A stretch of 64,000 nucleotides of DNA from Sphyrna mokarran (taxonomy: Eukaryota): the NCBI GenBank assembly GCA_024679065.1, contig JAGIQG010000017.1, forward strand, positions 22,878,001 to 22,942,000. The letters are read 5' to 3'. The notes under the pieces are model-generated. The model was not told the origin of the DNA and made no database searches. It saw nothing but the letters and a program-made list of their open reading frames with translations. This document shows positions 1 to 64,000 of the stretch, piece after piece. Numbering within the stretch: position 1 is the first letter of the stretch; each line of letters begins with the position of its first letter. The position numbers were made by a program, and so were the translations under genes.

Positions 1-519
1 AATCATTGACTAACGGTTCAATGTTCCTTGATACTAATTCTACAGCATTTATATATATTCAGCAAGTAGTGAGGATTAAAAACAAAATAACATCAGTTTT
101 GTTCATATCTACAACACTTAAATTAAAAAAATTTTGAAAATTAGAACATTACATCAATCGAATTGTGAAAATATTAAAACTTAAAGCTTACAGAATTAAA
201 CTTAATGAGATCACTCATTTCTGTATTTTAATTCAACCATGAAATCAGTGTGTTTCACATCAAAGGTCAGACCTAACATCCGCTTAAAAATTAAATGAAA
301 TCCAGGTCACACTAGATTTGCCCTGTTATCGCTACAGACAGGACTAAATGGTAACGGCTAAATAATGCCTCATGAACCAATCTATTAAAAATATACATGG
401 CTGATTTTGAAATATTTACTCTGTGAACAAGTAGTTTATTAAATTTCACCAAGGTTAGTCCTGGCAAGTTCTCTCTGCTGAATGTACCCATCATTACAAG
501 CGATCCTCAAAAAAAAAAT

Positions 520-685
520 GAAAGAAACATAAGAAATAGGAACTGGACTAGGCCGTTTGCCCCTTTGAGCCTGCTCCACAATTTAACAAGATCATGACCT
601 CTAAACTCCACTTGCTTGCACTACTGCTATATCCTTAATTTCCTGAATATCCTGAATGTACTGACTTCTCTCTTGAATATACTCA
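520..685 (-). mobile_element. CR1 3' UTR fragment
   Basis: gaaacataagaaatagga...aggccgtttgccc..tgagcctgctcc, a typical CR1 tail in reverse. Confidence 0.65.
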
Positions 686-2569
686 TATTATACAATAGGG
701 CTAGTTGCATTTCTAACTTGTTCAATAAAGTTCTTAGTACTAAATACAAGCATAAAAATTTATTTACCTTAAAAATGCTTTAAAGTACTATTTACAGAAA
801 TCAAAGGGCACCCGTAGAAACACTTACGATCTATGAAACTCTCAATAATTCATCCCACAAAAATTATCTAACAAATCCTGAAGGAAAGTATATTATTTCA
901 CACACACATAGACATATCTGTGCATATTGAAGTTGAAACATTTATGAAATGGTCTGATATTCTCATTGTCTCCTGGTGTGCTATTTGTTCAAATGGACAA
1001 GTATATGTCAAAAATATAAATAAATCTTCGTTGCTGAATCAGAGATATCCAGTGTTCTGCTGCACAACTGTTTTAGACAGATGTAATGAACTAATAAAAT
1101 TACAAAGAGACTGAGAAAGTGAAGACTATCTGAAAATCAAAGGCACTATAAGATAGCTAATGAAGAGGATACCCTTGTTAGCCTGTATTGGTTTCTTCAA
1201 ATCAACTTTTTTTCCCTCAAATTACTCCTCTCACCAGATATTCCAACAATGTCAATACTGTTCAATGCTTGGCTCAGCGGCACATTTGGTATGGGACAAG
1301 AAACTACGTTTAATTAGTTTACCTCTCTCCATGGAGGTATTCTATAACTGAAGCTTTCCAGCCAAAAACCGGTAAAGCTGTTCAGAGGAGGATTAAATTG
1401 CTTTTCTGACCAATAGAAAAACTTTTCTGATTAGTAAAGAAAGTCTTACATTTTAATCCTATTAAATTTTTGCATTTATCTTGACTGTTGAATATATTAG
1501 AAGAAACATTTTATCATAAGTTAATTCTGAATGACAACTATTATTAACTCTTCCCATATCTAACATGTTTATAATTGCCAAATATTTATTACCACTTGAA
1601 CTAATTTGCTCTGCATCCTCTGACATCCTTTTAAACACATGGTGCCAAGAATCAGCCACAACATTCCAGCTGGGGCAAAGCCAGTGTTTATTAAGGATTT
1701 GGTATAATTTTCTTGCTTTTATGCCTCTATCAATTTAAAGGATCTTGTATCACTTTCTTTCACAAAACAGCTTTTTAAACTTATCCTGCCACCATCAAAG
1801 ATTTGTGCAAACACGCCCCAACATACAGTAGCTATTGTACAACCATTTAATGTTATGTTACCAACACTTCTTTATATTATTTTAACAGACTTTGATCTGT
1901 GAAAGAAATGACTTCTTTTCTGAGAACGAAAAGGAAAATTAGCATGGACACATCAGGTTCCTTTGCAATTACAGCTGAAAGTAACTTCTACCTAATGTGG
2001 TTTGCAATGTAAATACATTTTTCATTTTAACAATTTTTGAAACTGATATATTGGATGAATTTTCAAAGAGAAGTCAAGACTTTGCAGCAAATTTTAATAG
2101 AAAACACTTGTTTGGTAGAAGAATATCTAAGCAGACGTACAGTAGTTAAATGTTGTGTGGCTTTGTTCTATTTAAACTCCGAGAACTAAAATGATTAAAA
2201 GCATTTGCAACATTTAACATGAAATTTGAACCAAAGAAATAAACAATAGATTAAATAATACCCCAAATGTTTCTATGTTATCATAAAGAGAATATTTTTT
2301 AATCTTATGATATTTTCTAATGTGACATAATCACAAGTATATCCAGAATCTATAATAGGGAAGAATTTATATTAGGGAACAGGGAAAAGGCAGGTAAACT
2401 GAATGATTAGTTTAAGCTGGATTTTTCACCATCTTGGCCCGACATTGTGTTTTGCTGTGATAAAGGTAGCTCACCATTAGGTTTTCCTAATGCTTGCACT
2501 CTTCACCACTGCAGAATCTGCAGTGGGGCTTGAAAATCCCACCAACAGGAATGGCATGACAGTTTTGGC

Positions 2570-4700
2570 CTTGGTATCTGCAGGGAAAATGCAGGAAATC
2601 TTCCAGATGAAATAATCCAAGGAATTAGGGAGAATGAGGAATTGAAGGAAATTAGCACAAGAAAGAAAGTTGTATTGGAAAAAATAATGGGACTGAAGGT
2701 TGATAAGTCCCTGGGACCTGACATGCATCCTAGATGTTGAAAGAGATTGCTATGGAGATAATGGCTGCAACGGTGAACATTTTCTAAAAATCTATAGAAT
2801 CTGGAATGGTTCCTTAAAATTGAAAGGTAACAAATGTCACATTATTTAAGAAGGGATGAAGAGACAAAACGGGACTACAAACCTGTTAGCTATATATCAA
2901 TAGTAGGGAAAATGGTAGACTCTATTATAAAGGACATGACAAATGGGCACTTGGATAATCATGATTTCATTGGGCATAATCAGCATAGATTGACAAACAG
3001 GAAATTATGTTTGATTAATTTGATAGATTTTTTTTGAGGATGTTGCTAATAAAAGTAAATGAGAGTCGATGGATGTAATATATTTGGATTTTCAGAAAAC
3101 TTTTGTAAAGTCCCTCATAGAGGGTTGATTTGCAAAATAAAAGCATGTGGGATAGGAGATGCTATAGTGGAATGGATTAAGCATTGGTCAACAGGCAGAA
3201 AACAGAGAGTAGGAATAAACAGCTCATTCTCACATTGGTGGGCTGTAGCTGGTGGATACCAAAAGGATCAGTGCTTGGACCCCAGCCATTCACAATATAT
3301 ATCAATGATTTGATGCAGGAACCAAATTTAATGGGTGGGAATCTCCAAAAAAAAAATCTAAGTGTTGCATTCACATAAAAATTGAAGTAAATCCCATTGG
3401 ATTTTTCAGCAGGATTTTCAAAATGAATCTCCTACACTCTGCGCACTGCAGCATGTATTAGCATGAATCTCATTAAAAATCTGTGGGAGGGGCCGGTTCC
3501 CACCACCAAGATCCTCCTCCTTAGCACTGCCTGGACATCAGTGGACAGTGCCAGGAATCTCCCTAGGCATTGCCACTTTGCCCTTTGGGCACTGCCAGGG
3601 CAACAGGCTGGCACTGCTGAACTGATAATGCCCCAGGGGAATCTCCCCTCACCCTCCAACCTTGTGGGGAAGCCTCCATGGACCCTCTTCACTCTGGCAG
3701 GGTCAGGGCACCAGCTCTCTGCAAGTGGGGAGTTATTGTTAACCCCCTGGTGGCAGCAGAGACTCTTGCAGGCTCAGAGACATCATGATATTTAAATGTG
3801 CATTTGAATATATTATACAGCTCCGTGCCAATTTCTGGAATAGAAATGACAGCACTGGAAATTCGGCAGCCAGAGACTTCGGGCATCCAGCAGGAAACAC
3901 ACTACATAGTGTCCACTGGAGTCTCCTGGCTCTTTAAAGAATCAAGCCCTAAATTTTCAAGTTAGCAGAAGATAGAAAGCTAAGCAAGAAGCAAAGTGAC
4001 TAAGAGAGGATTTGAGCAGACTTACTGAGTGGGCAAGAACGTGGCAGATGGAATATTATATGAAAAAACGTGAAGAACTTTGTAGAAGGAACAAATGTGC
4101 AGGGCATTTCCTAAATGATGAGAAATTTAAAAGTTTAGATATACAAAGGGATTTGGATCCATAAGGCATTAAAAACTAATATGAAGGTGCAGTAAACTAT
4201 TTGGAAGGCTAATGGAATGTTAGCCTTTTCTGCAAGGGGATTTGAGTACAGGAGTAGTGACGTCTTGCTTCAACTGTACAGAAGCTAGGTTAGACTGCAC
4301 CTGGATTGGTGTGCGCAGTCTCCCTACCTCAGAAGTATATAAATGCCATTGAGGAAGTGCAATGAAGATTCACCAAACTTGTTCCAAAGATGGTGAGATT
4401 ATCTTACAAAGAGCAATTAGGCAAACTGGGCCTTTGTCCTCTACCATTTCAAAGCACGGGAGATGATTTCGTTGAAATCTAGAAAATACATAAAGGAATA
4501 GACAGGATAGATGCAGAAAACATGGAATCTAAATAACATGGAGTTGAAAACTAGGGGCTCCAATTTCAAAGAAAGGAGGAATTTAGGATTGAGATAAGAA
4601 ATTTCTTTACACGAAGATCGTGAATCTTTGGAATTGTCTATCCAAGGGAACAGTGGAAACTCAGTCATTGGTTATACTTAAGATAGAGGTGTCTTTTTGA
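2570..4700 (+). mobile_element. Decayed CR1 RT, interrupted by a GC-rich non-autonomous element at ~3333-3950
   Basis: DKSLGPD, DYKPVS, KVPHRGL, GSVLGPQPFTIYINDL; resumes after ~3960 with 3' CR1 motifs. Confidence 0.85.
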
Positions 4701-4899
4701 CTGGTGTCGAATTTGGTAAAAGTTTTGTCAGTTGGTTCACCATCCCCAAGAATTGCTGGAGATCTGGAAACAAGTGTGGGGTTGGGAACTCTCCAATAGC
4801 TTTACCTTTTTGGGAATCCATCAGGATATTTTATTGCTGATGACATGGCCAAAGAAGGTATTTATATCCTTCTGAGGTAAGGGGACCAAAACTGCACAT

Positions 4900-7642
4900 A
4901 CCAGTTCACACTCATGTTTTGGAGAACTCAGTTCTCATTCAGTGTCAGTCCTGTTTCCAAAAGGCGCTCTTAGACTATAGTGAAACACTTGCCATATTAC
5001 TCCGGCATTGTACTATGAACCAACATGTTTCCTATCCGCATATCATAATTTGCACGTGGCAGATAACCCCCTTTATATCCTGCAAAATGGTTGAGATAAT
5101 ATATTGAAATACTTCTGGCTCTAAGTGATTCCAAACAGCAGGCATTTAAAGCAAAAATGTTCCAAAAGAGTTTGGCAGCTTCAACCTTCCATCAATGGGA
5201 GATTGCTGAAAGCCATTGTTGACATCCAACTTTGAAAATACCACGTTCTTCAAGATTTTAGTCAGGCTTTTATCCACCAAGGTCATGGGATGTACTGTTG
5301 TGGCTAAAGCTTTGTTGATTTCTGTCAGGTTAATGCAAATATGGGTAGATTTGACAAAGGGTCATCTGGACTTAAAATATCCATTTTTTTTCTCTCCTTA
5401 CAGATGCTGCCAGATCCACTGAGATTGTCCAGCATTTTCTCTTTTGGTTACAGATGAATTTATTTGGTTTTGGGACTGGGACTGCCCTAGAACACCAGGC
5501 AGTTGATTGTATGATTGGGGGAATGACTCCCATGTTTGTCATGTTGTCTAGGTGCTCCTGCACTTGTTTCACAAGTGAGTGGGGAATCTTCTTTGGTGTG
5601 AGTAGGCACACGGGCTTAGGATCCTCATTCAGTATGATCTTGAACATATTTTTCAGTCACCTCAATCTTGTAAAAAGCTTCGCAAACTCACTTTTATACT
5701 TAAAGCCAGGCTCTTATGGTTTGTATCTCAGTCTCACCAGCAGGATGCCTTTACGTTATTGTTCCGTATTGATGTGTCATGGGTGACATCCGTCTTTGGA
5801 TCATCAGCCATGGTTCTCTGTTTAACAGGACCATAACATTATCTCCTTGGTCCAATTTAAAGTTTGTGAGATGACCATTAACTGAAATGTCCACATTCCA
5901 AGAAAAATATCCAGGATCTTTGACCTTATCCAACAAGCACAGCTCTATGTCCTCGTTTTTGGATCTTCTGTGTTTAGATGCTTTGGCCTTGGACAGTTTG
6001 CTGAAGTATCCAATGTGTTACATTGAAAGCACTGGGCTGAAATGCCAGGACATTCATCTCGCATGTCGAGATTCTCACATTCCAATGATGACATAGTCAC
6101 TCTGCTGGTCAGTTATAGTATTGCTTCCCTTGGCTTGGAGTGTCTGTTTCTGTGCTGTTCAATAGAACTGATGGGTTTCCACTGTGCCACAATTTACTTT
6201 CTCCTCTTAAAATGGATCTCTGCTGCACATGAAGTTCAGGCTGCCTAATAATCTGGTAGCTTTCTCATGGATTAGATCTTCCTTTGCTTGCAGCATATCT
6301 GAATTATATCATGTGCTAAGCCTATTTTACTCTATCCCTGATAAGTTCAGATTTTAGATCTCTATATTCACAGCCTTCAGTGCAGATCATTAATGAATGA
6401 GTCAACAGGTTTTCTTGGACACGTTTATTCAGTTGAGCTCCTTCAAGGATTCTGTTATATTTTAAGTTAACATAAACACTGGCTGATTTCAGTACTGCTT
6501 CAAATTTAGCGGATGATTTGTTAATTCCTTGCCTAACAATAACATTATCCACCGTCAAGTAAAGCAGTGTTAACTTATTGAGCTTTTGTCTTATTCTCCA
6601 AGCAATTCTGAACCTAAGAAATCACTTTCTCCAAAGTTTCCAATCATAGGATTGATTTGGGCCTCGAATAAGTCAAATTGAATTGGAAAAGTGGATTTCT
6701 GATTCGTAGTTAAAAATATTTTGAAATGTAGGTTCAGCTTTAACAAGTTTTTGAAATTCAAGATAGCACCACCATTCATTTGAAGACAGGAGGGTTTACC
6801 TGTGCCTGCTGGTTTTGGTGGGCACCTGCTCCAATGGTGTCCGCATTTCGTCTTGGAAACAAAATTGAACAGTGATTGCTTGGACTACTAGCTGCAGACT
6901 TCTCCATTTCAGCTCTTTGCTTTAAGATTGGAAAAGCATTGAATCCTGGCCTTTAATGGGTTTTAAAGCTGGTTTCCTAATAGCAATTATCTTTAATTAA
7001 TTCATTAATTAATTCTCCATCTTTCCTCCTCCTCCCCTCCTCCACCACTTTTCAAGACAAGCTCAGATGCATTGTGATCAGATGCTAGCTCAGAAAACTG
7101 TTTTTCTTTCAATGAAATTTTCAATCAGCAATTTCTGACCACTGAACTATTTACCAGTTTCTTGGGACTTGCTTTATCCAGGAATTTAAAAGTTTTGTCT
7201 CACTTCTGCTATGTCAGCTGATTCCGCACTCTGGGAATTGAAGCTTGACTTCCAAGAGATTTCATGGAGTTTTATGTTGCAATGAGGAAAGTTTTAAATT
7301 TTCAAGTATTTCTCTGGAGCTTTTAATTGGCGATTTTCCTCTGTGTCTGCTTCTTGGGCTTTTCTTCAGGTTAAAATGTTCTTTGAATTTTTCTTTTGTC
7401 TTTCGGGATTTTGGTTTTTCTCTGCAATTTTTGTAAAGCTTTGGGTTTTTCCATTTGTTGTCACCATTTTGTAGGGCATTGGATATCGTCCCGTTGGTCT
7501 CAATGAAGTCCTCATAGTTTTAATTAGGTTAAACTGCATGTAATTATTAACTATAAGAACTATGTATATTAAAGCTTATGTACATGGCTCTGTCCAACAC
7601 TCGAGTGACCCTGAAGTGTTCCATTATGTCACTGTGCACACA
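4900..7642 (-). mobile_element. Decayed Ty3/Gypsy LTR retrotransposon (putative 5' LTR ~7470-7642, PBS, gag, protease, RT)
   Basis: Gag-like W..WRK.FLRFRIA...VNTLLY and CEY.DLKSELIRDR; protease-like VNGH...FKLDQG; RT-like KIPH.L..QV...L..M...GVI.P....T.WCS..VPVPKPN and LLFGI...PEVFQ. TG...CA-bounded block followed by TGGTGACA on minus. Many stops and frameshifts. Confidence 0.8.
5351..5455 (+). repeat. Family-2 short repeat inserted in the Gypsy RT region
   Basis: ttgacaaagggtcatctggacttaaaa...cagatgctgccagatccactgagattgtccagcattttctctttt; homologous to the 7685 copy. Confidence 0.65.
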
Positions 7643-7684
7643 ATATTTACTCAGTTTCATGTTTTCCCTGTATGTGCTCTGACA

Positions 7685-7790
7685 TAGGGTCTGACAAAGG
7701 GTCATCCAGACTTGAAATGGTGGCTCTATTCTCTTTCCATAGATGCTGTCATACCTGCTGAGTTTCTCCAGCATTTTCTGTTTTGTTGCC
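7685..7790 (+). repeat. Family-2 short repeat with decayed hammerhead-like motif
   Basis: CTGACAA-A-GGGTC ATCCA GACTT-GAAA-TGGT-GGCTCT...agatgctgtcatacctgctgagtttctccagcattttctgtttt. Confidence 0.7.
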
Positions 7791-7844
7791 TTATATTAGA
7801 ATATGCATCAGTTAGTTTCAGTTTTCCTTTTACCTGTACCTCAG

Positions 7845-8377
7845 GGCACAGGAGCACAACTAGGTCATTTAAACCTGCTCTGCCATTCAATAAAATCATG
7901 GCTGATGTCTTTGTGGTCTGAATTCTACCTTGTCTTTCCCCCATAAGCTTCGACTTTCTCATCTATCAAAAATCAATCAAACTCACCCTTGATGAAATTC
8001 AATTACACAACTTCCATTGCTTTTTGGCGAAGACAATTCCAAATACAAACATCCCCAAGAGGTTCTTTTCCCATCATTTCTGTCTTAATAGGGAGACCCC
8101 TCTTATTCTTAAACTGTGCCTCACAGATGTTGTCTCCCCTAAGACAAGAAACATCCTCCTGGTATCTCCCCTAACAAGTCCCCTCAGAATCTTTTATGTT
8201 TCAGTGATATTACTCGTATTTCTTCTAAACTTAGGATGTAGGCATATCCTATTCAACCTTTCTTCATAAGATAAACTTTTCATCTCAGGAATAAGTAAGT
8301 GAACCTTCTGTAAACTGCTTCTAATGCAATTATATGTTTTAAAATAAGGAGACAAAACTGTACACAGAACTCCAGAC
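7845..8377 (-). mobile_element. CR1 3' fragment
   Basis: LEFCVQFC...IIALEAVYRRFT, SLSYEERLNR. Confidence 0.75.
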
Positions 8378-8501
8378 ATGGGATGGGATTTTCCACCCTC
8401 TCTACTGGCGGGATCTTCTGGTCCTGCCAATAGCACACTCCTGCGCTACAGGATTCCAGGTGGCAGAGGGTGTGAACAGAAATTTCAGAGCATAAATGGT
8501 G

Positions 8502-8923
8502 TGTCAAGGAAAAAAGTAGCAGAGACTTTGGAGCTTAAAACAGAAGCTGGATCTATGGGGGATGGTGGGTCAGTCTGCGGATTGGCCAGGTTCTGGGAAA
8601 AGTCTAATTGTGACACTATTGTGGAAAAGTTAAGTGAACGATTGGTTAGTGTTTTTCTTATTTATTTCTCAAAACTGTTCAATGCTGTTTTAAGCTCTGA
8701 AGGTGCCACCATTCTCTTCCCTTCCTACATTGTTTTAAGCTCCAAAGTCTCTACCATTCTCTTGTTTCTTGTGCAGCTTTAAGTTTTGAATTAGATATTG
8801 TAAATTGCACTGGGTTACAGTTTATTACTCCCTAATATAAACCTTTCCTACACTTGAATTTGTTACAAAGTCAACGATATTACTTAATACACGCCAAACA
8901 CTTCATAACAGCTTCCTTTGACA
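8502..8923. repeat. TG...CA-bounded element (possible solo LTR) with internal perfect 22-bp inverted repeat
   Basis: Ends tgtcaagg / cctttgaca; 8521-8542 is the exact reverse complement of 8731-8752; a diverged tandem copy begins at ~8686. Confidence 0.45.
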
Positions 8924-10754
8924 ATACAAACAAGAATTCTGAAATACCAAATAATGCTGCTGTGTGCAAGATATAGAGATAAATTAATGTTCAGAAATAA
9001 AAAGCCCTGTCATGGGGTAATCAACAAGAAAGGAACATTTGGTCTTCCAGTCTCTGTGGCATCTTTATTCCTGTTCACATACAGTTAAGATCTTAAATCA
9101 GGGTAGAACGGCTACACAATCTTCAATAGAGACAAATTCCTCCCCATTTCTGTAATTTCAGGAGAAGTGACAACATGCATGTTAACTGCAGGCATTTGGG
9201 GGCCCTCTCCATGTAAATACATAGGTACAAAAGAATGCTATTGACAAGCCTCCTCTACTCACTGCTTGCTCTACCATTTTGATATGCACAACTGTATGCT
9301 ACGGGATTCTCATCAGATAGAGAATAGCTATGTACATATTTCATTTTCAATTGAACTGCACTATACAGCAGAATAGAAACAGCAGTGTTAGAAGAAAAGC
9401 AGGGCGAGAAAACCTAGCAACAGGGCTAGAAAACCTAGCAACAATTTACTTTCTGACAAATCTACATCATTATTAGCTCAAATATTCTATTCACCAAAGA
9501 AAACCTAGCCACCTGAAAAACTATTTTCATATACACTAAAGTGTACTCAATGGAAGCTCACATTCATTGAAAGGTAATGAAAATGCACATTATCCCCACC
9601 AAACTCATTTTAATGATCATGTTTTTTACAACTCCAACATTGTAATTCTAAAAACATTTATTATGTAACATATAGAAATTGACTAGGTCTGCTGATTCAC
9701 TAAAAACTTAACCATAAGCTTAATTATATTTTACAAATCTATTAGACAACTATTTCTTTGAACAGACTTTTCTCCTTTTTGGACATATGCCACAAGTTCC
9801 ACTTGAACTTCTCTATGTGGTTTTACTTGGTATTGTTGATATGTTTAAGGGTTAATGCATGTTTGAACACAGTAAACCACAAGGCATCTGTAAATGCACT
9901 GGGCATATTATCTTTTGTAAGCGTAGGCCCTCAGTGAACAAGTTAAAGTGGTCCATAGCAGAAATAATGGAGGCAGTGAAAGCGTTAGAGTTACATAAGC
10001 TTTCTGAGTAAGTTCTTTTTCTATTTCTGCTCTTCTGGGTGATATCCAACCTTGGCCCTTATTATTCGTGCTTCCAACCTTGGCTTTTACTATTCCTTTG
10101 TTCTTTATTGACTCTGCAATTTGTATTTATCTCTATTTGCATTGGGCATAACTTTTTTCATTATTCTAATTTCTATCAGAAGCATTTTTATATCCTCTTT
10201 CCAATCAAGTGACTGTCCATCTTACTGTAGGCATTAATAAAGGAATCAGTATCTATATTATATATATATGAAGAAATCAGAAAGCCATACAAAGAGATTT
10301 TGAGAGATCATTATAAGTGAGAAAGAACTGATTAAAAACTGAATGCAGGCTGCAATAGAAAAGCAATTGCACATGAAAACTGATGAAACTCAGGTATGGT
10401 TCACAGAGAAAAAAAAGAAAATGTACAGAGTGTGTGTAACACAAGACATTTATTGTCTACATAACACTACTCAACGAGAAGAAACTTGTTAACAATTTCA
10501 TAAGCTAGTATTATAAAGAATTTTGATAGGAATTCCCCCACCCCCCCACCTCCCGCCTCATGCAGCATGTTTCTTGGCCATGGGAGATGGCCCGCTTTTG
10601 GCAGGTGGTGGGATCTTCTGGTCCTGGTGTGGGATTTTCCATTGAAACCACCTCTCACCGCCAAGAAACATGCGGCAGGGATTTGCTGTTAGCAGGACCG
10701 GACAATCTCACCCTTTATTTCTCTAACATGCTTAAAAGGACGTAGCAATCTTAC

Positions 10755-10884
10755 CACTGGTGCCAAAAGCTAGATCCCATGGTGAACTGATTGGTTGTTC
10801 CACTCCTATCTTACCACCTTCTTGGTCAGTTCCCTGTACTCCTGTTCCTGCTATTGTGCTCACCTTTTTTGTCATAAGGTCAAT
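10755..10884 (-). CDS. NHLRC2: NHLRC2 coding exon 5 (130 nt), NHL repeat; absent from ORF track
   Basis: Manual translation: acceptor ttcttgcttag|, [44 protein letters not shown], donor GTG|GTAAGA. Exon 6 (WIAMAG.HQIW motif) was not found in 1-10754, so the gene presumably continues left of the window. Confidence 0.96.
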
Positions 10885-10989
10885 CTAAGCAAGAAAATGA
10901 ATAGTGTCTGTCAAATTAATTTATATAATGAATATATAAACAAACTAAACAGAACAACTGACGACCTTCAATTGTGGTTATATGAACTC

Positions 10990-11800
10990 TTCACTGCTGA
11001 CCTTTCTGGTGGATTTAGAATTAGGGGAAATGATTCTTTTTTAAAAAATATTCCTGATTGCCATTCGTATAACTATGGGTGCATTTCAGGCATATCTATA
11101 AGGATTGGGAATGGGTCCAGTATTGTAGCACAGGCAAGCCAACTGTTCACGTGCTGGTTGTTCAGCCATTGTAATGAGTCTGGAAAGTCTACCGGCCCCT
11201 TTGAGGTATGCTACTTTCTTTATGTCCAGATGAAGACTTCCAGTTGAGATCAATTGCTATTGGCAAGGAGGCTAACGTATCTCCTTTCCCTCAGCATACT
11301 ATCTACCAGGATTTAATTCTTAGACTGAGGATTTTTCCAACCTGGAAATTCCCATCTCCAGCTACATGTTTTTTGACACAGTGACTCATGTCTGTACTAA
11401 ATTGAGGATCTGCCGAAACAGGTTTGGAGGAAATTCTTGTAAGCCAAAGTCCAATGTGTGGATCCCAGGCCTAATTTGTGTGGTAATTTGTAAAATAGGA
11501 TGAATTTAAAAATGAAAATGCAGATTGCTCAGGAAATATTTAAACAGATGGATTTTAAAACAAAATTAATTTCTTCAATAGACTGAAAAAATTGTAGGCA
11601 ACAAATTTTATTATTTGACAAAATAAACTGAGGATAATTTGGCTTTCTATTAGTTTGTCCTTCCCTTCTCTCCTTTGCTTCCTTCCTGAGATATGACTTG
11701 CATAGAAACTGGCTGTCCTCTGATACCTCACATACAGAACCATTCTTCATGACTGAATCTAATCAGAATTTTTTGCAGACTGTTTATCCATGGAGCCTGT
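10990..11800 (-). mobile_element. Possible ancient L1/Tx1-like RT fragment
   Basis: Weak motifs on minus in the expected order: PWINSL...SVMKNG, GIRGQPVS, LGIH, then GPVDFPD; heavily decayed. Confidence 0.35.
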
Positions 11801-11823
11801 TCAGTCCTTCCTTCACATTTACA

Positions 11824-11880
11824 CATGATGTGGAGATGCTGGTATTGGATTGGATAAACATAGTAAGAAATCTCACAACT
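11824..11880 (-). mobile_element. PLE tail/terminus fragment
   Basis: atgtggagatgctggtattggattggataaacatagtaagaaatctcacaac matches the tail at 54921 and 57980. Confidence 0.7.
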
Positions 11881-11939
11881 TCACAACTGTGAAAGGAATG
11901 GAACACTATTGATGAAACTTTGAGATTTAAGGAACAATG

Positions 11940-12285
11940 TTTTTTTTATTCATGGGACATAAGTGTCTCCAACTGGCCAGCATTTATTGCCCATTTCAAG
12001 TTGCCCTTGGAGGGCAGTTGAGAGTCACCCACATTGCTGTGGCTCTGGAGTCACATGTAGGCCAGACCAGGTAAGGACAGCAGATTTCTTACCCTAAAGG
12101 ACATTAGCGAATCAGATGGATTTTTCCGACAATTGACAATAGTTTCATGATTATCAGTAGATTCCTAATTTCAGATTTTTTATTGAATTCAAATCTCACC
12201 ATCTGCCAAACCCAGGTCCTCAGAATACTAGTTGAGGTTCTGGATTAATAGTCTGATGATAATACCACTACAGCCATCACCTCTC
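11940..12285 (-). mobile_element. tRNA-derived SINE of another family with LINE-derived tail
   Basis: Minus strand ggtgatggctgtagtggta head and ...gggcaataaatgctggcc tail ending in poly(A); related fragment at ~38890-39050 (+). Confidence 0.6.
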
Positions 12286-13265
12286 CTAAGATGTTGCCTA
12301 GGTGGGCCTTGCTGATTAACTCAGTGCTGGGATCGCTTAGCAGAGTGGAACAATTTTTGAAGGACATTTAAAGATTCAACCTAGTTTGGCAGGGAGAAGT
12401 AAGGTGTAGCTTGCGGCTTAATCTTGTAGTGTTACCCATTTGCCAATAGTTTAGGGCATAATAAAAGGAGTTGAGGAATGAACCGAATTGATTTAATTAG
12501 TTAATGCAGAGGTACCTGTTCTTCAATTTGGTGTATTAGTTATCTATTTCTGTTGGCCACTAGGAAATTCATCTCACTTAAAAGTTACTGGTCACCACAA
12601 GTACTGTAACAATTCCTAGATGTTCCGAGTCTAGAGGTTTTAACTAGTTACTTTCTTAAGCTGAACAATACTTGGAATTGCAAAGAATCTTTACTCCTTT
12701 AAAAGTGGCCTCTTGCACATCCCTGATTTAATTGCTCCACCATGCCTTCACCTGCCTAAACCCTAAGCACACAAATTCCATCTCCAAACCTCGCCACCAA
12801 TCTCTCCTTCTTCACTCGAAACTGTCCTCTTTGACCAAACCTTGGTTCTCCTGGTCTCATATCTGTGACTGGTCAAATTTTGTTTGGCATTCCACTGCTA
12901 AATGCTTTGGGATGTTTATTAATGCAAGTTAATATACTTCAATACATACCAATGAGTTATTTTTAGGTTAAAAACCAAGACTGTTGAAATGTATATTAGT
13001 TTATCTAGTATAAATGTATAGGACTTGAGGTAATACATTTTACTTTTTCTTAACTAGATAGGATGTTATATTTTTTATGTTATTAAAATGGACTAATAAA
13101 AATAAGGCATTAGAAATAATCCATAAACTACCAATATAAGCTTTTAATATGAAGTTTTAGAATAAATGAGAGAAATGAATATTAAATACTTCATTGAAGC
13201 AAGACTACTGTACATAAACTATGAGCTACAGCACAAACAATTTATTATTACTGATTCGTTTTTAC

Positions 13266-13387
13266 CTTTCTTATTGCATGGTTCTCAGTATCTGCTACAT
13301 AGATGATATTATCCTTCATCACTACCCCTTGAGGAGAATTAAAACTGGCTTCAAAAATGCTGCCATCTTTCCATCCACTCTTTGGTC
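13266..13387 (-). CDS. NHLRC2: NHLRC2 coding exon 4 (122 nt), NHL repeat; absent from ORF track
   Basis: Manual translation: acceptor ttttttaatccag|, (G)[40 protein letters not shown], donor AAG|GTAAAA; phase 1 to 0 fits neighbouring exons. Confidence 0.96.
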
Positions 13388-14202
13388 CTGGATTAAAAAA
13401 AGAAAATGTAACATGTTTTACTATAATTCTGTGATGATAACATTATTAACAGCAAACTGCTTCATTAAGATATCAGAAGCTTCAAAACAGATATTAAACA
13501 GTATGTAAAAAGTTTTAAACAGTTTCCATCAAGAACGTTTTAGAATTGAATATTTGTAGGTCAAAATATTACTTAGCTGTAATTAAAATCCGTAACTCTG
13601 CAGCATATACACATACATCTAATTTGGTCTTGTAAATTGGTGCAGAATTTAGATTTAAACTCTCAAAAAAGAAATATCAGAGCTCAAAAATACTCTCCTC
13701 TAGAGCTACTTGCTGGCAAACCAATGGCTTATATCAGTGCAGCTCCTAATTAGGTTTAAAGACATATTAGTTTTAGCAAAGCCACCATCCAGTGTACTAC
13801 TTGGCCAGAAAGATCAGAAAATTTCACTGAGTCCAGCTGATACATTTCTCTACATGCTACCAGAGAATGACTTAAGTTAGACTTGGCTGTGATATCCTTC
13901 AATAATGACAATAGCTGTTTAAACTCACAATCTATCATCTCTACTTGAAGGTGGTTCTGTTACCACTCATGGAACTGTAGCTGAATAGTTCTGGAGAGAT
14001 GGCACAAATAGAGAAAGAACCAACAAAAAAATCCGAGTCTCAAAAACAGCAAATGTTTTACTTTCCAACCCCATGGGAAATGGATGAAATGACAGATTAT
14101 CGTAAACTAATAAACAGATCGCATCTACTGAATTATAGTTGCAAATGAACAATCAATAAATTATAAACAGTTTTATAATTATATAAATGTGAGCCATCTG
14201 TT

Positions 14203-14640
14203 AGCCTGGATTATGTTGGTAGCACATTCACCTTCAAATCAGAAGGTTCCAGGTTCAAACTTTGGAACATGAGAACAAAAATCAAGGCTGACATTCCAGT
14301 CTCACGCTCAGGAAATGCTGCACTGTTGGAGGTATGATCTTGCAGCTGAAACATTAAAGAGAGGCTCTGTCAGCCCTCTCAAGTGGTATTAAAGATCTCA
14401 TGACATAATTTTGAAGATGAGCAGAAGAATTACCCACAGTGTCTAGCTCAATACTTATCCTCGATCAACAACACACAAACTGACAATGTGATCATTTTTG
14501 CTGCTTGTAGGAGCTTGCTGTTTGCAAGTTGGCTGCTATCATTCCAATATGTGATTACACTTCAAAAATACTTTGTTACGTGGAAAATGCTTTGAGATTG
14601 CTAGTGTTTATGAAACCTGCTACATAAATGCAAGTCCTTC
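14203..14640 (+). mobile_element. Deu-domain (SacSINE1-like) tRNA SINE with L2-type tail
   Basis: tggtagcac...tcagaaggttccaggttcaa head; gctgacattccagt...gctgcactgttggagg central domain; ataaatgcaagt tail; homologous to 61472-61880. Confidence 0.72.
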
Positions 14641-14690
14641 TTAAAATCTTGGAAAAACTGATGAAACCGTTTTCAAGTACCGGTCATGTT

Positions 14691-14823
14691 GGCCGGAATT
14701 CTCTGGCCATTCATGATCTGCTGCTGCTGCCAGAGAGGACAAATTTGGCATTCAGCCAAATCTCCATTCCCTAGAGCAGGACAGGAGAATCTCATTGGTG
14801 TGAATGGCTGGAGAGTACCAGCC
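14691..14823. mobile_element. Second copy of the same MITE
   Basis: Shares ctgctgccag...aatttggca.tcagccaaatctccattc core and similar TIRs with 26468-26603. Confidence 0.72.
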
Positions 14824-14975
14824 ATGGCCTAATGAAAATAAAATCCATGTCTGAGATTAAATAGGTTGTTTTGTGTAAACTGATAAGATTATACTTATGG
14901 CTAGGATAAGGTCATAAAGTCCAATTTTGACTTTGAATTAACATTTGTTCATGTAACTGCTCCTGTTTCCAAAAA

Positions 14976-15308
14976 GGGGATGGTATGATGGTTAGCACAT
15001 TGCTGCCTCATAGCACCAGGGGCCCGGGTTCAATTCCAGCCTTGGGTGACTGTGTGGAGTTTGCATATTGTCCCCATACTTGCGTGGATTTTCCCTGAGT
15101 GTTCCAGTTTCCTCCCACAGACCAAAGATGTGCAGGTTAGGTTGATTGGCCACAGTAAATTCCCCTCATTCCAAAGATACATAGGTTAGAGGGATTAGCC
15201 ATGGTACAGGTGCAGGGTTATGTGGATAGCGGGATGGGTCTATAAGATGCTCTTTCAGAGAGTCAATGCAGACGTGGTGGGCCGAATGGCTTGGATTGTA
15301 TGATTCTA
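14976..15308 (+). mobile_element. HE1/V-SINE-like tRNA-derived SINE
   Basis: A-box tggttagcac, B-box gggttcaattcc, V-domain tgtgtggagtttgca...gtttcctcccacag.ccaaagatgtgc, CR1-like tail tatgattcta. Confidence 0.88.
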
Positions 15309-16305
15309 ACTTTGAAAATTTGCTGAATTTCCTAGCAATTGAATTTACAGTCAACTTGTCATTGTTATAATGTATCAGTGAAAAAAGCTTGTAGTTTGCA
15401 AAAGCATATTTCATACTTTGAGTAGTTGTGCAGTTTTTAGCTTTATTCACTGATCATTCTCAAAGTAGCTGAGAAGATGCATTTTTAAATTTATAAATAT
15501 TCTCTGATGAGCTTCAAATCAAATCAGCTCTAATCAGTATATTAGGATTGCTAACAGCCATTTCAGTAATAAAACTCTTTGCCTGTACATCAAATCAAGC
15601 ATTTTGCTGCTATTTTGACTTAAGCTTGGTCTTATTACCATCAAGAACTTTATTATGAAGTCACTGTCATTATGACAAAAAGAGAGACCATTCAGCCCAC
15701 TGTGTATTTGCTGGCTCTCTGTAGAGCAATCAAATCAATCCTATCACTTTGTTCTACTTCTATCATTTTTGCTTCCACCACCCTACTAAGCAGCGAGTAT
15801 CCAAAGTCAATTGCTATGCACTTAAAAGAATCTGCCAGGCATATATTTTAAAGATATAGTAATTATTTGGCATAGACTATTATTCGAATTGATTGCACTC
15901 TTACTGCGACAAATACTGGACCTGTAGAATATTACTTTGATCAGCAAACATTTTCATTTTATCCAGGCTCCACTATACCTATAAAGATGGCATTATCTAT
16001 TCATAGGGATTAAAAGATCAAATGGTGAAGACCTGAAATGAACATTAACCTGCTGTGTGCTATCAATTAACATCAAAAATAGGATGACACTCTTCTGAAG
16101 TAACTTTTCATAGCTTGTTTAATCTATCTTTCTCAGGTACTGATTAACCTCTTACGTATTTTCAAAATTTCTCATTTTAGATACATCTGTGACGCCATAT
16201 GAAAAATATATAAATAACTGTTTTGTTTAGAAATAATAGCTTTGCTGGCATTTTTAATGAATCAAGAATACTTTTATTACAAGGAAGCAAGTGTGAGAGT
16301 CTTAC

Positions 16306-16761
16306 CTCCAACTGAGTGAAGAATTTCTCCATTTTTTTCAGTCACCAAAATCCTATGATGGCCAGAGTCAGCAATCACTAGTCTACCTGTAGCTTTATCC
16401 ACTGCAATTTTAGCCGGAAAGAGCAATGAAGAAGGTGGTAAAGAATCTTTGTATAATTTCAATTTAATGCCATGATCCTTAATTTCTCCTTTCCCTTTGT
16501 AGTATTTCAAGGTTGTTGAAATAAAGGAAAACAGCTTTTCCCTGTGTCCTTCACCAATCAAAGTGAACAGCATATTTCCCCGTGGACCTAGAATTACTAA
16601 TGTTGGCCAACATGTCACTTCAAGCTCCTGCCACAGCTTCGCATCAGCATCGTTCACAACTGGATGAGTAATATTATAACGAAGGACAGCACTCTGAATG
16701 TTCTTAAGAACCTTTTCATTTGGGAACTTCGCCGAGTGGACACCAACAACTACTACTCCAT
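16306..16761 (-). CDS. NHLRC2: NHLRC2 coding exon 3 (456 nt), end of Trx-like domain and first NHL repeat
   Basis: Acceptor cttttccag|; (D)[18 protein letters not shown]...[29 protein letters not shown]...[10 protein letters not shown]...HSVG; donor GAG|GTAAGA. Confidence 0.97.
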
Positions 16762-19551
16762 CTGGAAAAGGCACAGAGTAAAATATTAGTACAAAATAAA
16801 ATCTTATCAGTTATCAAAGTTACTTTGAAGAAAAATTACCACTGTATAGTAGTCTAAAAAGCCAAAAAAAAGAAAGCAACTGTAACAAGAGCAAGAGAAA
16901 ATAATGCACAAAAAAAGTCAGAGATCCAGAAAAAAATCAAATGATATATTCAACATACTGCAATTTAAAATTAGGTTAATATTTGAAACTCCAGAATGCT
17001 GAATGCTAAGGAATATAAGTTTTAGCACATTTTATTATGCATGTTCTGCATTTTCATATTAATTTAAAAGCACTCTCCTCTTCTTTCAGAAGGCAGTTAG
17101 TCAATCATTTTCTTTCAAATGAACTGCAAGAACCCATATTGGATGTTGCTATGTTTCTGTCCATAGGACTGTTTCACAGACATTCTACTGAGATTGGGAA
17201 AATACTAGGACCTGGATTTTCACAATGACCAAGGCATCCTTCATCATTGCAAGAACAGCAAAGGCCAAATTTTGGAAGGTCTGTCTCCGAACAAAGCACT
17301 TACATTTTTTGTGGGGCAGGGATGGGTATGGATATGGGTTGGGATTTGTTTATATATTGTGCAGCTGCCCAATAAAACAACAATTGTCTTTAATCGCATC
17401 TAATTTTTCATAACCAGGAGTGGGAAACACAACATGTGCAGATTAGGAGCAGGTGTAAAGTCTGCAGAGTCCTACAAAGAGCTAGGGTTCATTTTTTGAT
17501 ATGGTGCTTGGAGGCATTTGAGGGAAGTAAGGTACCCTTTGGGTTTGTTAAAACTGGACGTGAATGTGCAGACAAAACAGTCAATTCATTGGAACTGTCA
17601 AAGCAGCTATTAAGCATTTAACAGTTCTGACTTTTAAATCCATGAAAAAAATTATCTGGAGTTTCAAAAAAAAACATTGTTTCCTATTTCCTTCTGTTGT
17701 TGATATAAGCCCAAAGCCTATCATAACTGAATTAATGCTACATGACCAATTTCACATGTTCCTATAGGGAGCTGCCTGTCATTTCACAACTTAACTGATA
17801 ATTCCAAATTATTAAGAACTTCTTGAAGTGTCACTATGAATTTCAATGTTTGTTTTTATAAGAGATTAAATACTTGAATGGAATTTTGCTTTTATAACAA
17901 ACTATGTAGCTGAAGGGATGTAAATGCATTAAATGGATTTGTAAGATATTATTAAATAAAGTCTGCAACAAATAGTTAGAATTTTATATTATTTCATTTC
18001 TGCATTGGTCCTGAGATTTGCCCATAGTGGATACTGGGTGAATTGACATGGAAATTGTATGGGCAAAGTATTAAGTGGGTAGGGAGCATTATCATTTCAA
18101 TGTTGATAAAACAATGCTGGAGACAAGAGAGTATATAACAAGCCAGTTTATTTGATTTACCAATTAGCAATTACAATGTAATGTTAATAATTTAGTTGAT
18201 TATGTATACTCATTCCAGAAAAAATGCTTAGAAACTAAATTACCAGGTTGCAAGTAAACAGGACTAATCATCTGACATGGCTGACATCCCAAGTGATCAT
18301 CTCTGTCCTATGTTACTGATGCTGGTGTTGATGTTTCATGTTCAGAACCACTGGACAGAAAGATGAATTTTGGAGCATTTTCCCAGTTTAGCAGTTCCTT
18401 TTCTGAACTGTGACACTTGTGGGAATTCAGTATCATCTAACAGTTCATATCATGGACCATAGTTCTCGGTGGAAGGAAATTGTTAAAATTCCAGTTTATA
18501 TTATTTTAAAACAGTATCTATAAATTATTTCCATGCTAAAGTACTTAGATCAATGTTTTCCTTGTGTTAATTTTATTCTTTAATGAATCCAATTTATTCT
18601 TGAAGATTTACAGTTATCAAAGTTGAAAGCAGCAGGAACTTATAATCAAATTCTATATTATTGTTCTGTGTACCAATGAAAAGGTTAATTGTTCTTTCTG
18701 CATGTCACTTTCCAAAATTATGCATTTTGATTCATAGAAAATATGTCTTCTCTGTGAAAATGGTTCTTTATCTTGGCAAACGGAGAGTCTCTGGCATCCA
18801 TTTAAATCTTTGGCTAGTAATTGGTTTAAAATTTGTGTGGCATTTCAGTAGCAGATTTACAAAGCTAAAGAAATTTGGTCAGTAATTTTCACGTAAGAAT
18901 GCTGTTAGTCATTCTTGCATGAAATTTACTAAATCTACTAATTCAATGATCTTCATTTTTATAATAAATTTACTAATATTATTTTAGGCATAAACATATA
19001 CACATCCTGAAGGCAAAATTAATTACAGTCCTGAATAATTTCTTCCCTATCTTTTAATTTGGCGAACTTTTTTTTATATTTTGCTCTAAAATGTTCCTTA
19101 CAGCTTACTTTGTGCTTTGTTTCCCTATTTAAATAGTCATCATATTTGAAAACATCTTCAATTGAATACAAAATGCAAGCTCTCTATTTTTAGTATTAAT
19201 GGCACCAAGCTGTCTGAGAAGACATTACAAACAACTTGGGTGGTATACTGTACTTTTGATCTCCTGATACCCACTTTGTATGTAACTTCTTTCAGAGATT
19301 AATGCTCACTGAATCACCCAATCTCATCTGTCTGATTACTCCATTCAGTTTCTAAAGATTATTTGCATACGTTTTTTCATAATCCCTGAAGATCTAATTT
19401 ATTTTACTGGTTCCACCAACAGTGCAAACAGCAAAATTGATATTCATTGGATAATGTTGCAAGTTAAAAAAGAACTAGCAAACCACATTAAAAACTATGA
19501 CAATACTTACAAATGATCACACTACATTTTAAATTTAATTCAAGAAATTAA

Positions 19552-20000
19552 TAGAACATAGAACATTACAGCACAGAACAGGCCCTTCAGCCTTCGATGT
19601 TGCACCGACCAATATAAAAAGCAATGCCCCTCCAAACTAAACCATTCCCTTCTCTTCCATATACTTATCAACTAACCTCTTAAACGCCACCAAACTTGGC
19701 GCATCTACAACTGCTGCAGGCAGGGCATTCCACTCCCGAACCACCCTTTGGGTAAAGAACCTACCTCTGATATCCGTCCTATAACTATCACCCCTTAATT
19801 TAAAGCTGTGTCCCCTCGTGCTAGCTTTCTCCATCCTAGGAAAAAGGCTATCACTGTCCACCCTATCTAAACCTCTAATCATCTTATATGTTTCGATAAG
19901 GTCCCTTCTTAGCCGCCTCCTTTCTAACGAAAACAACCTCAAATCCCTCAGCCTCTCTTCATAAGACCTGCCCTCCATACCAGGCAACATCCTGGTAAAC
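19552..20000 (-). mobile_element. Young CR1 3' fragment
   Basis: ORF ...YEERLRDLRLFSLERRRLR.DLIETYK...FFTQRVV..WNALP; nearly identical to 41969-42380. Confidence 0.95.
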
Positions 20001-20279
20001 TAATAATCAGTAATGGGTCCAAAAATAGCTCTAAACAACGGAACCTGTCTTATTAGCAATTACAGTTTCTATTTCTTTTTGAATAGTATTTAAGCATAGC
20101 ATTATACTCCATTTAATTGCAAAGTTTACTGTTAATTTGATTAGTAATGGAGATATATCAGTTGGCTTTAATGTCTAGCAGCCATTAAAAGCTTAAATAA
20201 CATTGTTTTGATAAAGAAGAAATTTTCAGTTTAATGAACTAGAAAACGATTCTTTCATAACCTGCTGTAAAGGTCAAGT

Positions 20280-23200
20280 AGCCTTTATTCGCGAGCCTAA
20301 TTGCTGGACCTGTCCAAAAACCACATTAGTCATAAGACAAACCCCTCAATCCGGAATCAATTTAGTGAACCTCCTCTGAACCACCTTCAATGCAAGTACA
20401 TCCCCCAACAAGTACAGGGCCAAAAACCGTACACAATATTCTAAGTGCAATCTCAATAATAATTTGTACTGTAGCAGCAACACTTCACTACTTGTATATT
20501 CCACTCCTTCAGCAATAAATGTCAAGATTCAATTTGCCTTCCTTATTACGCGCTGTACCTGCTTACTAGTTTTCTGCAATTCATGCAAGAGGATACCTAG
20601 ATACTGCTGCACTGAAGCACTCTGAAGTTTCTCTCCATTAGACATTAATTTGCTTTTGTATTTTTTCTACTAAAATGGATAACTCACACTTATCCACGTT
20701 AAATTCCATCTGCCAAATTTTAACCTATTCACTTAACCTATCTATTTGTAAATGTCTTATTTCATTATCACAACTTAATATCCCACTGATTTTAGTGAAA
20801 AAATAAATGAGAAATGTGTGCCTTCTTCCTTGATAAAGGAAAGTGTTAGATATGTGTTAAGTTATCAGAGCCAGATGAGATTCATCCAAGGACAGCTGTA
20901 GAAGGATGGAAATTGAGGAGGTACTGACCATAATCTTCAATCCACTTAGAAACAGGAATGGTGCTATAGGTTGGAGAACTGTAAATTTAAAGAATGGTGT
21001 ATGGACTAGCCCAGCAACCATAGTCCAATCAAGTTTAACCTTGGTGGTGGGAAAGCTTTTAGAAACAATAATTAAGGACAAATTTAACAGTCACTTGGGC
21101 AAATTCACATTAATTAAGGAAAACCAATCAGTTTTTGATGATGCAACAGTGAGGGTTGATAAGGATTATGCAGTCGATGTGGTGTACATGGATTTTCAAA
21201 AAGTATTAGGTAAAGTGCCATAAAACTGATCTGTCAGTAAAATTGGAGCTCATGGAATAAAAGGGCCAACAGTAACATAGATGCGAAAGGAAACAGTTGT
21301 GATCAATAATTGTTTTTCAGACAGGAGGGATTCCCCAGTGTTATGACCCCTGCTTTTCTTGGTAATATATTAATGACACTGATTTGAAAGTTCACTTCTT
21401 GCCAGATTGGGAAGTCTGTACACGATTGAAGTGCCTCCCACCAAATTCTCCACAGAAATTTGGTGAACCACATCTTCAGATCATCACAGAAAAGCAGCAA
21501 TGCAGGAAGGAACATATAGTGGTAATTTCTGCACGAGTGAATGATGATCTTCAATGTTCTCTTCCTGTAACCAATAATGCTTTGCTCAAACTGAAAACTC
21601 ACCACAGATCTAAGAACAAAGAAAATTACAGCACAGGAACAGGCCTTTTGGCCCTCCAAGCCTGCATTAACTAAAACCCCCCTATGCCTCCAGGGACCAT
21701 ATCCCTCCATTCCCATCTCATTCATGTACTTGTGAAGGGGCCCCTTAAAAGTCACAAGTGTATCCGCTTCGTCTATCTCCCTAGCAACGAGTTCCAGCCA
21801 CTCAGCACTCTCTGTGTAAAAAAAAAACTGCCTCGTACATCTCTTTTAAAACTTGCCTCTCGCACTTTAAACCTATGCCCCCTAGCAATTGACTCTTCCA
21901 CCCTGGGAAAAGCTTCTGACTATCCACTCTGTCCATCCCTCTCATAATCTTGTAGACTTCTATCAGGTCTCCCCTCAACCTCTGTTGCTCCAGTAAGAAC
22001 AAACCAAGTTTCTCCAACCTCTCCTCCAAACCAGGCAACATTTCAGTAAATCACTTCTGTATCCTCTTCAAAGCCTCCACATCCTTCTTGTAGTGTGCTG
22101 ACCAGAATTGAACACTATATTCCAAGTGCGGCCTCACTAAGGTTCTGTAAAGCTACACCATGACTCGCCCATTTTTAAACTCAAAACCCTAGCTGATGAA
22201 GGCAAGCATGCTGTATGCCTTAACTACCTTCTTCACCTGCATTACCACTTTCCGTGTACCTGTACACCCAGATCCCTTTGCCTATCAATACTATTAATTT
22301 TATTGTTTACTGTTTATTTCCTATCTGTATTAGACTTTCCAAAATGCATTACCTCGTGTCTGTCTAGAGTAAACTCCATCTGCCATTTCCCCGCCCAAGT
22401 CTCCAATTGATCTATATCATGCTGCATCTTCTGATGGTCCTCATTGCTATCCACAAATCCACCAACCTTCTGTGTCGTCTGCAAACTTACTAATCAATCC
22501 AGTTATTTTCCTCCAAATCATTTGTATATATATTACAAACAGCAAAGGTCCCACCACTCGTCGCAACCATTCATTCAGAAATGCACCCTTCCAATACTAC
22601 CGTCTGTTTTCTTTGACTGAGCCAGATAAATAATAGATCTGAAACATTTGCACCAAAGCAAAACTAAGGAGAAACTTGGATGCACAATTTCAAAATTTGT
22701 AGACATAAAACTTGGAAGTACTGTGAACCATCAGGAGGACAGAGTAGACTAGGCATACTCGGCAGATGATATTTAATTAAGGGCAGTGTGAAGTGATTCA
22801 TTTTAGTACGGAGAACAAGGAAATGTGATATAAAATAAAGAAGTACAATTCTATAGGGATGTTGCGATAGAGGGATCTGAGGGTGTACATGTACAAATCA
22901 ATGCAGGGGACATGCTTGGTTGCAAAAATAGTTAATACAGTACATAAGATGTTGGGATTTATAAATGGGGCAGAGTGCAAAAGCAAAGAAGTTATGATAA
23001 ACTTGGATAAAATGTAGGTTCAGTCGCAACTAGAGTATGGTGTCCAGTTTCAGATACTAGAAATTAGAAAGAATGAATAGATATCAGAAGAAACTCAAGA
23101 ATGATTCCAGGGTTGACAAACTTCAGTTATGCAGATAAACTGGAGAAGCTGGGACTTGCTCCTTGGAGAGCATCAAGTAATTTGGTAGAAGTGTTCAAAA

Positions 23201-23520
23201 TCTTTTGGACAGATAAGATTAGGAGAAAGTGTTCCCATTGATGAACGGCTGAGGACCAGAGGGCAGCAATTTAAAGTGATTGGCAAAAGAACGAAAGCAT
23301 GATGAGGCAAAAGATCTTCATGCATCAAATGGCTGGGGTTTGGAAGTACTGTCAGACAAATTTAATCAGAAGTTTCAAAAGGGAATTGAATCGTTATCTG
23401 AAAAGATTTGAAGACAGTAGAAAAAAGGCAGATGAGTGAGACTAGGTGAGTTACTCTTGCAGAAGTTGGCATGAATACAATTGTTTCCTTATGTGCTATA
23501 ACAATTCTATGATTCTATGT
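20280..23520. mobile_element. Cluster of CR1 fragments: minus ~20280-20800, plus ~20800-21380 resuming ~22700-23520, minus ~21610-22620
   Basis: VDVVYMDFQK, LERLEKLGLF.LEQ.RLRGDLIEVYKIM motifs; ttctatgattctatg 3' tail at ~23505-23520. Confidence 0.82.
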
Positions 23521-24184
23521 TTAAATAGAAATAAATATGTTATAATCTTCATTAAAAAAATGGTTTGTTCAAAGTCATATTAAAAAGAGTTGATAGAACT
23601 GCTGTAGATAGCAATCACAAAACAAAAGATAGTAGATGTTGACTGAAATGCTTCTCCATACATTATTACACTTGGTACTGAAAGCAACTCCATTAAGCTT
23701 TTTGATAAGAATTGCTGGAGATGTAATCTGTCTGGGTAGTTAATACACTGCGAGTAAAGTGAAATCACACAAAGTTCAAATTCAAAGGGTTTTTGAAGAA
23801 TCACACATACTCAAAAATCTGTTCAATAAATTACAACTTGGTGCATAAGAAGCATGATCCACTTTTATGAACTGATAATAATATGTACGTTTGAAAAATT
23901 AAAGGTAGGAGTGCAGGATGGTGATCACTCTGATTGTCAGCAGAAAATCACAGGTAGGGACAGATCATATAAACATTATATACAGCAAGGACTCGTACAA
24001 GAACATAATTAGAAGGGGGAGGGTTCCAAGAGCGGAAAGTTTAAAAAATTCAGAGATATATGAGGAAGTGGCAGCACAGAATAATGAAGAGGCCTTGACT
24101 GTTATAGTGTGACAAACTAGGGCAAACAAATGTAAACAAAAATATGCAACACAAAGCAAATCCAGAGTTGTAAACTACTATAAA

Positions 24185-26392
24185 GAATTTAAAGCTAAAT
24201 GTATTTTATCTGAATGCTCAAAGCATTTGCAACAAGACAGCTGAGTTGATAGCACAGGTTACAACATATGAATACGATGTATTTGTTATTACAGAAGCAT
24301 GGTGACAAAGTGATCTGGACCATGTACTCAACATTCCAGGGAATACAATGTTTCAAAAGATCAGGCCAAAGTGGAAAAAAGATGGGGTTGCATTGTTATT
24401 CAAGGAAAATTGCAGAGCTTTGCTGAGTTGTGATATAAAGACAGTAAACATTGATGTAGAATTGGTTTGGGGTGAAATCATGACTCGCAGGGGAGTGGTC
24501 TACAGACCTCCAAAATGTGACCCCTCAAGAAGTTAGAGCATAAACGAGGAAATATCAAGGATATGTTTGATAGGAACTGGAATTATCATAGGGAATTTTA
24601 ATCTGCACATTCAAACCAAACCAGCAAGGGCAGTACAGAAGAAGAATTTGTGGAGTGTGTCAAGAATTGTTTTTTTTAGAGTAGTATGTCACGGGACCTA
24701 CCCAGGAACGGGCTGCCTTAGATTTGGTGTTGTGTATTGAGAAAGATTAGAAAGGAAGCTTGCGGTTAAGGACCTCCCTTGGGAGTAGTGACCACAATAT
24801 GACAGAATTCTAAATACTGTTTGCGGGTAAAAGCCATAGGCCAACAACTAGTGTCTTCAACTTAAATAAGGGCAATTATAATGGTATGAGGAAGGAGTCA
24901 TCTAAGGTGAACTGGGTAAACAGTTCAGTAGATGAGCAGTGGCAGATATTCAAACAGATAGACCAAACTGCTCAGCTCAATTTATCCCAAGCAAAAACAG
25001 GGATTCCATGAGAAAGACGCAAAATCCATAGTTAACCCAGGAGATCAAGGATAAAGTTAAATTAAACAACCAGGATATACAAAGTAGCATGGGATAGTGG
25101 TAGACCAGACAACTGGGAAGCTTTAGGATCCAGCAACAAAAAACTATGAAATCCATAAAAAGGGGGAAAATGAATTTTGACAGAGAAATTTTGCATGCAG
25201 CATAAAATAAGCAGTAGGAGTTTCAATGATATATAAATAGGAAGTGGGTGGCTAAGGTAAACGTGGGACCTCTACTGAAGGAGGTGGGTGAATTGATAAC
25301 AGTAAACAAAGAAATGGTGGATATGCTAAATACATTTTTTGCATCGATCTTCATCATGGAAGACATTGCAAATATTCCTAAGTTAACAGCTGATTTCAAA
25401 TAACATGATAGAACTTACAATACTCCCAATCATAAGGATAGAGTATTATTATAGACTCTCAAGGGGCTAAAGGTGGATAAGTCATCAGGACCTAATGGCA
25501 TACTAGAGTTTTAATGGAAACGGCTGCAGAAACAGTGGACCCATTGGTTAAAATATTTTGTAGCTTGCTAAATTCTAGGACGGTACCAGAAGATTGGAAA
25601 ACAGCCAACAGCCTTGTTCAAAAAGAGAGAAAGGTAGAAGGCAGGAAACTATAGGCCAGTAAGTTTAACATTTCTTATTGGCAAGATGCTGGAGTCAATA
25701 ATCAAAAAGAAGAAATAGCTAATCATTTAGAAAAGCTGAATGTAATCAAACCTAGTCAACATGGTTTTATGAAAGATAAATCATGTTTGACAAATTTGTT
25801 CAAGTTCTTTGAGGAGATAACAGAAACCTGCAGATGTATTGGAGGAAGTGTGTTAGCATGGATTGAAAATAGTAACTTTGTTACTGAGAGTTGGAATAAA
25901 TGGGTCCGTTTCAGAATGGAAAAGATGTAACTAGTGGAATACTGCAGGGATCAGTTGTAGGCTCACAATTATTAACTATTTATATGAATGACCTGAAAGA
26001 AGAAACAGAACGTAAAGTTTCCAAATTTGTTGATGATATGTAGGTAGATGGAACTGCAGCTTGTGATAAGGATATTGTAATTCTGCAGTGGGACATAGAT
26101 TGGATGACTGGTTGGAAATGAAGTTTAATGTGGAGATCTTGCACTTTGATGAGAGAATTCAAACGAGTACTATCTAAATGGAATTCACTGCCCCAAAGGA
26201 TAATGGAGACTGGATCATTAGAAGTACTTCAAAGTGGAGGTGAATAAGTATTTGGTAGATTGAGGAATAGAGGGTTCTGAGGAAATGGCACAGAAAAGGA
26301 GTTGAAGCCAGCATAGATCAGTCATGAGCATATTGAATATCAGAGTAGATTTGAAGGCCCCTACTCCTGTTTCTATTTCTTGTGAGTTCTTG
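24185..26392 (+). mobile_element. Long decayed CR1 ORF2 (APE endonuclease and RT)
   Basis: YLNAQSICNK..EL, ITEAW, GVVYRPP, GNFNL, LDLVL, GSSDHN endonuclease motifs; then NYRPVSLT, QHGFMK, QGSV.G, SKFVDD; many stops. Confidence 0.88.
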
Positions 26393-26467
26393 TCTGTGTT
26401 TGATCTGAAAGCAGATCATAGTCTTTTACTTTTAGCCAAAATAAAGCACTTAGGAAATTGAGATTTA

Positions 26468-26603
26468 GGCTGGAATTCTCTTGTCTCGCATGCCCTGCTT
26501 CTGCTGCCAGCAAGAATGGGGAATTTGGCACTCAGCCAAATCTCCATTCATAGCAGCAAGACCAGATAATTCCATTCACTGGTGAGGTCAGAGAATTACG
26601 GCC
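26468..26603. mobile_element. PIF/Harbinger-like MITE
   Basis: TIRs ggctggaattctc / gagaattacggcc with TTA on both sides (26465-26467, 26604-26606); second copy at 14691-14823. Confidence 0.75.
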
Positions 26604-27557
26604 TTAAAATATAGTAAGAGAATTTTCAGAAACAGCATGAAAGAGTTAATAATCAAACAATTTCAAAAATCACATAAGCTACTATGAATGAAACCAGAGG
26701 TCTTTATTAAAGTCAACCCAGATAAGTGTCAAGGCCTACATACAAGGGAGGAAATCACAGAATTAGATTCATCTAACAAAGATCTTTAGTCCTAGAGAAT
26801 TCATTAAATCAGACAACTGGACATGAGAGACATAACTAGTACCAATAATCCAGACAGAAGCTGGGATGTTGAATACAACTTATAACAATAATGAATTAGG
26901 TCAACTAACATGAATAAGTCTTCATACTAATTTGCTTAATTTATAATATCTGGCGTCTGATGGTAGTGATCGGTTTTAAATATTTGTATCTTATGCATGA
27001 TGTAACCTTAATCAATAGTTGTGATTCAATCGAGATAACTCCTATATCTTCATAAGTATATGTCAATTACTTGTAATTGAATTTTAAATGATTTCTGCTT
27101 ATGTATTCCTGAATACTATACTCTGGCTAGTCACAGACTGTGACCTGTGACTTTACATGCTCCTCTTTATAGCTTGCATTAAAACAGCTGTTGAGAGAAC
27201 GCCATGGCTTGGTCTTTAAAGGCTCTCAACAAAGCCCACAACATAGCACATAATGAGAAATCGACAAGTTTGAAATCTCAATACTTACTGTTTGTAAAGG
27301 AATGCATAATGATCATGTAGAATTACTACATAATCATTAGTTTTCACAGTAAAGTTTAAAATATACAATACAATGTACAATATATAATAATCAATGTGTT
27401 TGCTATACAACAAGAGCTTGTATTTATATAGCACCTTGAATATAGTACTATGTTCCAATATGCTCCACAGCAGAACATCCAACAAAATTTGATACAATCA
27501 TCACTGTATTATGGACATAGATCTCCTTTCATTTAGTCCAGATAAAAGAAAACTTAG

Positions 27558-27688
27558 AGGGTAGGATTTTCCAGCCGTGCCAGCCCTAAAACTGGAAAAT
27601 CCTGCCAGAAGTCAAAGGACTTTTGCATGGTCCACTCCCTTCCCCCACTCACTACGATTCCCGTGGTGGCAGGATGGAAAAATTCCCC
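27558..27688. mobile_element. Related short MITE
   Basis: Ends ggggtaggattttcc / ggaaaaattcccc; similar GC-rich elements at ~8378-8490, 10527-10713 and 2415-2545. Confidence 0.55.
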
Positions 27689-28467
27689 TCAAAGTGTATA
27701 ATTCCACCTCATTCTATATAATTAGCAGTACCATAAAGAAATTGATTTCCTTTTTTTTCAAACAGTGATTCATACCAATTTTCTTGTACAGTTAACATTC
27801 TAGACTTTAGGAAACTGATTTAAAAACATATAAATCGATTCATTTTAAGCTTTACTGTAAAAGCTAATGATCATGTAATAAAGCAAAATCAAATTTAAGA
27901 ATGCCTGCTGTAATTAATTGTCACTATTAAAAAAAATAAATTATCCAAAACATATGTACCTAGACGAGAATTTATAAACTAAATTGATGGCTGGTATCCA
28001 AAATATTTCCTGCATGTGCATGACTTGATTTTTATTTGAATTTGATAATCAACAGCATCATTTATGCTTGAAATGTCAGATTCAGAAAAAACCCTTTATT
28101 TTACAGATTATTTGCACAGAGCTGTAAAATAGAAAATGATCAACCAAGAATGCCAGTGTCATTAAAAGGATGCAATCACTCAGATAAGCTGCAATCATAA
28201 ATAATAAAAAAGTATTCCATTTACAAATCAAATTCCATTTAAATTGTAGAAAAATAACAGCAGGCATAATAACTGCACAAGATGAAATAAAGTTTTTATA
28301 TATTTGCCCTATTAATGGACTATGCTGTATTTTAATGATTTTAATTTGCTCATGAATATTATGAATGAGCCCAAGTTTTCACCTATTGCATCAAAAGAAG
28401 ATGGTTTAAGTAACTCCATTTTTATGTCTTTCCATCCTTCTCCAAAGAATATTTCTGTGACAGATAC

Positions 28468-28620
28468 CTTTATCAGAGTGTTTCTGTTCGAGAGCATGAA
28501 GGTCTGGCAGCAAGTGCATGCAGTTGATGCAACAATAAGTGAAGAAATCCAGTACCACCACTTTACCACAAAGATCTTTATGCAAGAGAAGAGGTTCCTT
28601 GGTGTTCACCCACTCCAGAC
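28468..28620 (-). CDS. NHLRC2: NHLRC2 coding exon 2 (153 nt), thioredoxin-like domain with CCINC motif
   Basis: Acceptor ttacttgcag|; translates (G)[50 protein letters not shown]; donor AAG|GTATCT; in frame with exons 1 and 3. Confidence 0.97.
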
Positions 28621-30321
28621 CTGCAAGTAAAGAAATAGAAGGCAGTATTTAACATTTGCTGATATTGCCAGCATACAAGTGAGAATGGCACCACACCTCT
28701 TAGAGCTGCCAACCTAATCAGAGGGCCAGCAGCTAAGCAGTGCCCTGATCATGGTGGCTTCTATGGCCATTGGTAAGATTGCAGGGTGCCTCCATGTTGA
28801 GTCACCATTTTTTAAACTTCATGTGTCTGAGCCAGACAGGCACAACTCTCCAACAGCAGCCATAAAGCATGCTATCCTCTGGGTAAAATGCTGCCCGCTC
28901 CCACTTGACAGGTTCACTGAGGTTCTTACGCTGAGAATATCCCGTGGTGCAGGAAGACGATAGGCTCCCCTCTTCCATTACTGTTTTATATGGCCTACTT
29001 GGCAGTACCATTTACACAACTCCTTGCAGATCACTTAAGATCTTATTAAGATCACTTTTCATAAACTATCGTTATTCTGGCGTTCACTTTTGTCTGAGTA
29101 AGTGACAGTGAAATGTTTGAACATTAAAGGTGCTATACCCATGGAAGTTGTTACTGCGTCAGGCAAAGGAAAGCAACTACACCTTCCATAAAATATTGAA
29201 TGAAGTATGCCTTTTATATACACCTTCCCCATACCACATTGAAATGTCTTGCAAGTTTATTAATGGTTAAGATTTCACGTGGGGTTCTCTACACCAGTCC
29301 TCACCTTCAAATATTTCATCATTCACAGCTCTTCTTGCACAAACCCTAATGGAAGTTCAATTTTCTATCACTAGCATTTTCAACAGGTCAATTGCATCTA
29401 ACTGCTGCAAAGCACAGCTCTCAGCTTCTTTTTCACTTTTCTGCCTGGTTTTTCTTACTCCAAAAATATTAATTACAACTCTTTCCACATTCTTTCCAGC
29501 TACTCCCATCTCTCCCTCCCTTACTACATTGTTGCTCCTGACTAGTCTACTTCAAAAATGGAAATAACAGATAAATATTAAACTATTGTGAAAATTATGC
29601 ATGCTGATTTTGTTCCATAAAAGTGAACAGATGCTTCAGCATATGTGCTGTAGAGTTAAATCTGTACAAAAGAATATCCACGTGCCCACTTATATGCAGG
29701 CTGCTAAAATGTAATGCATTTTACAGGATAATAATGTATCTTTGTAGGGTAATTATAACTGAAATGAGATATTTTTAAAAAATCAAGTGCAGAAAATCAG
29801 ACATTGAACAGAAGATAAATGGAACACAGAGTGGGGTCTGTCAGCAATAAAAGGCATGATAACATTCCTGGTGTAGCCCATACAAAACTTAAAAATGAGA
29901 AGATGTGCATGGTTCTTGAAAAGATTAAACAAAATAAAGTGTTTAGAAAGAGAGAGAATATCCAATAAGAGTCACAGAAAGGCAGTTGGTAGGTTTAACG
30001 CAAACAGGTATTTCGAAAAGCTTAACAGAGGAAACTGATTGACACTATCATTTAAACGGAACTGTTTCATATGCAAATTAAAATGAATAATCTTCCAGAA
30101 ACACCATTCTCATGAAAAGTTCGTAAGAGTTCACGCTCTTTCAAAAAACTATACGTTTGGTCCGGTTTCTATGGCAAAAATAACATTGAGGCTATCAGTT
30201 CTTATGATGTAAATAAAAAACACGAACTGCAGATTCTTTTAAAACTTCAAGCAGTAAATTGATACTGTCCTATCTCCATAATTTGTGAAAATGTTTGCAT
30301 GATATGCACAAAAGAGTGACC

Positions 30322-31336
30322 TAATGTTAGAAAATCTCAACGTGATTCCTCCATACCACTACGCTGATTTTTTTTTAGGGCAGCATGCCGGGAGATTTAA
30401 ATGGGGCCGGATTAGCATAATCTGCACGGACATCCGGCCCACAGCGTGTCTCCCAGCAGCAGATTTCCAGCGCTATCAGTTCTGTGTCAGAAAAGGGCGT
30501 GGAATTGCATTATATATGCGCAACTCCACTTAATATATTTTAAATATAATTAGTGGGCCCAGGTTTTTGGCATTCCCCCCCACCCGCAATCCCCTCCGGC
30601 CAGGAGTATTTCACTCCAGTGGGAATTACGATAGCTTCCCACTTGTAGGGAGCTAGCAGCCTGACCCCGCTGGAGTGAAGGAGAGGCAATCTAAGTCCCC
30701 CAAAAGGCCAGGCAGCAAGGGGAGCCCCCTGGGAACTGGCACCTTGGCAGTGCTCATTTAGGTCCCTGGCACTGGCTAAGGAGCAAAGTGCAAATGCCCA
30801 ATGGGCATGGCGCAGTGCCAAGGGGACGAGGCTTGATGGGAGCAGGACCTGATTTTGGGGAGGGGGGTGTGCAGCTGTCACTCTGCAGTCAGGCTCGATG
30901 GGAGAGGGCGGGAGGCCAATGACATGGACTGTCTACCTAGGAAATGGGCAGTCTACTCAGGAGGTCGGCATTGCAGGGTCAGGACTGTGGGTTGGGGGTA
31001 AGGGGTCGAAGCTGGGCCAGCGAACGGACCACCGGGGCTTAAGTGGGGGGGGGGGGGGAGTGGTTGCATGGGTTTGTGCAGCTGACCAGCAATCGGGAGA
31101 CCATCAGACAGAGGCCATTATGTACTGAGAGATCAATGCAAGCATAGTGGCCTGCTCCACGCTATGTTGCCAGTCTTCTAGGTGGGAATAAGTCCTTACC
31201 ACTCATTTCTTACACAATTTACGCTGGTGCATTCTGCAGTTCACAGTGTGTGGGAGATTCTTCTCCAAACTCCTACTGAAAAAAAATTCTAGTTTTCACA
31301 CAACATGACACCAGAATTTGTTTGGGATAATTGCCC
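30322..31336. mobile_element. GC-rich ~1 kb non-autonomous element; homolog in opposite orientation at ~3333-3950
   Basis: Reverse complement of 31190-31336 aligns by eye with 3333-3510 (tttttcag.agga...gaatctcc.acac.ctg.g.actgcag.atg...ttcccacc). No coding motif; ends resemble the MITE TIRs. Confidence 0.6.
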
Positions 31337-33599
31337 TACTCATGTTTTAATTCAAATGTCTTACAAACATTAATTTATAAAATGAAAAATAGAACATATA
31401 ATCAATACAATTATGGCTGTCAAACTGCCATACGAGAAAAAATTAAACTCTATAGCTGAAGTTAAATGAAACAATATATATTTTCCTACATTGATGTCAG
31501 CTGTACTAGAGACCGACAGAGAACTCCTGCTTGTGGTTTTAAGATTGTTTCTTCGAAATTTGTCTTTGTATAATGAATATTTTGTTGTGCAGGTATGAAT
31601 ATTAATCATTTCAAACACCAGTGATTCTGATAATTTGTGTTTGTCACCAAGCAATGTTGTGCTTGACTTCAGATATATCAATTCAATTTTGCTCACTGAC
31701 TATGCAAAAAGTTTCTAAATCAATCTGACTAAATTTTAAGTGAATTTCATATATTCATAAATGAATGAGTTTTAAGCTCAAAGTGTAATTAATTACAGCC
31801 AAGCACAGACATTTTTTTCATCAAACCATCAACCACAACATTTGTAAGAGGTAACCACAAATCCAAAAAGCCTGAGGATGGAAATTTTAAATTACTCTGA
31901 ATTTTAAAAATGTCGCTAGAGACAATCTGTTAAAGTTAACTAAATTGTACCAGTAAGATAATTACTTGATGCATTTCTCAAGTTAGAATCTTTTGTTAAC
32001 AATTTCTGACTGTTTTCTTGAATTTAGCACATTTGGTACATATTTGACATTAGGTCGCTTGCTTTATCACTTCCTCATGCCAAAAAAATCGGAGCAGCAT
32101 ACTAATTTAAACATAAAACCTATCACCTCAGTCTCCTATAATTAATGTAACCCAGCTATAACAATGCTCTCAAACCCAGTTAATTTATCTATTACAATCT
32201 CCGGAGAGACCAGTGACAGTTTAAAGAGAAATTTGAACTGCTAATTAGATTTCACATTTCAAACAAAACATTTTTCTATATCAGAATTAAACAAAATAAA
32301 CATTGTTCACTTAACAGTATATTTTGTAATTACTTGGGTGCTAGACCCCCCTTTTACCTCCAATCCAAGAGCTTAATAGAATCTTGAGGGTTAAATCCTT
32401 TTTCTTAAAATCAAACCAAGGCATGCCACATCTTCCTGCAATTCACTTTGATCTCTCCTCAATGCTCCTGCTATTCTCCCAAGTACAAGATCTCTTAAGC
32501 TCCTTCCACTGGCATTTGGCTATATGACCTTCATATTCTTCAAACTCATGATTGCGCACTTCACAACTCAAGCATGGACTTCATTCATATTTTTGAATTG
32601 TGGCTTTTAAATTAGAAACACCATTGGTTCCTAATAGCCCTCTGCTATGGCCCACATTGCTTTGAAGATTCCAGTAGATTCCTTCTCTGCCTGTTTCAAA
32701 GAACAAAAAACAAAAGAACAAAGTTTCAATGCTACTCCTAAGCTGGCTGCTGATTTGTGTGTGAAAATGCACAAATAAAACTAAAATAAAAGGGCACCTC
32801 CCCGATTGATTTATTTCCACAGAAATAAGGCATACCTGGGATGCTCCCAAATAGAAATTTAAACTGATTATCTTTTACCTCCAAAACACTCTGATCCTAG
32901 GATCACATAAATTAGATGTCTAATGGGAGTAACTGGCAGCTGCAGATTCACTGGTTCAATCAAAAAACCTGCTAGAGGTTCTTGACCTGGGGGAGCTACA
33001 GAATAATTTACATTTCTACCAAAAACAAAGCTGTCTACAATTTCCACCAAATGCAAACCTTGTAAATACACAGAAAAGGACTCTGATTTGCACTTACTTT
33101 AGATGTTCTGGCAATTACTGAACTCAAGTTTCAATTACTTTACATTTAAAAATTTCAACTCCCAACTAAAAACCAAACTTCAATACACACGTTTATTCCT
33201 TAATCAACCTCACCAAAGAAACAAATGATCAGATCATTACTACATTATTGTTTGTAGAAGCTTGCTGTGTGCAATTGGCTGTCATGCTTCCTATAATATA
33301 ATTAATAGCTATACATTAAAAGTACCTATTTGACTGTAAAGCAATTTATGTCCGTTATTCTAAATGATACGATATAAATGAAGTCCTTTTTACACCACAT
33401 TTGTCTCTATTTTGTGTTGATACTTATGTTATATCTTTCACATATCACTGAATTGTGAATGTATCATTGGCTCTCGTTCTAACATACTAGTTATAGTGTT
33501 TAAAAAACTTTTATGTCTTTTTCTGGCTGGCTTTTAATAAATTGTAATTCCATTCAGATAATGAAAGGAATGCCAGTCAGCTCAAAAGATTAACCTCAT

Positions 33600-36560
33600 A
33601 TTCCACCTAAGTGGAATGAAAAGGAACAGACCCTCAAACTTCCTGGGGAACTTGAAAGCTCCCATCTCCTGCTGGCTATCTGGAAACTTCTCAAAGGTTT
33701 CTGAGATGAGGCATCGAAATGTAATTACCTCTTCTGCAAAGCAATGATTGCAGATATAGTTATCAAATTCCTCAGGAGTATACAGCCAATAAGACTTTTA
33801 AGAATTGTTCATCAAGCTAGAGAGCAGAAATTGAAAGGTTACTTTTAGTGCGTATGAACTAGCATACAATCAGAAATTTTGCACTTCCTGAAAACAACAG
33901 CACCAGATGTACATCAAATCTGAATGACTTAAGCAGCTCACATTCTATCAGTCGATATGATGTTTAAGGTCAAGGCCATGTATGAAAACCTTGGAAAAAT
34001 GGCTTTTTGAGGACTTCAAAAATTCACTCCATCTCCCTTTAAAAAACATATTTAGAGAGGAGGAAAGTGGGAGGGACCAGGCAGGCAGCAGCTCTGGCTG
34101 ATGATTATGAACTTGCCCACAAGCCCTTATCCCAAAGGGAACTCTTCCCTAATCATTTTCAGGAACTTGAAAATGATGGGAAGCCAAGCACCTATTGGAG
34201 AGATGGACAGCTGGAAACACAGGGATCCCTCCTCAGACCAGAAAGGATGGTGCTGAAAAAGAAGTGGTATTCGGAAGCCTGTGTGTTCCAACTGCCATAA
34301 GGCTGATACCTTTATGCTGATTATTGGAACTTATGGGGAAAGCTAATAGGATTTATTGAAGAACACAGGCCATATGCAGAAAGAGAGAGTCAGGCCAAGA
34401 ACACAATAGATCAGATGTTACAGAAATTTGCTGCTATAGCCAAAGTAAGTGCAATTTGGACTAGTAAAGTTTCTCAAAATTACAGGGACTTCATAGAGGA
34501 AAAGGCACCCTATTTCCCCAGAGTGAACGAAGATCATACTGAGGGATACAGGGAACAGTCAATTTCAACTATGGGGAAAAGGCATGACTTTTCCACAGAG
34601 AATCCACTACAGACCAAAGTACTGGTAAAGAATATCAAGGGAAAATACATTCCCATACCTTTAAAGAAGGTGCATTTGGAGTGTGACCTCATTTCAAGAT
34701 CAATGACTGTGGGATTTGTCCCCAATTTACCTAACGGGGTCCACCTGATCTCAGAAATTACCTGGCAGAATCAAAAGTGGTAGCATCCCTGGTAGTCTTA
34801 AAGAAGCAGCAATGGTTAGGGAGATGGGCCAGCTGCAGGAGAAGATCCATGGCATTTTTCTGACTGTGGGGCAACCTGGTCTATGGTCAAATAGAGTGCA
34901 GATCAGTAAAGTTGACCGGGTGCTAAAAGGATGAGCACAGATTGCCCAAACTAAAACTGAAGTAAAGGGAGTCATGGAGTGCTGTTATTTTAAAAATGAG
35001 GAATTGATGAGGATGTAGAGGCTCCCCTCACAGTCCTGCAGATTAGAGATTGGAAAATGATCTCCCAGGTAGCGGTGCTGTCAAAGCACCGAGGGGAGAC
35101 AAACTATTTAATTAACACCTCAGACTGTAGTGAGAAAAACATAACTGCATCATATCAACAAGTTAAAGCAAACCACAGCCAGGAAGAAGACAAGCAGATA
35201 ACCATCTGTCAGCAAATAAAAGAATTGAACGACGAAAGGGACAGTGATAATGAATTAGATGAAAGCCTGCGTAAACTCCCTACTGTCTGGTTAGCAAACA
35301 AAGATATGTTACAGAAATTAGACACAATATTCACCCATTTAAATGTGGATCAAAGAAGCGATTCGGCAAGATTGCTCATCGCATTTAACAGCATCTGTAG
35401 AGATGAGCCAGGCCCCACGTCATGTGAATGTGCAAGAGACCCCTCCCATTAAACACAATCCCTACCATCTAGGTCCAGAAAATTGACGCAGCTACAGAAG
35501 GAGATCAAACATATTCTAGAGCACATGTTAATTAAGCCCTGTCCCTAGTTGTGTACATGCCTTAGTCAGATGGCTGCACACATCTCTGCACTGATCACTG
35601 AAAGATTAATTCAGTAACCAAAGCAAGCTACTACCTGATCTTCTGCTGGAAGATTGCATAGATTGAGTAGATAATCCAGTCTACATCATTGAGATCAATT
35701 TATTAAAGGAATACTGGCAAATGTCTTTGACCACCTGAACAAAGATCTCTGCCTTTGTAACTGCAGATGGGTTATATCAGCGTTGAGTAATGCCATTTAG
35801 ATTCAGATGCTGTAGTCACCTTACAAAAGCTGATGAATCAGCTAGTTATGGGCCTGACTGTGTGTTCTATTTACACAGCCTGTCGGTGCACAGCGACACC
35901 TGCATAATCACCTAACTGTAAGCCCTCAGTCAAAAAAGATTAGTCAAAGGTCAACCTCCCAAAAAGCAAGTTCACTATGGCTCAGGTGACTTATTTATCA
36001 TAGGTAGTGGGTTAAAGACAAGTGCTACCCAAAGCTGCAAGATACAGGCAGTAGTGAATCTTCAGATCTCCAGAAATAAATGAGAAATATTGAGGTGCTT
36101 AGGGATGAATGCTTTTGACCACAATTCTGTCCCTAACTTCAGAATTTTGCTGCTCCACTTGCAAAATAAAAGATTGTGCGAAAGAGGCGCCAAACAGCTT
36201 TTGAGAAACAGAAACCCATTGCAGCAAATGAACTAGTGTTGGCAGTTCCAGACTTAAGCAAAGCATTTAAAGTAGCCATCCATGCTAGTGACCTCAGAGT
36301 AGGGGCTGTCCTACTCCAGAAAGATGGATCAAGCATACAGAACCTATCAGGTATTTCCCCCAAAAATTGAGAAAACACCAGAAATAATATTCCATTATGG
36401 AGGAATAAACATTAGAATTACTATAAATTTGAGATATATATCTGAAATGGCTACAGAGATCACAGTCTACAAACCTCAACATTTTAACTTTTGTTGAAAA
36501 ATCCAAAGCCAAAACTGGGAGACAGTTTTGTTGGCATTTGTTCCTCCAACCATAGCACTT
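33600..36560 (+). mobile_element. Decayed Gmr1-like Gypsy element (gag, integrase remnants upstream of RT-RNase H)
   Basis: Gag-like AYEL...Q.F and QAAALADDYELAHK; integrase N-terminal (CYFKN..LMR...DWKMISQVAV) fused to C-terminal (NYLINT.D....HIN.LK) remnants at ~34980-35170; then RT (I.LLKGYWQM.LT ~35690-35735) and RNase H (VPDLSKAFKVAIHASDLRVGAVLLQ). Confidence 0.72.
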
Positions 36561-36799
36561 AAAATGTTGGGAGGGATTAGTCGGGTTGGGTTTGGCAGTT
36601 AAGGTGCTCAGTTCAGTTACAGTGGCTATCATGGAGTTAGACCAGGTATCAATCGTATGACATATTCAAGATAAGTCCAGTATATCTGGCCTAAGTCTTT
36701 GACTCCAAGTTCAGTGTCAGAGAATTTGTGCATGTCCATGGCAATACATATCAGACCACTGAAAGTTTAAACTTCCAGGCCAATTTCAGTGCAGAAACT

Positions 36800-38895
36800 T
36801 CTGCGGGATCCTGACACACATCACAGATTTAAGTGCAAAGATAGGAAGATTTGGATTTTTTTTATATTAATCATTTCTTAGGCCTCAACTGAAGTACTAT
36901 GTCTAAATCTAGACACTACGCTTCAGGAAGGGCACCAAGGTATTAGAGAGGCTACAGAAGATATTTGTGAGAATGGTTCTGGAGATTAAGGGTGTCAGTT
37001 GTGTGGATAGATTGGAGAAGCTGCAATAGAAGAAATGTTAAGAGGAGATTTGATATTATGCAAAATTGCCAATGGTCTGGAAACAGCAGATGGGGAGAAA
37101 CTGTTTCCTTTAGTGGAAAACTAAGAATCAGGTGACATTGATTTAAGATGAAAACCAAAGATGACTTGAGGAAAAACACAGAGTGATTAGGATCTCAAAT
37201 GCATGGCTTGGGAGTGTGAGTGGAGGCAGAATCAATCGCGACTTTTAAAAGGGAATTGGATAATTATTTGAAAATAAAAAGTTGTAGAGCTAATGGGAAT
37301 AAGATACAAGAGGTGAATGGCTGAGTTGTTTCTGCAGAGACCTGACATTGACACAACAGGCCAAACAGCCTTCTTCCAAGTGTTATCATTCTATGATTCT
37401 AGGTGATACTGAAGTTTTACATTACACTGTCAGGTTGCTTTATTTAATCGCTGCAACTAAAGATACATACATACATTTGCTGAAGGGAAAAGCAATTTGA
37501 AAAGTTAAAGGAACCCACACTACAACATTCAAAATGCTAAAAACTATAGAATAGATTAACCCAATGTAATAGTAAATCAGTTGAATCTAGGAACTTAATT
37601 CTCTTAACAAAAAAGTGTATTTCTGAGAGGTCACACAACACCAGGTGTTCAACAGGTTTACTGAAATCACAGGATGGATTAGAGCACTGATTCTTCATCA
37701 GGTGAAGTGGAGAGAGGAGGGCAGGCACAGGATATATAGACAGCTGTCACTCATAGTCTAACACTTACAGGTAATCAAGTGTATCAAAAGACAGTGTAGT
37801 GCAACATAGGCCGGCTGAATAACAAGTTTTTGCAGGTAATCATGAGTGGGGCTTGGTGGAAGCAACATTAAACCATCTTCGATTGCTCTCATAACCCATC
37901 TAGAACATAGAACACTACAGCACAAACAGGCCCTTCGACCTACAAGTTGTGCTGCCAATCATATCAGTACCTACCAGACCATAGAATTATCTGTAACTCC
38001 CAATCCCATTTACTCCCATGTACTCATCCAGAAGTCTCTTAAAAGACCCCAGTGAGTTCGCCTCTACCACCACTGACGGCAGCCGATTCCATTCACTCAC
38101 CACCCTCTAAGTGAAAAACTTACCTCTAGCATCACCTCTATACTTGCCCCCCAGCACCTTAAACCTGTGTCCTCTCATAGCGACCATTTCAGTCCTGGGA
38201 AATAGCCTCCCAGAATCCACCCTATCTATTCCTCTCACATCTTATAAACCTCTAACAGGTCGCCTCTCAACCTCCGTCTCTCGAGGGAGAAGAGACCTAG
38301 TTCTCTCAACCTAAGGCATGCCTCCCAATCCAGGCAACATCCTTGTAAATCTCCTCTGCACCCTCTCAATAGCTTCCACATCCTTCCTATAGTGAGGTGA
38401 TCAGAACTGCACACAGTACTCCAAATGGGGTCTGACAAGGGTCTTATAAAGTTGCAGCATTTACCTCCCGACTCCTAAACTCAATCCCTCTATTAATAAA
38501 GGCCAGTACACCATGTGCCTTCTTGACCACATCCTCCACTTGCGGGGCCAATTTAAGAGTCCTATGGACTCAGAACCCAAGATCCTTCTGCTCCTCAACA
38601 CTGCCAAGATTCCTACTCTTGATATTATACTCCTTCATCCCATTGGTCCTGCCAAAATGGACCACCACACATTTATCCCCATTGAATTCCGTCTGCCATT
38701 TCTCCACCCAGTCTTGCATCCTATCTATGTCTCACTGCAACTTCAGACATCCCTCCAGACTATTCACAACACCACCACCCTTCGTATCATCGGCGAACTT
38801 ACTAACCCATCCTCCACTTCATCATTCAGGTCATTTATAAAAATGACAAACAGCAAGGGTCCTAGAACAGATCCCTGGGGCACTTCACTGGTGAC
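36800..38895. mobile_element. CR1 fragments: plus ~36800-37402 and minus ~37900-38895
   Basis: LGLFSLERRRLRGDL and VPQGSVLGP on minus; ttctatgattcta tail at ~37390; tagaacatagaaca tail at 37900. Confidence 0.85.
37628..37870 (-). mobile_element. Degenerate PLE terminal/3'UTR fragment with decayed hammerhead
   Basis: tcacacaacaccagg...aacaggttta...gagcactgattcttcatcaggtga resembles the other copies; GAAA lost. Confidence 0.7.
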
Positions 38896-40221
38896 TGGTT
38901 CACTAATATCCTCATCTGGTCTAGCCTATATGCAACTCCAGATCCATAGCAATGTGGTTCACTTTTAACTGTGCTTTGAAATGATTTCAGAAGCCACTAA
39001 GTTCAATTAGCGATAGTTAACAAACATTGGCATTATCAGTGATGTTCATAAAAGAAAAGAAAAATTGCAATTAACCAACTGGTTAGTTTCAACTTGTTGG
39101 CCTGCAAAATTAGACTGTCAGCAAAAGTTGAGTTTTTGAGTAACGTTGTTTTAATTACAATAAACACTTAAACTGTTAACCATAATAATAAACTAACAAT
39201 TAACTTTCATCATTTGTACTTAGTGTTTTCAATATTTGAAAAATCTTATCATAACACTAATAATACTCAGTTTATAATCAGACTACAGGTCATTAATTTA
39301 AATTAAGTAAATTTAAAACAATAGTACATATTTAAAACAATCTGCTGGACATGGTTAACAGACACAAACGTGGTATGTTTATTCTGCACCCGGATACTAC
39401 ATAGGAAAATTTGGGCAAGAAAACGTGTACATTTAGCATTTTCTCAAGGGTGTCAAGAAACTACCGCAAGATCCCCACAAGTAGCCGAAGTCGAATGATC
39501 ACTTAATGATCGAGTTGAAAGAACAATGTTGACGAGAGTTCAGAGAGAATTATCTGCAACAACGTCACACTTTAGTGTTCACAGTGACGTTTCACCTTTT
39601 AAGGCTAATTCTACATAAATTGTCATTCACGTCATAGTTTCAGTAGTTATTTAGGCCTTTTCCCTTCCTCATTGGGTGACTGCGCAGAATACTACGGAAA
39701 CAGACACTCAAACACTCTTCGTGGACGCACTTCTAGGAAATAGTTTCTGTGTTAACGGACATAGAAAATACAGAGTGTGCTAAATGTTCCGGCTGAGAGG
39801 AGAAAAAAAGGAACTGCACATCCTGCTACCTTGTTTTCACGGTTTGATGTACATATGACACACACTGGCTGGACAAAAGAAAAATTTTTAAAAGCAAGAA
39901 ACATTGCCGTTACTTTGTAAGATTTGTGTTGAATTGGTCCAATATAAGACAACGTCACAATAAATTGACAAAAGAATTAACGCAGCGGGGAAACTTTCCA
40001 GCGGCAGAAAGCCAGTATTTAGTATTTTATTTAAATGGGATGCATTCTGTTTTAAAATCAACAACTACCAATCTGTTAATCCCGCTTTAAATGGGAAAAT
40101 TGTACTGCGGACTTTCACAGTAACTCCATTGTACTGTTAATGTAAGTCTACTTGTGACACTAATGAATACGTTTTAAAACTTGACAGGCCAACTATAGCA
40201 AGAAAACAGTCTTTTAAACAT

Positions 40222-40318
40222 CAACAGAAAATGCTGGGAAATCTCTGCAGTTCTGATAGCATCTATGGGGACAGAATAGTACCAAAGTTTCGTGTCAAGA
40301 TGACCCTTCGCCAGAGTT
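40222..40318 (-). repeat. Family-2 short repeat with hammerhead-like motif, ~70 bp into NHLRC2 intron 1
   Basis: Minus strand CTGGCGA-A-GGGTC ATCTT GACAC-GAAA-CTTT followed by ...catagatgct...cagcattttctgtt; homologous to 7685-7790 and 5351-5455. Confidence 0.7.
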
Positions 40319-40389
40319 TCCGTAAAGTTTTTTTTGCCTTAAACTAGGTTTCCTATTGCTCTTTATGGGGTTGATTGGGGGGAACTCAC

Positions 40390-40537
40390 CTTGATCAAAC
40401 TCGGGCACTGTTAAGTCGGTTTCCCTACCATCTATCTTTGTGAGGTGCTTGAGGATAAGTTGTTCTTTCTCGGCTGGGTCGGCAGCTTCTAGTAAAGCGG
40501 CGTCCAACTGAGCCTGAAACACAGACACAACCGCCAT
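40390..40537 (-). CDS. NHLRC2: NHL repeat-containing protein 2, coding exon 1 (148 nt, phase-1 end)
   Basis: MAVVSVFQAQLDAALLEAADPAEKEQLILKHLTKIDGRETDLTVPEFDQ-G resembles the vertebrate NHLRC2 N-terminus (LEYALLDA...EKD.LV..YL.KVDGWEQDLSVPEF). ATG in strong context GGCATGG; donor CAAG|GTGAGT at 40389. Confidence 0.93.
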
Positions 40538-40827
40538 GCCGACTACGGGGAAGGAAGACCACCAATGACAGCAGCGGACCCTCATCACCACTTTCGTCAC
40601 GCCGCTCTGAAATAGTTAATCTAAATTAAAATGAAATCAAACCCTCCACGCATCTTGGATATGGATGCGGAACTGATGGTTGATTTACTTAATTTTTATT
40701 ATGGATGGGTTGATATAAGGGGCCGTTGTCGAATTTGTGGATCGGAATGGGGATTTGGCCGTTGTAAAGGATCGCGAGTGCGGCTGTTTTAACGGCTCGG
40801 CGTTCTAGCCGGCGTTGCGCCTGCGTC
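40538..40827. promoter_or_regulatory. Compact bidirectional promoter and 5'UTR region of NHLRC2/DCLRE1A within a CpG-rich island
   Basis: 290 bp between divergent ATGs; CpG-rich flanks (~40460-41200) around an AT-rich core (~40610-40715); CRE-like TGCGTCA just before the DCLRE1A ATG. TSS positions cannot be read from sequence. Confidence 0.8.
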
Positions 40828-41251
40828 ATGGCCAGCGGTGAGGAGGAAGCTATCTGGGGCTACCGCTCGGTTCGGAGAGTGAAGCGGCCGGGTAGCTCCG
40901 GCCTTGGCTCGCCGAGAAGCCGGGGTAAAGGAGCCAGACCACCCTCCCGGCGCCAGCCCCAGGGAAAAGCTGCCGCTCACTCTGCGAGAGATGGTGGGCC
41001 AGCCTCCGCTCCGGAGCCGAGCCCTCCTGTCTCGGGTAGCCCCAGCAGCAGCACGACACCGCCAGAGCCAGCCGCCGGCAGCCCCTCGAACCGGTCTGAA
41101 TGTCCCGAGGGGAAACAAATTACCCGAAAAGCCAGGCCTGTCCGTGAGGGACACTGCCCAATCTGTCAAATGCCCTTCTCCCTGCTACTGATAGAAACAC
41201 CCAGATGGCATGTGACAGAGTGTTTGGATACTCCAGGTTGCACTGATAATG
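40828..41251 (+). CDS. DCLRE1A: DNA cross-link repair 1A (SNM1A) coding exon 1 (424 nt, phase-1 end) with UBZ zinc finger
   Basis: N-terminal EEAIWGYRS.RR.KR resembles SNM1A EEDIWEYKSKRKPKR. RPVREGHCPICQMPFSLLLIETPRWHVTECLD matches the SNM1A UBZ (CPNCQMPF...TPRWHVFECLD). Donor AATG|GTAAGT at 41252. DCLRE1A is known to be head-to-head with NHLRC2 in human. Confidence 0.95.
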
Positions 41252-41679
41252 GTAAGTTGCCATTTAGGTGCGGATCTTTCAGTCTTACTTTAATATGAAA
41301 TGTGAATAATGACACTTTAACACACAAAACAAAAAGTGCTGGAAACGCTTAACAGGCCTGGCAGCATTTGTGGACGAAGTAAGAAATCTCACAACACCAG
41401 GTTAGAGTTCAGTCAGTTTATTTGATAGTAATCTCACAAGCTTTCGGAAATTGTGTTCCTTCGGGTGCGTAGAAGGTGTTCTGATCAGAGAAGGGCATAT
41501 AAAGTCACAGTTTGCAGAATACTGATTAGGATGCAAATCTTTACAGCTAACCTGCTATTGCAGCCAATATGAGTGGAGATAGCCTTAGGTATAGGTTAAA
41601 GAGATGTGTTTCCAGACAGGACAGTATGTGAGATTTTACAAGTTCAAGCAAGTCATGGGGGTTATAGATACCATGACAT

Positions 41680-42721
41680 TTGGCCTTTGTAGCGAGGGGA
41701 ATAGAATATAAAAGCAGGGAGGTCTTGATGCAACTGTAAAAGGGCACTGGTGAGGCTACAACTGGGGTACTATGTGCAGTTTTGGTCCCCTTATTTGCGA
41801 AAGGATATATTAGCCTTGGAGGGAGTACAGAGAAGGTTCACCAGGCTGACACCAGAAATAAGAGGGTTAACTTACGAGGAGAGATTAAATAGACTGGGCC
41901 TGTACTCGTTGGAGTTTAGAAGGCTGAGGGGGATCTTATAGAAGCTTACAAGATAGTGAAAGGGCTAATAGAACATAGAACATTACAGCACAGAACAGGC
42001 CCTTCGGCCTTCGATGTTGCGCCGACCAATATAAAAAGCAATGCCCCTCCAAACTAAACCATTCCCTTCTCTTCCATATACTTATCAACTAACCTCTTAA
42101 ACGCCACCAAACTTGGCGCATCTACAACTGCTGCAGGCAGGGCATTCCACTCCCGAACCACCCTTTGGGTAAAGAACCTACCTCTGATATCCGTCCTATA
42201 ACTATCACCCCTTAATTTAAAGCTGTGTCCCCTCGTGCTAGCTTTCTCCATCCTAGGAAAAGGCTATCACTGTCCACCCTATCTAAACCTCTAATCATCT
42301 TATATGTTTCGATTAGGTCCCCTCTTAGCCGCCTCCTTTCTAACGAATACAACCTCAAATCCCTCAGCCTCTCCTCATAATAGAGGTAGAAAGATTCTTT
42401 CTGCTTAGAAAGGAAAACAGAACTAGAGGGCACAGCCTCAAAATGAGGGGGGTAGCAGTTTAGAATGGAGTTGAGGAGGAACTTCACTCAAAGGGTGGTG
42501 AATCTCTGGAATTCTCTGCCCATTGAAGTGGTGAAGGCAACCTTGTTGAATATATTTAAGTCACGGGTATATAGATTTCTGATAGACAAGGGAATTAAGA
42601 GTTATGGGGAGAAAGCGGGAAAGTGTAACTGATCCACTTCAGATCAGCCATAATCTTACTGATGGTGGGTCAGGCTTGAAGGGCTAGATGGCCTACTCCA
42701 GCTCCTATATCTTACGTTCTT
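41680..42721 (+). mobile_element. CR1 3' fragment (host of the young CR1, itself inserted in a PLE)
   Basis: ORF 41750-41941 Y.VQFWSPYLRKDI.ALEGVQRRFTRL...YEERL..LGLYSLEFRRLRG; resumes after 42384. Confidence 0.9.
41969..42380 (-). mobile_element. Young CR1 3' fragment inserted in an older plus-strand CR1
   Basis: Nearly identical to 19552-20000; taataga duplicated at 41966-41972 and 42378-42384. Confidence 0.95.
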
Positions 42722-42949
42722 ATGACATGAACCCAAGATGCTGGTTGAGGTCTTTGTCAATGCCACTACCTTTTGGGGTTCTACTCCTTTATCAGGTGAG
42801 TGGGACTCTTACCTGACAAGGGGGTAGAGTCCTGAAAGCTAGTGGTGTTTGCTACCAAATAAATCTGTTGGACTTTAACTTGGTGTTGTGAGACTTCTTG
42901 CTGTGTTTATCCCAGTCCAATGCCAGCATCTCTACATATCTGTGGAGAA

Positions 42950-43208
42950 CCAGCGAATCTTTACGGTGCAGGAGGAGGCCATTTGGTCCATCAAGTTTGC
43001 ACTGACCACGATCCCACCCAGTCTCTATCCCCTTAACCCCATCTATTTACCCTATTAGTCCCCTAATACTAACAGGCAATCTAGCAAGGCCAACACACGC
43101 AGCTTTAGAGTGTGGAAGGAAACTGGAATACCTGGAGGAAACCCACAGAGAATATGCAAACTCCACACAGACAATTACCTGAGGTTGGAATTGAACTCGG
43201 GTCCTTAG
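42950..43208 (-). mobile_element. HE1/V-SINE-like SINE
   Basis: Reverse complement of the V-domain (gcaaactccacacag, ggaaactgga...ggaggaaaccc) and B-box (ggaattgaactcggg). Confidence 0.85.
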
Positions 43209-43559
43209 TGAGAAAGAAACAATTTTTCTCTCTCCATGGATGCTAGCAGATCTGCTAAGTTTTTCTAATTTTTTTGTTTCCATACAATCGCTTGGTTTCA
43301 AATTTCCAGCATCCACAGTATTTGGCTTTATTTTTAATGTACAGTCAATGTCTATTGACTCATTAAAATGGAGGTATTTATTGAGTGGTTTTGGAACTTA
43401 TTTCATTGTACAGTAATGTTCCCCAGATGCAGGGAGTTCCCAGGGAACCTCAGCAACTTCTATTTATATAAGGGATCTTTTCTTGGGTATAGTAATTTTC
43501 TCCCGATCCAAGCAGCTCCCTAAATGCCTTGGTAACTTCTGTTTAAACTGCACCTTTAA

Positions 43560-44236
43560 TATCGGAAAATGGCCCAAACACGTGAGGACCAATATCACCA
43601 AAATCTGACATTGAATCACATGTGGAATAATAGGATATGACTGAAAACAGGCAGTTTTAAGAGGCATTTTAAAAGTGGAGAGTTTTAGAAAGAGAACAAA
43701 TATATACATGAGAGTTTCAGCTGCAGATTGGCAGAGGCTGGGGTGCAGTTGGGTCTTGTCGCTGAGGTGAAGTAGGTAGTCTTGATGATGGAGAGGATGG
43801 TTCAGGGTCAAATATGATGTTGAGGTTGCAAACAGTCTACCATGGCATCAGAAAATGGGTGGGAGAGGGGTGAAACAATGGCTGGGACCAGAGTTCAAAG
43901 CAAGTGCTGAAGACATGCTTTAGTTCTCCCAATATTTTATTGGGGGAAACTTCTGCTCATCCCATGTGTGATGCTGGAAAAATTACAGATTAAAGATGGT
44001 CAAGTGATGAATGTTGACTGCATATACTTGGAATCTGACATATTTTTGGATGATGTAAATCAGAAAAAAATGAGTGGCCAAGACCATGTTCACTAGGGAC
44101 TCCAAAAGTAATAGTGTGAGAATAGGCAAGTAAACCATTTTAGGTGATTCTCTAGCTATAGATAAAATTGTACCAGCTGAGTGCAGGTCCATTGAGGTGA
44201 GGCATTCGAGAAACAGTTGATCACAACCTCTATCAG
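43560..44236 (-). mobile_element. Decayed L2-like LINE RT fragment
   Basis: ORF 43464-43811 HLSDKTQLHPS and QSAAETLMY resemble L2 ADDTQLY and 'AETLIH' segments; internally deleted. Confidence 0.55.
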
Positions 44237-44761
44237 AGTAAGAAGTCTCACAACACCAAGTTAAAGTCCAACAGGTTATTTGGAATCATGAGCTTTCGGA
44301 GTACTGCTCATTCAGCAGGTGAGTGGAGAGAGAGGTTTCACAAACACGGCATATATAGACAAAGACAAATTGCAAGATAATGGTTTGAATGTGAGTCTTT
44401 ACAGATACAGAGTACGAGTGGAGAGAGGAATAATCACAGGTTAAAGAGGTGTGAATTGTCTCAAGCTAGGATAGTTGGTAGGATTTTGCAAACCTAGATC
44501 AAATGGTGAGGTTACACGTAGTGTGACATGAGGCCAAGATCCTGGTTGAGGCCACCTCATGCATGCGGAACTTGTCTATCAATTTCTGCTTGGTGAATCT
44601 GCATTGTCTTATGTCTTGAAGGCTGCCTCAGAAAATGCTTATCCAAAGATCAGAGTCTGAATGCTCTTGACAGCTGAAGTGGCCCCTGACTGGAAGGGAA
44701 CATTCCTGTTGTGAGGCTTCTTATTGTGCCCACCCCAGTCCAATGTTGGCATCTCCACATC
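44237..44761. mobile_element. PLE derivative with short inverted tailed end, inserted in an L2-like LINE
   Basis: Terminal repeat agtaagaagtctcacaacacc... with mutated hammerhead on minus (CTGCTGA...CCGAAAGCTC), GIY-YIG C-terminal remnant, inverted end tgtgaggcttcttatt...atctccacat; degenerate tcacaac..tatca duplication. Confidence 0.85.
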
Positions 44762-44868
44762 ACAACAGTATCAAAGGCTACTGATAAATTAAGAATGATT
44801 TAACATATGAACATTAAAACAGTAGTCAAAGGAATGTCAGATGATTTGTGACCAACTTGGAGATCTTT

Positions 44869-46765
44869 TAGAACATAGAACATTACAGTGCAGAACAGGC
44901 CCTTTGGCCTTCGATGTTGCGCCGACCAATTAACAAAAAGCAATGACCCTCTAACCTAAACCATTCCCTTTTCATCCATAAACTTATCTACTAATCTCTT
45001 AAACGCCACCAAACTTGGCACATTTACAACTGCAGCAGGCAGGGCATTCCATACCCTTACCACCCTCTGGGTAAAGAACCTACCTCTGACATCCGTCCTA
45101 TAACTACCACCCCTTAATTTAAAGCTATGTCCCCTCGTGCTAGCTTTCTCCATCCTAGGAAAAAGGCTATCACTGTCCACCCTATCGAAACCTCTAATCA
45201 TCTTATATGTTTCGATTAGGTCTCCTCTTAGCCGCCTCCTTTCTAATGAAAACAACCTCAAATCCCGCAGCCTCTCTTCATAAGACCTGCCCTCCATACC
45301 AGGCAACATCCTGGTAAACCTCCTCTGTACCCTCTCCAATGCCTCCACATCTTTCTATAATGCGGGGACCAGAACTGCACACAATACTCCAAGTGCGGCC
45401 GCACTAGAGTTTTGTACAGTTGCAACATGACGTTGCGGCTCCAAAATTCAATCCCCCTACCAATAAAAGCTAAGACTCCGTATTCCTTCTTAACAACCTT
45501 ATCGACTTGACTGCCTACTTTCAGGGATCTATGCACAAATACACCAAGATCCCTCTGTTCATCAACACTATTAAGAATCCTACCATTAGCCCTATACTCT
45601 ACACATTTGTTATTCCTGCCAAAGTGAACTACCTCACACTTTTCCACATTAAACTCCATTTGCCACCTCTCGGCCCAGCTCTGCAACTTGTCCAAGTCTC
45701 TCTGCAAACTATACCACCCCCCTTCACTATCTACCACTCCTCCGACTTTGGTGTCATCCGCAAATTTACTAATCCATCCTTCAATACCCTCATCTAGATC
45801 ATTTATAAAATTTACAAACAGCAGGGGCCCCAATACAGACCCCTGAGGTACACCACTTGTAACCAAACTCCATGATGAATAATTTCCATCAACCACCACC
45901 CTCTGTCTTGTATCAGCTAGCCAATTCCTAATCCAATTAGCTAAATCACCCTCAATCCCATACATCTGCATTTTCTGCCGAAGCCTTCCATGGGCCACCT
46001 TATCGAACGCCTTACTAAAGTCCATATATACCACATCAACTGCCTTACCCCCATCCACCTCTTTGGTCAATTTTTCAAAAAACTCAATAAGGTTAGTAAG
46101 GCACGACCTACCCTTCACAAAACCATGCTGACTATCCCCAATCAATTTGTTTCTCTCTACATAACTATAAATCCTATCCCTAATAATTCTTTCCAATACT
46201 TTGCCCACAACAGAAGTAAGACTCACCGGTCTATAATTCCCAGGAAAGTCTCTATTTCCCTTCTTGAACAATGGGACCACATTCGCTATCCTCCAGTCTT
46301 CCGGCACTATACCTGTAACCAACGACGACCTGAAGATCAGAGCCAGAGGCTCTGCAATCTCCTCTCTTGCCTCCCAGAGAATCCTAGGGTAAATCCCGTC
46401 CGGCCTAGGGGACTTATCCAACTTCAAACCCTCGAGAATATCTAGCACATCCTCCCTATCTACTTCGATACCTTCCAGTTTGCTACCCTGTACCTCAGTG
46501 TTCTCCATAACTACATTTACATCACCCTGCGTGAATACCGAAGAGAAATATTTATTCAGTGCCTCTCCAATCTCTTCAGGCTCCACTCACAACTTCCCAC
46601 TGCTGTCTCTGACTGGCCCTAATCTTGCCCTAACCAATCTTTTATTCTTAACATATCTAAAGAAAGCTTTAGGATTCTCCTTGATCCTATCAGCCAAAGT
46701 CTTCTCGTGTCCTCTTTTAGCTCTTCTCAACTCACTCTTTAGCTCCCTCCTGGCTAATCTATTTT
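44869..46765 (-). mobile_element. Young 5'-truncated CR1 LINE, RT nearly intact
   Basis: 442-aa ORF with KSP.PDGI, NYRPVSLTS, QHGF, YMDFSKAFDKV, GVPQGSVLGP, KFADD; C-terminus in 44956-45348 after a frameshift; tagaacatagaaca 3' tail. Confidence 0.96.
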
Positions 46766-46769
46766 GGAG

Positions 46770-49700
46770 GTAAGGCATTAATGAATACTTCACGTCTTTT
46801 TCATTAAATAGGAGGATGTTGCGGGTAGATGTAATAGAGAAATTTGAATAGGATAAAATAGATAAAGAGGAAGGATTGTAAAGGTTGTCACATTCAAAGT
46901 ATGAAAACCATGTTATCAGAATGGATTGTGTCCTAAATTTCTGAGGGAAATAATGGTGAAAATCAAGAATGCTGTGACTGCAATTTACAATTAGGTAACT
47001 CGGGATTATTGCAGTTTTGATTCTACTCTCAATGGATGAACTGGGGTTGGTTTGGACAGCAAGACTCGAACCTCTGAATTCTGGTTATGTGCAGTGCTAT
47101 GTTTCTGCATCAAAACAAAATCATTTTCCTTTGTATAATCCTGATGGTGGAGGTTCCATGGGGAAGCTACCAGTTAGTGTTGAAGCTGACTGCTAAAATA
47201 AATCATCCTTGGCTGGAAAAAAAAAACAAAGAGTGAAGCAAGGAAACATTGAAGGTTCGCAAAGTTTACACCTTTGTTTTGTAAAAGGCAGAGGGATAAA
47301 ACTTGAACTAAAGGCCAGTCAACCTAACATCAGTGATACGGAATTTCTTTGGGAGACAAAATAAATTAGCGTTTCGAAAAATAAGAGCTCGTAAATGAAA
47401 GCCACCGTAGGTAAATTGTGTTTGATAAACTATTGAGTTCAATGAAATAATGGAGGTGGACAAGATTGATGTGTAAATGAATTTTTGAAAGATGTTTGAT
47501 AAAGTGCCATTGAAGTGCCAAAAAGAGGCGGTATTGGAGTTCTTGAGAAACATTAAGATAGACAAGTCCCCAGGGCCTAATGGGATATACTCTAAAATAC
47601 TGAGAGGGGCAAGGGAGGAAATTGCTTGGGCCTTGAAAAAAATCTTTGTATCTTCTCTGACAACAGGGGAGGTTCCAAGGATTGGAGAATAGCCAATGTT
47701 GTTCCTCTGTTTAAGAATGGTAGCAAGAATATTCCAGGTAATTACAGGCCGGTGAGCCTTACATTAGTGATAGGAAAATTATTAGAGAGGATTCTTCGAG
47801 AGAGGCTTTACTCCCATTTGGAAATAAATTAGCATTAGCAAAAGGCAACATGGGTTTGTGAAAGGGAAGTCATGAGTCACTAATTTGAATGGAGTTTTTC
47901 AAGGAACTGATAAAGGTGATTGATCACCTGTCTAACATGTCTAGACAGTGGATGTTATCTACATGGACTTTGTTAAGGCCTTTGACAAGGTCCTTCATGG
48001 CAGACTGGTGCAGAAGGTGAAGTCACGTGGGATCAGAGGTGAACTAGCAAGGTGGATACAGAACTGGCTCGGTCATAGACATAGGATAGCACTGGAAAGA
48101 TGCATTTCTGAATGAAAGCTGTGACAAGTGCCATTCCTCAGGGATCAGTGCTGGGACCTTTGCTGTTTGTAATGTATGTAAATGATTTGGATGAAAACGT
48201 AACTGGTTTGATTAGAAAGTTTGTGGATGACACAAAGGTTGGTAGGTTTGCGGATAATGATGAAGACCATCAGAGGATTCAGCAGGATATAGATCAGGTG
48301 GAGACTGGGCAGAGAAATGGCTAATGAAATTTAATCTGGAAAAGTGTGAGATAATCCACTTTGGAAGGTCTAATACAGATAGGAAATATACACTAAATGG
48401 CAGAACCTTTGAGTATTGATAGGCAGAGGGATCTGGGTGTACAGATGCACAGGTCACTTAAAGTGGCAATGCAGGTGGAGAAGGTAGTCAAAAAGGTACA
48501 GGGTATGCTTGCCTTCATTGAGTTTAAAAGTTGGCAAGTCATGTTGCAGCTTTATAGAGCTCTAACTTAGGCCGCATTTGGAATGTAGCGTTCAGTTCTG
48601 ATCACCACACTATCAGAAAGATGTGGAGGCTTTGAAGAGGGTACAGAAAAGTTTTACCAGGATGTTGCCTGCATGGCATTGGCTATGAGGAAAGGTTGGA
48701 GAAACTTGGTTGTTCTCACTGGAACGCCGGAATTGAGGGGTGACCTGATGGAAGGCCTGGACAGAATGGATAGTCAGAAACTTTTTCCAGGGGTGGAAGA
48801 GTCAATTACTTGGGGGCATAGGTTTAAGGTGCAAGGGGCAAGGTTTGAAGGGGATGTATGAGGCAAGTTTTTTTACAGAGAGGATGGTGGATATCTGTAA
48901 CTCACTGCTGGAGGAGGTAGTGGAAGAAGATACGATAGTGACTTTTAAAGGGTATCTAGACAAATACATGAATAGGATGGCAATAAAGGGAAATGGTCTC
49001 CAGAAGAGTAGGGGTCATTAGTTCAGTCAGGCAGCATAGTTGGTGCACACTTGGCCTGTTCCTGTGCTGTAACTTTCATAGTTATTTGTTAGTTTATTAG
49101 CAAAATTGAAGCCCATAAGCTTAAGGGGGCAGTAGCTTCATGGATACAAAATTAGTTAAGGGGGAGAAAATAGAGAGTTGTGCTGAAAGGCTGTTTCTTA
49201 AGACTGGACAAAAGTGGACTTGGGGATACTGGGCATAATTTCAAAGTTTGCAAATGGCACAAAACTTGGAAATGCAGTAAACTGTGGGAATAATAGAATT
49301 AGATTTCAAGGTGTAAGTGGACAAATTGATGAAATGGACAGACAAATGGTAGATGAAATAATGTAGAGAAGTGTGAAATGATTCATTTTTGTCGGATAAC
49401 TGAGGAGAGACAATATAAGCTCAGTAGTACAATTTTAATACAAACTCAGTAGTACAAGAAGACATAGAGGTGTATGCACACAAATCTTTGAAGGTGGCAG
49501 GATAAGATGAAAAGGCATCTGGAATCTCTTAAGACATAGAGTGCAAAAGCCAGGGGATTAGGATGAAATTTGAGGAGACACTAGCTAGGCCCCAGCTAGA
49601 ATATTTTGGCTAATTCAAGGCATCATAGTTTAGGAGTGTGAAGACCTTTAAAGAAGATGCAGAAGAAATTTACCAAAATGATACCAGGATGGAAGAATCA

Positions 49701-50010
49701 GCCACAAGGCGATAGTAGAAAAAACATGGGCTTTCTCCTTGCAGCAGAAAAGGTTAAAGGGAGACTCATTAAGAGGCATTCAAAATGAATGATTTTGACA
49801 TAGAATTAGAAAAAGAACCAGAAGTGACCTGAGGAAAGAAGAAATTGGAAGACTTTGATGAAAGCAAATTTAGTAATAACTTTCAAAAGAAAATTGAATA
49901 AATGCTTAGTGGAAAAATTACAGGTCTGTGGAATGGCATGAGGCTAATTGGACAGCGCTCTTAAACCATTGCACCAATTCTGGTTCTTTCCTGCTGTTGG
50001 ATTCTAAGGT
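46770..50010 (+). mobile_element. Nested plus-strand CR1 fragments (younger copy ~47520-49090 inside an older copy)
   Basis: DKSPGPNGIY, NYRPVSLT, IPQGSVLGPLLFVMYVNDL...KFVDDTK; the older copy breaks after KVP at ~47510 and resumes at ~49092. Confidence 0.85.
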
Positions 50011-50821
50011 TTAGAATAGATAGTGCATCATTGTCTCATCAGAAGTTATTTGTGACTTTGATAAAAGCCTTTTCAGTGAGGTGCAGGAGAGATGGGTGTT
50101 AAAGATGGTAACACATTCTTGGACACTGGAGAGCAAAAAAAGGTTGGAAATGGGTTGGAAGTTAGTGAGTAATAGTGTGTGTGAGGGCAGATTATGTTTT
50201 TCCAGGCATTATGATTGAGGGATGTTGTAGCTTTGATCGTGGCCTATCTGAACTGTGCAAATGTAGACTTTGTAGCAAAAATCAATGGATTGTAATCCAA
50301 AAACTTATTTTTAGCTTAGAGATACAAATTAATTGCTCAAGACCAGCAAATTCAGTGTAAACCTGGGATTGCGTTCAAGACCTTTTTGATTTCTACCACT
50401 TGCATCAAATTTGAATACAGCATTTATCCTCTGATCCATTGGGAAACTTAAATTCTACATAATATCAACTGGCTTATTCTAATTAATCTTTAAGTGTCTA
50501 TCCTTAGAAGTGCTCACTTTTAATTTGCCAAAGCACCTCAAACTTCTACAAGTCAGAAATGCTTTGGAATATTCTCCATTTTCTTGAATGGGTGCAGCTG
50601 CAACAATATGAGAAGCTCAATATCACTCAAGACAAAATTTTCACTTTACTGACACCTCATCCACTGCTCCAGAAGTTCGTCGTTGATATACTGTGGCTAT
50701 AATTCCCAAACGCACAAATCCCACCAGCTAGAAAGACTGGGGCTGCAGATGCATGATAACATTATTTCTGATTCTCATGCTTGTTGTCAAGTTGTCCATT
50801 ATCCTGACTTGAACATAGCAT

Positions 50822-53800
50822 TACAAATAGGAAAGCAGATGATTACTTGAATGGATGTAAATTCAGAGAGGTGGGTACTCAGTGAGACCTTGGTATCTTT
50901 GTGCATTAGTCACTGAAAATAAGTGTGCAGGTACAGCAGACATAAAGAAGGCAAATGGTATATTGGCCTTCGTAGTGAGAGGATTTCAGTATAGGAATGT
51001 TTTACTGAAGTTGTATATAGGTGTTGGTGAGGCCATATTTGGAATGTTATGTGCAATTTGGTACCCTTACCTGGTGAAGGGAGTGCAACAAAGGATTACC
51101 AGGCTAATTCCTGGGATGGCAGGGCTGTTATAGGAGGAGAAACTACATCAGTCAGGATTATATTTATTAGAAGGAGTTAGAAGAGTGAGATGGAATCTCA
51201 TAGAACTTTATAAAAGTCTAACAGGATTAAACAGGATTATTCAGAAAAAATGTTCCTGATGGTGGGGGAATCCAGAACCAGGGGGATAGCTTGAGGATAA
51301 GGGATAAATCTTTTATGATTGAAGTGAAGAAAAATTTCTTCACCTAGAAAGTAGTGTATCTGTGGAATTCACGACCATGGAAAATAGTTGTGGCTAAAAC
51401 GTTGTGCGATTTTAAGAAACAATTAACAAAGAACAGTATAGCACAGAAGCAGGCTCTTCTGCTGTTCAAGCCTGCGCCGATCATGTTTACTATCTAAGTC
51501 AACCGCTTAAAACCCTCGATTCCCTGTTTGTTCATATGCCTATCAAGATGAGTCTTAAATTTGGCTAATGTAATTGCCTCAACCACGTCACTTAGTGTAT
51601 TTCAGGCCTCCATCACTCTGTACAGGAGAACTGGAAAAAATCCTCCCTCCTCAGTTTATCTTGAGCTTGTGCCCCCTTGTAATTGTCATTTCTGCCTAGG
51701 GAAAATGCTTCCAACTGCTCACCCTATCTATACCTTTCATCATTTTATAACATTTTATCAGCTTCTGTCTTTCTAGGGAGAACAATCCAGTTTATTCAAT
51801 CTCTCCTCACAGCTAATACCATCCCCATACTAGGCAATATCCTGGTACACCTTTCCTGCACTCTCTGCAAAGCCTCTACATCCTTCTGGTGCAATAAGTA
51901 GTCTCACAGCACCAAGTTAAAGTCCACTAGGTTTATTTGGTAGCGTGAGCTTTCGGAGCACTGCTTCTTCATCAGGTAAGTTTGTTTCACAAACAGGACG
52001 TATATAGACACAAACTCAATTATAAAATAATGGTTGGAATGCAAGTTTTAATAGGTAACTAAGTCGTTACAGGTGCAGACAATAAGTGAAAAGAGGATTA
52101 AGCGCAGGTTAAAGAGGTGCAAATTGTTTCAAGCCAGGACAGTTATTGAGATTTTGCAAGCCCAGGCAAGTCATGTGGATTACAGATAGTGTAGCATGAA
52201 CCCAAGATCCCAGTTGAGGCCGTCCTCCTGTGCGGAACTTGGCTATCTACTCGGCGATCCTATGCTGTCATGTGTCTTGAAGACCGCCTTGGAGAATGCT
52301 TATCCGAAGATCAGAGGCTGAATGCTCTTAACTGCTGAAGTGCTCCCAGACAGGAAGGGAACACTCCTGACTGGTGATTGTTGAGCAGTGTCTATTAATC
52401 TGTTGTTGTAGCATCAGCATGGTCTTGTCAGCATGGTACCATGCCTCAGGACATCTTCTCCTGCAGCGTATCAGATAGACGATGTTGGCTGAGTCGCATG
52501 AGTATGTACCCAGTAGATGGTGTTCTCACATGAGATGATGGCATCTGTGTCAATGATCAGGCACGTCTTGCAGAGATTGCTTGGTAGGGTTGTGTGGTGT
52601 TGTGATCGCTGTTCTCCAGAAGGCTGGATAGTTTGCGGCGAACAGTGGTCTGAGGTTGCGTAGTTGTTTGAAGGCAATTAATGAGGGTACGGGAATGGCC
52701 TTGGTGAGATGTTTGTCTTTGTTGATGACATGTTGTAGCTTCTCCGCTGGGGAAGTACTGGATGATGAAGGGTTCTCTGTTTGCCGTCAACCTCTAATCT
52801 TCAGATAAGCATTCTCCGAGGCCACTATGACAATGAATGCACGTAGCTGATGAAGAAGCAGCACTCCAAAAGTTCATGTTACCAAATTAACCTTTGGACT
52901 TTAACCTGGTGTTGTGAGTCTACTTACTTTGCCTACCCCAGTCCAATGCTAGCAACTCCACATTATCCTTCCAGTAGTGTGGGGACCAGAATTGGACACA
53001 GTATTCCAGATTTGGCTGAACCAACACTTTATACAACTGTAACTCAATTTGCCAACTTTTATAGTCTATCCTGTCTGATGAAGGGAGCACACCATATGCT
53101 TTCTTCACCACCACTCCACCTGTGCTGCCACTTTTAAGGATCTGTGGACCTGTACTCCCAGATCTATCTGTGTGACTATGCTTCAGATTGTTCTGCCATT
53201 CATTGTATAGCTCCTACTTGAACTGGATCTACTAAAATGCATCACATCGCATTTGTCTGGATTAAATTCCATTTGCCATTCCATTTGCCCAATTTTCCAG
53301 TCTATCAATGTCCTGCTGTATTTCCTATCTTCATCACTAGTCGCAACTCTGCCAATCTTAGTATCTTCTGCAAACTTGTTAATCAAACCAGCTACGTTTT
53401 CTTCCAAGTCATCCCTGTGGAACATCACTAGTTAAAGATCTCCATTCAGAAAATCACCATTGCTATCTTTTGGCTTCTTTCACCAAGCCAGTTCTGAATC
53501 CATAGTTAGTTCACCGCTGACCCCATGAGATTTAGTCTTTTGCACTAGCCTGCCATGAGGGACCTTGTCAAATGCCTTGTCCATATAGACAACATCCACA
53601 GTCTTTTCCTTGTCAAACATTTTTGTCACCTTCTCAAAAATACTCAATTAGTGATACGTGACTTCCCTTGTACAAAACCCTGCTGTCTATTGCTAACAAG
53701 ACCATTCGTTCAAAATGTGTATAGATCCTATTCCTAAGAATCTTCAGATATAACTCTTGGGGCTAAAGGGATCAGATGAAAAGGGGGAAGATGGGATCAG

Positions 53801-53895
53801 GATATTGAATTTGATGATCAACTGTGATCATAATGAATGGTGGAGCAGACTTGAAAAGCCAAGTGCCGTACTCCTGCTTCTATTTTCTATGTATG
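50822..53895. mobile_element. Nested CR1s: plus copy (50822-51425 and 53745-53895) interrupted by a minus copy (51426-51893 and 52965-53744)
   Basis: KKANGILAF..RG, LEYCVQFWSPHY and KFAEDTKIG motifs; continuity across the junctions. Confidence 0.8.
51895..52964. mobile_element. Fold-back PLE derivative inserted in a CR1; inverted terminal repeats with hammerhead motifs on opposite strands
   Basis: Left repeat 51895-51980 is the reverse complement of right repeat 52847-52927; internal GIY-YIG remnants (ORFs 52471-52790); flanking atccttc duplicated (51880/52965). Confidence 0.88.
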
Positions 53896-54088
53896 TTTTT
53901 ATGCACCACATTCCTTCAGTCGTAGTTGGATGAAAACCCTGAAACTTCATATGTACCAATCTTGCAGCAGCAGCATCCCTATCACATGGACTGCAATCTT
54001 TCAAGAAAGCAGTCCACCACCAACTTATCAAGAAATAAGTGATGAAATGTAAATGTTGCCCTTGGCAATCATATCACTTTTTTTATGG

Positions 54089-54215
54089 TCACTCACCTGA
54101 TGAAGGAGCAATGCTCTGAAAGCTCGTTTTATCAAATAAACCTGTTGGATTTTAACCTGGTGTTATGAGATTTCTTACTGTGACCTTCTCAGTCCAATGC
54201 TGGCACCTTCATGTC
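54089..54215 (+). mobile_element. Solo PLE terminal repeat with hammerhead core (CTGATGA 54097-54103, GAAA 54118-54121) and tail
   Basis: ACTCAC-CTGATGA-A-GGAGC AAT GCTCT-GAAA-GCTC-GTTT, followed by the aaataaacctgttgga...cttact...cagtccaatgc terminus shared with the other copies. Confidence 0.85.
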
Positions 54216-54289
54216 ATTTCTAATGATCTGTCAGTGAAATATGGAGAATGGTAGGTACAATTAATGTTGCTAATTTATTTTTCTGAAGA

Positions 54290-54605
54290 GTCAGGATAGT
54301 CAGAAGCTTTTTCCCAGGGTGGAAGAGTCAATTACTAGGGGTTATAGATTTAAGATGCGAGGGGCAAGGTTTAAAGGAGATGTATGGGACGGGTTTTTTT
54401 ACATAGAGTAGTGGGTGCCTGAACTCGTTGCTGGGGAGGTAGCGAAAGTGGACGTGGTAGTGACTTTTAAGGGGCGTCTTGACAAGTACATGAATAGGAT
54501 GGGAATGGAAGGTTATGGTCCCTGGAAGTTAAGTCGAATAGCATGGTGGTGCAGGCTTGGAGGACCAAAGGTCCTGTTCCTTTGCTATAATTTTCTTTGT
54601 TCTTT
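54290..54605 (+). mobile_element. CR1 3' fragment
   Basis: Homologous to 48770-49080 and to the reverse of 21610-21930 (FKGRLDKYMNRMGMEGYG). Confidence 0.85.
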
Positions 54606-54919
54606 ACATCTGGTAGACTGAGGACGGTCATCTAATCAGTATTCCCTAGTTTCAAACCAAATAATGTGTTAACGCTCAGCTCTCATTGATTTTTTGGTGC
54701 TGATTTTTCTAAAATCTGAGTGTTGAGTTGTTGTCTTGCTTAAGAAGAAAACACAAACCCAATTTTTTTTTTAATGCTCCAAAGGAATGCTTAGTTGTCT
54801 CGTTTCTTCCCTGCGTAGCTACAAGGCATTTTATTCTCCAGTCTGGAAGTATGTTATAAACTTATCAAATTCTCCAACGTTTAAATAAAAATCTAATAAT
54901 GTGTACAAAGGATTCTAAT

Positions 54920-55357
54920 GATATGGAGATGCTGACGTTGGACTGGAGTAAACACAGTAAGAATTCTCACAACACCAGGTTAAAGTCCAACAGGTTTATT
55001 TGATAGCACAAGCCACCAGCACTGCTCCTTCACCAAGAAGTTTTGTTTACAAATAGAGCATATAAAGACACAAAATCAATTTACAAAGTAATGGTTGGAA
55101 TGCAAGTCTTTATAGGTAATGAAGTCTTAAAGGTACAGAAAATGTGAGTGCAAAGAGCGTTAAGCACAGGTTAAAGAAATGTGTATTATCTCCAGCCAGG
55201 ACAGTGAGTGAGATTTTGCCTCCTTGGAAAGTACTTATCCGAAGATCAGAGGCCGAATGCCTATGACCGCTGAAGGGTGCTCCCTCAGGAAGAGAACACT
55301 CTTGCCTCGTGATTGTGAGCAGTGTTTATTCATTTGTTGTCATAGCATCTACTACAG
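54920..55357 (-). mobile_element. 5'-truncated PLE derivative with perfect 14-bp target-site duplication
   Basis: caaaggattctaat at 54906-54919 and 55358-55371; tailed terminal repeat with hammerhead partly deleted; GIY-YIG remnant. Confidence 0.88.
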
Positions 55358-57979
55358 CAAAGGATTCTAATCAGTTCTTGATTTCTGCCATGCTGATGTT
55401 TTAGATGCTGAACGGAGGCTAAATTTTCTAGGGATAAATGTAGACAGTAGGTGCTCTAAAGGATTTGCAAGGGGGAACGTAGCTAGAATACACTTAAGAA
55501 TGTATCCATAAAAATAAAATTAGCTTTTGACTGCTATCAATACTACATGTTCGTTTTGTTGGAAGTATTGATGTGGGAAATGTCTCTCGTATTTGATACT
55601 TTTATCACGAATTCCCAGCTAGCCAAATGACTTGTTTTCACTCCAGTTTGCTGTGGAGATAATAAGTAAACATGAACTGGTAAATCATGTTAATAATATT
55701 TTGAAATGCGTCATTGGCATGATGTAATATGAAGATTGTTATTTTTCTCAGCCTTCAATATAAATAATTGAGATAAAATTTTGTAATTTGGTTTGATATT
55801 TGCTAACTGACAGGAAAGAAAATTATAGGGGTGGTGTGTTATTAGAATGCAGGTTCAAATTTAACATAATAAATGTTAAAAACCATTGTTAGAAGAGCTA
55901 TCTAAAACACATTTAAGTAATTTCTTGGCAATCTGAACTGGTTTAGTCTGTAACACTAAACTGCCCACAGTTTTAGCAGTAATATGCTGATCAACTAGTT
56001 GCTGGACACATCTCTGAATTACAGTGAAGTGATTGATGCAAGGGGAGGAAGCATCTTTTTGTACCCTTTCTCAACTTTAAAATCATGAAACCTATCACAA
56101 ATCTAAAATTTCCTACAGTTAGCAGTTATTTGGTACAATGCTACATTGTATTGGTGTTCTTAGCATTTACAGCATAGAAACAGACTAGTTCAGGAGTAGG
56201 ATAGCAGGGGAGGAAAGTTGAAGGGCATGACTGGTTTGATGCTACTCAGTAATAAAAGTTGAGATGTGAGATCGCCCTATGCGTTTTTTTTTAATTCTAA
56301 TATATTCTACCTAACCATATTACGAGATTCCCATTTATAGAACTAAGTCAACTTGACTTTAACTTTTGACTCTTGTGCTCTATTTTGTACATTTAAATTT
56401 GCAATCCCCCATAAGAGGAACAATACTTATCTTCAGAAAATATGTTGTAATGAAGATAGAGTATATGTGGAATTAATATCTGACAGATGTTACTTTATAT
56501 GGTAGAATTCTTGATCCACAAAAATTAGCTGATACTCCCATTCCCACTTAATGCATTCTTTTCAAAGGTTCAGATCACAGCTGATGTTTTTCAAAGCACA
56601 GTGCCAGGAGTTTGGGAGAGCCTTGGTATTAATAATGTTCTGCATCATTCCATACATGTTTAACTGATAAATGGGAGAAGATATTAAAAAAAGAGAAAAT
56701 CTCCCATTGTCAAGTTTGAGATTTTGGGAGAGTATATAAATGAATGCATCTACAATATATCAGTATCTACTGTAATGGTGAAAATAATCCCCATAAGCTT
56801 GTGTAGTAAGTCATTTATTCCGGTAATTCACTTATAAGTATTGAGTACCAAATAAAGCTGCACAAAACACTAATACTGGTATTTGTATTAAATGTATTGG
56901 GCAGGTTTCATTGACCTTCTGTGAATGAAATAAAGTCAGTAATGATTCTAAAATGATTTTAACTATCATTTTAATTTGTAAGGTAGATTTGAATATTAGT
57001 AATAAAGAGTAACTCATTTATTGCAAATGTTTAATTTTTTTTAAATTGTTAATATTTCTCATTACAAAGTTATTGCCATACGCACTTAAGTGTGAATTAC
57101 GGAGCACATTACATGAAAAGGATACATACATGAGGTCTAGGCAGTTAAAAACAGATGAAGCATTTGAAGAATGCAGAGAAAGTAGAAAACAGCTCAAACA
57201 GGGAATTAGGACAAAAAGGGTCACAATGTCCTTGGAGAATTCCAAGGCATTTTATACGTATATTAGGAACTAGAGGGCAGTTAGAGTTGGTCCACTTAAG
57301 GATAAAAGAGGGAAATTATGTGTAGAACCAAAGGAAGTGGGTGAGATCCTTAATGAGTACTTTGCATCAGTAGTCACAAAGGAGAGGGACATGTTGGTTG
57401 ATGGTGTCTCGGAGGGATGTGTAAACCTTTTAGAACAAGTCATCATCGCAAGGAAGGAAGTGGTAGGTGAATTAGAAAGCATTAAGGTAGACAAATCCCC
57501 AGGGCCAGGTAGCACCTATCTGAGATTACTGAAGGAGATGAGATGAAATTACTGCACCTCAAACAGAAATCTTTGTTTCTTTGATGGCCGTTGGTGAGGT
57601 CTCAGAGAATGGATAGTCAACATTGTCCCATTATTTAAAGAGGTAGCAGGAATAACCCAGGTAATTATAGGCCAGTAAATTTGACATCATTGATTGTGAA
57701 ATTGTTGGAGAAGATTCTTATAAATAGGATCTATCCATATTTGGAACTGAATGGTCTTGTTAGCGACAGACAGCATGGTTTTGTATGAGGGAAGTTACAT
57801 CTCACCAATTTGATTGAGTTGTTTAAGCAAATGACAAAAATGATTGATGAGGGAAAGGCTGTGTATGTTGTCAAAGCATTTGACAAGATCCTTCATGGTA
57901 GGCCGGTGCAAAAGATTAAATCTCATGGGATCAGGGATGAACTAGCTAGACGGACTCAGAACGGACTTGGCCATAGAAG

Positions 57980-58104
57980 TGGAGATGCCAGCAATGGATT
58001 GGGGTAAGCACAATAAGAAGTCTTACAACACCAGGTTAAAATCCAACAGGATTATTTCAAATAAACATGTTGGACTTTAACCTGATGTTGTAAGACTTCT
58101 TACT
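57980..58104. mobile_element. Miniature PLE fold-back (terminal repeat only, ~89-nt hairpin) inserted in CR1
   Basis: 58014-58102 is a near-perfect palindrome; flanked by ttggccatagaag (57967-57979) and ttggtcagagaag (58108-58120). Confidence 0.85.
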
Positions 58105-58216
58105 ATGTTGGTCAGAGAAGACAGAGGGTAGTGGTGGAAGGTGATTTTCTGAATGGAGGACTATAGTTGGTGATGATCTGCAAGGATCAGTGCTGGGATC
58201 TCTGCTGTTTTTTTGT

Positions 58217-58553
58217 GGGCAGCACAGTAACACAATGGTTAGCACTGTTGCTTCGCAGCTGACCTGGGTTCAATCCCTGGCTTGGGTCACTGTCTGTGTG
58301 GAGTTTGTACATTCTCCTCGTGTCTGCATGATTTCCTCCGAGTGCTCCAGTTTCCTCCCACAGTCCAAAGATGTGCACATTAGGTTGATTGGCCATGCTA
58401 AAAATTGCCCTTAGCATCCTGAGATGCATGGGATAAAGATATTAGTAGGTAAATATGTAGGATGTAGGGATAGGGCTGGGTGGGATTGTGGTCAGTGCAG
58501 ACTTGATGGGCCGAATGGTGTCTCTCTGTACTGTAGGGTTTCTATGATTTCTA
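58217..58553 (+). mobile_element. HE1/V-SINE-like SINE
   Basis: gggcagcac head, A/B boxes, V-domain, tctatgatttcta tail; inserted in CR1 RT. Confidence 0.9.
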
Positions 58554-59518
58554 CATTTGTGATATATATAAATTACTTGGAAGAAAATGTAGCTAGTCTG
58601 ATCAGCAAATTTGCAGATGATACTAAGATTCGTGGAGTTGTGGATAGTGATGAAGATTGTCTGGGAATACAGCAGGATATAGATAGGAAAATTGGATAGA
58701 GAAATGGCAGATGGAATTTAATCTAGACAGATGCAATGTAATGCATTTTGCTGGATCCAATTCAGGTGGGAGCTACAAAATAGATGGCAGAACTATCAAG
58801 AGCATAGAGACACTGATCTAGAAATACAGGTCCACAAATACTTAAACATGGCACTACAGGTGAAAATGGTGCCTTTATCAGTAAATGAGGTATAGAAGTT
58901 GGCAAATTGTGTTGCAGTTGTATAAAATGTGGATTTGGCATATTTGGAATACTGTGTCCAATTCTGGTCACCACACGACCAGAAGGAGGTGGAGGCTTTG
59001 GAGAGAGTACAGAAAACGTTAATCAGGATTTGCCTGTCATGGAGGGTACTACCTGTAAGAAGAGATTGAATAAACAGGGATTGTTCTCCTTGGAAAAATG
59101 GAGGTTGTTCGTAAAATGATGAAAGGTATAGATAGGGTGAACAGTTGGAAGTTTTTTCCTAGGGCAGAAATGGCAATTACAAGAGGCACAAGTTCAAGAT
59201 AAGGGGAAAAGGTTCAGTGTGGGGGAAATTTTTTTTATACTGAGGGTGGTGCGGTCGTGGAATGCATTGCCAAAATGAGGTATTCGATGCGGTTATGTTA
59301 ATCATGTTTAAGACTTATTTTGATAGGTATATGAAGAAAAGGGGAATAGAGGGATCTAAGTGATTAATTTAGATAGGTAAAGTGATTGGTACAGGTTTGG
59401 AGGACCAAAGGGCCTGTTCCTATGCTGTACTGTTCTTTGTCCTGTGATTTTAGTAAGAAATTTGCTTTTTCTTGTTTTATTATTACACAAAAGACAATGC
59501 GTGTCATTACATAAAAGG

Positions 59519-59787
59519 ATAGGTACTCAGATTGCCAGAGATCTGGGTTCAATTCTGGCCCCAGGTGACTGTGCAAACACCATACAGACATTCTCTCCAT
59601 GGGTTTCTTCCCACAGACCAAAGATATGTGGCTTAGATAAATTGCCCCTTAATATCCCAAGATGTGTAGGTTAGAGGGATTATCAGGGTAAATAAGTGAA
59701 GTTACGAGAATAGTGGCTGGGTGGGATTGTTGGCAGTGCACGTTTAATGGGCTGCATAGTCTCCTTCTACACTATGGGGAATCTATA
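59519..59787 (+). mobile_element. HE1/V-SINE-like SINE (degenerate)
   Basis: gggttcaattct B-box; ttcttcccacagaccaaagat...gtaggttagagggatta. Confidence 0.8.
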
Positions 59788-61471
59788 ACCTGTTCAGGGA
59801 GTGAACTGACACTACTGAATTCTAGAAGATGTTTATGATAGACCCCAATTTGTAACAAATGTACAGCAATATGAAATTTGTCTTAATTCTTTTTAAAGAA
59901 GGGTAACTTTTTAATGTGGTGTTATATCAATTAAATGTTTTCCTGGGGATAACTTTATTCTTAAGTTTAAAATTCTAGGAATGGGAACTCATTTCCTATG
60001 CATGTTTTAACTTTATATACCTTTATTCTTTTAGAAACTGTAATTCCAAACACTTCTTTTCAAATTAGTAAGCGTCGCTATCTTTGAGCCAGAAGCTCTG
60101 GGTTCGAGTCTCACTCTTGGATTTGATGGCCATGGAAACTGAGTTCATAATCTGGCTAAACCTGTTGATTCTAAACATATAAATCCTTCCAATACGCATA
60201 TGGCAGGTGATAGGAGCGATAGAGTCTCCGGTCAGTCCAGTACCATAGTCAGGCATAACTATGGACCAACCCATGGAAATCCATGATCACCAATACCCTC
60301 TTTGGACATGGTACCTAGAGAAAAAAAGTCCAAAATGATAACACAATTAACTCCCAACAGATATTTGGAGTCATTTCATTGGTTAATTTATTTTTCATTG
60401 TTTTTGTGCACCCTTATTTGTTACAATTTGTATATCACACTCTAAAAGGGCATCCAAGAGTTTCAGTATGTTGACAGCATATATGTAGCCATTTTATACT
60501 GGAAATGTGCCATCCATCATATCATTTGAGGATTTTTAATAGGTGTCCAAGATGGGCACCTAAAACTGCACTGGTGTCCCTAACTTGCCTATGCATTGGG
60601 CCTAACTCCCACTTTCAGCCCCTTTGTTAAACTGGTTTGTGCATGACCACAGTATGGACTACACATGCTATGATGTCAGTTTCTTTATTTTTCCAAGTAA
60701 GCCAGTGATCCTTAAAAGTACTCAAAAATCTACCACCCAAGGCAATATTATTAATATTTTTAAAAACTTACTTGAAGTGAGACTCAAGATTGCTTGAGAT
60801 AGAGGATCTCCAATGGAAAATATACACCGTTTGGAGGAAGAATGACGAATTAAAGGATTAAAAATGTTCTACTTTTTAAAAAGAAACATTCTTGAATAAT
60901 AGTTAACTGTCTAAAACCTACAGCTGTTTAGTATTTTAATACTATTCCACTATTAAAAAGATCTAATTTTGTGCCGAATGTACGCCATTTGGTGTTAATT
61001 TGAAGAATACTTCTTTAGATTTTCCTATAGGATTATAGTCCTGTTCCTTATAAAACATTTATCGCTCTTGGTGGAAACACATTGGGTACCAGAATTGTGA
61101 AGGAATTCAGAAAGTCCTCTGCTCTAGACTGAGAATTGCATCCAGTTTTAGTTTTATACATCTATCATAGGAACAAACATAATGAGGATTACTTGATATG
61201 GAAAACTATGGCATGGCTTCAGTTCAATCCAAAAGGACCAAGTGAACTTCATATTTTTTATCCTTACAGGGTGAGAGCGTTCAAGATTTTAGCCTGCAGC
61301 ACAGTTAATGTCTGGTGCTGTAGTTCTTGTAATATATAATAATTTACTGGCTGTTTTATGATCTTCAGTTGTTTTTCTTTCTCTCCATTATTTGCTCCTG
61401 CAATTTTCCTGGCCTAATATAGAACTGAGTTATGTAGTTAAAGAAAAGACATTTTCATTCTATCCTATTGA

Positions 61472-61880
61472 TCAGCCTTGGCTCATTGATAACACTGATT
61501 CAGAGGCAAAAGGGATTGTGCAAGTTTAAATCCCATTTCAGTAACTTGAACGCAAGATCTTTTAATTGACACTTCTGAATATTGCTGATAAGATTGTTCC
61601 ACTGCTGAGATGCTGTATTTCATATGTGATATCAAACCAAAGTACCATCAGACCCCTCATGCGGACATAAAGTCTCATGGCTGATTTGAAGACTTCTTGG
61701 TGTCCTAGTCAAAATTTACCCTTCACTCATCACCATTAAAGCATCTTATCACTGTCTTGATGTTTTGGGATATAGCAACTAGTTTGTAGTTTCCTACATG
61801 ACAAGAGACACTATGCTTCAGAAGTAATTCATAAGACATCTCCAAATTGTGAAAGGTGTTATATAAAAGTAAGTTTTTCT
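61472..61880 (+). mobile_element. Deu-domain (SacSINE1-like) SINE, degenerate
   Basis: Colinear with 14203-14640; tail gtgttatataaaagtaagtttttc. Confidence 0.62.
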
Positions 61881-61987
61881 TTTCACTAGCAACTCCTACT
61901 TATTAAAGAGTTATTAAATGACCTGCATTTGTGAATGGGGAAAAAGCCGATGGAATCATCTGATACAGTGATATGTATTATTTCACT

Positions 61988-63207
61988 GAGTAAAGTTTTA
62001 CAACATCAATTTTAAATCCAACCAATTTATTTGATAGTAAATCCGCGAGCTTTCGACACTATGCGCCTTCGTCAGGCAAATGCAGTGCTCTGATCTGCAG
62101 AGGCACTCATATGCACAGACAGTTACAGATTGCTGATTAGAATGCGAATCCTTACATCTAACCTGCTATTCAAGTGTTAAAGTGGCTAACAATGTGTGTG
62201 AAGGGAATCCTGAGCATTTGTTAGAGAATTGTGTATTTTCTCCAGACAGCACAGTAAGTGAGGTTTTTTGCTAATCCAGGCAAGTTACGGGGGTTACAGA
62301 TAGTGTGTCATGAAGCCAAGATCCTTGTTAAGACCGTCCTCATGTGTGCGGAACTTGGCTATCAGTCTCTGCTCAGCAACTCTGCGCTGTGTGTCACGAA
62401 GGCCCCCTTGAAGAACATTTACCCACAGGTCGGAGGCCGAATGCCCATGACTGCTGAAGTGTTCGCCCACAGGAAGGGAACTGTTTTGCCTGGTGATTGT
62501 TGAGCGACGCTCATTCATCCGCTGTCGTAGTGTCTGCATGGTCTCCCCAATGTACCATGCTTCGGGACATCCTTTCTTGCAATGTATTAGGTACACAACG
62601 TTGGCCGAGTTGCAAGAGTATGTACCGTGTATCTGGTGAATGGTATCCTCACGTTTGATGATGTCGTCCATGTCTATGGTCTGGCATGTCTTGCAGAGGT
62701 TGCTGTGGCAGGGTTGTGTGGTATTGTGGTCAATGTTCTCCTGAAGGTTGGGTAGTTTGCTGCGAACAATGATCTGTTTAAGGTTGTGCGGTTGTCTGAA
62801 AGCAAGAAGTGGGGGGGGTGGGGATGGCCCTAGCGAGATGTTCATCGTCATCAATGACGTGTTGAAGACTCCGGAGAAGATGTCATAGCTTCTCCGCTCC
62901 GGGGAAGTACTGGACAACAAAGGGTACTCTGTCCACCTTGTCCCATGTTTGTCTTCTGAGGAGGTCAGTGTGGTTTATCGCTTGTGGCACGTTGGAACTG
63001 TCGATTGAGAGTCGAGCGCCATATCCTATTCTCACGAGGGCATCCTTCAGCATCTGGAGGTGTCTGTCACGATCCTCCTCATCTGAGCAAATTCTGTGTA
63101 TACGGAGGGCTTGTCCATAGGGAATGGCTTCTTTAACGTGTCTAGGGTGGAAGCTGGAGAAGTGGAGCATTGTGAGGTTGTCTGTCGGTTTGCGGTACAC
63201 TGAGGTG
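61988..63207 (-). mobile_element. Penelope-like element, 3' arm: RT thumb/linker, GIY-YIG endonuclease and terminal repeat with hammerhead
   Basis: ORFs 62883-63200 (YRKPTDNLTMLHFSSFHP..K.AIPYGQALRIHRICS) and 62294-62920 (C..C, SCNSANVVYLIHC...YIGETMQTLRQRMNE.R...VGEHF...E..LI..F.T...GLN), frameshifted; typical PLE GIY-YIG. Confidence 0.93.
62041..62081 (-). ncRNA. Minimal type I hammerhead ribozyme motif (intact) in PLE terminal repeat
   Basis: Minus strand AUUUGC-CUGACGA-A-GGCGC AUA GUGUC-GAAA-GCUC-GCGGAU. Complete core; stem II 5 bp (2 G.U); stem I 6 bp (2 G.U); palindromic AGCU stem III; CUC cleavage triplet. Confidence 0.8.
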
Positions 63208-64000
63208 ACACTACAGACAGTTACCAGCGGATCTGACCAAAGAACACACTCGTCAATTCAACACTCTGATCAAATCCTTTGATCCGGACCTTCAGAACAC
63301 CCTCCGGACTCTCATTCCACGTACTCCCTGCATTGGAGATCTCTACTGCCTCCCAAAGATACACAAGGCAAACGTACCCGGCTGTCCCATCGTATCGGGC
63401 AATGGGACCCTGTGTGAGAACCTCTCCGGCTATATCGAGGGCATCCTGAAACCCATTGTACAAAGAACCTCCAGCTTTTGTCTTGACACTACAGACTTCC
63501 TACAGAAACTCAACACGCATGGAGCAGTTGAACCAGGGACACTCCTTGTCACAATGGATGTCTCGGCGCTCTACACCAACATCCCCCACGACGATGGTAT
63601 TGCTGCAACTGCCTCAGTACTCGATGCCAACAACTGTCAGTTTCCGGATGCAATTTTACAACTCATCCGCTTCATCTTGGACCACAATGTCTTCACCTTC
63701 AACAATCAGCTTTTCATCCAGACACACGGAACATCCATGGGGACCAAATTCGCACCTCAGTATGCCAACATCTTCATGCACAGGTTCGAACAAGACTTCT
63801 TCACCACACGAGATCTCCAACCAAGGTTATACACTAGATACATTGATGACATCTTTTTCCTTTGGACTCATGGTGAACAATCATTGAAACAACTGTATGA
63901 TGATATCAACAAGTTCCATCCCACCATCAGACTCACCATGGACCATTCTCCAGAATCAGGTGCATTCTTGGACACGCATTTCCATCAAGGACGGTCACCT
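63208..64000 (+). mobile_element. Penelope-like element RT core, inverted relative to the adjacent GIY-YIG arm; runs off the window
   Basis: Manual translation: TMDVSALYTNIPH...GTSMGTKFAPQYANIFM...YTRYIDDIFFLW...AFLDT; YIDD at 63839-63850. Confidence 0.93.

Follow-up and report, generated by a model that had tools for sequence, protein, structure and literature searches.

The repeated ends in the window (the whole 64,000-nucleotide stretch of Sphyrna mokarran DNA that was analysed) are very probably 5′-truncated, often inverted 3′ ends that belong to a single, long-lived lineage of Neptune-type Penelope-like retroelements (PLEs), whose hammerhead ribozyme likely stayed functional in the active masters and is decaying in inserted copies. 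The sequences identify the repeats as the pseudo-LTR (pLTR) ends of that single lineage. The copies are variably 5′-truncated, often inverted head-to-head, and bordered by target-site duplications (TSDs), and most individual copies are broken.

Element identity and the copies in the window

The open reading frame (ORF) of the 62-kb unit gave a reverse transcriptase (RT) match (PF00078, RVT_1; E 3e-10) and a weak GIY-YIG match just under the cutoff (E 2e-4; 21.9 bits vs 22.6). Relatives carry PF01541, the translation of the unit contains a CX4CxxC linker, and the nearest RTs are shark proteins (78–90%). Both hallmarks of EN+ PLEs were found, namely a single ORF with the RT followed by the GIY-YIG endonuclease, and pLTRs in partial tandem with an inverted 5′-truncated partner, tails, and TSDs. 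The CX4CxxC motif agrees with the CX2-5CxxC linker ahead of GIY-YIG that marks Neptune in the covered text of PMC8557442, and we provisionally assign the lineage to that clade on the linker motif rather than on an RT tree. As far as PMC8557442 and PMC3846280 were covered, Neptune-clade EN+ PLEs share with the shark element the C-terminal GIY-YIG and this linker, 5′ truncation, partial tandems, an adjacent inverted 5′-truncated copy, a tail of 30–40 bp at one end only, and TSDs.

The unit is ~3.0 kb long. Its 5′ part runs from a TATA-like box through ~30 nt to stem I-core-stem II-GAAA-GC-UH-stem I and AATAAA, followed by the short end, the tail, the long end, and the ATG of the ORF (RT, linker, GIY-YIG). 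The pLTR lies immediately upstream of the ORF in one copy (locus L285). Four copies extend as far as the ORF start, two of which begin at the ATG. Cluster consensuses derived from sequence outside the stems contain the elements of a minimal type I hammerhead: CUGANGA, GAAA, NUH, an extra base after A9, and a palindromic helix III.

A profile of the ribozyme-free tail detected 12 element ends in 37.6–62.1 kb and 13 in the whole window, with no matches in reversed control DNA. Ten hammerhead remnants lie in the same 37.6–62.1 kb (Table 1), nine found by the motif profile and a tenth, more damaged, found at 55.0 kb by alignment. Only three of the ten keep the full core (51975−, 54097+, and 62075−), and only the 62075 motif combines it with full pairing of both stems. 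In single-sequence folding, this motif formed a monomer hammerhead (−8.4 kcal/mol) and two decayed motifs did not; in co-folding, the minimum-energy form lacked the helix III dimer. An Rfam scan of the window returned no hammerhead family among seven matches at E up to 1. The miRNA-like matches at 58.0 kb were below the gathering score and were rejected as products of a fold-back hairpin.

Table 1. PLE copies, arms, and hammerhead motifs in the window
Feature	Position	Strand	Remarks
Old copy	37626..37790	−	GAAA gone, CUGAUGA retained
Subfamily C copy up to ORF end	41365..41679	−	Interrupted by LINE; hammerhead 41432–41470 (41.4 kb) with 3-base deletion within CUGANGA; stem II type GGAAC/TTTCC
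Fold-back unit, subfamily D	42754..42941	.	Plus arm 42807–42941, G8 gone through CpG decay (42.81 kb), long tail; short inverted remnant 42754–42804
Head-to-head unit	44232..44768	.	Minus arm 44232–44708, hammerhead remnant 44282–44324, A6 gone, short end; plus arm 44707–44768, tail only, long tail
Subfamily A arm extending into ORF	51889..52780	−	Short end; nested in LINE fragment; hammerhead 51939–51981, core intact, mismatches in stem II and stem I
Inverted partner arm of 51.9-kb copy	52841..52967	+	Hammerhead remnant without G12; long tail; imperfect TSD surrounds the unit (both arms)
Mini copy, subfamily A	54091..54219	+	Begins near putative transcription start; long tail; core intact, C11.1 decayed, stem I broken in part
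Subfamily A copy, internally deleted	54914..55349	−	Hammerhead destroyed; long tail; 16-bp TSD, 1 mismatch
Tail-only fold-back	57972..58118	.	Two inverted ends without hammerhead; hairpin gives sub-threshold Rfam miRNA matches
Left copy of 14-bp TSD, 62-kb insertion	61977..61990	+	Right copy outside window, locus L121
Short-ended arm of young head-to-head PLE insertion (62 kb)	61985..63207	−	ORF 3′ part (linker, GIY-YIG) and pLTR
Minimal type I hammerhead, subfamily B1 (young)	62041..62081	−	Sole fully intact one in window; 6-bp stem I ATTTGC/GCGGAT, CUGACGA-A, 5-bp stem II, GAAA-GC-UC; predicted cut between 62047 and 62046; putative transcription start at first base, 62081; relatives 96–98% identical
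Long-tailed arm of 62-kb insertion	63208..64000	+	RT; runs ~1.26 kb beyond window, with a second hammerhead, then long tail; the two arms 96.9% identical

Stem covariation, core conservation, and decay

A sequence-only reading of this DNA had listed stem II strings, a GAAA-GC-U-H motif, and two stem I pairings, all of which are present at the coordinates it gave. That reading had taken five stem II differences as covariation. The examples at 41.4, 42.8, and 62.07 kb hold as compensatory changes at the subfamily level, and the other two are post-insertion decay: GCTCT (54105) derives from the consensus GCTCC(G) by CpG C-to-T decay, and in GAAGC (51967) a G-to-A change breaks a pair of the family consensus GGAGC/GCTCC.

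Among 67 unselected insertions, pairing was kept in every double change at three pairs (18/18, 29/29, and 16/16). Paired cells amounted to 82%, against 36–43% with slid partners, and double-change cells numbered 48, against 20.5 ± 4.3 in shuffles (0/500). RNAalifold recovered stem II unaided; stem I was absent from its prediction. It is very improbable that shared ancestry and chance alone account for this pattern. Such an explanation would draw on the small number of independent double-change events (~6–7, read off a 27-row tree) and on two pair-count measures, those least affected by relatedness, which did not exceed the shuffles (5 vs 4.3, 207/500; 13 vs 13.9, 463/500). However, it is contradicted by transversion double changes (G-C to C-G), by pairs 10.2 and 10.3, which were unpaired in only 0 and 1 of 26 despite 11–13 double changes each, and by the covariation score of 0.61, compared with at most 0.24 for slid partners.

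In four family consensuses, the core was invariant at 13–14 of 14 positions versus 76 of 159 upstream (P 0.001). Its conservation was not significantly higher than that of the tail, which is itself conserved (13/14 vs 64/88, P 0.18). As the earlier reading had proposed, the NUH rule is respected: position 17 is C, T, or A in all six window motifs that retain GAAA, and the frequent G17 that would have spoken against it was not seen (one of 55 arms with intact GAAAGCT). This rule is weak evidence by itself, because position 17 changed only a few times. The comparisons support the view that successive subfamilies altered stems I and II compensatorily while keeping the core. Since the stems changed in step between subfamilies, the active elements likely kept the ribozyme working.

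The inserted copies behave differently. Of 43 insertions, 8 lack G8 and 14 lack G12, losses that occurred at CpG rates, and 16 have an intact core; per-base loss in the core versus the tail gave P 0.08–1.0. Intact cores were found in 16 of 23 young arms versus 8 of 32 old arms. These data support a model in which selection would have acted on the master elements while genomic copies decay like flanking tail sequence. The proposal of PLE subfamilies selected for a working ribozyme therefore stands as regards the PLE termini, the compensatory stems, and the conserved core, and does not extend to inserted copies.

Ends of the inserted copies

In 1.59 Mb of unselected DNA (0.06% of the genome) we counted 142 ends, which extrapolates to ~2.5 × 10^5 genome-wide. 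Among unselected copies, 92 cover the tail but only 1 covers the ORF start, and their 5′ extents vary continuously into the PLE ORF. Neighbours among the 142 ends were head-to-head in 44 cases and same-strand in 6. One long and one short end were combined in 30/31 and 41/46 classifiable pairs; compared with Neptune-clade elements as far as described in the covered sources, the one-tail rule is nearly strict here (30/31) and mini fold-backs are very abundant.

This density, together with the many copies of only ~130 nt that share a 5′ end, might be taken to indicate short non-autonomous pLTR derivatives amplified as retrozymes through ribozyme-made circular RNAs, as the earlier reading supposed, and pLTR-related retrozymes have been reported in vertebrates, including one chondrichthyan, in the covered part of a preprint (bioRxiv 10.64898/2026.07.22.740005). 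Non-LTR retrozymes (Cervera and De la Pena 2020, PMC7229834; Li et al. 2026 bioRxiv), as far as covered, resemble the present repeats in their type I hammerhead, short repeats, and pLTR ancestry, but are defined by head-to-tail arrays of 150–450 bp monomers, and none were found here. No tandem array carried the motif in the 1.59 Mb, and none of 46 tandem repeats with a period of at least 40 in ~2.0 Mb contained it, so that arrays of at least two hammerhead-bearing monomers were not seen in that sequence. The nearest same-strand neighbours in unselected DNA were 881 bp apart. In search loci, nine pairs of same-strand neighbours (39–910 bp apart) did not map as a fixed monomer; they were separate copies, nested copies, or short partial tandems. 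Nor did we find a fixed non-coding monomer that forms a lineage of its own: lengths grade continuously into the ORF, and short copies share subfamilies with long ones and occur in all four reference families. The motif is also minimal, unlike the canonical type I of retrozymes in the covered text of PMC7229834. Amplification as retrozymes is thus most improbable in this sample of 0.06% of the genome, although a rare retrozyme family may exist elsewhere in it.

The 5′ ends were not evenly distributed. Eighteen of 126 arms ended at C3+5..+8 versus 2.4 expected, 15 of them in a sharp cluster at +6/+7, which corresponds to the first base of stem I, ~30 nt past the TATA box. At the cut site, 5′ ends were not significantly enriched (7 vs 3.8 expected, P 0.09), and 3′ ends showed no enrichment (1/94 and 0/172). 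That the 5′ ends gather at the first base of stem I rather than at the cut site suggests that these copies are run-off products of transcripts that had not been cleaved. A G preceded A+1 in 6/8 random arms, 2/2 search arms, and one young arm, compared with C in 53/53 long arms. A cap origin of this G is only suggestive, because the partner arm can explain ~4/9 cases and two have unresolved flanks.

The cluster could instead reflect RT stalling or cDNA snap-back at stem I, since palindromes with microhomology occur at many junctions, and the partner arm could have been the template for the G ahead of A+1 in those ~4/9 cases. We regard this as rather unlikely, given the sharpness of the cluster, its position on an initiator-like A ~30 nt downstream of TATATA-like boxes in three of four consensuses (the box is degenerate in the youngest subfamilies), and the extra bases ending in G ahead of A+1 in L206, L213, and L291. 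For a rotifer pLTR, a TATA box with a TCACT initiator has been proposed in the covered parts of Craig et al. (2021, PMC8557442) and Arkhipova et al. (2013, PMC3846280). A literature search, mostly outside subscription papers, found none on a Penelope-like pLTR transcription start together with TATA, or on an untemplated G and cap in Penelope.

Proposed transcription and cleavage, and relation to known elements

RNA polymerase II would start at the first base of stem I, so that the RNA would begin with the ribozyme itself. Priming by the element protein may take place on both target strands, one per internal start site, and this would yield inverted pairs with one long and one short end. Priming at the 5′ tail would give the 130-nt run-off mini copies, and priming at the tail downstream of the ORF would give longer, truncated copies. 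The ribozyme itself may serve, with not quite even probability in our judgement, for slow cleavage (as a dimer or helped by protein) that frees a unit-length RNA able to circularise. A dimer could form through the palindromic AGCU helix III of the two pLTRs. Dimeric PLE hammerheads were reportedly described by Lunse et al. in 2017. In a circular RNA, the tail start sites would lie downstream of the ORF even should AATAAA end most linear transcripts before the tail.

Alternatively, the structure may have been kept for a non-catalytic reason (a 5′-UTR fold, protein binding, or promoter overlap), with negligible cleavage in vivo. The templates ending at stem I were uncleaved, cut-site ends were not enriched, and minimal hammerheads cleave poorly in vitro according to the covered text of PMC4209133, all of which would fit. 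We nevertheless consider this explanation unlikely: the catalytic positions, H17 rather than G, the AGCU palindrome, and the extra A remain fixed while the stems change, and exact C17 ends occur in one young inverted arm (L293) and one random copy (L254), although the latter are anecdotal.

A close known counterpart is Poseidon_Ac of the green anole (Frangieh et al. 2024, PMC11167929), which, in the covered text, is alike in its two tail-defining internal RT start sites, the cutting and extension of both strands, uncleaved RNA as the main template, and the pLTR hammerhead. In the anole element the ORF begins within the hammerhead and reverse transcription starts 111–118 nt into that ORF, whereas here the ATG directly follows the long tail end. 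Ribozyme mutants of Poseidon left insertion in vitro unchanged, as far as that source was covered, a result that makes it less likely that transposition requires the ribozyme.

Minimal hammerheads (min-HHR) in pLTRs of metazoan PLEs were described by Cervera and De la Pena (2014, PMC4209133). Since PLE pLTR hammerheads and their covariation were reported in 2014, our main claim is not new. The motif here matches the PLE motif of that study as far as covered, but stem II is 3–5 bp here versus 7–8 bp there, the subfamilies here form one ladder along which the stem changes fall in order, and the putative transcription start coincides with the beginning of stem I. Sharks are not named in its text as far as covered, and the same mostly subscription-free search found none on shark PLE ribozymes (one review uses 'shark' for shape only).

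Tentatively, and with somewhat less confidence than for the cleavage role, we combine these points as follows: the hammerhead would make up the first 35 nt of a capped transcript, whose start site under a TATA box would be the first base of stem I; the mini fold-backs would have arisen by priming at the 5′ tail, as run-off cDNAs of a strong-stop-like kind; and each inverted insertion would use both RT start sites, one per target strand. The estimated ~2.5 × 10^5 dated fossils of one lineage record template starts and ends, and they point to uncleaved RNA with its start at stem I and to an almost strict rule of one tail per inverted pair. If the combined reading is true, cleavage would remove the cap from the RNA and release a unit, which would have to form a circle for the tail to come to lie behind the ORF, and the subfamily ladder would be a natural mutational series of one ribozyme.

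Hammerhead remnants and the element that carries them

The repeat family was confirmed by a CTGANGA scan, self-BLAST and alignment; its ends share the layout CUGANGA-A-stem II-GAAA-GC-UH, after which come AATAAA and a conserved tail. A tail-only profile found 13 ends in the window, 12 of them between 37.6 and 62.1 kb, and no match in reversed control DNA. Ten hammerhead remnants were recognized (nine with a motif profile and one more by alignment); three retain the full core bases, and both stems are paired in only one. An Rfam covariance-model scan with E up to 1 gave no hammerhead model matching the motif. The strings and coordinates of the sequence-only reading proved correct on rechecking the window.

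At 62 kb the copy forms one arm of an insertion with inverted arms; these are 96.9% identical to each other, and the insertion is flanked by a 14-bp target-site duplication. The unit encodes a reverse transcriptase (RT; PF00078, E 3e-10), a GIY-YIG domain narrowly below the cutoff (E 2e-4) and a CX4CxxC linker; a linker of the CX2-5CxxC type is described as a Neptune/Nematis mark (PMC8557442). The top RT relatives are proteins of Scyliorhinus, Heptranchias and Mustelus (78–90% identity), which makes a shark host very likely. Ten loci upstream of RT matches were inspected. At L285 the pseudo-LTR (pLTR) lies immediately 5' of the ORF, and the long tail end is followed directly by the ATG; L284 and L286 start at the ATG, and L281 about 20 nt inside the ORF. 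The unit of this Penelope-like retroelement (PLE) is about 3.0 kb long. The tail folds as a hairpin, GUUGGA pairing with UCCAA and the short end enclosed, which is a candidate RT-binding structure.

The motif has every sequence feature of the PLE minimal hammerhead presented in PMC4209133; families with covariation, truncated single copies and pairs on opposite strands had already been reported there for fishes, coelacanth, frog and reptiles. The motif belongs to this described kind, and covariation in such families was known before. Our literature search turned up nothing on hammerheads of shark PLEs; the supplements of the cited papers may list shark motifs, and a retrozyme study (bioRxiv 2026.07.22.740005) covers one chondrichthyan genome.

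The two exons in the table resemble those of NHLRC2 and DCLRE1A arranged head-to-head; if they belong to these genes, the PLE copies would sit in introns. The second exon had no Pfam match. The LINE-type RT elements (PF00078, tblastn) are of various ages and include many fragments, of which the 19.5- and 42.0-kb pieces are 98% identical, and several PLE units are inserted into LINEs or interrupted by them.

Features of the window and of related loci
Feature	Position	Strand
Remnant with full core	51975	-
Remnant with full core	54097	+
Remnant with full core	62075	-
Remnant with both stems paired (the one at 62075)	62041-62081	
Arm of the 62-kb insertion	61985 to ~1.26 kb beyond the window	
Tail-only remnant, same family	11821-11882	-
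Tail hairpin, examples	54133-54219; L121 (continuation of the 62-kb insertion):1181-1258	
Exon with thioredoxin-like and NHL domains	16277-16810	-
Divergent GC-rich first exon, CPxC zinc-finger-like stretch, GT donor near 41252	40828-41250	+
LINE-type RT element	45258-46586	-
LINE fragments	19549-19999; 41966-42380; 44869-45319	
Young fold-back (L293)	G000:C783:39762275-39762724	

Copy structure and decay

An unselected sample of 159 stretches of 10 kb, taken at round coordinates of large contigs with L121 excluded, contained 142 ends, or 89 per Mb compared with 203 per Mb in the window. Among neighbouring ends, 44 cases were head-to-head, 13 tail-to-tail and 6 same-strand, with 881 bp between the nearest same-strand neighbours. 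The motif occurred in none of 46 tandem repeats with a period of at least 40 from random, search and window DNA. Unit coverage is 92 in the tail but has dropped to 1 where the ORF starts. Among head-to-head pairs closer than 1 kb, 30 of the 31 classifiable combined one long and one short end (6 of 37 unclassified), as did 41 of 46 at the search loci (12 of 58 unclassified). The proposed retrozyme-like amplification is not borne out in the DNA covered: instead of arrays, we found truncated, inverted, one-tailed insertions like the PLE insertions of PMC8557442 and PMC3846280, and the copies differ from retrozymes as defined in PMC7229834 and bioRxiv 2026.07.22.740005. Six of ten long young copies (L281–L289) also bear an inverted partner arm, with breakpoints scattered through the ORF. 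A 52-bp tandem unit unrelated to PLE recurs at L136, L143, L214, L272, L011, L094 and L101 and is apparently another abundant shark repeat.

Decay was followed in 43 unselected insertions found via the tail and long enough to span the motif. The core was intact in 16; 8 had lost G8 and 14 had lost G12, each of which lies in a CpG. By-base mismatch rates in these insertions did not differ between core and tail (P 0.08–1.0); an initial unstratified comparison had given P 0.38, and 0.04 once the anchor was left out. Of 32 old A arms, 8 had an intact core, compared with 16 of 23 young B-subfamily arms, and 19 main arms among 20 of the youngest copies kept the core. Genomic copies show no selection on the hammerhead.

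Covariation between subfamilies

Four family consensuses were built, each from relatives of one of four window copies, and 190 insertions were clustered on non-stem sequence for subfamily consensus stems. The stem II consensus is GGAGC/GCTCC in A, GGGGC/GCCC(C/T) in D, GGAAC/GTTTCC in C and GAGG/CCTC in E; B has several types. Of the five stem II examples in the sequence-only reading, those at 41.4, 42.8 and 62.07 kb are real subfamily changes, whereas those at 54.1 and 51.97 kb reflect decay. One young B subfamily seems fixed for G10.1-U11.1 rather than the usual G-C closing pair (four independent insertions: L133, L201, L249 and L269).

Among the unselected insertions, 67 had a motif that could be parsed, and 82% of their stem cells were paired, versus 36–43% with slid partners. 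Where both partners departed from the modal pair, pairing was kept in 18/18 (10.2-11.2), 29/29 (10.3-11.3) and 15/20 cases (10.4-11.4), and in stem I in 16/16 (pair 2) and 7/13 (pair 3). The 27 with intact cores showed 90.8% pairing (75.6 ± 1.8 in shuffles, 0/500) and 48 double-change cells (20.5 ± 4.3, 0/500); two further measures, those that relatedness affects least, were not above shuffles in these 27 (207/500 and 463/500). RNAalifold found stem II and did not recover stem I in the same motif. A tree built for 27 long arms, with the ribozyme itself left out, has the shape of a ladder: A/D/C are old, E follows and B is young. About 6–7 independent compensatory switches were read on it by eye.

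Core positions were invariant in 13 of 14 cases in the four consensuses (14 if CpG-decayed G8 in a query-biased set is allowed for). Upstream, 76 of 159 columns were invariant (P 0.001 against the core), and in the tail 64 of 88 (P 0.18). At the G8 CpG, D-type arms read CG 6, CA 6, TG 4 and TA 1. At position 17 the subfamilies have C, T or A, and G appears in 3 of 94 arms but in no consensus. The claimed NUH rule holds; the pattern is weak evidence by itself, because so few changes occur there.

Template ends and a possible role of the ribozyme

Eighteen of 126 arms (about 15 insertions) end 5–8 nt upstream of C3, where 2.4 were expected; for 15 of the eighteen the end lies at +6/+7, which is stem I's first base. 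The cut site had only 7 ends against 3.8 expected (P 0.09). By the general promoter consensus, three of the four family consensuses have a TATATA-like box some 30 nt upstream of the stem I start, and the context of A+1 is initiator-like. Transcription probably starts at stem I. The base before A+1 is G in 9 of 11 arms whose ends map exactly there, whereas 53 of 53 long arms have C at this place; about four of the nine G's may derive from the partner arm, so a cap origin is no more than suggested. The literature search found no paper placing a PLE start site at stem I; a TATA-initiator pair has been proposed for a rotifer pLTR, and a TATA-less internal promoter is described for Drosophila Penelope (PMC2377424). 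Cut-site 3' ends are scarce (1/94, 0/172 and one young inverted arm). This young arm is that of L293, an insertion with an 8-bp target-site duplication; it ends exactly at C17 and covers only the extent of the ribozyme's 5' cleavage product.

The element protein may prime both target strands at two internal start sites, as reported for Poseidon_Ac in vitro (PMC11167929). Uncleaved RNA primed at the 5' tail would yield mini run-off copies. For longer copies, a tail would be needed downstream of the ORF, supplied either by a circle or by transcription continuing beyond AATAAA. The two copies starting exactly at the ATG are compatible with one turn of such a circle and also with a block by bound protein. 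Normal in vitro insertion by anole ribozyme mutants (PMC11167929) counts against a required role of the ribozyme. Its most likely role would be dimeric or protein-aided cleavage freeing a unit RNA able to circularise, the model put forward in PMC4209133.
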